A stretch of DNA of 64,000 nucleotides from contig NW_027266308.1 in NCBI RefSeq assembly GCF_022045235.1, forward strand, positions 9,734,001 to 9,798,000. Reading direction: 5' to 3'. Shown piece after piece: positions 1 through 64,000 of the stretch. The position numbers and the translations under genes are program-made. The stretch's first letter is position 1. Each line of letters starts with the position of its first letter. The notes below the pieces were generated by a model. The model did not search any database, was not told the origin of the DNA, and saw only the letters and a program-made list of their open reading frames with translations. This DNA comes from Haliotis cracherodii. Taxonomy: Eukaryota.

Positions 1-882
1 CCAGCAGTGAATGGGTACCCGGTAGGATATGATGGCAATTTTATATATCTAAAAAATAATTTGCGAAAAAAAGGTCAAGAAACATAATTTGGGGAGGATA
101 AGCATAATGGCGTAACTGTAGGCTCTAAAGCGTAATGGCTGGCATCTCTGTAATCCTGCTCCCTGGTTCTCCAGAATGCCAATACAGGCATCCCTGTTGT
201 AGCCAACAAGGATGAGATACTGGAGGCCTATCCAGGAATGCAAATTGGTACTAGCCCGACCGGTCAGCTTGTCTAACGTAAAAGGTATTTAATGATAGAA
301 CTTAAGGCTTCTGGGGGAGTGCCCTTTCATTGTTACCAATATTTTGGCCAGTAAACATGTCAGTAAAGTTCCATCCTGCGGTTCTGTCTAAAATCTACAT
401 GAATTACTTGTCTCAAGAACAAAGACATCTAAAACATTTATAACTTCTGTCCCTCCGGGAGCCATGTCCAGTCAAGTCCGATGTCCACAATATGCTAACA
501 AGATCTGTCACAAGACAATGGGGCCTGTCTACAGCCATGAAGCTGACTGCTACAGCTGTCACATCAGGTCCTGTCGATCCATCATCCCAGGACATCTACA
601 GCCCTGGACACACACTCACGTCACAATAAACACATCGTCCTCGCAGGGATATTTATATTTATGCCACCATATTTGTGAATCCACTTTGCATTTGTTGTAA
701 GATGTCTGCCGCTTTGGCTTGGTTGTCCCAGGAAGGAGGTCTATCAACAATGATTTCTATTCATGCTCTGTCAACACTAACACCATGGTATAGGCATTAT
801 AGAAACAAACCTGTTAGAGCAAGATCCATGGTAGGACTCAGATCTATTGGGGATTCTGAGTTTTGTGACACACAGCATATCT

Positions 883-1124
883 TGTTTGTCTGTTTTTTTC
901 TTTAACTCCGCGCTCAACAATATTCCAGCTACATGACAGCGGTCTGTAAATAACTGAGTCTGGAACAGACAATCCAGTGATTTACATCATGAGCATCAAA
1001 CAAGTCAGCAAGACTGATCACCCAATCCCGTTAGTCGCCTCTTACCAATGCTTACGACAAGCATAGTTGCCCCTTATGGCAAGTATGGGTTGCTGAACCT
1101 ATTCTAATCCAGATCTTCACGGGT
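883..1124 (-). mobile_element. Retroposon family C
   Basis: Shared blocks CAGACAATCCAGTGAT and TTACGACAAGCAT. Confidence 0.8.
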
Positions 1125-1175
1125 CTACAGTATAATTAGTTGGCATATTTTACAACATGTTGGTAACATTCTAAA

Positions 1176-1331
1176 GGGGGTAGTTGGGTAGCCAAGTGGT
1201 TAAAGCGTAGGCTTGTTACGCTGAATGCCTGGGTTTGGTTCCTCACATCGGTGTATGTGAAGCCTATTTCAGGCGTCCCCTGCATGATATTGCTGGAATA
1301 TTGCTAAAAGCTGCATAAAACCCAACTCACT
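1176..1331 (+). mobile_element. SINE family A, diverged
   Basis: Diverged A/B boxes and the shared GATATTGCTGGAATATTGCTAAAAG tail. Confidence 0.8.
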
Positions 1332-1389
1332 AAAACATTGAATGATGCATTAAGATTGTATGAACTGATCCTAAGGACAGTTGCTGATG

Positions 1390-2265
1390 CCCACCAATGT
1401 CATCAGGAGACACAGACCCACCAATGTCATCAGGATACACAGACCCACCAATGTCATCAGGATACACAGACCCACCAATGTCATCAGGTGACACAGACCC
1501 ACCAATGTCATCAGGAGACACAGACCCACCAATGTCATCAGGAGACACAGACCCACCAATGTCATCAGGATACACAGACCCACCAATGTCATCAGGTGAC
1601 ACAGACCCACCAATGTCATCAGGAGACACAGACCCACCAATGTCATCAGGGGACACAGACCCACCAATGTCATCAGGAGACACAGACCCACCAATGTCAT
1701 CAGGGGACACAGACCCACCAATGTCATCAGGGGACACAGACTGACCAATGTCATCAGGAGACACAGACCCACCAATGTCATCAGGAGACACAGACCCACC
1801 AATGTCATCAGGGGACACAGACCCACTAATGTCATCAGGGTCAGGAGACACAGACCCCTCAATATCATCAGGAGACACAGACCCACCAATGTCATCAGGG
1901 TCAGGAGACACAAACCCACCAATGTCATCAGGATACACAGACCCACCAATGTCATCAGGAGACACAGACCGACCAATGTCATCAGGTTCAGGGGACACAG
2001 ACCCACCAATGTCATCAGGGGACATAGACCCACCAATGTCATCAGGAAACACAGACCCACCAATGTCATCAGGGGACACAGACCAACCAATGTCATCAGG
2101 ATACACAGACCCACCAATGTCATCAGGAAACACAGACCCACCAATGTCATCAGGAGACACAGACCCACCAATGTCATCAGGAGATACAGACCCACCAATG
2201 TCATCAGGGGACACAGACCCTGCAATTTCATCAGGGGACACCTGAGCCCTCAATGTCATCAGGGG
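1390..2265. repeat. 27-bp minisatellite (CCACCAATGTCATCAGGAGACACAGAC)n
   Basis: About 30 units, a few with 6-bp insertions. Confidence 0.97.
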
Positions 2266-3289
2266 AAGTTATGATGAGGCACCTATTATTACTGTAATCC
2301 CTACAATGACTGTGCCATGTAGTCTGCAAACTTGTGCCAGAGAAATAGAGTTGCTCCAAAAAAGACTTTTTTCTGAATTTAACCTCAAGTCATCCCCAGT
2401 ATTCAAAATTGAAATGGATTTTGGGGTCGAGACTTTCTCTTAAATCATGGGACCCCTGAATATTTAACTTTTAAAACTAACTTGTAACAAGGACCACTGA
2501 CATCCATGCTTCATTTTGAATCCTGCAACACAAACAAATTTTCTCAATTTTGCCTCCTGACCAAGAACATCTGCAAAACAGGAAAATATTTCCAAGATCA
2601 AAGTTTCTTCTCCATATATTTACACCAATTACAGCTGACGCATGTAACAATGTGAATGTAATCGTTCACAGCCCCCAAAAGAACAATCATTACACCATCA
2701 GATTTAGTAGATGTGTAAAACAATAAAAACACACATTTGAGGTTAATGGATTACAGGGCTTGAGTGGAAATACCTGGCTGAGACACGCTTGGCACGGCGC
2801 CAGTATTTACAAATAATCACCTGTAATATATTAGCGAGAGGGAAGGATGTGAAACAAGCTGTAACTCAGTGTTTCTCCTTCAGATAACCCCGTCTCCCTC
2901 CCTCCGCCATCACAGGATGGAGATGGGCCATCTTCAGCTCACATCACAAGCTTTGTGCTTCTCCACAGGAAATATGGCAGAGATAAGTGTTGAAGAGGGG
3001 AAATAACTCTTGTGGGAGGATATGACTTTGGGGTGATTAGGGCCCATACGCTAAAAAGTGTTCTCCGTTACAAGTTAGATGACCAACACACTCCCACCTT
3101 AACAAGTCACTAGACTACATGTCCTAAGTGTTCTGTCCCAATCTGATGATCCAGCCTGGGATTATTTTCCCTAATGTGACATGATGACAAGGACATAAAC
3201 TCATGTTACCCCATGTACGCACCACTGTAACCCACACGATATGGGGCCAGATCATGTGTACTGGGGCTAATTCACTGGCATGAGGGAAC

Positions 3290-4200
3290 TTCATGTCAAT
3301 CATGCCCAGTTCATGTCCATCATGGCACGTCATGTAAATCATGGCACGTCATGTCAATCATGGCACGCCACATCAATCAGGGCACGTCATGTCAATCAGG
3401 GCATGTCATGTTGATCATGCCTTCTTCATGTCAATCAGGGCACGTCATGTCAATCATGGCACGTCATGTCACTCAAGGCACGTCATGTCAATCATGGCAC
3501 GCCATGTCAATCAGGGCACGTCATGTCAATCAGGGCATGTCATGTCAATCATGCCTTCTTCATGTCAATCAGGGCACGTCATGTCAATCAGAGCAGGTCA
3601 TGTTAATCATGCCTTCTTCATGTCAATCAGGGCACGTCATGTCAATCATGCCTTCTTCATGTCAATCAGGGCATGTCATGTCAATCAGGGCACATCATGT
3701 TAATCAGGGCTAGTTCATGTCAATCAGGGCTAGTTCATGTCCATCAGGGCAAGTTCATGTCAATCAGGGCTAGTTCATGTCAATCATCGCTAGTTCATGT
3801 CATCTAGGGCCAGTTCATGTCAATCAGGGCTAGTTCATGTCAATTAGGGCTAGTTCATGTCATTCAGGGCTAGTTCATGTCATTCAGGGCTAGTTCATGT
3901 CAATCAGGGCTAGTTCATGTCAATCAGGGCTAGTTCATGTCAATTGGGTCTTTCACGTCAATCAGGGTTAGTTCATGTCATTCAGGGCTAGTTCATGTCA
4001 ATCAGGGCTAGTTCAAGTCAATCAGGGCTAGTTCAAGTCAATCAGGGCTAGTTCATGTCAATCAGGTCTTTCATGCCAATCAGGATAGTTCATGCCAATC
4101 AGGCTAGTTCAAGTCAATCAGGATCAGTTCATGTCAATCTGGGCTAGTTCATATCAATCAGGGCTAGTCCAAGTCAATCAGGGCTAGTTCAAGTCAGGGC
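3290..4200. repeat. 20-bp minisatellite (TTCATGTCAATCAGGGCTAG)n with two sub-domains
   Basis: GGCACG/GCCTTC variants up to about 3700, GGCTAG variants after. Confidence 0.95.
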
Positions 4201-5236
4201 ACTGGGTCACATGTCCAAAGCCATCTCATGTAGAAGGTATCCCTTTGGGAATGCGGAAATTTCTATGTCAGTAACACAGTTAATTTCGAATTAATTTCCT
4301 CAATACCCAAAAATATTGAAACTCTGACATTATATTTTAGAAATATTCCTTTCATTTTCCTGCCTCTTGGTCATATAATTCTTAAAACAATAAAATAAGA
4401 GTCCCACCCTTATACTAAAACATCACTCACTTTCTTTCCGACCATATTGGAAAGACGTTTAATTGGAACTGTATTGACAACAAATAGAAGTGAACATGCT
4501 ATTTCACAACAATTAAGAAATACAAATCTCTTTCAACCTGTTTGATGAAACTTAAACATGGGGAATTTCTGCACTTGGTGCCATGAGACCACACCAGTTT
4601 CTTTCATAATTGTCAAATAAACACATAAAATACCTTACACATGCTGAAATATTCAACACTAATCGTTTTCTGCCATCCTGATTTAGCGTGAAGCATGCAC
4701 ATGTATCAATGCAAGTTATTATTGATCCTGATAAGGGTGCCCTTCATCCAGGAAATATGGAATTAATAATTATCCATGTGTGCTGTGTAAATATATAAAG
4801 CTGTCGATTGCCCAAACTGCCAATTATGTAATAACTTGAAAAACTAGGCTGCATTGGTTTAGCTGGGAGTACAAATATAAAATTCTCCAAGACAAGTATT
4901 TCTTTGTTGTTGGGAAATGTTTTTGTCATTATTAGCATTGGAAATAGCCTTGTTACCAGCTGAAAGCCGTTAATCCTGTTTTATGAGGAAATGGCACAAA
5001 CATTGTAAAAAGTGTGATTTATTATTTTGAAATATTTACATATGATTCATTTGGAGGCTGCAAGAGCTAACAGTCATGGGAATCTGTGAACTAGGCAACA
5101 GTGTATGCTTCACAGCTTGTTTTTGAAAATTTATTATAAGGGTCTGTCTAACTACTTCCATGGTTTATTATATCATAGATTTAATCAAGTCAATCAATTG
5201 TTATCTTATTATTATAAGCAGTAACATTCACAGAGT

Positions 5237-5352
5237 GATCATCATCATCATCATGATCATCATCATCATCATCATCATAATCTCCATCATCACATCATCA
5301 TCTCCATCATCATCATCATCTCCATCACCATCATCACCGCATCATCATCTCC
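5237..5352. repeat. (ATC)n microsatellite abutting the assembly gap
   Basis: Direct reading; N-run at about 5354-5962. Confidence 0.95.
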
Positions 5353-6884
5353 ANNNNNNNNNNNNNNNNNNNNNNNNNNNNNNNNNNNNNNNNNNNNNNN
5401 NNNNNNNNNNNNNNNNNNNNNNNNNNNNNNNNNNNNNNNNNNNNNNNNNNNNNNNNNNNNNNNNNNNNNNNNNNNNNNNNNNNNNNNNNNNNNNNNNNNN
5501 NNNNNNNNNNNNNNNNNNNNNNNNNNNNNNNNNNNNNNNNNNNNNNNNNNNNNNNNNNNNNNNNNNATCNNNNNNNNNNNNNNNNNNNNNNNNNNNNNNN
5601 NNNNNNNNNNNNNNNNNNNNNNNNNNNNNNNNNNNNNNNNNNNNNNNNNNNNNNNNNNNNNNNNNNNNNNNNNNNNNNNNNNNNNNNNNNNNNNNNNNNN
5701 NNNNNNNNNNNNNNNNNNNNNNNNNNNNNNNNNNNNNNNNNNNNNNNNNNNNNNNNNNNNNNNNNNNNNNNNNNNNNNNNNNNNNNNNNNNNNNNNNNNN
5801 NNNNNNNNNNNNNNNNNNNNNNNNNNNNNNNNNNNNNNNNNNNNNNNNNNNNNNNNNNNNNNNNNNNNNNNNNNNNNNNNNNNNNNNNNNNNNNNNNNNN
5901 NNNNNNNNNNNNNNNNNNNNNNNNNNNNNNNNNNNNNNNNNNNNNNNNNNNNNNNNNNNNNNAAATCCATGTGTGTTTAAAATATCTGTGAATTTTAAAA
6001 TATTCAAAGAGTTTCAAGCGATACTCTCAAGAGCCATACAACAACAGAAAGAATATGCCTCTCGACCCAAAGCTATCTGCCTCATGTTAAAAGTATACTT
6101 GGACAAGTAAATTTTTAATATTCATAATACACTAAATACTACAAAAGAAACCTGTTTTATATCAGATGAAATATGTTGATTTTATTTCTCGTCTTTGCAC
6201 ATTGTAATCAGAGTTTGACCATGATGACAGATTTCTGGCCAAAAATAAAACAAACAACAGAATTATGGATAATCTTATAAAAACTATGTTTTGCGGTGTG
6301 ACAACCTGAAATAGCTGTCTCATAATCACAACTGCATATCATTTTGTGCCATATCCGAGGCCTAAAGTGTCCTCTTGGCAGAACACTATTATTACCCTGG
6401 ATTTTTCTGAGCTAGGTTTGGTATTCACCTAATCATCTCATCCTACTGGGTACCCATTTGTTGCTGGATGAACAAAGGCTTATTTCTAACAGAGTCACCT
6501 GCCTAGGAAGACCACAGTTTCACTACTACCTACATCCATAAACATAACAAAGAGATGGCAATAATAATAATAATAATAGTAATAATAATAATAATATTGC
6601 ATCAAGGGAATCTCATGGTGCAAGAAACCATATTCCCCAATCACTGGATCAAAGTGCACTACATTTTCATTTACAGCTCCCTGGGGAGTATACAACCCAA
6701 GCTGCCTGTGAGGTACTAGAAGGTTAAGAGTCACATTAGCATCTCATCCTACCGGGTATCCATTCACTGCTCGGAGAATAATGTGTATTTACTGTAAATA
6801 TATATATACCGGCAAGTACCCTGGTCTCATTTGCCATCATTGCTACATTCTGAGACTGTTGTGAATGACATGACACTGAATATA

Positions 6885-8084
6885 TACTGAACCAAATTAA
6901 AAACTTCACAATCCTAAAATTTTAACATTTTGACCAGTTATCACTGCGGGCCCTTATTGTGTATTTAAACAGTAATGGCCACGTATTGTCTTCAGATAAC
7001 ACCCGTTTTTTTACGGGTGAATCGATCAAAATCATGTGCACAGCACTATAGTGGCAAAAGTGTTTTTTCACGTGCAACTGGTCACGTGGCCATAATACCG
7101 CACGTGTTTTCAGCCATACTTGATAGCAGTCATTAACAAAAATAGAAAAACACAAGAAAACAAAAGTCTTTACGGACATTTGTCATGACACGCCTTTCAA
7201 ATGTGCAAGGTGAACTTGCCATCGCCATGTTGCAGACGGGAACTTCTGTAGCTTATGGACTCAGAGGAATTGGAATCAAGTCGTCTACAGTGATGAATCC
7301 CGATTTAATCTTCAATTTTCTGATGGTAGGGCGAGGGTGTGGAGGCGCCGTCATGAACGTTACGCCCAGTGTTGTGTACAGGAAGTTGACAGATTTCGAG
7401 GCGGAAGTGTCATGGCGTGGGGTTCTTTCTGTGGCAATGTACGTTCCAGGCTTCTTGTCATCCGGGGCAACCTCAATGCTGCTGCTTACCGCGACCAGGT
7501 ACTGGAACCAGAACTTCTGCCTTTTATGGCAGCACATGAACCCTGTTTGATCTTCCAACACGACAATGCCAGACCCCACACAGCAATTTTGACAAGGAAT
7601 TTCCTTCAGAATGCGGGAATTAACGTCATGGACGGGCCATCAAGGTCTCCCGACCTCTATCCCATCGAACACGTCTGGGATGCTCTTGGCAGAAGTCTGC
7701 TCACTTTCCAGAACCAACCACAGAATTTGCAAGATCTTGGCACCATTTTGCAGCAACAATGGCGTCGTCTTCCCAATCATGTGTTCACAAGCATCACAAG
7801 ATCCATGCGGAGGCGTTGTGTGGCAGTTGTCAACGCACATGGTGGCCATACACGCTACATAACTTGTGTGCCATCCGATTCTCGTGCTTGGGACTTAAGA
7901 TTTAAACTGTTGATGTTATTGCCGAATACTGTAGGTGCTTGGAACAAATTATGGTTACCACTGTTAATTAAAATCCTTCTTTGGACATTAATGATTTAAA
8001 ATTACCTTCTCTGATACATTTGTCCGTTGTATATCATATATAGGATTACTTTTAAAAATGTGAAGTTTTTAATTTGACTCAGTA
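6885..8084 (+). mobile_element. Tc1/mariner DNA transposon, internally deleted
   Basis: 26-bp TIRs (TACTGAACCAAATTAAAAACTTCACA, 24/26 match) flanked by TA. Transposase remnants include SDESRF, FQHDNARPH, SPDLYPIEHVW and GGHTRY. Confidence 0.92.
7185..7860 (+). pseudogene. Tc1-family DDE transposase pseudogene
   Basis: N-terminal start (MTRLSNVQGELAIAML) jumps with a frameshift to the catalytic domain. Most of the DNA-binding region is missing and there is no stop after GGHTRY. Confidence 0.88.
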
Positions 8085-8785
8085 TATCTGTTCAATCAAT
8101 TACCATGTTCTTTGTGATTGAAACAAGCGGGGACATCGCCAGTCTTGACCTGCTCTGTTGTGTCTTGAACACAATGGGGAACGCCTGAGAACACAAGGAA
8201 GTCACTTCCCCTGTCTTAATACTCAGGAAAACATTCTCCTCCAGCTGAAAGATCCTGACTTGATTAAATGTTTACAGGGCTTGTTTGTACCAGGTCACAT
8301 TTTTTAAAGTTAGATCTATGCAGAAACCTCCTTCAGATGTGACATTTTGATAGTATGTTGATTTCAAGTTCAAGAGTAAGAGAAATTTGGTTGTAAGACT
8401 AAGTTTCAATTATTATCTGGGATTAAGTTGATTCGGCCAGTTGGTTTCTGTGTAAAATGTAACATATTATATATTTATACAACATATAATATGTGCATTT
8501 ATAATGCACCAAAGTTCATTCACCAAGTGGATGCTCATAGCGCTACACTCTTATTATCCCCATCAATGGATCAGTGTGCACTTGATGTTCATTCTCAGCT
8601 CCCTGGGGAGTATACAACCCATGTACATGTGTTTACTTGTCAGAGAAGGTTATGGTCTCTTTGGAAGGTTTTTGCAGTTGCCAAAGGCAATAGATTTAAA
8701 ATTATTATCTTATTATTATAAGCAGTTACATTCACAGAGTGATTTGGGTTTTTTCAGGAGTCAATGACCTGGGTAATCTCAAGTA

Positions 8786-9016
8786 CCGTATTTCCTCTAT
8801 TAGACGCCCGGGCTTCTATTTATTTCGGACAAGCCTTTGACCCGGCGTCCATTAGAGGCCCGGGGTCTATCGGAGGCCCAGCTTCTCTTAATACCCCCAT
8901 TTCACTATGACCACGAATGTCCCGAATCGTCACGAAATGGAAATATTTTGTGTTCGTAGATATCCGTAGATTGTAAAATCAATTATTCGACCCGGCGTCT
9001 AATAGAGGAAATACGG
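8786..9016. mobile_element. TcMar-type MITE
   Basis: TIR CCGTATTTCCTCTATTAGACGCC...GGCGTCTAATAGAGGAAATACGG with TA flanks. Confidence 0.88.
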
Positions 9017-9773
9017 TACTTTTTTTATCACTTTATTTCTTTTTTCTTGGGTACATATAGCACATGTTATTTCAATAGTATATTACATTATGTTGGTCAA
9101 TTTAAGAATATGAAATTAATATATAATCAAATAATTGTTGGATAGGCACATTTGTCAAGACAGTATGGTTAAACAAAAAAGCTGTGTCTTGACGACCAGA
9201 AGGTCATAAATTTATAGTATTCACTTTTCTGTATGAGATATATTTTTGCGTATGATATAAGCGATTTGCTGTGCAGAGTTGCGTCCCTTGGGCACGCCAG
9301 AAACCTATGATTGTGGGTTCGAATCCCGGTTCGCCCCGATTATGTTTCTAGGTTTGTCAGATTCAAATTGAATGTGTTTGCATTAAGTTTTTATAATTAT
9401 TATATTTTATTACATTTTCCTTCAAACCATACTTATCACCATTTCATGTACTTTTTTCAATAAGAGACAATAACATCAAACAGTAAACTGTAATCTGTAA
9501 ACATCATTCAATTGTTTGTTTGTTTCGTTGTTTTAAATGCCACAGTCAACAAACTTGCAGCTTTATGGAAGCTTGAAAATAATCCAGTTTCGAGCAGACA
9601 ATCCAGTGATTGATATTATGAGCACTGATCCACACCATCAGGATACGCCATCAACCAAGTCAGAGAGCCTTACTATCTGATCCATTAAGTTTCTTCTGAC
9701 ATCCATCATAGTGCTGGGGTCCTATTCAAATCTAGACTCCCCAAGACGGCCCCATCCTAAAGAAGGTACTTAC

Positions 9774-10165
9774 TAGGGCTGGGACGAGTCCAAATTTACA
9801 ACCCGGGTACCAACACCCCTATTACCCGACCCTACCCAGGTACCCTCTGTAGGTCTCCAGAGATAGGGCCAAATGTCCGACGGGCAATAGTATGACCGAA
9901 GCCCTGGCAAAATGTATTTGGATACTCGTATAAAACAATCTTTTCATGCATAAAATGAAGTTGACTGAAGTTTTATCTTTATTCAAACATGTACAGTCAG
10001 AAGGAATGCAAACATTAGTCACTTATAGTGTAACCATAGAGTTCCAGATAATTTTTGTAATAATATATCACATGATTAATCACGGGTCCGGGTAGTCCTG
10101 TGGGTACCCAGGTCCTACTCAGTACCCACCCGACCCGAGTACCCGAGTTACCTGTCCCAGTCCTA
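9774..10165 (+). mobile_element. hAT-type MITE (family E)
   Basis: TAGGGCTGGGAC...GTCCCAGTCCTA termini; perfect 8-bp TSD GTACTTAC. Confidence 0.88.
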
Positions 10166-10169
10166 GTAC

Positions 10170-10840
10170 TTACCAAGTTTAATTAACAGGTTTTGAGAAA
10201 GTGTAACCATAAACTTATAGGTAAGAGTTCTTTTATCTTGGGAGCTTGATCTTTGACCTTTGACCTTTTTATAGACTTCCAAAGGTCAATGTGAAATATG
10301 TCCATTGTACATATCCTCTAATGTTAATATTCTTTGCATCGAATTCTCAAGAAAGTATGATACAAATACACTGCACAGTTACCTTAAAGGTGACCTTGAC
10401 TTTTGACACAAAAGGCAACGGACATGTGATATGTGCTGGGATTTGTCAAGAAAGATGAAAACATAAGGTTCCATGCCTGTAAAGATAAGCACGCCCCAGA
10501 AACTGAGAATGACGTAGCCTTGTTTTACAAAACCTGAACAGTGACCTTGACCTTGGAGTAATTTTAACCAAAACCTTTTCGAACAAGAAACCATACTAGA
10601 GAAGGTATATGTCAAGTTTAAGTACAAATGCATGAATCTTTTTCGAGAAAGTGTACCCACAAACATTTGTGAGTTTTTCTCTTGTGACCTTGACCATTGG
10701 CATTTTCATGACATGACAAAGAATTCCCAAGAGCCACTTGGAAGAAGTCCATTTAAAGAATTAATATCTCATGTCAATAATCTTTTTGAAATAGGCTTTA
10801 CAAATGTCACTGGCAGAGCACCAGATTCCAACAAAAACTA
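10170..10840. mobile_element. Degenerate TGACCTTGA-rich interspersed element (Helentron/HINE-like)
   Basis: Repeated TGACCTT(T)GACC motifs; family assignment is tentative. Confidence 0.4.
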
Positions 10841-10927
10841 AAAGCCTTCGTATTTCACAGGCCTGCTAAATATACCACACTAGCCAATATGAAGCAACCC
10901 CTGTATTGGGAGTACACATAACTATTA

Positions 10928-11269
10928 CCGTATTCAACGTACTAAGCGCCCCGCTCTAACAAGTACCCACGGCTATATTTCCTAATATATTGGCTGGTGA
11001 ACAATCCCAATTAGCACCCCTTCCATTGATCAATGTACACAAGACTTATTTATTCGTGCATAATACGCACTCGTGTGTTATATGCACCCTTAATTATGGG
11101 CAAATTCTGGAAAAATATAAATCTGTTGTATATAAACATTTCAGACTGTCAGCATAAACCACGAAATTTAGGATCTTTCAACTGTTTTTTTCACCAAAAT
11201 AATATGCCAATAAGAGCCCCCTAATTCTAATTTTGAGAGCGCCCTGGGCGCTTATTACGTCCAATACGG
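10928..11269. mobile_element. TcMar-type MITE (related CCGTA termini)
   Basis: Imperfect TIR CCGTATTCAACGTACTAAGCGCCC / GGGCGCTTATTACGTCCAATACGG with TA flanks. Confidence 0.75.
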
Positions 11270-11759
11270 TATACACAAACAATGATGTCCTAAAGAAAGA
11301 AAATTGAAGCATTTTAAGCCTGTCCACAGCCAAATGTCAAGCTCTCCAGCCCTAATACTCTATTGCTCTATATAATCTAAAAAACATGATCTTTTAATTA
11401 AAAATTAACATTTGAAATACTATTCTAATTGTTATGTTTGAGAAAGAAGCATTTTTGAATAAATAAACAAATATAAAATGAAAGGGCCTTCAACTAAGTC
11501 ATGGTCTAACATAGATTATTTTTGCTAAGAATACAGGATTCTGAAATGTCACTGTAGAATTCAATTGATGAAAGTGTGCACAAGGAGATAGGTATTGTCC
11601 TACACACAATATCACGGTGGATTCACCCCTGTGTTCATGTTTTCACAGACCTAAAAGAATAGGCCACGCCCACAAGCGGACTCTCGTTTCCTGATTGGCT
11701 GATAATCTTGATCTTGACATTGTGAATAATTAAACTAAGAATTAAAAATTGGTAAATCG

Positions 11760-11938
11760 TGAGTGAGTGAGTGAGTGAGTGAGTGTGGTTTAACACTGCT
11801 TTAAGGAAAATATTCCAGCAATATCACGGCGGGGGACATCAGAAATGGGCTTCACACATTGTACCCATGTCAGCAATCAAACCCGGGTCTTCCGCATGAC
11901 GAGTGAACGTTTTAACCACTAGGCTACCCGATCGCCCC
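11760..11938 (-). mobile_element. SINE family A
   Basis: Same body with (GAGT)n tail on the plus strand. Confidence 0.85.
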
Positions 11939-12659
11939 TGGTAACCGAAGATTTATTACTGACATCCTGTTTTGGTAATAAAACAACTGCTGCCCTCAGT
12001 CCTATTCCACACAATAAATGCATGTCAGGGATTAATCCCCTAGGTGCAAAGCTGAAAGCCTCTTCAGTGTTGTTATGAAGGGAACATAAGTTCTGGGCAC
12101 TGTAATCAAATGGATGACAGGGTGTTGGACTGATCGTCATGTTCGTTGAAATTGTGGAGCGCGTCAAAAACCCGGAACCCGTTTTAACCCCAGTAAGGAG
12201 ATTCCCCTCAGTGGCAGAATTTCTCGTTTGATTTCGCATGTCATTTTTTACCATCTGTTTTACACTATTTCTGTTTTTCAAATTTTATTTTGGTCAAGTA
12301 TTTGTGATTAAGTACGCCAAAAAGTATTAAAAACTGCAAAGTTGATATGTTGACTTTACTTGCCTTTTAATAGAGGCATAAATGTAACAAAATGGTGTGT
12401 GCACATTGCGTAAATCTGCTTATACATCAATTCTCAAGAATTCACTTTTTTAATTTGTACTTTCAAGTACGAAAGTACTTTCATTTTCTTGTTACTTGTT
12501 ATTTGTTACCATAAATATGATGTGTTATTTTCAAAAGAAAGGAGGATCAACTGCATGTACAAAGTATTGAACGGTATAAGAGTACAAGAGTGATGCATGG
12601 ACAGATGGAATAACAGACAAACAGAGCCCATTTCTATAGCCCCGTAATTCTTGGTTGGT

Positions 12660-12923
12660 GGGGGCATGGGTGGCCCAGTCGTCTAAGGCGCCGCGATTCG
12701 CTGTGCAGAGTTGCGTCCCTTGGGCACGCCAGAAATCTATGATTGTGGGTTCGAATCCCGGTTCGCCCCGATTGTTTCTAGGTGTGTCAGCACCATACCC
12801 GTGCTCGTGGGTTTCACCTGGAACCTGCATCACTTCAGGCTTTCCTCCCACATTAAGCTGACACGCCGTGATACAACTGGAATAATGTTAAACGCGGCGT
12901 TAAACCCAACTCACTCAGTCACT
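12660..12923 (+). mobile_element. tRNA-derived SINE family B
   Basis: TGGCCCAGTCGTCTAAGGCG head, B box GGTTCGAATCC, CACT tail; homologous to the copies at 27961 and 53147. Confidence 0.9.
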
Positions 12924-13585
12924 CTTTGTTTGGGAGGGGGGAATAAACCTAAATAGTAGAGGTCTGTTCTCCGGGATATACTGAATAATAAGCAGTAAAA
13001 TTTAAACTGGTCCTGTAAATGTAATGACTGCCGGTCCCAGTGTCAGATGGAAACACAGAACACCTACTGACTTGTAGGCAACATCGGACTCAATTTAGAG
13101 TGGTTTCTTTCAGCTTCTGTTTCAAAACCTCTACGTGAGGTCAGGTGACCTGGGAGGAACCTCGACCTCCCAAACTAAATGAAAGGTGCGTGGGTTCTTG
13201 AGCCAATCAGAATACAGCTTTCTAAGAAGTGTCATTTGGAAATTTCAATCATAATAATAATAATGAGTCCATTTGTATGGTGCCAAACTCAATACCAGCT
13301 CGTGTGCTCTTGGCGCTTACATCATTACCCCAGTCAATGGATCAATGAGTCATGACTCCAGAAAATCCACACAAATTCCCTAAATAGTGCACCCATTTTT
13401 GTTTAGAAACAATAGTGTGATAACATATCGACCACAGACATTATTGGTGCTGGTTCTTGATGCTGACTGTCTGACTGACCTCCTATGCAGGTATCCGGAG
13501 ATCTTCACACCATGTGGTACAGTACTGGAATAACAGATCTGATTACAATGCAATTGGTTTCCCTACATGACACTTGTGGACGTAC

Positions 13586-13725
13586 CTGTAGAACTTGAGT
13601 GCCACCTCCGGCTGGTCTGTGTAGAAGTGGTGAGTGCCTATGCAGGCCACAGCTTCAACGTGCATGTTGTCGAAGTGTAATACCTCCTTGTAGAACTTCA
13701 CAGCATTGTCCATCTCATTCAAACC
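13586..13725 (-). CDS. TTC8: TTC8 coding exon 7 (last exon found in the window)
   Basis: GLNEMDNAVKFYKEVLHFDNMHVEAVACIGTHHFYTDQPEVALKFY(R). 140 nt, donor GTACGT. Confidence 0.94.
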
Positions 13726-14431
13726 CTGAAATCACAACATTACATAATTTACATATTTTGAAATAATCTCACCGCAAAAAGAAAGACGAATACCAAAACA
13801 TGTTTGTTAATATATGAAGATTTACTCATATCCAAGAGATATTAGATTGGTTTGATGCACAAACGAACATACTGTTATGCTGTGTGTACCGACGCTCATG
13901 AACGCATCACATGTGACGTCAAAGATCCATGACTCGAATTGCACCATTTGTCTCGTGCAGGATCAGCGTTTCAAGTTTGAAAATCTCGTGCAGAAAATCG
14001 TGAGAAAAATAAGACACGCTGTGGTAACACTTGACTGATTGTTAGTTTTGTCATTAATTGGTACACATTGGAAACATCTCTTCTTAACGTGTATACTTCT
14101 CTATGTGTTTCTATGTTTTGCATTTCTTTTGGCGTTGAGTATAGTTTGAAACTGATTTGCATTTCACTAATTATTATCAACACATAATCAAGTATGACAC
14201 AATTTTTCCTCTGATTTGAGACAAATATCCGTTTTTCTATGAAATAATATTAAAAACATCCACACTTAAAACACACATATGAGGATTCTGTGGCAATAGG
14301 GAATGGTAAGGGAGAAAGAGTTGTCTCCCCTTAAAATCCCCCATCAGCGATATCTCCTGTGAAAGCCAATTTTGGATGATAATGAAAATCCCATCTGAAA
14401 GAACAGACAAAACAAAAGTCCCTTGGCTCAC

Positions 14432-14630
14432 TTCATAAATCCTGGCGATGCCGGTGAGGAGACTGGTCTCTCCTGGGAACTTCTCCAGCGCTGACTTGTA
14501 GGTCTCCACCGCAGTCAGGGGCTGGTCCAGTCTCACGTACACCTTGCTGAGGTACAGGAAGCTGTCCACCATCTCGTCCTGCTTCAAGGCGGATTTCAAC
14601 TGTTTTTCTGCATCTCGATACATTCCAAGT
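14432..14630 (-). CDS. TTC8: TTC8 coding exon 6
   Basis: LGMYRDAEKQLKSALKQDEMVDSFLYLSKVYVRLDQPLTAVETYKSALEKFPGETSLLTGIARIYE (TPR repeats). 199 nt, donor GTGAGC. Confidence 0.95.
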
Positions 14631-15039
14631 CTGTCAGAGAGATACTCTACTGTGTCAGGCATTGATATCAGGACGATGGTCAGAAAGTACAGAACAACTT
14701 TGACACAGCTGATCACAATACTCATTTAAGTGCAATTGTTATTCATAAAACATGTAAAATATAGAACTACATTGGATAGCCTAAGTAGTGACACACCTTA
14801 TGAAGCACTGATAATCAAAGTATCAGTAAATTTTACAAAGTTACTGCCTTTTCCTTTCTGGCAGAAATTCAGTGGTATCCTTACAACAAAGGAAGGATTA
14901 TGTTCCAGTTGGAAACCCCCCCTCCCCCATACAGAGATGGCAGTCATCTCACCCCTAGCCCCACCCACAACCTCCTTGCCTGTACTTGGCAAACTGGTGA
15001 CCCCTGCCCCTGCAGCTGGCTTGCTGGACCTCCCCTGCC

Positions 15040-15813
15040 CCACTCCCAGTAGTGGCATCTGGCTAGCTGGACACCCTGCCCCACCTCTCACCTGTAGTAG
15101 CACCTGGCTAGATGGACACCCTGCCCCACCCCTCACTTGTAGTAACACCTGGCCAACTGGAGACCCTGCCCCACCTCTCACCTGTAGTACCACCTGGCTA
15201 GATGCCCCACCCCTCACCTGTAGTAACACCTGGCTAGCTGCCCCACCCCTCACCTGTAGTAACACTTGGCTTGATGCACACCCTCCCCCACCCCTCACCT
15301 GTAGTAGCACCGGCTAGATGGACACCCTACCCCACCCCTCACCTGTAGTAACACCTGGCTACCTGGACACCCTGCCCCACCTCTCACCTGTAGTAGCACC
15401 TGGCCAGCTGGACACCCTGCCCCACCTCTCACCTGTAGTAACACCTGGCCAGCTGGACACCCTGCCCCACCTCTCACCTGTAGTACCACCTGGCCAGCTG
15501 GACACCCTGCCCCACCCCTCACCTGTAGTAACACTTGGCCAGCTTGACACCCTGCCACATCCCTCACCTGTAGTAACACTTGGCCAGCTTGACACCCTGC
15601 CACATCCCTCACCTGTAGTACCACCTGGCCAGCTGGACCCCCTGCCCAACCCCTCACCTGTAGTACCACCTGGCCAGCTGTACACCCTACCCCACCCCTG
15701 TAGTAACACCTGGCTAGATGGACACCCTGTCCCACCCCTCACCAGTAGTACCACGAGGCTAGGTGGACACCCTGCCCCCCCACTTACCTGTAGTAACACT
15801 TGGCCAGCTGGAC
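15040..15813 (-). repeat. 45-bp minisatellite derived from the TTC8 exon 5 / intron 5 junction
   Basis: Unit on minus strand GTCCAGCTGGCCAGGTGTTACTACAG|GTGAGAGGTGGGGCAGGGT; about 17 units. Confidence 0.95.
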
Positions 15814-15873
15814 CTTCCACCACCAGTCCTTGTACTGACAGGACTCCGTGGCCAGAGCAGCCAGCTCCAGGGC
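15788..15873 (-). CDS. TTC8: TTC8 coding exon 5
   Basis: ALELAALATESCQYKDWWWKVQLAKCYY(R), containing the DWWWK signature. 86 nt, donor GTAAGT. Confidence 0.95.
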
Positions 15874-16144
15874 CTGCAACAAGGGGGCACATATGTGTGT
15901 AAGAAAACTCAATAGTCAATAGGAGGTACACATATAGGGTACACTGACATCACACACATCACACAACATCAGGGGGCACGGACATATTAATGTAGCCATT
16001 TAATGTAAATGTTTCCATGGAGACCAACTTTAATGATAACCTCGGGGTACAGGTGCTTATTTATCCCCCCACTCACTGGAGTAGCGACCCCTAGGACGTG
16101 TGACCTTTGGTTAGTGGTGTGTTCCATCCCTACACAGTACTCAC

Positions 16145-16279
16145 ATTTCTCACATCATTTTCATGATGAAATATATATTCAAAGAGAGCCTTGGCCAAGT
16201 TTTGTCTGGCTGCATACTTGTTGAAGTTCAGTCTGGCCAGGTTGATGAATGGACCATCAGCATTGGACAGCATGGATGC
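16145..16279 (-). CDS. TTC8: TTC8 coding exon 4
   Basis: ASMLSNADGPFINLARLNFNKYAARQNLAKALFEYIFHHENDVRN. 135 nt, acceptor TTCAG, donor GTGAGT. Confidence 0.95.
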
Positions 16280-16289
16280 CTGAAGGGGG

Positions 16290-19200
16290 AACAGATTTAA
16301 CAGATATAACAAATGTAACAGATATAACACATGTAACAAATATAACAGGTATAACAGATGTAACCAATATAACAGGTATAACAGATATAACAAATGTAAC
16401 AGATGTAACAGAAATAACAGATATAACAGAAATAACAGATGTAACAGATATAACAGAAATAGCAGATGTAATAGAAAAAAACAGATGTAACAGACATAAC
16501 AGATGCAACAGATATAACAGATGTAACAGATATAACAGGTATATCAGATTAACAGATATAACAAATGTAACAGAAATAACAGATATAACAGATGTAACAG
16601 ACATAACAGATGTAACAAATGCAACAGATATAACAGATATAACAGATGTTACAGACATAACAGATGTAACAGATGTAACAGATATAACAGAAATAACAGA
16701 TGTAACAGAAATAACAGATGTAACAGAAATAACAGCATAACAGATATAACAGACATAACAGATGTAACAGATATAACAGATGTAAAACACTTTTCAGATT
16801 CAGATTCTGAAGTTGAATGCATTCATTCTGATATTTTGATAGCAAAGTTTAGATCGCCAGGTCATAGGTTTTCGGACGGCCACATTTCTCGCAATTACTC
16901 ACACTATATAACAGACATAACAGATGTAACAGATATAACAGATATAACAGACATAACAGATGTAACAGATATAACAGAAATAACAGATGTAACAGAAATG
17001 ATAGATGTAACAGAAATAACAGATGTAACAGATATAACAGAAATAACAGATGTAACAGAAATAACACTTGTAACAGATATAACAGATGTAACAGACATAA
17101 CAGATGTAACAAATGCAACAGATATAACAGATATAACAGATGTAACAGAAATAACAGATGTAACAGATATAACAGAAATAACAGATGTAACAGAAATAAC
17201 ACATGTAACAGATATAACAGATATAACAGATGTAACAGACATAACAGATGTAACAAATGCAACAGATATAACAGATATAACAGATGTTACAGACATAACA
17301 GATGTAACAGATATAACATAAATAACAGATGTAACAGAAATAACAGATGTAACAGATATAACAGATGTAACAGAAATGATAGATGTAACAGAAATAACAG
17401 ATGTAACAGATATAACAGACATAACAGATGTAACAGAAATAACACATGTAACAGATATAACAGATATAACAGATATAACAGATGTAACAGATATAACAGA
17501 AATAACAGATGTAACAGAAATAACAGATGTAACATATATAACAGAAATAACAGATGTAACAGACATAACAGATGTAACAGATATAACAGATGTAAAACAC
17601 TTTTCAGATTCAGATTCTGAAGTTGAATGCATTCATTCTGATATTTTGATAGCAAAGTTTAGATCGCCAGGTCATAGGTTTTCGGACGGCCACATTTCTT
17701 GCAATTACTCACACTTTTATAACAGACATAACAGATGTAACAGACATAACAGATGTAACAGATGTAACAGATATAACAGATGTAACAGAAATGATAGATG
17801 TAACAGAAATAACAGATGTAACAGATATAACAGAAATAACAGAAATAACACATGTAACAGATATGACAGAAATAACAGATGTAACAGACATAACAGATGT
17901 AACAAATGCAACAGATATAACAGATGTTACAGACATAACAGAAATAACAGATGTAACAGATATAACAGACGTAACAGGTGTAACAGATATAACAGATGTA
18001 AAACACTTTTCAGATTCAGATTCTGAAGTTGAATGCATTCATTCTGATATTTTGATAGCAAAGTTTAGATCGCCAGGTCATAGGTTTTCGGACGGCCACA
18101 TTTCTTGCAATTACTCACACTATAACAGAGGGTGTAGCATCACACAGACATTGTAAATACTCAGATGATGGCTTGTTTTTAAGATAAGTAGTAGTTTATA
18201 AGTGAATGAAATGTTTAACGGACGGCCATATTTCTCGCAATTACTCACATTATATAACAGACATAACAGATGTAACAGATATAACAGACATAACAGACGT
18301 AACAGATATAACAGACATAACAGATGTAACAAATGTAACAGAAATAACAGATGCAACAGAAATAACACATGTAACAGATATAACAGATGTAACAGAAATA
18401 ACAGATGTAACAGATATAACAGATGTAACAGATATAACAGATGTAACAGATATAACAGATATAACAGATGTAACAGAAATAACAGATATAAAGAAATAAC
18501 AGATATAACAGATGTAACAGAAATAACAGATGTAAAACACTTTTCAGATTCAGATTCAGATTCTGAAGTTGAATGCATTCAATCTGATATTTTGATAGCA
18601 AAGTTTAGATCGCCAGGTCATAGGTTTTGGGACAGCCACATTTCTCGCAATTACTCACACTATAACAGAGGGTGTAGCATCACACAGACATTGTAAATAC
18701 TCAGATGATGGCATGTTTTTAAGATAAGTAGTAGTTTATAAGTGAATGAAATGTTTAACGGACGGCCATATTTCTCGCAATTACTCACATTATATAACAG
18801 ACATAACAGACGTAACAGATATAACAGACATAACAGATGTAACAAATGTAACAGAAATAACAGATGCAACAGAAATAACACATGTAACAGATATAACAGA
18901 TGTAACAGAAATAACAGATGTAACAGATATAACAGATGTAACAGTAATAACAGATGTAAAAGATATAACAGATATAAAGAAATAACAGATGTAACAGAAA
19001 TAACAGATATAAAGAAATAACAGATGTAACAGATATAACAGACAAAAGATATAAAGAAATAACAGATATAACAGATGTAACAGAAATAACAGATGTAAAA
19101 CACTTTTCAGATTCAGATTCAGATTCTGAAGTTGAATGCATTCAATCTGATATTTTGATAGCAAAGTTCAGATCACCAGGTCATAGGTTTTCGGACAGAC

Positions 19201-19320
19201 ACATTTCTTGCAATTACTCGCACTATAACAGAGGGTGTAGCATCACATAGACATTGTAAATACTCAGATGATGGCTTGTTTTTAAGATAAGTAGTAGTTT
19301 ATAAGTGAATGAGATGTTTA
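16290..19320. repeat. Higher-order repeat: 9-bp units (ACAGATGTA/ACAGATATA/ACAGAAATA) in blocks separated by five copies of a conserved spacer
   Basis: Spacer AAAACACTTTTCAGATTCAGATTC... at about 16784, 17594, 18000, 18534 and 19097. Confidence 0.95.
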
Positions 19321-19902
19321 ACAGCTGCTCATGTAAGTAAGAGAGGAAACAATTTTTAGATACGGTATTACTTTACTGCTTTTATTACCATTCTTGTTGG
19401 AAAATAATTAACAAGAAATTATGGAAAAGAGAATTTATGGATGTCAACTTCTTTCTTATGAGGAACACAACGTTTCGGAGTATGTACTTACCTGATTCAG
19501 GAGTAAGAAATTATAGGCTATTAATATCTTTTTTTGAGAAAATAAAAGTTGTGCATCCCGCATATTGATGTACACACAATGTTTGAAGTATGAACACTCT
19601 GTTCCAAATAGTGCCTCACGTGTATTAAAAACCAAACTATGTCCTTTATTTAGACAGCACATTAACGTTTCCTTCCTGTGTATATTTAGTAGTTTTCTAT
19701 GGCTACGAGAAAGCAGCTGAATGATGTGGATTGCTGATCCATCAATGTTGAGAAAATCTAAAAAAAATGTGCTCATATTGAAAAGTTGGTCCTCTTGATA
19801 TTTTGACCCTTTTATATCTAAAATTGTCCTTCATCGAGTACTACTCATACAACAGATGAGGTCAGTATCCAAGCCTTATTTAAGAAATACGAACAAGAAG
19901 GA

Positions 19903-19989
19903 GTTGTTTATCGTACAATAAAACACTGAAGGGGGAATAAACCATAGTGGTTTATTCTCCCTGCAGTGTTTTATTATATGATAAACAAC
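19903..19989. repeat. Near-perfect hairpin (42-bp arms, 3-nt loop)
   Basis: GTTGTTTATCGTACAATAAAACACTGAAGGGGGAATAAACCA-TAG-TGGTTTATTCTCCCTGCAGTGTTTTATTATATGATAAACAAC. Confidence 0.9.
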
Positions 19990-20683
19990 CACCGCAAGTC
20001 GTTATTCTTATACAAGATATCCACATTACGTACAGCCTCTTTAAGGATAATGATAAATGTACAAGCTTTAAACATATATGCCCATATTTAGATAATGATG
20101 AATCCCTCAATAGAATCTGACCTCGGCAATATCGGAAAAGTCCATTTTATGAACAGGTTGATATTTTGCCGCATATTCTAACAATCCTCACGTCAGTTAC
20201 CTGTACCTTTTCTCCCAATACCGATTGTCCTATCTCTCCTGCTTTTGGATGCGATTGTTCAGCCATCACATTTATCTGTATTGCTACATCTAAGGGGAAC
20301 AACTCACTAGACACTCCCCTCTCAAAAATAATGTTGTTCAATATACGTCATCAAGTTGCGAGCGCATGTTCGCATCTCCAGAAATGACGCCATGATAGAA
20401 CAATGTTTTATCGTGAAATAAACCACACTTCATTCTTCATTGTTCTTTGCAATTTATCACGTATAGCCATCAAATATCTATGTTTACTTTTACGACCAGT
20501 ACGGTGCCCTGGAAAGCTATCAAGAATAAATAGCAGCATGAATAAATATTTATAAATATTCATGAGAATGTTCATGAGAATGTAAAATTCATACAGCCCA
20601 AGGGAGACAACCATTCCTACACCTGAACCTGCATACCACGCATTTTTTCCCTCTCATGGGTCAAATATTTCAGTTTCACATAC

Positions 20684-20843
20684 CGTTCCCAGTCTGACAT
20701 ATCTTCCTGATGCACTTGTTACAGGTCTGGCAGTGTGAGCTGTACGAGGGGTTCGAATGGCCTGTTCCATGGTGCCAGGTCGACCTGATTGTGTACCAGG
20801 GCGAACAAATCCACTCAGAGGACGACCAGACTGGCTCATCGGC
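20684..20843 (-). CDS. TTC8: TTC8 coding exon 3
   Basis: PMSQSGRPLSGFVRPGTQSGRPGTMEQAIRTPRTAHTARPVTSASGRYVRLGT, a highly conserved TTC8 segment. 160 nt, donor GTATGT. Confidence 0.95.
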
Positions 20844-21420
20844 CTGATCAAAGGAAAACATGATGGGCAATACAATCCATTGAAACAGGGTAGAGAACCA
20901 GTAAAATAAACATAACATACATTCTGAGCAATGACGAGATAAATTGTCAGCACAGTATTTGAATTTTGTTTAAATTCCAAGGAATCCTTGCCATGATTGA
21001 AGAATTAAGGGACCATAGACTTCAATACACCACAAACAGCTCAATAAGGTTAAGGGGGTAGGGTGGTGGTGTCATGAAAAAAGGACATAATGAAAGAGTG
21101 GGGGTTCACAATAATTTATTACAATCTGGCGGGAGCATAAATTTGTCACCACAGGTGGAATCCTTCTGATGCCATCGTGTATTCTCAGAAATTGTGCAGA
21201 AATCGCTGAGCGCCCACCCATTCCCTCTATACAGACTCCCTGGAGATATGTTTCACGTGACTCGAGCACTGCGATATGTATCTTATCATGACTCAAGCAT
21301 CGAGATATGTCTCAAAATCTGTGGTAAGAATATCATAACACCACTAGTGTATGGTAAATTTGTTTGTGTATTTTATTCATATACACAGTTCTGGTAACAA
21401 CCTTTTCTTTCTATACACAC

Positions 21421-21608
21421 CTGACACCCTGGCTTGGGGCTCCCTGACCAGTGCCTGGTTTGACACCACGGAGCGACGTCCCTGGCCGGGCAACGCTTGC
21501 TATAACATTGTCATCCATCAGCATCTCAGCAATGCCCTCCTCATCCACATCCACCTCGTCCACATACACCTGGCCTGTCAGCGCCCGTGTCTTCAACGTC
21601 CATGAGGC
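21421..21608 (-). CDS. TTC8: TTC8 coding exon 2
   Basis: ASWTLKTRALTGQVYVDEVDVDEEGIAEMLMDDNVIASVARPGTSLRG...SQGV(R). AG/GT boundaries, 188 nt, phase 0->2. Confidence 0.93.
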
Positions 21609-21670
21609 CTGTGATCATTATAGGACAATCAGTCTGATAATCACTATACAGCAAAGTTGTATACATACAG

Positions 21671-21789
21671 AATCTCACCAGAGTGTCTTTTGATATCAAA
21701 TATATCAACACAAATTGATAAGAGTGGAAAAGCTCTGAGGCTTGCCGAGTGTTGATATATTTGATATCAAAAGACACGAGGGTGAGATT
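21671..21789. repeat. Inverted repeat / hairpin element
   Basis: GTGTCTTTTGATATCAAATATATCAACAC versus its exact reverse complement GTGTTGATATATTTGATATCAAAAGACAC. Confidence 0.9.
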
Positions 21790-23819
21790 TTATTTATCAT
21801 CCAACATCATTCTTCCAACTTTTTCAGTTTGTAGACAGTAATAAGTAGTGTCTTAGTGTAAAAAATACTGCGAACAGCTTCAGTAGCAGAGCCATTACTG
21901 ATGTCATTTGATTGTGATGTCATGGTAACCAATGTCACAATGGTCTGCAAAGCATAGTGATGCAATTTCATTGCAGCGATATCTACAATGTAGATATCGC
22001 TTGATCTCACCAAAGCGATATCTCCTGTGGGAGCCAGTTTTGGATGATAAATTCTTGAACTGTCATCAGAAGATCACCTAAAATATGTATTCATTGATTA
22101 TCACGATTTGATCCCCGTGGACAAATAAAGCTTGAAAGTTAAGACATCCTTGGGGGTCCCTATATTCAAATACCATTTTAAAAAAATCCAAAGGACCCAA
22201 GGATCTCTCTTAATTTCAGAAACTGATCATACATGGTAATCTGATAATATGTTTCCATAGCTATTTTCTATGGCATGGCTATTGTACATTCATTATCATA
22301 TTCCTCTAAAATTCTAAAAAATGTATTAACATCACTGTCAGCGTGTCTGTCTCCTTGATCTGGTACCTGGAATTTGCCCAGGCGATTAAGGGGAAACAAC
22401 TCTCCAAGTTTGAAAGTATTAAAATATGGATGGGCTTTTTCAAGATTCAAAATTTGCTTATAATGGACTTTTATTTTGACTTTTTTGACTTGTGTTCATC
22501 GCTATTCTCGCTGCGCTGCGCGAAGAGACACCTATCAGTGGATCTGAGAATGAGAAGCTGTATAGCATCACAAAGCATATACAAAAAAGAGCCGCAGCCA
22601 AACTGACATGTGTTTATGTTGTTGATTAATGCATCCACGACTTGAATGGGTTAAGCTATCGGTCAACATCATATTATGCACAATATAAAACTACATACAT
22701 ATGTCTGGAGACATATTTACATACATGGCATGAGCAAGTTTTCCTTGTTTACCAATCCAGATTTCTTTTGAAATAAAAAAATATGTATAAACCACATAGT
22801 ATCCCGTCAAAGAATTCAGGCAAACAATCAGGTGATAACAAATTTGGTCAATAAAAATGTGAAATTTGAGACAAATTATCACTGAACATGAGAATTTACC
22901 CATTAAATTGTATCTTTTGTTCTGCTAGGCATTGTTGTATATGCAGAAATAAAGATTACCGTGTGTATTTTCTCATAAACTAGGTTGGAAATAGCAATCA
23001 ACTGTACATACATTTTCTACTAATATACCAAATACACAATAAGATAACTTCAAAGAATTTTGATTCAATGATCAGATGAATTGTATCAGTAAAAATTATT
23101 TTTTTAGAAATATAATATTTCAATATCAAGTTATTTTAGTTGCAGCTTTTAATATATATATTTAAAATAATAACCATAAGCATAGCACTTTGAAACAACT
23201 GATTGCTATTGACGGATATTTTGTACATATTGGAAAATTTGATCAGTCACTGTTGAGGCCTTCTGCGTTCTTGCTACAGCAAATAAATGAAAACAAAATG
23301 CAAATATCATAATTACAGCTGAGAAACGTAATATGTATGATATTAGGCAGTAACCTTGTTTGAGGAATGTATTCGTTAATTTCCACATAAAGGATTAATA
23401 TCACATACATCTGAAGCTGTACAAAGAAACTTGTTGGATGTCACAGGTATTTGTAACGATCTAATATTACAAAATAACATATATAGTGTTTCTGGATATT
23501 ATAACCTGCGTTTATCTCTCAACTGATCACATATGTTTGTTTCAGGTGTTTCACATAGGTGTCATGTCTCACTGGTCAGCTGAGATGGAACAAATTGTTT
23601 TCACACAGGCATTTCACACCCAGATATGTTTGTATTCCGTCTGCTTTAGTAAACCTACACATATCAACACTTAGTTTTGACAAATCCACTGTGCAAGATA
23701 ACAGTGATTAATCAATCAACATATTCATGATATTATTTGTTAATCCTTTGCTCGATGTTTTTACACTTAATTGACCATTCCTCTCCTGCTGCGCTGCAGA
23801 ACTAATACTTCAGATACTT

Positions 23820-24665
23820 AAAAGCTACGACAATCTACGTAAACTAGGCAAAGACATAGAAATAGTTTGGATCTGTGCCCATGTCGGGGTGTTTGGCAAC
23901 GAACACATCAACAAAGCAGCTACATAAGGATTAAAATTAGAAGAAGTAAGCATCAACCTTCCAATATCTAAAAACAAAATATTACTAAAGAAAATATCTC
24001 CCAAAAGTGGCAAAACAACTATCAGAAATCAAACTGCAAACTAAAACACCTGCTACAAAAACCACTAAAAAACAAAATCCATCATAAAACCAAAATAATC
24101 GACACGGTAATAACCAAATTACAAACAGGCCACTCTAAAGTGTACTCATATCTACACCAAATTAAATGCCCCATTGCAACCAAATAGAAACACCTGAACA
24201 CGTAATACTACATTGCACACATTACTAACAACACAGAACAACACTAATAACCACACTAAACTACAACCAACCAAATGACACTAGCAACTCTACTAAACCC
24301 CTTAAATAACTTACAGCCCTATAAAGCACAAGGCATTTATCTAATCAAAACAGGCCTACTCTGGTGCATTTAAAAAACAAAAACAAAAAAACACACAAAA
24401 AACAACACAACAAACAAGCTACCAACGAAACATAAATCTATAAAAACACACAACCTCACAAACTTCTTAGCCCCCACCTTATTAGCATGACATATTTTAA
24501 AATTAAAAATTTCTGCCAAAAGTAATTAAGTAACCATAAAGCCCCTCCAGGTTGCCTTACCTTTCGGACATACCCTTCTCAACCACATCAATAAATGGCC
24601 TGGCGGGCCCGTGTGCGAAATACACAAATGTCGAAAAGCACACATTAAAACCCAAACTAAGTAAG
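23820..24665 (+). mobile_element. 3' fragment of an I-group (I/Nimb/Ingi-like) LINE
   Basis: RNase H end IVWICAHVGVFGNEHINKAA; C-terminal TKLQTGH...KCP(fs)HCNQIETPEHVILHC zinc knuckle; stops and frameshifts; strong A/C strand skew. Confidence 0.8.
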
Positions 24666-24796
24666 TTGAATAATTGACCCAGATGCGAACCACAGATTGC
24701 TATATATCCTTGATACCCTCAGAGACAGGGGTGAACATCATTGAGTTATTTTGCATAGTCTTTGCCAGGTTAGAGAGTTGTTTCCCTTTAAGACTA

Positions 24797-25052
24797 GACC
24801 CGCGAAGATATGGGGTAGAATACCTCTTCAGCAACCCATGCTTGCTGTAGAAGGTGACTATGCTTGTCGTAATAGGCGACTACGGGATCGGGTGGTCAGG
24901 CTCGCTGACTTGGTTGAAGCATGTCATCGATCCCAATTGCATGGAAGGATGCTCATGATATCAATCACTGGATTGTGTGGTCCAGACTCGATTATTTACA
25001 GACCTAAGTCATATAGCTGAGTGCGGCGTAAAACAACAAACCAACCAATCCA
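24797..25052 (+). mobile_element. Retroposon family C (SINE or LINE-3'-end-like, about 260 bp)
   Basis: 13-bp TSD CCCTTTAAGACTA; (CAAA/CCAA)n tail; multiple copies in the window. Confidence 0.85.
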
Positions 25053-25505
25053 CCCTTTAAGACTAACCATGCTAACTGGGACACTGAGTGTTTCTTTAAA
25101 TTCTTATTGATCAAATGGACGACCCCTAGGTATAATGCACTGCAATTCGTTTACAGAGTTGAGTCCCTTGGTCATGTAAGGATCTGCCGAACATTAGCTC
25201 GAACACCTGTGGTCATGGGTTCTAGTACAAACAAGTGCGGTATTCAGAATATTGATAATATTGCGTACATCGGCATAAAACAATTCTCTATCATTATTAG
25301 CTTATTATTATATTAGAGTAATCAGTTGATTCTGCCGATAGCTGCGGGACGGAAACAACCGAGTATATTTCTGGCATACAGTGTTGTTTTATTTAAAATA
25401 GGCTGTCAGTGTTCACATGTAGGAATAGTCCAAAATATATTTCCGTTCGATGTTTTTTCAATAAAATCTAAATACTAGAAAAACAGTGAAAACTATCCCA
25501 TTTAC

Positions 25506-25607
25506 CTGATCATATGGGTTCTTCTCGAGAAGTTGTGTACAAATATCAACACATTTTTGATACTTTCTTCGCCTAAAATAGCTGTATGCAAGAAATAGTG
25601 GATCCAT
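25506..25607 (-). CDS. TTC8: TTC8/BBS8 (BBSome TPR protein) coding exon 1
   Basis: Translates MDPLFLAYSYFRRRKYQKCVDICTQLLEKNPYDQ, matching the known TTC8 N-terminus (MEPLLLAWSYFRRRKFQLCADLCTQMLEKSPYDQ). ATG at 25607, donor GTAAAT. Confidence 0.93.
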
Positions 25608-26043
25608 GATTTGTTTTCATCAACAAACTATTTTTCTTAATTGTCTCCCCTTTGGCTACGCTGGACCAACCAAATCGCGTTTAACAAATGATCCAACCAA
25701 ATTCCATGACACATAATTTAATGTATTTGTGCGCTCTGTACTAGCCCATGTTGAAAACATTCGAGATGACAAATCAGGAAATACGAGAACACAAAAGAGA
25801 GCAAGGGTTCAATATTCACCGTGGTCTCAACTTCAGACCATATATGTAATCACTGTTTTGTCAGAATAAAATGTGATGGGTGTTAGAAATCGATTGAGGC
25901 AGTAAAACATGTTTATGATTTCAAACAAACTGCGTTCGAACGAATCCAATATTTTTCATTAGCGGTCAGCAAGACACTTCCGAAAGACGCTCTTGTTGTC
26001 GTTCTTGGCATCAAGGTCTGAATCAAGAATTTCAGCTGTGAAA
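25608..26043. promoter_or_regulatory. Probable bidirectional promoter between TTC8 and CNIH4
   Basis: Divergent start codons only 436 bp apart; region is repeat-free and relatively CpG-rich. Confidence 0.7.
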
Positions 26044-26118
26044 ATGGCATTGGATTCGTTCTTGTTTATATTTGCTCTGATCGACGAGGCGACGTTGCTT
26101 TTCTTGGCAGTGTATTTT
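26044..26118 (+). CDS. CNIH4: Cornichon homolog 4-like, coding exon 1
   Basis: MALDSFLFIFALIDEATLLFLAVYF (first TM helix), followed by the U12-type donor GTATCCTTT. Confidence 0.88.
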
Positions 26119-26363
26119 GTATCCTTTTGGTGTATTTCTGTTCCGATGTCGATAGTTTCCGATATCTAGTCAGCTCAATGTCGCCGAATAGTGTGACTCT
26201 CATTGTAGTCTACTTTCATTCTAATGTCTAACCGGTTTCGTGTACCTTTTGGATTTGTACTTTTATGCTGATTATATTTTTGTGTACAGTAAGATTAATA
26301 GATTTTGCGTACTGTTCTTGAAAATGTTGAAAGCACCATTCCATTTTTCTTAATCCAAAAAAG
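26119..26363 (+). other. U12-type (minor spliceosome) GT-AG intron 1 of CNIH4-like gene
   Basis: 5' site GTATCCTTT; branch-point-like TTTCTTAAT at about 26346-26354, ~10 nt before the AG; no polypyrimidine tract between them (CCAAAAAAG). Confidence 0.85.
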
Positions 26364-26432
26364 ATCATAACACTGTCAGACTTGGAGTGTGACTATCTTA
26401 ACGCCACATCATGCTGCAGTAAACTCAACTAT
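26364..26432 (+). CDS. CNIH4: CNIH4-like coding exon 2
   Basis: [23 protein letters not shown], the cornichon signature (LSDLECDY-N...CCSKLN). Donor GTAAGT. Confidence 0.95.
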
Positions 26433-26699
26433 GTAAGTTTACAGGACTGTGACCGAGGCAGGACGCATTTAATTGATGAGACCAAGTTCATACCTATTGC
26501 AGTACATTGCTGTGCTAATCTGCCATCAATGGCCATAACTGTCCTATGTACGATTTATAGCAAGGCACCACGAAGACATGTCACTAATGGGACATGGGAC
26601 ATATACGCTACTCAACAAACTATAACTCCTCTCTGTGTCTATTTGTTATTCTACTCAGATCTATTTAAATCAGGAGTATTAACCAAATGGTGGCACATG

Positions 26700-27055
26700 G
26701 TCCTGTGCACAGAACACAGGTCCCAAATCAGGTGAAGTTAAGCAACGTCCGTCGCGGAAAGTCCTTGGCTGGGTGACCACGTTTCATCAGCTTGGCTCCT
26801 GAGAGTTTCTAGGGCTTCGGTCCTGCCCCACACTGAAGCACATGTAACACATGTGGCGTCTCCTTGGGCAAGTGACTTTGTTCAAAATGTGCCTCTGTTC
26901 ACCCAGCAGTGAATGGGTACCTGGTAGGATGAGTGGTAATGTGGTTGTTAACCATCAAGCACGTAACAGGCAGCTAGGGTTGTACACTCCCCAGGGAGCT
27001 GAGAATGATTCTTGAGTGCACACTGATCCAGTGACCGGGATAATAATAACACTTT
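26700..27055 (+). mobile_element. 5S rRNA-derived SINE (SINE3-type)
   Basis: GAAGTTAAGCAACGTC...GTCCTTGGCTGGGTGACC resembles the 5S internal control region. It is followed by a repeated body (CCCAGCAGTGAATGGGTACC...CTCCCCAGGGAGCTGAGAATGA) and an (AAT)n tail; body fragments recur at about 1-30, 6380-6775, 8520-8620 and 32200-32335. Confidence 0.7.
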
Positions 27056-27060
27056 GGGAT

Positions 27061-27442
27061 TAGGGCTGGCATGGGTACTCGGGTCGGGTGGGTACTGAAT
27101 AGGACCCGTGGATGGTCACGTGATATATTGTTTAATGACAAAAAGTATCTGAAACTCCATGTTTAAACTACAAGTCACTAATGATCACAGTTCTTTCTGA
27201 CTACTACGCCCATTCCTTCTGACTTTTATATGTTTGAATAGAAATAAAACTTAGTCAACTTCAGTGTATACACCAGATCATTTTATACATGTATCTAAAC
27301 ACATTTTACTAGAGCTACGGTCAAACTTTTTCCAATAGGACAGTTTGTAGCTATCTCTTGAGACCTACAGCAGGTACCTGGGTTGGGTCGGGTAATAGGG
27401 GGTGGGTACCCGGGTAGTAAATTTGGACTGGTCCCAGCCCTA
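27061..27442 (-). mobile_element. hAT-type MITE (family E), inverted copy
   Basis: Homologous to 9774-10165 in reverse orientation; TSD TTTGGGAT/GTTGGGAT (7/8). Confidence 0.85.
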
Positions 27443-27510
27443 GTTGGGATGAAAGTATATTATGGCCTGAAGCTTTGACCAACACTCAATGATTTTTACT
27501 CCTGTTCCAG

Positions 27511-27623
27511 TGGATCCTTCCAGAGCTGATAGCTCAAGACTTTCTGACCATCGTCCTCTTACTCAGTGGTCACTGGGTGCTGTTCCTGATGTATGCTCCG
27601 CTTGGGGCATGGATCACCTACAA
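27511..27623 (+). CDS. CNIH4: CNIH4-like coding exon 3
   Basis: WILPELIAQDFLTIVLLLSGHWVLFLMYAPLGAWITY(K). Acceptor TTCCAG, donor GTAGGT. Confidence 0.92.
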
Positions 27624-27960
27624 GTAGGTCTCACTGCAAATTAATTTATTATGGAGTTCAAAGTCTAACATACCTGCAAGCGACCCCATCTCCGTTATCC
27701 ATTACTAATTTATATTTCCACTGAAAGCTATGGTGACAATTATTACACTATGTACACAGAGATATTCTCTGATATCGTTTATATCATAAAATAGTTATTT
27801 TATTGATCAAAATGTTGATTGTTATTTGACATGTTTGAGGTAAATTAATTAGTTTATTTTTAAAAATCAAGGGAAATTTCTACATGTGTTGCATTGTTTC
27901 TTATCATAGTCATGGCCATGTGGCACAGTCAACTGAGGTCAACAATTCCCTGTGCAGAGT

Positions 27961-28247
27961 AGGGGGCAGGGGTGGCCCAGTCGTATAAGGCGCCGCGATT
28001 CGCTGTGCAGAGTTGCGTCCCTTGGGCACGCCAGAAACCTATGATTGTGGGTTTGAATCCCGGTTCTTCCCTATTATGTTTCTAGGTTTGTCAGCACCAT
28101 ACCCGTGCTCGTGGGTTTCACCGAGGTGGTAAACATCTGAGACCTGCATCAGTTCGGGCTTTCTCCCACATTAAGCTGAGACGCCGTGATATAACTGGAA
28201 TACTGTTAAAAGCGGCGTTAAACCGAATACACTCACTCACTCACTTA
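27961..28247 (+). mobile_element. SINE family B, nested in an older family B copy
   Basis: 11-bp TSD CTGTGCAGAGT; the flanks are a degenerate copy of the same family. Confidence 0.9.
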
Positions 28248-28529
28248 CTGTGCAGAGTGGAGCCCCTAGCCATGCTAAAATCTATGATTGTCATGACCAT
28301 GGGTCTGAATTCCAGTTTGCCATGATTGTTTCTTGGTTTGTCAGCACCATACCTGTGGTCATGGGTTGCACTGCACATATAAAGTAGTAAACGTCTAAGA
28401 TTGTATCACTGTGGGCTTCCCTCCCTCAACAAGTGACACACATGATTTTACTGAAAAAGATGAACGCTGCGTAAAAACAAACTGTCACACTCGCCCATCT
28501 CAACAGCTTTTCATTCTGTAGGTGAGGTG

Positions 28530-28876
28530 AAATTGGGTTTAATGTTGCATCCAAGACTATTGCACTTATATAGCGACGTGTGTGTGTGTGTGTGTGTGTG
28601 TGCGCGTGCGCGTGCGTGTGCGCGTGCGTGTGCATGATTATTAGTGCTATCCCACTGAGATACCATGTCGCAGTTTAACATGAACACCCCACTCAGACAC
28701 AGTATACTGACTCCGAGATGACCAGTCCTTGTTATTCCCCCTTAATGCTGAGCGCCAGGCAGGGTAGCAACAAGTACCAGCATTTAACATTTTTTGGTAT
28801 GATGTGGCCTGGGATTAAACCCCGTACCTTCCGCTCTCCAGGGTGGACATTCAACCACTAGACCACGGAGGCAGTC
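28530..28876 (-). mobile_element. V-SINE-like tRNA-derived SINE with an internal (TG)n tract
   Basis: Minus strand has A box TGGTCTAGTGG, B-box-like GGTTTAATCC, and a V-domain-like CATACCAAA...GGTACTTGTTGCTACCCTGCCTGGCGCTCAGCATTAAGG. Confidence 0.65.
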
Positions 28877-29032
28877 TTTTCATTCCGTAACAATGGTAAC
28901 CATGCTAACCATCATCATGATTATCAGATGTTGTTATTCATCAGTCGGCTCTAGACCTGTCACAACTAGAAACATGATTGATGTGAGATGTGTTCGCAAT
29001 GACAGGTTTAATCACAAGTTATTTCAACAAGT

Positions 29033-29193
29033 GGATAGCTTAGTGGTTAAAGCGTTCACTCATCATGCTGAAGACCCGGGTTCGATTCCCCACATGGGTA
29101 CAATGTGTGAAGCCCATTTCTGGTGTCCTCTGTCGTGATATTGCTGGTATATTGCTCAAGGCAGCGTAAAACCATACTCACTCACTCACTCAC
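29033..29193 (+). mobile_element. SINE family A
   Basis: Same body; 13-bp TSD TATTTCAACAAGT. Confidence 0.9.
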
Positions 29194-29339
29194 TATTTCA
29201 ACAAGTAACGAAGCTGCTGTAGCTGTTGGTCCAGCTGGTCCATGCACACTGATTGCTAAGATGTTTTGGCAAATTGGGGAGTTGGCTTTAAACAGCGAGA
29301 CGGCCAACTTTACTCAACCCAAAAAATTAGAGATGGGTA

Positions 29340-29776
29340 CAGAGCTCCAGACTTTTTGAGCAATTGAGTTTTTACTTGAAGATTTCTATTTTTATTGGGA
29401 TATTACATTATTTTCATTGGGTAACCAATATTTTTTCACTCATCTATTCAACACTCTATTGGTTTTCCCAAAATGAGTAAGCATTTTGAAATTTGAAAAA
29501 AAATGAAATAATGTTTTAGATGTAAATAACGGTTCTAAATATAGGCTTCACTCGGAAAGTAAGTTACTCGTAATTGTGTTTCGGAAATTTGTTCCGTTGT
29601 ACGCATGCTGAAAAAGCTTCATTGGGTATTTACGTGTGCTGTTTTCCATGTTTTCAAACAATTGAGTTTTACATTTAATGCATGCGTTTTTGTACGCCAG
29701 TTAATTGAAAGCATTTGGGTTTTGAATAGATTCTAGGAGGTATTTTACGTAAATACGTAGCTTATCTGTAGCTCTG
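29340..29776 (+). mobile_element. Non-autonomous DNA element (family F), copy 1
   Basis: CAGAGCTCCAGA...TCTGTAGCTCTG termini; clearly homologous to about 59218-59623. Confidence 0.7.
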
Positions 29777-29852
29777 GGATATCTGCCTAAGGACACTACA
29801 GTAATATTAAAGTCTCTAGATCTCCCTTGCTGATGAAGACATTGATTTTCAG

Positions 29853-29993
29853 ATTTGTGGTCAACCCATCTGGAAATATCGGAATGTTTGACCCTACAGA
29901 GATCCACAATAGGCAGCAGCTCAAACTCTACATGAAAGAAAGTCTTGTTCGACTTGGTTTCCATCTTATTTTCTTCTTTGTCTACCTGTACTG
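29853..29993 (+). CDS. CNIH4: CNIH4-like coding exon 4
   Basis: [46 protein letters not shown](W). The [14 protein letters not shown] motif is typical of CNIH4. Confidence 0.95.
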
Positions 29994-30354
29994 GTAAGTG
30001 GCTGGATATAAGAGGCTAGTGTACATCAGGAATTTAAAAGATTTGATTTTACCCTGGTTGACTGCATGTCAAACCCTGAGGTGTGGATTGTTACTCAATA
30101 TCAGTCACTGGACTGTCTGGTCCAGACTTGTTTTTTTATATTTATTATGCTTGCTTGCTGTTACGGGCAACTATGTTTGTCATAAGAGGCGACTAACAGG
30201 ATCGGGTGCTCAGGATCGCTGACTTAGTTGATGCATGTCATCGTATCCCAATTGCCTAGATCGATGCTCATGAAGTTAATTATTGGATTTTCTAGTCCAG
30301 ACTCGATTATTTACAGACCGCCATCATATAGCTGGAATATTGCTGAATGTGGCA

Positions 30355-30590
30355 TTTTGTATTGTTTATCTGATTGACTGTTGTCTTGTATTATGTATCT
30401 GATTGACTGTTGTTTTCTTTATCTGATTGACTGTTGTTTTGTTTAACTGATTGACTGTTATCTTGTATTGTGTATCTGATTGACTGATTTGTTTATCTGT
30501 TGACTGTTGTCTTGAATTGTATCTGATTGACTGTTGTTTTGTGTATCTGATTGACTGTTTTGTTTATCTGATCAGCTGTTGTTTTGTTCA
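30355..30590 (+). repeat. Degenerate ~25-bp repeat (TATCTGATTGACTGTTGTTTTG) ending at the CNIH4 last acceptor
   Basis: About 9 units running into GTTTTGTTCACAG. Confidence 0.85.
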
Positions 30591-30593
30591 CAG

Positions 30594-30630
30594 GATGATT
30601 TATTCACTGGTCAAGGGCGATGAGAGCTGA
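30594..30630 (+). CDS. CNIH4: CNIH4-like terminal coding exon 5
   Basis: (W)MIYSLVKGDES*. Acceptor TTCACAG, phase-consistent; total CDS 435 nt = 144 aa. Confidence 0.85.
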
Positions 30631-31470
30631 AGCACAGGTCCGAGGTCCCCTCACGATGTGATGCCTACCAAGGATGTACCAAGGAGACCTGTCACTGTTA
30701 ACATGATACACTGGTCGTTCCTTTCTTTTCTTAGTTAGGTCATAAGTTTTTTATGCATTTGATGAATATACGTATAGCTGCCATGTGTTCAGGGTTCTCA
30801 CTGTGCAGGGAATTATTGAGAAAATGCCACAGTTGTCATCCTCTAGTTGTTGGTTAAATGATTGATATGTTTTAAATGATTAGTAAAGATGAGTAACTCT
30901 ACGGAAGATGATAGAGTAATATAATTTAAAAACATCAGTGGGCATTCTTTTTTATCTCTGCAGACTTTGTTTTCCCTAAACAAATAATTTAGAAACATAG
31001 TATTATTTGTTGTTGAAGGAGTGCTCTGTTCGAATGATATTCCAAACGAGCAGGCTCCATTATGTGTGGTTGCAGTTTCCTTTAAAATCACAGTGTTGTA
31101 CTTAAACTATATACAGTGAAACCCTGGCATGAAATCTGGAAGTCTGGATGAAATCTGATATAACTGAACAGATGATCTGGATCCTGACAGTTTGACAGGG
31201 CACAGGGTTTTCACTATTGTCCCCAAACACCTTAAAACATTTTCATTTTTATTAACATATTCAAAAAATGTTTTGTTCTTTCCATGCAAACTACTGAAGA
31301 AGTAAAAGAACAACCAATTTTTTCATACGACTAAAATTAATCTTTCTTACCAAGACAGGTCTCATGACAGGTCTCATGACAAGTCAATCTGTCATGAAAA
31401 CATTGGGTGTTTATTTACTTCTTTTGAGTTGGTATGTGTCCCACTGTACAGGGTATTTCTTTTCGTGCAG

Positions 31471-31627
31471 GGCGGTCGGGTAGCCTAGTGGTTAAAGCGT
31501 TCGCTCGTCACGCCGAAGACCCGGGTTCGATTCCTGACATGGGTACAATGCGTGAAGGCCATTTCTGGTGTCCCCTGCCGTGATCCTAAAAGGGGTGTAA
31601 AACCATACTCACTCACTCACTCACTCA
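31471..31627 (+). mobile_element. tRNA-derived SINE family A, full length
   Basis: A box TAGCCTAGTGG, B box GGTTCGATTCC, (CACT)n tail, 14-bp TSD TTCTTTTCGTGCAG. Confidence 0.92.
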
Positions 31628-34600
31628 TTCTTTTCGTGCAGTAGGTTTCTGATTTTAGTTTGATGTATATTTAGAGAATAGCCCACAAGCTACTGTTAAT
31701 TATGGGTTTTCTGTCTTAAAGGGAAATAACTTTGCAAGTTCCAAGCCTTGGCTGGACACTTTCAACATTAATTCATAAGGGGCAGATAATCCTGTAATTC
31801 TGTGTTGCGAGTCGGTATTTCCTTGTGTTACCCAGGCCCTGTTGCTGTATTTTCTGTTATAAAAGTGGAACATCTGCTCTGTTAGTGGATTGGTGCAAAC
31901 ACGTCACATATAATTGTTTGTGACGTCATAGACAATGGATGATGTCATCTTCGTTTTTTTCCAACAGTGCTTTCATGTGATGTTGCCCTGGCATAGGCAC
32001 AATGGGCATTTTCATAAACAATAGAACACTTGGAACGAACTAGCACATGCAAGTTATTATTCTCAGTGAGAACTAGTTTGTACTAAACCCATGCTCTTGT
32101 CACCAAAGTGACCTGCATTGATTTGGGCTTTCCTCCCACATTAAGCTAACACGTCGTGATATAACTGGAATACTGTTCAAAGCAGTTTTATAAAATAGTA
32201 ATAATAATAGGTCATTTATGTTTCGCATATTTCCACACGACTCAGGCGCATGCTCAAAGCACTATTATAACCCCGGTCAGTGGATCAGTGCGCACTCGAG
32301 AATCATTCTCAGCTCCATGGGGAGTATACTGCCCAACTCAATGTGAATTACTGAAAGTCTTTTCACCTTTATCTATGCCTCTTTGGGCACGATGGGTCAT
32401 ATTAAAAAATTCTGAATGAAATGTTTTGTTCCTCTCTCAAATATAAATTCAAGAAATAGTATTTCTGTTCACAGCATTATACACAAGATCATTTAGAATT
32501 AGTAAAGCGGATCTTACGTCACAAATCCAAAGATGAGATCGAACATTGCTACTGACATCTTAGAGGAGATTGTTTGGCTGTTGTCATGGTGATTAGTCAC
32601 ATGTGACACCTGGAGCAGGTGTAATGTGTCAAATATTTCTCAAAAAATTATTTTGTATTGCTGAAATAACAGAGAGCAAATTATATGGACAGGTGACAGA
32701 ATGTGATTTCAAGTGTATTTAGTCCGAAGTATTACATAGAACAGAATTTGACGTGATCATCTGTTTTCATCACTTTGATCACTTGTATGTGCAAATGAAA
32801 TTTGGTATACTAATCACTAATTCTATTCTCCATTTAATATCCAAAGTCCAATAAACATCAGGACTGTCCAGATTCTCTCCTGTGTTTCATCAAGAGGTTA
32901 TATCAAACACAAAAGGATTTTATTTTTTAATCTAACTTTCTCTACTTGCCACTCTGCTGTCTGGCATTGGAGAGAAAAGCTGGTGTTGGATTTGGTCCCC
33001 GCAACTGATAATCGTTGTGCGAGGAAGGTGTTTGAAATAATTGTAAGACCCAACAAGATAGTCAGGCAGATGACCCATTGGCGTTGTCTGCCCATCTTCA
33101 AAGTTACCTGCCAACATTCAGATATTGTAAAAATTGAAAAATCACAAAAACAAATCAAAGACAAATCACATCTATTGCGTCTTGATTTAGCTGAAATAAT
33201 GCAAACAATTACTTGAAAATCTACAAGGAGTTACAATAAAACTGAATATGTAAGTTGTCTTAAAATTATCTGCCAGACAGTCGGGCAGGTGGAGGAAAAT
33301 TTCATGCAGCCCGACAGGAAAGTTACCAGCCGCGGGCAGGCGGGCAGGCAGTTATTTCAGACACTGTACAGGGTGGCCTGATCTATCAGGTGGTCAAGCT
33401 AGGTGGCTTGGTTGGTTGTGTGCCTTCCCACCCTGACAGCTTGCTTATAACAATCACTGGATTGTCTGGCCCAGACTCGATTACCATTAGGATTTGATGA
33501 CGATGTTATTAGCTGTGGCTATCTGTGTCGAGTTGCATCCATTGTATATCATCCTACAAGGAACTGTATGTGTTTGTGCTGGCTGCAAGTGTGTCCACTT
33601 CTTGGTTATTGGTGCAAAAGAACAAATTGAGAACCATTGTGCAATATTGTATATTGTTGTAGAGATGTACAGGATGTCTGTGAGAAATGTCTGTTGCAAG
33701 GAAGAGAAGTTTTCCATCGATCCGTGGATGACGTGACATCAAGGGTTGATTCTGCTATACATGCCATTACAATAGTGTCGGCGTCAAAGGGAGATAACTC
33801 TAGATACCAGAAGTGAGAATGTAAACAATGTCAGTGTGGGGAAATTCTAATGTTGCTAAGTAACTTGTAAGTAATGGTAAGTGATGGAATGTTTGGTCCA
33901 TGTTGCTAGGATATGGGGTAGGTTGTGAGGATGTAACGAGGATTGTAGAAACATGAGTTGTGTTGAAACGAGCTGTTATGATCTTTCACAGGCATAAATC
34001 ATAGAATCCCCCACACCCCTGGGTAACTTACAGTGGATTTTGAAAACTGTTGATGGATGCTTTTTCTCTCCATCAAAGACAACAGGATTATCCATTGTTT
34101 TCAAGAAACAGTGTCATTTTACAGTTGCTAAGATATGTTCTGTTGAAGGGAGAACCTCATTTCTTTGAACTCTGCTGCCATTCAAACATGAATCTAGCAC
34201 CCCACAACCTCTAACATCAGGGTTACGACAAGGACTCTTGACTTTCATGCTTAAGTTTGAACACTGAACACCTTTTGATGGATGTTTTCTATCAAGGAAT
34301 CCAGAGTTATTCTTATTTTGTCCTGTTTCATGAAGCAACAATTGTTTATTTGTAAGCCGAAGTGAACGAGTTACAAGATGTAGCTCTGATCCCATTGTGA
34401 GACAAGGCACTGGTTCTCAAGTGGTGCCTTTTGTTGAAGGAAGTTGTGTTCAACCGGAAAACAATTTATTATCTTTAGGCTGAACATACGTGTCAGCTTT
34501 TTCAGTGCCTCATATCTAACCTCAGTATCTTAATAGCAGGATATATTTTCAACAAGAGAACTCAGATTCATAGCCAAAACAAGCAAAATTTTAATTTGTC

Positions 34601-37563
34601 TGAACTTAAAATAACAGTAAGCCGACTTTTATTCATGTTTTGATCTTATATTTTTCTTTTTGTATTTGTAGATTTTGTAATTTGTTTGTGTTTATATTTC
34701 CCCATCGTGTTTCACAATGTATGCTCTTGTCATGCTCATTATTACTTATCTCTCATGGACTAACACAAGTCTCTTTTCCGTTTCCGAAGCCCAATGACAA
34801 TGGATTGTGTGTGTGGAGTAGATTCCAAAACCCATTGGAAAAGACAGGATTGATATTTACTGGTTGAGACTAGATTTTCACTAGATGTGTTGTCTTCCAT
34901 CTGGTCATCCTGAGGCTGTGGAGTACAGTTTGACATTCATTGACACTAGACGCGAACCATTATCAATCTCATTAAAATCAGATCTTAGTTCTCTCTATCG
35001 CTAAACAAAGATCTTAGGACATCCCATTACGGTTCACGTCCGAACTTTTCACGTTCACTTACCAGATCATGAAAGTGACTGTCGGAATGTGTTTTGTTAT
35101 CATGCAACCTCGAAAACGTTAACACAGAATATTTCAAACGACAGTTACGGCCCGTATGACTGATTCCGTCAAAATTATCGTTTATTTCTCGCTTCCGTGG
35201 GATAAACATTTGAATGGAGGAGGCGTTGCACAGTACGTGGGATTCACTGCCATACAACCTCAACCATATATTAGACATTCCGAAATGTTCGTTTGTTCAG
35301 TTTTCAAAATTTTAATCGAGAACTGTGTCAACATATTTTTCAAGCGTAGTCTGAAATGGAACGCACCAGGGTGAAATGAATGCCTTGAAACTCGAGAAAG
35401 TTGCTTTCTAATCGACTGATGTCGACTTCTTGTTAGTCATTTCAGTGGTCGGTCAAAGTTCGCGAAAGGTCATGATGTCAATTACTGGATTGTCTGGTTC
35501 AGATTCAAATATTTACAGACCGCCGTCATATAGCTGGGATATTGCTGAGTGTGGTGTTAAACAACAAACGAACAAAACAAACAGAAATGATAGAATGTAT
35601 AATATATTGGATTTTCCTTGGAAAGATTGTTTTTGAGATACAGAAATCAGATATGCTTGTCTAAATGTTTGCTCACATGTACTGAGAATTTAATATCCAC
35701 GATGCTGATTGGCTGATTAGAAAGTTCACCTGCACGGCCTCCTATGGAAGGGCCAGATCTTCACGTGGCGAGATATTGTATCAGAGTAAACGATCTGATC
35801 TTAATGAGATTGCAGTATGCACTAACTAGCATTATTGAAAGAGTATGTATTTATCATTTTTTAGAGAATGTATATAAAAAGAAATGAAAGACCGAACAAG
35901 CCAACAGCATTTGTATACAGTTGAGAGTTTTCACTCACAACTACTGATTAACAAGTTTACCAAATTTACTGAAAAAATCTGTAAACGTAGTTTTCTGGTC
36001 ATTGCTTCGTCTATTTTCATTCTACTTCCCATCAGGGCCAGTAGAAATGCAAAGGTGGCAGCCACAACCAGATTTCAGCTAGTTGGCTCGCCAGCATTTT
36101 AATTGTCGAGTCCGCTCAAGAGTTAACTTGTCAGATAGGTTTGATTCTTCAGGTATGTGAAACCCATTGTTGGTGTCCCTGGTGAGATGTAGCTGGAATA
36201 TTACCATGGTTACCAAGACAGGCGTAAAACCATTTTCACTCACTCAATCGCAAAGGTTGGGCCATAAACACCAAAATACCACCCGTCCACAGAATTCTGG
36301 GTCCCTATTCACAGAGTGAATTGTGGCACTACGACTATTAAGACCTGCATTATGTGATGCTTGGGCATTGTGAAGAAATATCAGTGAAATAGTATGAAGT
36401 AGTCTTTTTTCATAACAGAGATAAACTATAATGTGAGGTTGGCTATCATTTTGTTTTTAGAAGTGTTTGTAGATTCACTGTATGGATTCACATCACAGGT
36501 GCTTCGTGCTTGTATTTCTGCAAATATTTACAGTATTTTATGATTTAATAGTCTAACATAAAGATTAACAACTAACAATGTAGACAAGTCAGGATGTAGA
36601 TATGTCTATATATCAACATCAGTTCCAGAATTACATACAGTTCTGGCTTAATTAAGAGTCCAGACCATAGATGATACCATATTAAGCGCCCTGATCCAAT
36701 AATTGCCCCCTTATCAACTTCTAGACCAGTGTGTAAGTACTCTGTATAAGCCCATTGTATCAAGCTTGAAAATTTGCAAGACAGTCATATTTTCTTGTGT
36801 ATATTACAGATTTTGTAGCAGAAAATGCTGTGTGAAGGATTATATAGTCGCCTCGTAACTATTATAAACAAAGGTTTAGAGTCATCAATGTGTAAATGTT
36901 TGTGCACTACAACTCGATTGTTGACAAATTTATCTTGTCTTATTAAGCCGGCCTTCCCTCATACCCTAAGTCCGAGGTGCTTATTATGGCAATATCCTGT
37001 AAACTATTGACAGCTATTTCAAAAATTCCGTTAATTTAAAAAAATATATATGTTGTTTAAGGAATAAAATCAAACACGCATAAAAGATTATTTTTGGGGG
37101 TGAAAAGTACAATATGTACCCGAACATGAAGTGGTCTTGTACATTGTATTTGTCATGAAGTAAGGCATGTCATGACTGTTGTATTTGGGAGCATGTGCTA
37201 CTTAAGTAATTTGTCTCAAAATTGACAAAGCCACTTATGTCGGCATATTGTTTGTAGTGTGGGTTCATGCTGACAAACTTGCCCGATAGGAGCGGCAAGA
37301 TATGTACAGAACTATTGTGGGCTGAAAAGAGATTATTTTGTATGTTACTGTCATATTTGAATATGTTTGACCTGTACAACATATCATCTCACTATTCTAA
37401 CACTTTTAGAATAAAATAATGTTTTACTGATTTCTGTCTTTGTTTATTAATATGTTGGTAAAAAAAAGTGTTCCTTTTTGAACATGGGACTGCTTTTTGT
37501 GTTGGATCTGAATTTGACTGCCGTCGAACATATCGATTGTCGGGATGAAAAAATGTTGCGTTC

Positions 37564-37862
37564 TAGGTCTGAGACGGGTAAATCAGGTCATGAGGTCCTT
37601 AGTAGGACCCACGTACCCACTAGACTACCCGGACCCATGGCTAGTATGTGACTTATTGTTTAATAACAATAAAACCTCATGGTTACACTACAAGTCGCTA
37701 ATGTTCCCATTTCTTTCTGACCTTGAACTCATTCCTACTAACTTTTATATGTTTAAGTAAAGATAACGGTTCAGTAAACTTAAGTGTACGCATGATCAGA
37801 TTGTTTGTACCCAAATCTTGAGCGGGTGCCTGGGTAGAAAATTTGGACTCGTCGTAGTCCTA
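37564..37862 (-). mobile_element. hAT-type MITE (family E), degenerate and deleted copy
   Basis: Shares the AAATTTGGACTCGTC terminus and internal blocks; degenerate 8-bp TSD. A further 5' fragment lies at about 62279-62344. Confidence 0.7.
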
Positions 37863-40451
37863 TTGCTTTTCAAGATTGTGCTTACAGTCATGTGCTACCA
37901 TGCTGCAGGTTAACATAGATACGCCACTCAAAACACATTATACCAATTTGAGCCGACCATTCCTTGTTTTATCCCAAGTGCAAGGCAGGGTAACAATATT
38001 TTGCCATTTGTGCAGTGTTCATAAAGCTGTGCAAAGACTTAACAGTAAGACAGTTATAAGCTTTAGAAATCATAAACAGTGCTTTTTAGATTTTGGTTCC
38101 TGCAGATCTGTAACCAATATTAAAAAAAGGTATTCCCTAAAGCTTCCATTAACTGCAGCCAAAGGACCCAAGCAGCTACGAGACAGTCAGTCACAGCAAA
38201 AACAAAAGAAACAAAGGATATATATTAAATCCAATTTATTCATTTCCAAGTGAGAAATGAAATATAAATACATCCTCTTTGAAATGGCGGAGATAATGTA
38301 CAAGCCCGGGACACCATCCAGAGGCTTCAGAGCAAGATAAACACAGTAAAAATGCATATACGACAAGGACACACCTAATATTTCTGCTCCAACAGACAGC
38401 GCACGGCCGTTGACGATGGCATATCCGAGATAACATACTGATGTTAGGTGGTTTGGCAGAAGAATCGTGGCCATCGCATGCTGTGCTTAAAACCATGAGA
38501 TGAGAATTACTTGTGACTTGTTCAATGAAAGGTTTCTTGGTGGTATTTACGATTCCGATGGTTCTTGCGTAATGAAATAATGACATGGAGAGGCGATGTT
38601 TGGCAACATGATGGCTTCAGTTATTGCGACGATACATCTTGTCACGACTAAAAGCGTCGTGATCTCGGAATTTCTTGACATGGTCGTGAACATGAACACA
38701 ATTAATATAAACATCTGACAAAATTAAGTTTTCCCGATTCGTCTACAAATTCAAACGTTTGTCAAATCAGGCTCAACAAAGGGTATTAATTGCACAACAA
38801 GGATCAACAGTTCTGGAGCAATCATCGGGTACTGGTCATCAAGCGACGTGAAGACGTAACAAGTCTAAAACGGCTGACAACACATACTTAACTATCCATG
38901 TTGGGGAACCGTCCACATTGAAAACAAACATTAAGAATAAAATTTCACTCAGCAGTTGATGCCAATAATGGGACATTCACACCCTCCAGGTACAAATGGT
39001 TCTGTGGAGAGTGAATGTAGAAGATGACAGTTATTGCTAGAGCAACAGAAAAAAACTACTTTCCAGACACCCGCTAACACTTCAACAGGACATCCCCCTG
39101 CTTCAACAGGCTAAAGGATGCTAACATTGGCAGAGCATACACTCGTGTACAGAACAAGATGCTTGGTTTGTCTTCCAGCCCTGTGGATGCACTGTGTCTA
39201 GAAAATGCTTTGAGGCTCGACAGATGAAATGATTTAGAATTAGAACTAAAGACAAGTTGGAGGAAAGTAGTAGCAATGGATAAGATGAACATGACAAGGA
39301 AGACAAGAAAGTACTGTGAGATCAAGGGATGGTTGTTCTTCCATACTGTTTACATGTAAACATAAATTGTCTCTGTAACAAAGAAACAGATCTTATTTTG
39401 CATTGTACTATTTCCCTAGTGAGATGTTCCACTACAGCTTCCAGCCAATTGCTTACAATATCGGTCTTGCAACCAGTGGCATAATGTGTTACAAGAATGG
39501 ATGTCCACACTCTCAAAATCTTTATGTCAATAATTTGTAAGGTTGATATAGATAATCGTTGTAGCAGAGTTTCAACCAGCAAGTATTATCAATTGGATTT
39601 ATGTGTTCTCTTGTTTGCTACAACTATTCCATGTATTCTACACAAGTGTCCGAGACCAAATTTTGAAGTTATAACTAGTATGAACATAAATATACAGGTT
39701 CTAAACAGGTTCATAGGATTCAATTATCAAAATAAACCTGTTTATCAACTAGATAAATACTATATCACTCGGACACCCCTCCTTGAAAATATCATCATAA
39801 AGACTGTTAACCGTGAAAACACTGAATAGTTCACAAATTGATTGCACTGAAATCAGAATTACATGGTATATCAACACTCGGCAATCATTTAATGTCAACA
39901 AATTGTTAGTCATAAGCGGATTATGATCGATTTAACAAAATAGCAATGAACACTTATCTGAAAATATACAAATCCTAAGAATAATCATCTGTATCTTTAA
40001 GATTTCTATCTCACTGTCAAAAGTTGTTAAATTCACACCAACTTCAGATTCAAGCATGTACTCATGAGATGAAGCACAATATTTTGTAGTAATCAAAGGC
40101 CTGACTTACATCATCAGCAGATTCAGAGGAGACAGTTCCACATGTCGTGGTGATGACGGACCACAAAACGACTAAGATGATCACAAAGATGTCTGTGTAC
40201 ACTTCACTTGATAAAATATCAAATTAATTATTTGAGAATTTATTGAGAATATTTCACTCAAAGAAACCAAGCCAAAAACAATGCACATACTTATTAAAAA
40301 TGGATAACTTCATGTCAATTTGAAACGTTTCAATACATGCATTCTTAGACTTTATTGATAAATAATCGGTGTTTCTTTAGTGAGCTGGGCTCCATTGATT
40401 GAAGGAGTTTTTCAGTTATATCACAGAATGTTAGCTTAATAACCTTGTGAC

Positions 40452-40880
40452 ATAGGAACACCTTCACCTACTGGGCCACCTTGTTATCAGGTGAATCTGG
40501 GATTCAAACCTGTGGATCCTGGCAGGTGAGGTAGGGAACACCTTCACCCACTGGGCCACCTTGTTATCAGGTGAATCTGGGATTCAAACCTGTGGATCCT
40601 GGCCGGTGAGATAGGCAACACCTTCACCCACTGGGGCACCTTGTTATCAGATGAATCTGGGATTCAAACCTGTGGATCCTGGCAGGTGAGATAGGCAACA
40701 CCTTCAACCTCTGGGCCACCTCGTTATCAGGTGAATCTGGGATTCAAACCCGTGGATCCTGGCAGGTGAGATAGGCAACACCTTCACCCACTGGGCCACC
40801 TTGTTATCAGGAGAATCTGGGATTCAAACCCGCGGATCCTGGCAGGTGAGGTAGGCAACACCTTCACCCACTGGGACACC
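40452..40880 (-). repeat. 80-bp tandem repeat of a tRNA-like Pol III promoter unit
   Basis: About 5.4 units, period exactly 80; each unit has TGGCCCAGTGG and GGTTTGAATCC on the minus strand. Confidence 0.85.
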
Positions 40881-43097
40881 ATGGAGCTAACAGCAAGACC
40901 AAGTGATGACAATGGTCACCGTAGCTACGAAATAGGAAAAATATGAGAGTAATTTATCCAGGACTTGTTTCAAACTAACGTCAAGAAGTAGAGATTGAAT
41001 CTGCAGATGAGTAGGTCAGGCTCTTGTTGGATAATGACCACAATCAAGCAAGTGTCCATGATGGTACAAATGTACACCTCATACATGCATGAAATTATGA
41101 TTTCTTTGAAAGAACACTGGTGCACGCAAGTCACAGCTTTACGTCATATGTTGCAGTAATCAAAGGCTACAACAAAACTCTCGTCAGTGTGCAAAGTGCA
41201 TTGTTATTTACTACTGTCAATCATAAATTATTCTTTAGAATATTCTGGCCTCAAGTTTTAGTTTAAATACCAGTAATTTGTTCATATACACATTCACTGA
41301 TCCCATTTATGTTATTTTGTAAATTTAACTTTCAGATCACAAAAAAATTCATTTTTCAAGTTAAGTAATTTCAATTAAAAGTTAAAAAAACCATAATTAC
41401 ATTGAAAAAATTATAATCTCCCTTTGATCTTTTTAAGACTTATAACATTCTCAATTTGCCACTTGACATAACAGAGAAGTGTTTCAAGACGACATCTTGT
41501 CACTTAAAGCGAGTTTGGCATTTAGCATCTTCATTACTCCAACTACGACGAGGGAGGCACCAAAAACTGGCTCAAACATTGTACATGTTAGGAATTGAAC
41601 CCAGTCCGCAGGGCGACAAGCTAACACCTTGTCAACTTGGCTACCCTTCGCCCATCAGTTTAAGGTGCCTGACTAGAAACAAAACATAAAGACACTTTAC
41701 ACACTGACGACACATGTAGACAACTGCTGGGCAGTACAGTCATCAGATTCACATACATAGCATTAGGGTGAACATCACTTGACATACGATGATCACGAAA
41801 GCCTTCATGGAAGCTGTGCTACTTTCTGTTATGAAGCAATGTTTACCAAAATATTAAGTCTGTCCTCCTCTACCGACACAATTATAAATACTATTACATA
41901 AATAACACTCTGTGTATAAATCTTCGCTCAGTGATCTGAATGTTTAAAGGCCTTTCATTTCATCTATATCACATGATCATATTAAACATGCAGTTTTAAC
42001 TGAAGCTAAACTAAATTAATAAAATGTTGTAGTAACTGCTGAACTGTTTTGTATTTATAACAGACAAATTTCATAGCACTGTTTATAACAAACATATCCA
42101 ACAATATCAGATTCTTGCCGTACAAAGCACACAAAGAGAATGATCGTATTAATGAATAAAGATTTCTAAAAAGTTCATATTCTGTTACAGTGAACTTGGA
42201 TGGAATGCAAGATACATGGTATCAGACCTGACCAGTGATGTAACTAAAATACAGGATTTCATTTCGAGACCACTACCTCAGGAATTACAATAACAAGTTT
42301 ATCAATACCATTATTGATGCAAATGTTATTCCATAAATTTCAATATCTCCAACTACTCGAAAACAAACAGTTCCAAATAGAAGTGCAGCATCATGTAAAT
42401 AAAACCAGTTTAAGTTGACGCTCACATCAGTGAGTGTGGATGGTGATGTGCTGCTATCTGCATTACCGTATTTGCTGTAATAAACAAGCTGGGTGCTAAG
42501 AAACTTGAGGGGGAGCTTATAAAACCATACACAAGAAGTTAATTTTGTTGGCAGAGATCATGAGGTAGTGAACAAATTTAGTTCAAATATTGACGAAAAT
42601 AAAACTTTTTTGATAATAGCTACTAGGCAAATAAATACCCCTTCTTCACTGCTGCACGTCAAAACAAGAAAATAGGGTAAAAGTTTTTGCTTAGTTTGGG
42701 GCATTTTTTAGATAATTTACAGACTCATCTAAAAGTTAATAAGGTGGTGACTATTGGAACAGGATGTTTAACACAGCGAATATGATATTCCAGCCAACTT
42801 GGATACCATGAATGGGTTTAAAACAATGTACCCATCTTGGGAATCTTCTGGTGACAAGGCAACACTTGAACAGCTCGGCTACCACACTACCCCTACACTC
42901 ACACAGAACTTTTGACACAGACATCAAATTTTCTATGACAGCTAACTGCACAATGCATTCATCTCTGATTAAGTTGAATATCTAACTACAAGATACCTCT
43001 GAAATATGTGCAATGATGTATAAATTTCTGCAATACATGTAAATAAATCCTTTATTACATGACACTGTACAAAGAGAGATAAGCACTTTTCTTGTAG

Positions 43098-43340
43098 GGG
43101 TGATGGGGTAGTCTAGTGGTTAAAGCATTCGCTCGTCATGCCCTGGATCTGGGTTCGATTCCCTACATGAGTACAGTTTATGAAGCCCACTTCTGGGCCC
43201 ACTTGCACAAAGCGATCTCAGCGCTAAGACTATTGTAAGCCTATGTTAAAGTATGGGAGTTACGATCATCTTAGCGCTAAGATCGCTTTGTGCAAGCGGG
43301 CCCTGGTGTCCCCGTCATGATATTGCTGGAATATTGCTAA
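43098..43340 (+). mobile_element. SINE family A interrupted by a MITE
   Basis: Head at 43098-43195; tail resumes at 43303. Confidence 0.85.
43196..43302. mobile_element. Palindromic PIF/Harbinger-like MITE inserted into a SINE
   Basis: About 35-bp TIR GGCCCACTTGCACAAAGCGATCT.AGCGCTAAGA; 3-bp TSD CTG duplicated from the SINE sequence TTCTGGTGTC. Confidence 0.8.
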
Positions 43341-43916
43341 AATTGGCATAAAACCATACCCTAACTTTTCTTGCCACACCAATCAGGGAAGGCATCCCAT
43401 GTCAATTCACATTGCAGACCAACATCAAAACATCTATTTCACAATTTCGTCCTATTTGGCAGCCTCTGATAAATATTTAGGTAGATATTAGTGTGAAGGT
43501 AACTAGCATGACAAAGAATTGAGTTGTACTTCTATCCAGCCCAGATACTAGAATGTCAGACACCACTGATCGGATCTGGCCATGAGTTGGTGTTTACAGA
43601 GTCTGCTGAGATGAGATGAAGCATGGCAACGCTATCTGCTCAATTATGACATAAAACATATTAGCTTATCTAGAGTGGATATAATATGACAAAGTAATCA
43701 GGAAAGTATGTACAAAAGATAAAATATAATGCAAGTGATAAAATATCATCTCCAACTGTACTTGACAAACATCAACATAAACCACAGATAGTACCACACA
43801 CAGATCGAGAGAAGGCCTCAACGCTCAACTCTCACTCAACTCAACACTCAACTCATTGTGTCATAAGAAAAACTAAGAAGCAATATTGTATTTTCAACCA
43901 ACTTCGAGAGCATATA

Positions 43917-43998
43917 TACTACTCAAAAGAAGTTAAAGAACACCTGATTAACGATAGTCATATGAAAGAAACATGTTCTTTAACTTCTTTTAGCAGTA
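43917..43998. mobile_element. Very short Tc1-type MITE
   Basis: About 25-bp TIR TACTACTCAAAAGAAGTTAAAGAACA with TA flanks; a related single end at about 45533. Confidence 0.7.
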
Positions 43999-45439
43999 TA
44001 CATGTCTTATTTTCCTTTATAAAGTAAACAATGATCCATATAAAATGTATATTGCAATGTCTTTATATCTTTCAAAGTCATATACTTTAGAGCAAAACTA
44101 AAATTTTCTACCACAATGAGGTAGAGACTTTCTTCTAAAAAGCATATAAAAATGTCTGTCCTTAATTTCATGTAAAAAAAATTCAAAACATTTCACCCTT
44201 CTCAAATAGTCGAGCAAATCAACAGTTACCAAGGGCACAGAATTAATATCACAAGTCTGACTTTTTTCCCCTGAAAAACAACTTTGTTAACAACAATTGA
44301 GCGAGTGACCTTCTGGCAGTTTGTGTGCGGACATGGTGACTTCACTCCAGTAATACCCATAGTAACCATAGCAACAGTGCTCCACACATCACATCTAACC
44401 TGAACTTGGTGCATTGCCGCTACCCAGCGAAATAAACGGTAGGCCAATGAAAGATTAACTACAGTCGTGTGAAAGAAATGTGGTGTTCTGAACTTGTTTT
44501 GAGTGGTACACCATGAGCAGTGTAATAATTTCATAATCAGCATGAACAACCCGTGTCTAGGATTTCAAACTAAGTGCCCTTTGGCACACAAATATGGAAA
44601 GAATATTTACCTAACAACTGGGATTTTTTAAGTTCTTATTTTTTAATTTTAGAGGTATTTCATCCACTGCAATAATGTAAAATGAAACATTAAAGCCTTT
44701 CCTCTATATTGGTCCTGTTATCAGCTATCAACTGATATGAGCTATCAACTATATTAACATGAATTAGAAAATAGTTTAAATAGTGGGAATTACGTCTCAC
44801 ATTTCCTGACTTGGCCGAGTAATGGCCACTGAGCAAGTCTAGATAAATCCCTGAAATCTATATTTACAGTTACACTGGGTGCATCATAGCATGACACACA
44901 CAATTAGTTCTCATGGAAATGTTATCTCTAATGACGAACACTTTCACTGTTATTTATAATATATCAATATTTATCTATAATTAAAGTGCCAAACATTATT
45001 TCCTTTTCTCAGTAATTATCTGTGGGACGAGGGCTATCTCAACTGAAACTGCAATTATTAGTACTCTTGATGTTATTTTTTGCATTTTTCTTACTAAAAT
45101 CTCATATTACAGACCAAAACATACCTTACAGGTATCATTTTCTTATTCATATTAAGGAGATTGACACAAATATACGTCAGCTAGTTTCAATTCAAATCGG
45201 TCAATATTCTGCATTGAAAAAAAATCTGGGTAGCAGACAACAGCACCAGAACAAACTAAGGGAGATAACTGTTGTGTCCCGAAAGGACAAGAAAACCCAT
45301 GACACCATGAACTGACTATCTCTCACCATTAGGAACAACTCTGCTAGCTACATGCTTCCATATTCTGCTACAGTTGGTAGATACGTATCAAAATGTCTAC
45401 TGTACACAAATATCATACATAGCTTACAGAAGGCCTTGG

Positions 45440-45477
45440 TCATACCGGCGTACTCCGCCCTGATTCACTCATGTTTC
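45440..45477 (-). CDS. WDR26: WDR26 probable terminal coding exon
   Basis: Strong acceptor TTGTTTTGTTTCAG, phase 1 compatible, (G)NMSESGRSTPV* with TGA at 45440-45442. Based on splice signals, not strong homology. Confidence 0.7.
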
Positions 45478-46217
45478 CTGAAACAAAACAAAAGGAATGA
45501 TTGTGATGAAATGTCTTCACATCAGCAATACATACTAGTCAAAAGAAGTTAAGGAACACTTAATTCTTTTTTTTACTATAGTAAATCTGTCAAGGGATGT
45601 AAACGGTCAAACGCTAACATCATACCACATGGAGTGTAAATGGTGACAAGATATCCTGCAAACCGCAGCGTTAGAAATTGGCACTAAGACTATAGTCCTT
45701 TCCAAACTGCCAAATGGTTAAGGTATCATAAGGATTAGTAGAAATTTGCCCTTTTTAAGGGTTTGCTATATGTTATCATTTTAAGGACTAGTGGACGAAA
45801 ACTGTTAGTGTCTATCGCTGAAACCATTTTCCGTGTTCTCACAACCTGCATCTAAGATGGCAAATGGGGTTTTAGTGACATCTTAGCAACCTCACCATAC
45901 AATTGAGGTACTGCTTAACAAAGCAATCTTACTTCCTAAACAATCATAGCTCCAGTACTTGAACATAGACATTCAGCTGCCTTAGCACTAAGACTGATTT
46001 ACAGAAGGGGCTGAAAAAGGTAATATCATGAAAAACCGAACACTCTGTATGCAGACCTGCAGACATCGGTATATCAGGAAGTACCACTGGTGCTTAAACT
46101 CACTGAAATGTCACAGCAAGACATTATAACCTGGTTCCACAAAGCAATCGTAGCACCATGAGGACTAACTCCCAAACTTTAACAAAGGCTTATGATTGTC
46201 ACAGTGCAAAGGTCGCT

Positions 46218-47243
46218 TCTGTTGAACACATGCCAGTCATTTCTACTGAACACATTCCAGTCGTACCTACTGAACACATTCTGGTCATATCTACTGAACA
46301 CATTCTAGTCATATCTACTGAACACATACCAGTCATTTCTACTTAACACATCCTAGTCGTAGCTACTGAACACATTCTAGTCGTATCTACTGAACACATT
46401 CTAGTCGTATCTACTGAACACATTCTAGTCGTATCTACTGAACACATTCTAGTTGTATCTACTGAACACATTCTAGTCGTATCTACTGAACACATTCTTG
46501 TCGTATCTACTGAACACATTCTAGTCGTATCTACTGAACACATGCCAGTCGTATCTACTGAACACATTCCAGTCTTATCTACTGAACATATTCTAGTCAT
46601 ATCTACTGAACACATACCAGTCATTTCTACTGAACACATTCTTGTCGTATCTACTGAACACATTCTAGTCATATCTACTGAACACATTCTAGTCATATCT
46701 ACTGAACACATTCTTGTCGTATCTACTGAACACATTCTAGTCGTATCTACTGAACACATTCTAGTCGTATCTACTGAACACATGCCAGTCGTATCTACTG
46801 AACACATTCTTGTCGTATCTACTGAACACATTCTAGTCATATCTACTGAACACATACCAGTCATTTCTACTGAACACATACAAGTCGTAGCTACTGAACA
46901 CATTCTAGTCGTATCTACTGAACACATGCCAGTCGTATCTACTGAACACATTCTTGTCGTATCTACTGAACACATTCTAGTCATATCTACTGAACACTTA
47001 CCAGTCATTTCTACTGAACACATACAAGTCGTAGCTACTGAACACATTCTAGTCGTATCTACTGAACACATTCTAGTCGTATCTACTGAACACATTCTAG
47101 TCGTATCTACTGAACACATGCCAGTTGTATCTACTGAACACATTCTTGTGGTATCTACTGAACACATTCTAGTCGTATCTACTGAACACATTCTAGTCGT
47201 ATCTACTGAACACATTCTAGTCGTATCTACTGAACACATTCCA
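46218..47243. repeat. 24-bp minisatellite (TCGTATCTACTGAACACATTCTAG)n
   Basis: About 42 units in the last WDR26 intron. Confidence 0.97.
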
Positions 47244-47288
47244 GAGAACACTTTCCACCAGTGCAGTAGGAAGAGGGAACAGTCGTAC

Positions 47289-47462
47289 CTATTCTAATTC
47301 TGTCGAGAGGTCCCCATATCCTGACGGTGCCATCATCTGAAGCACTCGCCACCATCCCTGGAAGTTTGGGGTTCCAATGAACACAGTTGACTGTCCGGGC
47401 ATGACCCTCCAACACAGCGATCGGAGACTCGCGCCGGATGTGCCACACGTAAACTTTATGAT
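47289..47462 (-). CDS. WDR26: WDR26 penultimate coding exon (WD40)
   Basis: [58 protein letters not shown]. Donor inferred at AG|GTACGA. Confidence 0.9.
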
Positions 47463-47708
47463 CTACACAAACAAAATGAAATATTAACAATAATATTCAA
47501 AAATATCCCCAAAATAACTTGGTTTACTAACTAAATATTTCACTGAATAAAAATTAACACAAGGAAAAATTAATAAATTTATTCACTCGTGTTCTTTCTG
47601 AGGAGACGTTGTTTTAAGATCCTGTCGACACCAGTCCACAAGGCCTGACACAAGCTCACTTCTCTTAGAGTCAGGTGAGCTAAGAAGAGATAACCCTGTG
47701 GTACTCAC

Positions 47709-47838
47709 CTTCACTGCCACTGGCGACAAAGTCTTGATTCAAGCCACCAAAACATGAGAATATTGTGTAGAAACCCTGACTGATACCTTGAAATTTGCGC
47801 AGTAATATTTTGTCTTTTAAGTCCCATAAATGGACTCC
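47709..47838 (-). CDS. WDR26: WDR26 coding exon (WD40)
   Basis: [43 protein letters not shown]. 130 nt. Confidence 0.95.
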
Positions 47839-48167
47839 CTGAAAGTGGAAAATGTGTGAAAACTGAGTAGAAGAATATAGCAAAAATACAATTCATAAAA
47901 AATGTTTTCTTGAATTATTCCAACATCTACTTATGTGAAAAGATTAATGACAAGTGTCTGCTAATGAATTGCTTTGATATTTGAGACTTAATCACATACA
48001 CATGATAAATGTAAAATTATTCATTTTTTTCTGCTCATACTGACATTGATCCCCTATTCCTGAAATAGTTACATTTCTGCATGCTCTATTGGCAGGATAA
48101 AACACACATGTGGCTAGGTATCCCGGTAAAGGCATGAGTACCCACCTGTATGATCCGGACAACTTAC

Positions 48168-48246
48168 CTGAGTGGCTACATTGAGTAATGCTAATCTGCC
48201 TGTTTCATTGATTGCGAAAGACATTATGGGATGGTCTTCTTGAATA
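48168..48246 (-). CDS. WDR26: WDR26 coding exon (WD40)
   Basis: [26 protein letters not shown]. 79 nt. Confidence 0.95.
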
Positions 48247-48271
48247 CTGAAACATAAGAAATTCAAAGAAT

Positions 48272-49412
48272 ACATTGAAGTGTGTCAGATCCTACATAGA
48301 CTCACACATTGAAGTGTGTCAGATCCTACATAGACTCATACATTGAAGTGTGTCAGATCCTACATAGACTCACACATTGAAGTGTGTCAGATCCTACATA
48401 GACTCACATATTGAAGTGTGTCAGATCCTACATAGACGCACACATTGAAGTGTGTCAGATCCTACATAGACTCACATATTGAAGTGTGTCAGATCCTACA
48501 TAGACGCACACATTGAAGTGTGTCAGATCCTACATAGACTCACACATTGAAGTGTGTCAGATCCTACATAGGCTCACACATTGAAGTGTGTCAGATCCTA
48601 CATAGACGCACACATTGAAGTGTGTCAGATCCTACATAGACTCACACATTGAAGTGTGTCAGATCCTACATAGACTCACACATCGAAGTGTGTCAGATCC
48701 TACATAGACTCACACATTGAAGTGTGTCAGATCCTACATAGACGCACACATTGAAGTGTGTCAGATCCTACATAGACGCACACATTGAAGTGTGTCAGAT
48801 CCTACATAGACTCACACATTGAAGTGTGTCAGATCCTACATAGACTCACACATTGAAGTGTGTCAGATCCTACATAGACTCACATATTGAAGTGTGTCAG
48901 ATCCTACATAGACTCACACATTGAAGTGTGTCAGATCCTACATAGACTCACACATTGAAGTGTGTCAGATCCTACATAGACTCACATATTGAAGTGTGTC
49001 AGATCCTACATAGACTCACACATTGAAGTGTGTCAGATCCTACATAAACTCACACATTGAAGTGTGTCAGATCCTACATAGACGCACACATTGAAGTGTG
49101 TCAGATCCTACATAGACTCACACATTGAAGTGTGTCAGATCCTACATAGACTCACACATTGAAGTGTGTCAGATCCTACATAGACGCACACATTGAAGTG
49201 TGTCAGATCCTACATAGACTCACACATTGAAGTGTGTCAGATCCTACATAGACTCACACATTGAAGTGTGTCAGATCCTACATAGACTCACATATTGAAG
49301 TGTGTCAGATCATACATAGACTCACATATCGATGTGTTTCAGATCCTACATAGACTCACATGTTGAAGTCTGTCAGATCCTACATAGACTCACATGTTGA
49401 AGTCTGTCAGAT
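48272..49412 (-). repeat. 34-bp minisatellite derived from a WDR26 exon/intron junction
   Basis: Unit on minus strand GATCTGACACACTTCAATGT|GTGAGTCTATGTAG; about 33 units filling almost the whole intron. Confidence 0.97.
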
Positions 49413-49539
49413 CATCAAAGTTGTATCCCCTGATTCGATGGTGTGTATCTGCTGCCAACACTGTCTTGCCGTCTCCTTGGCAACCAAGACACTGGACCCG
49501 AACTCCCTCCCAGTTGTCCAGCACCGTGCCGTCGATATC
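49394..49539 (-). CDS. WDR26: WDR26 coding exon (WD40)
   Basis: [48 protein letters not shown]. 146 nt, donor GTGAGT. Confidence 0.95.
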
Positions 49540-49788
49540 CTGCAACATAGAACATACATACCACATGTACCAATCACCAAACACCATTCGAGGATAGCGT
49601 CACCAGTAACCCAAGGCAATACAGTCCGGGTTTTACTGATGTGGAATGTTGTATCCAATATGGATAAAAGTAACGAATGGATGGAAATATCCACTGAAAG
49701 TCCCACTTGATGCCAAAGATCGATGATTAATTGAAATTAATTCCCATGAAGCATGATTGTAATATTTATCTATATTTCTGTCATTACA

Positions 49789-49958
49789 GTGAGTGAGTGA
49801 GTGAGTATGGTTTTACGCCGCTTTTAGCAATATTCCAGCAATATCACAGCGGGGGACACCAGAAATGGGCTTCACACATTGTACCCATGTCGGGAATCGA
49901 ACCCGGGTCTTCGGTGTGACGAGCGAACGCTTTAACCACTAGGCTACCCGACCGCCCC
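49789..49958 (-). mobile_element. tRNA-derived SINE family A, full length
   Basis: A/B boxes, (CACT)n tail, 11-bp TSD CTGTCATTACA. Confidence 0.92.
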
Positions 49959-50893
49959 CTGTCATTACAAGCATGACAAGTAACACATTAAACATTGAGA
50001 CATGTCCGATAGTCTTCCCTCTATCCCTAAGTCTTGATTCAAACAAGAAAATCCCCATCAATAGCAAGCACAAGGGATCACACACACTTGTATTGTCCCT
50101 GTTCTTACAGCAGTCACAACGGGAACATCATTGTAATGCCAATGTCGAACCAGATGTATGTGGCATGGGGTTTAAGATATGCTTTTCCAATTTTGCACCA
50201 ACATTTTTTATTGCCCATGATAGCATTTTCGTTTTATTGGCACCAAATAACATACTGTATATATATAAATACTGAATCAGTCACAAATGCTAATATCGTC
50301 AAAAAGCTGAATACTCTGTTTGCAGACCAGCCAACATCCAAAGATCAAGAATTACCACTGGTGGGGTAACAACTTATTGAAATGTGATAGTGAGTGAGTG
50401 AGTTCGGTTTTACGCAGCTTTTAGCAATATTCCAGCAATATCACAGCGGGGGACACCTGAAATGAGCTTGTGATAGAAAGACAGAAGTCCCACATATGAA
50501 AATGAATTATCAATATCACACCTTGAGGGTATCGACAAGAGTTTAAGTTTTCAATTCAAGATACACAAAGATTGATGTGACTTCACTTCATTTTTTTGTC
50601 AATACAAAGTAACACTGTAAACATGCTTGTTGTTGTTTAGAGCCGCAATCAGCAATATTCCAGTTAAATGACGGCAGACGGTAAATAATCAAGTCTGGAG
50701 GATCCAGAGATTTATATTTAGTCTATTGACACACAATCCACAAAGTCCCTAAGTCTGAAACCCAATGTATTTGGTAGCCTCCAAACGACCAGTAGAGCTT
50801 GCTATCTACCCTGGCATACCCACTGGGGTGTGTAAAAATAGCAGATCATTCCTTTAGGAAGGCTGCATCACCATGGTAACACGTTTCACTCAC

Positions 50894-51013
50894 ACAAATA
50901 TAGAACTGGCCTCGTGTGCCTCCTGTGACGAACTTCTTGCCGTCCACGTGCCACGACGCACTCGTGAGACTGTCCTCCGGGGATTGACTCAGCTTCTGAC
51001 GTAAATCTCCAGT
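50894..51013 (-). CDS. WDR26: WDR26 coding exon (WD40)
   Basis: [40 protein letters not shown]. 120 nt. Confidence 0.95.
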
Positions 51014-51304
51014 CTGTAATAAGTACAGGCGAATCACATTAACTGTGAACTAGATAACTAGAACGGCCCTGCAGCTCACCAGGATATATCGTCAACAGTT
51101 TATTGTGGGGAAATTATACTGTGTCTCCTCACACATCAACTCACTGTTAATTAACATTAAGTGAATGTCATAAGCAGCAGTCTTCAATGTTCCTGCTATA
51201 TCACTATCTGTAAATATTCAAGTCTGGGTCAGGCAAACCAGTGACTGAAAACATGAGCATCATCTCACGCGAGGGTGTGATGTGAGCCTATTCTGTAATG
51301 GGCA

Positions 51305-52822
51305 CCTATTCTGATTGGGAATCCCCACTGGGAGGTGTACCTATTCTGACTGGGAATCCCCATTGGGAGGTGTATCTATTCGGACTGGGAATCCCCACTG
51401 GAAGGTGTATCTATTCTGACTGGGAATCCCCACATAGGGGTGTATCTATTCTGACTGGAAATCCCCACATACAGGTGTATCTATTCTGACCAGGAGTCCC
51501 CACATAGGGGTGAATCTATTCTGACTGGGAATCCCCACATAGGGGTGTATCTATTTTGACTGGGAATCCCCATTGGGAGGTGTATCTATTCCAACTGGGA
51601 ATCTCCATTGGGAGGTTTATCTTTTCTGACTGGGAATCCCAAATGGGAGGTGTATCTATTCCAACTGGGAATCCCCATTGGGAGGTGTATCTATTCCAAC
51701 TGGGAATCTCCATTGGGAGGTGTATCTATTCCAACTGGGAATCCCCATTGGGAGGTGTATCTATTCCGACTGGGAATCCCCACTGGGAGGTGTATCTATT
51801 CCAACTGGGAATCCCCATTGGGAGGTGTATCTATTCCAACTGGGAATCTCCATTGGGAGGTGTATCTACTCTGACTGGGAATCCCCCTTTGGGAGGTGTA
51901 TCCATTCCAACTGGGAATCCCCATTGGGAGGTGTATCTATTTTGACTGGGAATCCCCATTGGGAGGTGTATCTATTCTGACTGGGAATCCCCACTGGGAG
52001 GTGTATCTACTCTGACTGGGAATCCCCATTGGGAGGTGTATCTATTCCGACTGGGAATCCCCATTGGGAGGTGTATCTATTTTGACTGAGAATCCCCATT
52101 GGGAGGTGTATCTATTCCAACTGGGAATCTCCACATACAGGTGTATCTATTCTGACCAGGAGTCCCCACATAAGGGTGAATCTATTCCGACTGGGAATCC
52201 CCACTGGGAGGTGTATCTATTCCGACTGGGAATCCCCACTGGGAGGTGTATCTAATCCGACTGGGAATCTCCATTGGGAGGTGTATCTACTCTGACTGGG
52301 AATCCCCCTTTGGGAGGTGTATCCATTCCAACTGGGAATCCCCATTGGGAGGTGTATCTATTCTGACTGGGAATCCCCACTGGGAGGTGTATCTACTCTG
52401 ACTGGGAATCCCCATTGGGAGATGTATCTATTCCGACTGGGAATCCCCATTGGGAGGTGTATCTATTTTGACTGAGAATCCCCATTGGGAGGTGTATCTA
52501 TTCCAACTGGGAATCTCTACATACAGGTGTATCTATTCTGACCAGGAGTCCCCACATAAGGGTGAATCTATTCCGACTGGGAATCCCCACTGGGAGGTGT
52601 ATCTATTCCGACTGGGAATCCCCACTGGGAGGTGTATCTAATCCGACTGGGAATCCCTATTGAGAGGTGTATATATTCTGACTGGGAATCCCCACTGGTA
52701 GGTTTATCTATTCTGACTGGGAATCCCCACTGGGAGGTGTATCTATTCTGACTGGGAATCACTACTGGTAGGTTTATCTTTTCTGACTTGGAATCCCCAC
52801 ATCGGGGTTTACCAATTCTGAC
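51305..52822. repeat. 35-bp minisatellite (ACTGGGAATCCCCATTGGGAGGTGTATCTATTCCA)n
   Basis: About 43 units, including a ~386-bp higher-order duplication (identical ORFs at 52064 and 52450). Confidence 0.97.
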
Positions 52823-52844
52823 TAATATGGTAAGGAAGACGTAC

Positions 52845-52985
52845 CTCAACGTTCCAGATCCAGAGTTCAGAGCAGTCGTCTGGGCCACACGCCACGATGT
52901 GTGAGCTGTCGGGACTCCATGCTATGTAGGCTACTCCATATGGATGGCTGTCGTATGTCTTTCTGTGTCGTAATTCATGAGTTTC
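52845..52985 (-). CDS. WDR26: WDR26 coding exon (WD40)
   Basis: [47 protein letters not shown]. 141 nt. Confidence 0.95.
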
Positions 52986-53146
52986 CTGTGTAGAACATTG
53001 AGGACTCACATTATTATTTCTTGCCTTAGCGAGTGAGCGAAATGGTCATAACGTCACTTTGAATAGTATTCTTGTCATATCACAGTGTGTCAGCTTAATG
53101 TTGGATGAAAGCCCAAAGCAATGCAGGTCTCAGACGTCAAGCCAAG

Positions 53147-53429
53147 TGAGTGAGTGAGTGAGTTGGGTTTAACGCCGCTTTTAACATTATTCCAGTTATA
53201 TCTCGGCGTGTCAGTTGAATGTGGGAGAAAAGCCTGAAGTGATGCAGGTCTCATACGTTTACCACTTCGGTGAAACCCACGAGCACGGGTATGGTGCTGA
53301 CAAACCTAGAAACATAATCGGGGCGAACCAGGATTCGAACCCACAATCATAGGTTTCTGGCGTGCCCAAGGGACGCAACTCTGCACAGCGAATCGCGGCG
53401 CCTTAGACGACTGGGCCACTCGTCCCCCC
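53147..53429 (-). mobile_element. SINE family B, adjacent to or nested in an older family B 3' fragment
   Basis: 13-bp TSD ACGTCAAGCCAAG; degenerate B tail at about 53030-53133. Confidence 0.9.
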
Positions 53430-53514
53430 ACGTCAAGCCAAGAGACAAAACAATGATATATAAGGGTCTGGGCAAATAATGTCTGATACTTAGGATTTCT
53501 GATGGCCAGATGAT

Positions 53515-53770
53515 TTTGTTTTGTTTTGTTTGTTTGTTTAACGCCGCACTCAGCAATATTTCAGCAATATTTCAGCTATATGATGGCGGTCTGTAAACAT
53601 TCAAGTCTGGACCAAACATTCCAGTGACTGACATCATGAGCATCAATCCACAAAACTAGGATACTATAACATGCATCAACTAAGTCACAGAGCCTGACCA
53701 CCCAATCTTGTTAGTCATCTCTTACGAGAAGCAAAGTCGCCTCTTACGGCAAGCATGGGTTGCTGAAGAC
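53515..53770 (-). mobile_element. Retroposon family C
   Basis: Same body with (TTTG)n tail. Other partial copies at about 9511-9745, 30150-30353, 35470-35583 and 50625-50700. Confidence 0.8.
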
Positions 53771-54121
53771 GAGGACAATGTTTTGAGATGAGAGAAGTGA
53801 GACCTGCACAGTACAACATCTTCAGCATGCTGATACACAATCAAATTAATAACTGTTAGACATTCAACCTGTTACCATGGTTAAGAGAAAACAAAATGTT
53901 AGACACATGGAAGATCCAGGGTTAGAATAGGTCTTCAACAACCCATTCTTGCCGTAAAAGTAGACTATGCTGACACGTAATAGTGTAATAACTCATAATT
54001 TGGCTTTGTAGACATCACTTCAACAAACAATATTTCCCCAAAATGTCCTGACAACATGGACCAGGGCAATTAGTTTGGATAAATCCCTGATCATGGACAG
54101 GAAACTGTTCAGTCAACTTAC

Positions 54122-54260
54122 TAGATCTACATCCCACACAATCATTGTGCAATCCTTCGAGCCGGTGGCGAGTTTGGTACCATCTGGTGAGAAGCGACAG
54201 AACCACACCTCGTCACAGTGGTCGTTGAGAATCTGTATCGTGTTGCATGGAAACTGGTCC
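54122..54260 (-). CDS. WDR26: WDR26 coding exon (WD40)
   Basis: [46 protein letters not shown]. 139 nt. Confidence 0.95.
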
Positions 54261-54615
54261 CTGCACAAGCTCAAGTACATTACCAACATGGTCAGACATG
54301 GCCACAACAAACCCTTGTTCACAACATTATTATCTTACTCTCCTGCTCGTAAATATCAACAGACTTATTCCTGCCGAGTCACAAATCAACTGCTAGGAAG
54401 CTAATCCAGGGCTGTATATTATAACTAGATCATTCATATTTCTCAGGATTTCAAATATATTCATAATTTTGGGCGTTAACTGGAAATCATCTAAAATGTC
54501 ATCAAGAAAATGTTCTGAAATGACCTATACAATTCAAGGTTTCAGAATCAATGCCTGGCATTATGACCGTTACTCCCTCCCCCAGTTGTTACACTGGTCA
54601 GCAGACTGGACTTAC

Positions 54616-54772
54616 TTGCTGCAGACATGGTCCAGGAGCAGGGAGACTGCGTCCAGCCCGCTGTCCAGACGGGTGTTGTGATAGGGACACTTGTCCTTCT
54701 GCAGCTCCACTGCCTGTGTGAGCAGCGTCAGCAGACGGCGAGGTGGCAACATTACTGTGGGGGGCAGAAAGG
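54616..54772 (-). CDS. WDR26: WDR26 coding exon
   Basis: [51 protein letters not shown]. 157 nt. Confidence 0.95.
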
Positions 54773-54774
54773 CT

Positions 54775-55075
54775 GCAGACAGATGGCATATTCCTTAGAC
54801 ATATTCTATTTGGTCGATAGTCTAACAGTCACCTGAGGCAGACGGCATATTCTATGGCTCTATGGTCTATCAGTCACCTGAGCCAGATGGCATATCCCTA
54901 AACATATTTTATGTGTTCTACGGTCTATCAGTCACTCGAGGCAGACGGCATATTCAAAAACATATTCTATGTGTTCTACGGTCTAACAGTCACCTGAGAC
55001 AGCATATTTATAAACATATTCTAAGTGGTCTACAGTCTAACAGTCACTTGTGGCAGACGGCATATTCCTTAAACA
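54775..55075. repeat. Degenerate ~60-bp tandem repeat abutting a WDR26 acceptor
   Basis: Recurrent CAGAYGGCATATTC...GGTCTAACAGTCACCTGAG blocks. Confidence 0.75.
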
Positions 55076-55562
55076 TCACCTGCTCTCCCTGAATGTTGCA
55101 GTGGAGTGGACGTAATGCTACCTAACCAGTACAGACACTGCGTCCAAAAGTAGTGTGTCAGGCAACAATCATCACACATAACCTGTATTCAAAATATATT
55201 CATATTCCTTGATTGAAATTATCTGCTATACTATCTGTTTTGGACAATTACTAATTCTATCTTTGATCAGTTTTGTTTTTCTGTCTGTTTTTTTTCCTGA
55301 TTATCACTTGTGAGCCCAGGAGTCCAGAAAATACATTAGCTGTAATAATCACGAGCTACAATAGGTAGATTCAATACAATGTCATTTTGAAAGAGAACAT
55401 GACCTTGTCACATCAATCTGTTGCAAGATACTGTCAAGCTCACAAGATTTGGATTTTAGCCAACAGGTAGACATGCACCAACAGATCGCTGCCAATAGGA
55501 AGGCAACGTGTGTGTCTGGGTGACATCACAAGATACAGCGACAGTCCTGTGCTGCTACTTAC

Positions 55563-55660
55563 ACTGTAGTTTCTCCACAAGCCTCTGTCGGGACTCGGAC
55601 CCCTTGCCCTGCCAGTCGGCCATGTCGCGCAAATCCTCTGGGGTGCTGCACATCATATAT
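55563..55660 (-). CDS. WDR26: WDR26 coding exon
   Basis: YMMCSTPEDLRDMADWQGKGSESRQRLVEKLQ. 98 nt, phase-consistent. Confidence 0.93.
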
Positions 55661-55667
55661 CTGGAAC

Positions 55668-56500
55668 ACAGGGGACTAGATAATACTCTACACCACGCAG
55701 GGGACTAGATAATACTCTACACCACGCTGGGGGCCAGATAATACTCTACACCACACAGGGGACTAGATAATACTCTACACCACACTGGGGACTAGATAAT
55801 ACTCTACACCACGCTGGGGACTAGATAATACTCTACACCACACTGGGGACTAGATAATACTCTACACCACACAGGGGACTAGATAATACTCTACACCACG
55901 CTGGGGACTAGATAATACTCTACACCATGCAGGGGACCAGATAATACTCTACACCATGCAGTGGACTAGATAATACTCTACACCACACAGGGGATTAGAT
56001 AATACTCTACACCATGCAGGGGACCAGATAATACTCTACACCATGCAGTGGACTAGATAATACTCTACACCACACAGGGGACTAGATAATACTCTACACC
56101 ACGCAGGGGACTAGATAATACTCTACACCACGCTGGGGACTAGATAATACTCTACACCACGCTGGGGACTAGATAATACTCTACACCACACTGGGGACAA
56201 GATAATACTCTACACCACACTGGGGACTAGATAATACTCTACACCACACAGGGGACTAGATAATACTCTACACCACGCAGGGGACTAGATAATACTCTAC
56301 ACCACACTGGGGACTAGATAATACTCTACACCACGCAGGGGACTAGATAATACTCTACTCCACACTGGGGACCAGATAATACTCTACACCACACTGGGGA
56401 CTACATAATACTCTACTCCACACTGGGGACCAGATAATACTCTACACCACACAGGGGACCAGATAATACTCTACACCACACAGGGGACCAGATAATACTC
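55668..56500. repeat. 29-bp minisatellite (GGGGACTAGATAATACTCTACACCACACA)n
   Basis: About 28 units starting within 10 bp of the WDR26 acceptor at 55661. Confidence 0.97.
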
Positions 56501-56551
56501 GATGATACGCTACACAACATAGGGCCCTGCTAGAGCCATGACCCACAGTCA

Positions 56552-58202
56552 GTCCCCTGTACAATATATCACCACTGAGGTCCCCTGTTCAATATACCAC
56601 CACTGAGGTCCCCTGTACAATATACCACCACCGAGGTTTCCTATACAATATACCCCCACTGAGGTCTCCTATACAATATACCACTGAGGCCCACCGTACA
56701 ACAAACCACCACTGAGGTCCCCTGTACGACATACCACCACTGAGGTCCCCTGTACAATATACCACCACTGAGGTCCCCTGTACAATATACCACCACTGAG
56801 GTCCCCTGTACAATATGCCACCACTGAGGTCCCCTGTACAATATACCACCACTGAGGTCCCCTGTACAATATACCACCATGAGGTCCCCTGTACAATATA
56901 CCACCATGAGGTCCCCTGTACAATATACCACCACTGAGGTCCCCTGTACAATATACCACCACTGAGGTCCCCTGTACAATATACCACCACTGAGGTCCCC
57001 TGTACAGTATACCACCGAGGTCCCCTGTACAATATACCACCACTGAGATCCCTGTAGAATATGCCACCACTGAGGTCCCCTGTACAATATACCACCACTG
57101 AGGTCCCCTGTACAATATACCACCACTGAGGTCCCCTGTACAATATACCACCACTGAGGTCCCCTGTACAATATACCACCACGGAGGTCCCCTGTACAAT
57201 ATACCACCACTGAGGTCCCCTGTACAATATACCACCACTGAGGTCACCTGTACCATAAACCACCACTGAGGTCCCCTGTACAATTTACCACCACTGAGGT
57301 CCCTGTACAATATACCACCACTGAGGTCCCCTGTACAATATACAAACGCTGAGGTCCCCTGTACAATATACCACCACTGAGGTCCCCTGTACAATATACC
57401 ACCACTGAGGTGCTCCCACTACTAGTCATGACCCACAGTCAGTCCCCTGTACAATTTACCACCACTGAGGTCCCCTGTACAATATACCACCACTGAGGTA
57501 CCCTGTACAATATACCACCACTGAGGTCCCCTGTACAATATACCACCACTGAGGTGCTCCCACTACTAGTCATGACCCACAGTCAATCCCCTGTACAATT
57601 TACCACCACTGAGGTCCCCTGTACAATATACCACCACTGAGGTCCCCTGTACAATATACCACCACTGAGGTACCCTGTACAATATACCACCACTGAGGTA
57701 CCCTGTACAATATACCACCACTGAGGTCCCCTGTACAATATACCACCACCGAGGTCCCCTGTACAATATACAACCACTGAGGTCCCCGGTACAGTATACA
57801 ACCACCGAGGTCCCCTGTACAATATACAACCACCGAGGTCCCCTGTACAATATACAACCACTGAGGTCCCCTGTACAATATACCACCACTGAGGTACCCT
57901 GTACAATTTACCACCACCACCGAGGTCCCCTGTACAATATACCACCACTGAGGTCACCTGTACAATATACCACCACCGAGGTCCCCTGTACAATATACCA
58001 CCACTGAGGTACCCTGTACAATTTACCACCACCACCGAGGTCCACTGTACAATATACCACCACTGAGGTCACCTGTACAATATACCACCACCGAGGTCCC
58101 CTGTACAATATACCACCACTGAGATCCCCTGTACAATATACAACCACCGAGGTCCCCTGTACAATATACCACCACTGAGGTCCCCTGTACAATATACCAC
58201 CA
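56552..58202. repeat. 28-bp minisatellite (CCACTGAGGTCCCCTGTACAATATACCA)n
   Basis: About 55 units, with recurrent interruptions containing CATGACCCACAGTCA. Confidence 0.97.
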
Positions 58203-58428
58203 CAATCATCTGCAGTAGTTTCAGCAATGTTGCCTGTGTGTCAGCAGTGGCCATAAAATGTCCGTGTCCTGCAACTACTTTACCTTGGGATTAGTAGAGA
58301 GTGCTCAGGTTAGTTTAAGGAGGTACTTCCATACTGAACTAGATTTGTTACCTATGTTTAAAATACCTAAGTTAAAATGCACAATATTTACATTCTGCTC
58401 CATGTGTACGTATGAAGGCACCACTTAC

Positions 58429-58565
58429 GAGCTGAGGACATGCACCCTCTCTGTGTTGTACTTGAGGGGGGTGAGCTCGTGGCGCAGACAGCTGAGCGCC
58501 TCCAGGACTCGCCCGTCCTCCAGCTGCTCCAGGTACTTCTGCTCCAGCAGCAAGAACTTCATCTT
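58429..58565 (-). CDS. WDR26: WDR26 coding exon (CTLH domain)
   Basis: [45 protein letters not shown]. 137 nt. Confidence 0.95.
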
Positions 58566-58867
58566 CTGCAATACAACACAACACAAAACACACTCAATGA
58601 TAATAATGTGCCTGTGGTTTTGACACAGAGGTCTATCCATGGTACGCCCTAGAATATCTAGAGGGGGTCATGAAAAATGACAAATACCAAATTCTTTGGA
58701 ACAGAGTATATACAGCCTCAGACGCATCCAGGCCAACAAACTTGATCTTGTCCTTTTTGATAAATCCAATGAAATCATTTTTCACATTGAATTTTCTGTC
58801 CCTTTTGACACTATACAACTTTCGCATATCCTTTCTAATTCACATATTTCGACTACAACAAGCAGCA

Positions 58868-59031
58868 AGTGAGTGAGTATTGTTTTACGCTGCTTTTAGC
58901 AACATTCCACCATTAGAACAGTAGGGGCGCACCAGAAATGGGCCTCACACATTGTATACATGTGGGGAATTAACCTGGGGTCTTCAGCGTGACGAGTGAA
59001 CACTTTAACCATTAGGCAACCCCACCGCCCC
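58868..59031 (-). mobile_element. SINE family A
   Basis: Same body; 9-bp TSD CAAGCAGCA. Confidence 0.85.
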
Positions 59032-59089
59032 CAAGCAGCATGTATCCCCCCACACTGGGGGCACATTCCCCTGGATGTATTGGACTTAC

Positions 59090-59146
59090 CAGAAGGCCCT
59101 GGGCACACTCCACGAGGGACTTGAGTTCATTCAGGGCTGTCTCCGC
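59090..59146 (-). CDS. WDR26: WDR26 (CTLH/GID complex subunit) coding exon, first one found in the window
   Basis: AETALNELKSLVECAQGLL, homologous to AENDLNELKPLV. AG/GTAAGT boundaries, 57 nt. Confidence 0.85.
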
Positions 59147-59217
59147 CTACAACACAATCATGGATGCCATCATGTAGATCATGGTCAATACCAGAATAGA
59201 CTCTTGCCAGAGTTACA

Positions 59218-59623
59218 CACAACTCCAGATAACTATTTGAGCAATTCAGTTTTTACTCTAGGGTTTCTATTTTAATTGGGTTATTACATGTTTCATTGGG
59301 AAACCAATATTTTTTCACTCATCTATTCATCACTCTATCGGGTTTTTCCCAAAATTAGTGACCATTCTAAGATTTCTAAAATGAAATAATGTTTTAGATG
59401 TATATAACTGTTGAATATATAGGCTTGACTCGGAGAGTAAATTAGCTTGAAATTGTGTTTCGGAAATTAGCTCCTTTGTACGCATGCTGAAAAAGCTTCA
59501 TTGGGTAATTACGCGTGCTGCTTATATGCATTTGAGTTTTTCATTTAATGCATGCGTTTCTGTACACAAGTTAATTGACATTAATTGGTATATTACGCAA
59601 ATACGCTGCTTATCTGCAGCTCT
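59218..59623 (+). mobile_element. Non-autonomous DNA element (family F), copy 2
   Basis: Colinear similarity to 29340-29776, e.g. GTACGCATGCTGAAAAAGCTTCATTGGGTA. Confidence 0.7.
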
Positions 59624-60181
59624 GGTTACATATCATGATTTTCACTTAGGCTTAGCATTGCAAAGTAAACTTGTATTTCAGAAGATTGACAGGACCAAAA
59701 GGATACTAAAGGGTTTAAAATTGAATGGAATGTTAAAAACCTCATTAAAAAGTCCCAATTTCAAACAAAATGTTATTTTCCAAACTGGCACTGAGTTTAA
59801 ATCCTAAACCCTCAGGGTGTTTACAGGTCATAGGGACAATAATCAGCACAAATCAGACGTTTGAACCCATGGTCAGCAGATTCTGACACAGGTAAGGGAG
59901 GCAACTTTTCGCAACACATTGCATGACCTAAAATTCATTCAGACACTGGTGCCCATAACATCATGACAAGTTACTTGGGGTGAAGATCTAAGAGCTTAAA
60001 ACACTCTTGATACTATTGGTAAATGGGTGCGTCTAGCTGCATATTTCACCAAGACACTACAGCAAAATCATCCTGCTATTTGTTCATCAAATTTTAACCT
60101 GCTCATATTTTTTTAAAGACGAAAAACACAGAACCATATGTCAGATTCAGTGAAATCTAAATATTTTTTACATTTGTCTAT

Positions 60182-60433
60182 TTATCCTGCATTTACTGCT
60201 TACCTTACAAACAAGTGAAAGTAAGACAAGGCACGACATGTTCCTCAGGTGGGCGACAAGTGGTAATATGATTTCATGTGACGTCACATCTGGTCACGTG
60301 CAGCGATGGTCCTACGAAAACAGGGACTTTAGAAGGAAACAGCTTTTTCTCTTTCACCCTGGACCATCGCTAGGGGCTGTCTCTTTTTGTCGTAAGGTAA
60401 GCAGTAAATGCATCAAGGAGTAATGCAGGATAA
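60182..60433. mobile_element. MITE-like inverted-repeat element
   Basis: Perfect 20-bp inverted repeat GCATTTACTGCTTACCTTAC / GTAAGGTAAGCAGTAAATGC. Confidence 0.65.
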
Positions 60434-60821
60434 GTAGAAAATGATCCCTTTTGTTATAAACAATCGCATACTAGAAAGGCTCGGCAGCCATTTGTAACCA
60501 TAGCAACGATTATTCGAGGAAGCTAATCCAATGACCAATAAGAGTTCAAGAAATATTATTTGTCTGAGATTATCAGTACCAGGAAGATTTTAGTTTATTT
60601 CTTTATTGACAGAACCCAGAGACTTATTTACATACCTTCTTAATATACTGACTATCTAGATTGTATCATAATACATATTTTTGAATCCTCGCACCACAGT
60701 TTAACGATATACCGCTATTAACCGTCAGTCTTACTCAGGAGTTTGTCGCATGTGAAAGTATCAAATGGCTACAGTATCTTTATGCTTCTCAGGGGATGTC
60801 ATCATGTCAACATGTTATCAC

Positions 60822-62008
60822 TCGGGCTGTTACGATTCACTCGCATATTCGGTGAATCGAACCGTATCCATTCATGAATTGAATTTGTTAATTGTGGCCA
60901 CTAGAATTGAATATTTATGAAAATGCAATCATGTGCATTTACAAACCCTGTACCTCAAACATCCATAAAAACATATGATATGCATAGATTTCTTCAAAAA
61001 CAACACTTATAATATTTAATTTAATAGTAATGTGGTCAGCAAAATACTAGTACCTGGATAAGTGCAGTATATAAATGTATAATATATTAATAATTAACAA
61101 ACTATGTCAAATAATTTATGTTATCGTTCCACTGAATATGACAAATAATACATCAACTGTTGACTTGTTATTGTAATCGTGAATTAATATTCATTTTCAT
61201 TTGAGGATCGACTGTATATTTTTTCGGTTCATTGAGGTATGAACCAAAACACTGATGTGCAAACTGTATGAATCCGCATAGCGGATTGTTACAAAAGTTC
61301 GAACATCAGTTTTTCGATCCATACCTCAATAAACCGAAAAAAATATACAGTCAATGCTTATAATTAAATTCGACAACGTAAAACATGTTTTATCTACAAT
61401 AGTTTAACCCAAAACAGTTGCATTTATCAAAACAGACAAAAATGACGACATTGATAAACATTCCAGGTGTAGGAATACATACAGTGGTGTGACATGAATC
61501 AGGTGATAGTTTAATTTATGCACATAACTTGACACGCCTACACAGTCAGTAGCCAATCAACGGAGAGTGGGATTTAAACAATGTTCATTGGACCTGTCAA
61601 ATAAGGCAAGAGGCAAAAGAACTGCAACAGTCAGACTGTAACGAAACGGAAAAAATATGTCCGAGAGAAGGCGGCTGTTTCAAATAACATTTACTGCATG
61701 ATTCAAACATTACTTCCCTGATTACGGTAAAACACAGTTGGAGAAATGCTAGTTAGAAATGAAACCCGAAGACATGAAAGTTAAACCAAGGCGAGCGGGA
61801 TTCCCCGACATTCCGCAGTAATAAAAGTAGTGCGCCGCGGTGGGCGTGGCCTAATTCTTTACATTCGTTGGGAAATGAATGCAATAACATGTGACCAATT
61901 CAGCTAATCAGAATGCAGGAATTTCCATGAACAAACGAAAATTTAATTATTACCCTATATTCGTGATACGAATCGTCTTTACCCCATAGTGTATTCATTG
62001 CAGCCCTA
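60822..62008. mobile_element. hAT-type non-autonomous element carrying a nested hairpin element
   Basis: TCGGGCTG...CAGCCCTA termini with perfect 8-bp TSD GTTATCAC (60814-60821 and 62009-62016). Confidence 0.75.
61210..61352. repeat. Long imperfect hairpin with central AATCCGC-ATA-GCGGATT
   Basis: Arms GACTGTATATTTTTTCGGTTCATTGAGGTATG / CATACCTCAATAAACCGAAAAAAATATACAGTC. Confidence 0.85.
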
Positions 62009-62344
62009 GTTATCACTATCCAGACTACTGACTAGCTAACTTTTCAAGTTAAATTGTACAGCTGTTCAGTGTGTAAATGTATTCTTGCAGTTATTACTCT
62101 GTTAAAATAAATAAAACATTCAGCAACTGCAGTAATAGCTTGATGATGTATAAAACACGGTCACTCTAAAATCAAAGACGCTGGAATTGATAAGATAGTG
62201 TATCAATCAGTAAGTAACTTAATTCCCGGGCACGGCTTAATGCATGGAAGCATATGAACCTGCAACATATACTGACAGTAGGGCTGGGACAAGTCCAGAT
62301 GTACTACCCGGGTACCCACCCCTCTATTACCTGACCCTACCCTG

Positions 62345-62593
62345 CACACAGACCGCAGCCTTCCAAACTAGGCATTGTCAGCAAGAAGGAAATTGACAGT
62401 CACGTCATGAGGATTAACAAACACCGAGCACATTTACATCTTACAGCGGTAATATGACAATACACATCTTGAATATTCCATTTTAGCGCTGTAAGATGTA
62501 AATTTACTCACTGTTTGTTGATCCTCATAATCATGACTGTCAAGTTCCTTCTTGTTCTGACAATGCCGTGTTTGGAGGGCTGTAGACTGTGTG
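62345..62593. mobile_element. Foldback MITE with CACACAG...CTGTGTG termini
   Basis: About 105-bp imperfect inverted arms around a short spacer. Confidence 0.7.
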
Positions 62594-62850
62594 TTTTAGT
62601 GTTGGCTGGTTTTCGGCAGCATGCTCTCAGATTTATGATTCTGTATCTTAGTTTTTGGTTACATTCTCATTGTTCTTTGTTGCCGATTCCTTGTGTATTG
62701 TAGACATGTGACAGTTTTCTTTTGCAGTCTGTAAGTTTTCATTGGTAGGCCTGCCTAACAAGCCTGAAATTCTACTAACCCTTGGGATACCTTTAACATC
62801 AGACAAACCGACTCAAGACTAGCAGACTAGTGCCAAGTTGCATCCCTGCA

Positions 62851-63117
62851 CTTCTACTTTTTTTTATTTAACGCCGCACTCAGCAATATTCCAGCCATAT
62901 GACAGCAGTCTGTAAGTAATCGAGTCTGGACCAGACAATCCAGTGATTGACATCATGAGCATCTATCTAATCAATTAGGATACGATGACATGCATCAACC
63001 AAGTCATCTAGCCTGACCACCTGATCCAATAAGTCACCTCTTACGACAAGCATCGTCACCTTTAACAACAAGCATGGGTTGCGGAAGACCTATTCTACCC
63101 CTGATCTTCATGGGGTC
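62851..63117 (-). mobile_element. Retroposon family C
   Basis: 11-bp TSD GCATCCCTGCA; same body. Confidence 0.85.
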
Positions 63118-64000
63118 GCATCCCTGCAATGACATCACCACACCGTAGTCTGAATGAGCTATGCCATGGGATTATTGCCATGATTACATCAATGGAATGT
63201 TGATGCAAATTGCAAATTAAGGAGAATACCCATATGTGCAGATGTTTAAGCATCTGCTCAAGAGCATCAGCCAACATGTGGGACATTTTATGTTTTCTTA
63301 CACCATGGATGACACATCATAACTGCAGCTTTGATCTAGGTTAAACAAATTCCTTTTCTAAACCTGTAACTATGGTACATTGTTTGTATCATAAAAATAA
63401 CTTGTCACATTTATGATATCTGTCTTGATGTTACAACATAAAATCATAAGGCTGGAATCAATTACGATTTTCATCCACATCCTCGTCACTACCCTGCCTC
63501 ACATGTTTTTGTTCCCAAGACCGTACAGACGAAATAAAGTGCTATGTATAAAAAAATACACAATTTACTATGCCCCTCCAAACATACATGTAAATAAAAC
63601 GCATGAACACCACTGGACACATATCATGTACTAAGATGCCTTGAATATATTTTTTTTAAATATTAAAATATAAACATATTAATGCCTACTGCCATACCAC
63701 AGAATTTTGAAATGTTTGCATGAAAATAAAGTTCACAAATTTCCATCATATTGATAACATTAAAATGTCCTGACTCCTTAATACTGACTCCATAAATTCT
63801 CATACAGAGGACAGATCAGCAGCAAATGTTTTTCAACAACAGTTTTTAAACAAACATGTTTACAATATAAACAAATCTTTCCTAGTACAAAATATTTTCT
63901 CAATAAGTGAATTACGATTTTCAAAACAGAATTTACTTAAACATTTCTTAAATAACTGACTCAATATTTTCTAGATACTGTTCTGGTTGTAGCACTTATT

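What the first reader, a model, noticed from the sequence alone, without database searches (positions are those of the whole stretch)
15040..58202. Intronic minisatellites are anchored at, and often built from, splice junctions in all three genes
Seen in the sequence: eight tandem arrays start within about 50 bp of a reconstructed splice site. These are the TTC8 exon 5 donor (45-bp), TTC8 exon 4 acceptor (9-bp higher-order repeat), CNIH4 last acceptor (~25-bp), WDR26 donors at 47288 (24-bp), 49393 (34-bp) and 52844 (35-bp), and WDR26 acceptors at 54773 (~60-bp) and 55661 (29-bp). The units are unrelated to one another and match only local sequence; in three arrays the unit contains the exon end plus the GT donor. 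Inference: a junction-biased local amplification process (e.g. slippage or repair at co-transcriptional pausing, R-loop or nucleosome-edge sites) inflates introns outward from exon edges, with expansion tolerated only on the intron side. Counter-examples: the arrays at 1390, 3290 and 40452 are not near any exon I found, and the 56552 array ends about 225 bp from a donor.
Basis: partly seen in the sequence, partly recalled or inferred. Interest (0 to 1): 0.7.

Follow-up and report, generated by a model that had tools for sequence, protein, structure and literature searches.

The report
Abalone splice-site minisatellites ("mirages")
In three abalone genes eight tandem repeats sit right beside splice sites and two copy the exon end with its splice signal, a kind already known from lancelets and humans; the clustering recurs in 18 other genes and is likely due mostly to short introns and to which duplications a gene can tolerate, with a small unexplained excess just before splice acceptors.

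Summary
Real, but mostly a known phenomenon. Gene models (TTC8, CNIH4, WDR26; abalone) confirm all eight junction coordinates; 8 of 11 intronic arrays lie within 50 bp of a junction against 3.0-3.7 expected. Two units, not three, clearly hold exon end plus GT (45-bp, 34-bp): 'mirage' minisatellites, as in amphioxus and human F7. RNA-type contigs of three organisms use the first donor of the 34-bp array, and the array is shared with relatives, so it is no artefact. Independent test, 690 introns of 18 dynein genes: 82 of 192 arrays within 50 bp against 47 by within-intron shuffle. Letting a unit straddle the exon edge and discounting transposons raises the expectation to 65-82, so most of the excess goes. 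What holds: GT-covering arrays about at or a little above expectation (26 vs 16-23), AG-covering arrays depleted (8), none inside exons (0 vs 23). Unexplained: about twice too many arrays end 1-25 bp before the AG, and arrays scale per intron, not per base. The transcription/R-loop mechanism is neither shown nor excluded. This scan noted mirages before in this genome and in others.

The parts
15059..15813 (-). 45-bp minisatellite, about 17 copies; unit = last ~26 nt of TTC8 exon 5 + first ~19 nt of intron 5; real donor CAG|GTAAGT, 13 decoys CAG|GTGAGG or CAG|GTGAGA (donor mirage)
   Evidence: unique in G000
15788..15873 (-). TTC8 exon 5 (donor at 15787)
16145..16279 (-). TTC8 exon 4 (acceptor at 16280)
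16290..19098 (-). 9-bp array with higher-order spacer blocks (last spacer runs to about 19330 by eye), ends 10 bp before the exon 4 AG; no exon sequence in the unit
30356..30588 (+). ~24-bp T-rich array ending 5 bp before the last CNIH4 acceptor (30593)
46223..47241 (-). 24-bp array, 47 bp after WDR26 exon 13 donor (47288); only borderline likeness to the junction
48272..49413 (-). 34-bp array, about 33 copies; unit = last 20 nt of WDR26 exon 10 + first 14 nt of intron 10; fills all but 25 bases of the intron; one decoy identical to the real donor (donor mirage)
   Evidence: first donor used in RNA-type contigs and array shared with organisms B and C; unique in G000
49394..49539 (-). WDR26 exon 10; both borders supported by spliced contigs
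51306..52823 (-). 35-bp array, 21 bp after WDR26 exon 8 donor (52844); no exon sequence
54800..55076 (-). 58-bp array before WDR26 exon 6 acceptor (54773); degenerate terminal unit reaches the AG
   Evidence: array sequence also in organism B
55666..56500 (-). 29-bp array ending 5 bp before WDR26 exon 5 acceptor (55661)
   Evidence: raised depth over first unit in organisms A and B
56552..58203 (-). 28-bp array in the same intron 4, 225 bp from the exon 4 donor (counter-example)
1390..2263 (.). 27-bp array deep in TTC8 intron 7 (counter-example)
3290..4196 (.). 20-bp array deep in TTC8 intron 7 (counter-example)

Best explanation
The arrays are locus-specific minisatellites, two of which copy an exon end with its donor ('mirages'); they likely arise by ordinary local duplication and unequal exchange, and their clustering at junctions likely comes mostly from short ancestral introns, from units long enough to straddle an exon edge, and from selection on splicing. 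Steps: (1) a 10-100-bp stretch duplicates and expands in place (shown: units are locus-specific; slippage or unequal exchange inferred); (2) copies inside exons are purged (shown as absence); (3) copies over a donor survive because the most upstream donor is used (shown for the 34-bp array; mechanism taken from human F7) and a leak would hit a stop codon at once (sequence; decay by NMD inferred); (4) copies over an acceptor survive less often because upstream AGs compete (depletion shown, cause inferred); (5) the remaining exon-proximity excess likely reflects older, deletion-protected, GC-richer DNA near exons against transposon-diluted deep introns (inferred).
For: Seed null 65-82 expected vs 82-86 seen; strict edges 30-31 acceptor side and 35-38 donor side vs 30-38 expected. 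GT covered 26, AG covered 8, expected 16-23 each, P 0.003 for the asymmetry. 0 vs 23 exonic arrays. Decoy GT kept at 0.93 vs 0.90 for other unit positions in 22 arrays, so decoys are not being purged. Contigs of 3 of 3 RNA-type runs join 49394 to exon 11. Read-through of the WDR26 donor gives ...FNM-stop; TTC8 gives AGG TAA (sequence). Transposon cover 2-7% within 50 bp vs 25% at 100-200 bp; arrays 43% GC, first 25 intron bases 40-42%, rest 35-39%. PMC3087553, PMC1557585, PMC3902484 (passages).
Against: 22 arrays end 1-25 bp before the AG vs 8.4-10.8 expected (P at most 0.0012; 14-15 vs 7.4-9.4, P 0.016-0.049 with strict edges; worst leave-one-gene-out P 0.023), and microhomology density is flat there. 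Pooled over all introns, seeds are 4.6-9.4 per 10 kb within 50 bp and 1.2-1.4 beyond 400 bp, and arrays per intron stay 0.23-0.28 up to 1.2 kb; array-bearing introns are no longer than array-free ones once collapsed (630 vs 606, P 0.45). Uniform origin per base does not predict that; step 5 is untested. The window itself still exceeds the seed null (8 vs 3.7). The test set is one gene family.
Confidence: 0.55

Rival explanations
1. A mutational process tied to exon edges (polymerase pausing or R-loops at the 3' splice site, nucleosome-free linker, or recombination repair that starts in conserved exons and slips on entering divergent intron DNA) raises the duplication rate about 2-3 times near junctions; selection then removes exonic and most AG-covering copies.
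For: Pooled density peak at 1-25 bp, ratio 2.5-3.2; acceptor-side excess; arrays scale per intron; GT-covering arrays up to 1.7 times expectation although exons hold fewer microhomologies.
Against: No donor-side excess at 1-25 bp (10-11 vs 8-11); inside long introns (800 or more unique bases) 4 of 49 arrays within 50 bp vs 3.0-6.2 expected; excess shrinks with strict edges and transposon masking. No direct evidence on transcription or chromatin.
Confidence: 0.28
2. Arrays start anywhere, and later deletions erode the unique spacer until the essential splice signals stop them, the array itself supplying branch point and pyrimidine tract.
For: Many arrays stop 1-12 bp short of the AG; would also explain short collapsed lengths; one organism-B contig joins the 34-bp unit to at least 50 bases unlike the 25 in this genome (a single contig, weak).
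Against: No matching pile-up after donors; no orthologous introns could be read whole.
Confidence: 0.1
3. The arrays are selected regulators of splicing (decoy or spare sites, tunable isoforms).
For: Decoy donors are intact; some arrays are shared between species; human VNTRs can affect splicing (PMC10078293, listing only).
Against: Units unrelated; decoy GT kept no better than neighbouring bases to any clear degree (0.93 vs 0.90); only first donor seen; decoy use would give a stop.
Confidence: 0.04
4. Assembly artefact or chance.
For: The window was picked by eye; its near-junction share is higher than in the test set (8 of 11 vs 82 of 192).
Against: 34-bp array in organisms B and C, 29-bp and 58-bp in B; copies differ from one another; pattern repeats in 18 other genes.
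Confidence: 0.03

Closest known systems
Amphioxus 'mirage' minisatellites (Adh3, globins BflGb6/BflGb9, troponin C, PGBD5); PMC3087553 and PMC3902484, passages read; the original Adh3 paper not seen
   Same: Tandem copies of an exon-intron boundary, locus-specific units (10-160 bp there), both donor and acceptor types, normal mRNA, origin unclear, suggested to be general in that genome.
   Different: Mollusc; only 2 of the 8 arrays here are true mirages, the other 6 merely lie next to a junction; here a rate is measured (26 GT-covering and 8 AG-covering arrays in 690 introns) with nulls, which the passages read do not give.
Human F7 intron 7 37-bp VNTR, and CBS, LMNB2, PDGF, IFI6 cases; PMC1557585, passages read
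   Same: First unit spans the donor; identical pseudo-donors follow; the most upstream donor is used.
   Different: More exon in the unit here (20-26 nt vs 4), more copies (17, 33 vs 5-9), most decoys slightly changed; scanning mechanism not tested in abalone.
Internal tandem repeats at exon-intron boundaries of human duplicated genes; PMC2812944, passages read
   Same: Minisatellites of about 30 bp elongate introns at boundaries.
   Different: Those lie in young paralogs and can create introns; here old single-copy genes with intact proteins.

Membership tests
Mirage minisatellite | Tandem unit spans an exon-intron boundary | tested here: met
   45-bp and 34-bp arrays; not met by the 9, 25, 35, 29, 28-bp arrays; 24-bp and 58-bp borderline
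Mirage minisatellite | Copies keep the GT or AG | tested here: met
   13 decoys in the 45-bp array; 32 of 33 counted sites keep GT in the 34-bp array
Mirage minisatellite | mRNA is spliced at the authentic site | tested here: met
   34-bp array: 3 of 3 RNA-type runs (RNA status is the tool's guess, contigs drop rare forms). 45-bp array: only protein identity with an annotated protein
Mirage minisatellite | Unit is locus-specific, not a dispersed family | tested here: met
Mirage minisatellite | Copy number varies between alleles | not testable with these tools
   short-read contigs break in the arrays
F7-type oriented 5' splice-site scanning | Next downstream copy takes over when the first donor is mutated | not testable with these tools
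   needs minigenes
   82 of 192 vs 47.3
   P 0.002-0.25 by null; none within 50 bp with strict edges; acceptor 1-25 bp and pooled gradient remain

The most novel reading that the evidence does not exclude
In abalone, minisatellites are born per exon edge rather than per base of intron: a mutational bias of about 2-3 times centred on the pyrimidine tract and the donor, filtered by a roughly 3:1 donor-over-acceptor survival rule. About one intron in four carries such an array and they make 17% of intron DNA in the test genes, so splice-site-linked duplication would be a real driver of intron growth, and natural arrays of decoy sites would give hundreds of tests of splice-site choice in an invertebrate.
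Probability: 0.28. Interest if true: 0.6.

Novelty: new member of a known kind. Interest (0 to 1): 0.3.

Why it matters
The anatomy is known, so the window itself is an ordinary example. What adds something is the count: a null-tested rate of junction-spanning arrays and a donor/acceptor asymmetry that fits first-donor and first-AG choice. If the residual excess before acceptors is mutational, it would link splicing architecture to where duplications arise, which population long reads can test directly. For annotation, such arrays make false exons and shifted junctions.

Tried and rejected
Three exon-plus-GT units: only two hold. Microhomology richness of the pyrimidine tract as cause of the acceptor excess: density flat along 288 array-free introns; those arrays are only slightly T-richer (0.35 vs 0.31, P 0.007). 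Old AG-spanning arrays that lost likeness to the exon: 2 of 22 resemble their exon start, like controls (5 of 110). Purging of decoy GT or AG: not seen. Dispersed repeat families: 14 of 204 arrays match another array, none from the window. Kinase family search as a source of exons: best hits mostly intronless, not used. One search was flooded by two interspersed repeats, so its joints and loose ends gave nothing; no run was on record as RNA. tRNA in the 80-bp array: ARAGORN found none. Searches for a genome-wide treatment or an abalone report found the papers cited and nothing on abalone; the library lacks most subscription journals, and no supplements were read.

Full report
Setting. The window is G000:C45:9734001-9798000. 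Single exons find TTC8, WDR26 and cornichon-4 proteins named as Haliotis at 98-100% identity, so this is an abalone. With 100 kb of flank on each side, spliced models give TTC8 501/501, CNIH4 141/144 and WDR26 568/574 identical residues and 27 GT-AG introns.

Observation. TRF confirms the arrays. All eight named junctions are correct, with array edges at -26, 10, 5, 47, -20, 21, 27 and 5 bp. 8 of 11 intronic arrays in the window are within 50 bp; a shuffle in the array-free part of the same intron expects 2.96 (P 1.7e-4). One case is trivial (WDR26 intron 10 has 25 array-free bases). Left of the window only 1 of 8 TTC8 arrays is that close, a 114-bp unit holding 64 bases of exon 10. Of nine units compared with their exon edge, the 45-bp and 34-bp match clearly, the 24-bp weakly and without the GT, the other six not at all. 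The 34-bp and 45-bp units occur nowhere else in G000.

Reads. Two stretches were laid, on 6 of the 22 runs listed. Over the 34-bp donor, contigs of 3 of 3 RNA-type runs (organisms A, C, D) cover exactly 49394-49539 and continue into exons 11 and 9: the first donor is used although an identical one lies 34 bases on. RNA status is the tool's guess, contigs drop rare forms, and read-through meets a stop at once, so a small leak would be hidden. The array is present in organism B (contig depth up to 190 against 13 for single copy) and C; the 29-bp and 58-bp arrays show in B too. Copy number could not be read.

Independent test. I located 18 dynein heavy chain genes, fetched 1.6 Mb, took homologs from a profile search (47 of 150 hits, those of 2600 aa or more) and kept introns on which at least 2 of 4 reference proteins agreed: 690 introns, median 725 bp. 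192 arrays (100 bp or more, period 9 or more) lie in 176 of them; 65 further arrays in the gene spans fell outside resolved introns and were not counted (among the 17 near exons I read 7 as donor-spanning and 4 as acceptor-spanning by eye). A first pass on half the DNA gave the same picture (58 of 120).

Results. That null ignores that an array grows from a unit of length p that may straddle the exon edge, and that transposons, which avoid junctions, lengthen introns. With these, expectation is 65.2 or 70.5 (P 0.002, 0.026), and 76.0 or 81.7 against 86 with transposon DNA removed (P 0.047, 0.25). Trimming ragged terminal units leaves 64 vs 41.5 by shuffle but no excess under the seed null. The mask holds only repeats seen in the 1.86 Mb fetched, so it is incomplete.

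Selection signature. No array of 100 bp or more lies inside 568 exons (two repeats under 50 bp do), against 23 expected. 26 arrays cover a GT and 8 an AG (P 0.003; 16-23 expected each; one of the 8 is a merge artefact by eye). Decoy dinucleotides are kept as well as other bases. This fits upstream-donor choice as shown for human F7 (PMC1557585, passages) and first-AG scanning at acceptors (established knowledge, also stated in that paper).

Against my reading. 22 arrays end 1-25 bp before the AG, against 8.4-10.8; donors show 10-11. This weakens but persists with strict edges (14-15 vs 7.4-9.4) and on leaving genes out, and is not explained by microhomology or by decayed exon copies. Pooled, seed density falls from 4.6-9.4 per 10 kb within 50 bp to 1.2-1.4 beyond 400 bp, and arrays per intron are flat up to 1.2 kb; collapsed array-bearing introns are not longer than array-free ones. 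So some exon-proximity bias exists. Older, protected, GC-richer DNA near exons, erosion of spacers, or a mutational bias could each give it; I cannot separate them. Inside long introns no excess within 50 bp was seen (4 of 49 vs 3.0-6.2). All of this rests on one gene family.

What is known. Tandem copies of exon-intron borders are the 'mirages' of amphioxus (PMC3087553, PMC3902484; passages; supplements not read) and the human F7, CBS, LMNB2, PDGF and IFI6 cases; PMC2812944 (outline and passages) covers boundary repeats in human paralogs; PMC4039745 (passages) concerns a dispersed worm minisatellite and does not bear. Ten searches found no abalone report and no genome-wide null test, in a library without most subscription journals. 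Earlier notes of this scan describe mirages in this genome and in others.

Verdict. Two arrays are new members of a known kind; six are ordinary minisatellites beside junctions. The clustering is real, mostly accounted for by geometry and selection, with a modest residual worth a population test. Interest 0.3.

Noticed in passing
window 7214-7999 (+): Open frame with a DDE_3 (Tc1/mariner-type) transposase domain inside TTC8 intron 7 (E 4.7e-11).
   Followed up: partly
window 40447-40880: 80-bp array outside coding exons, between the CNIH4 and WDR26 3' ends; by eye the reverse strand resembles a tRNA-derived SINE head; ARAGORN finds no tRNA.
   Followed up: partly
window 16290-19330: The 9-bp array is a higher-order repeat: blocks of 9-mers alternate with a unique spacer of roughly 135-290 bases repeated about five times.
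   Followed up: no
G000:C45 about 43.1-43.6 kb left of the window (L006): 114-bp donor-spanning array holding 64 bases of TTC8 exon 10; gives a second tblastn hit.
   Followed up: partly
window 25607-26044 and 30630-45440: TTC8 and CNIH4 are head to head with start codons about 440 bp apart; CNIH4 and WDR26 are tail to tail. The same CNIH4-WDR26 adjacency in human is recalled, not checked.
   Followed up: no
dynein blocks L063-L222: Arrays make 17% and interspersed repeats at least 23% of intron DNA; 176 of 690 introns carry an array.
   Followed up: yes
window 49363 (run X8): One organism-B contig joins the 34-bp unit to at least 50 bases unlike this genome's 25-base spacer; may be a longer ancestral intron or an interruption.
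   Followed up: no
G000:C12 28.406-28.415 Mb (L021-L026): Six near-identical intronless kinase genes in tandem at about 1.6-kb spacing.
   Followed up: no
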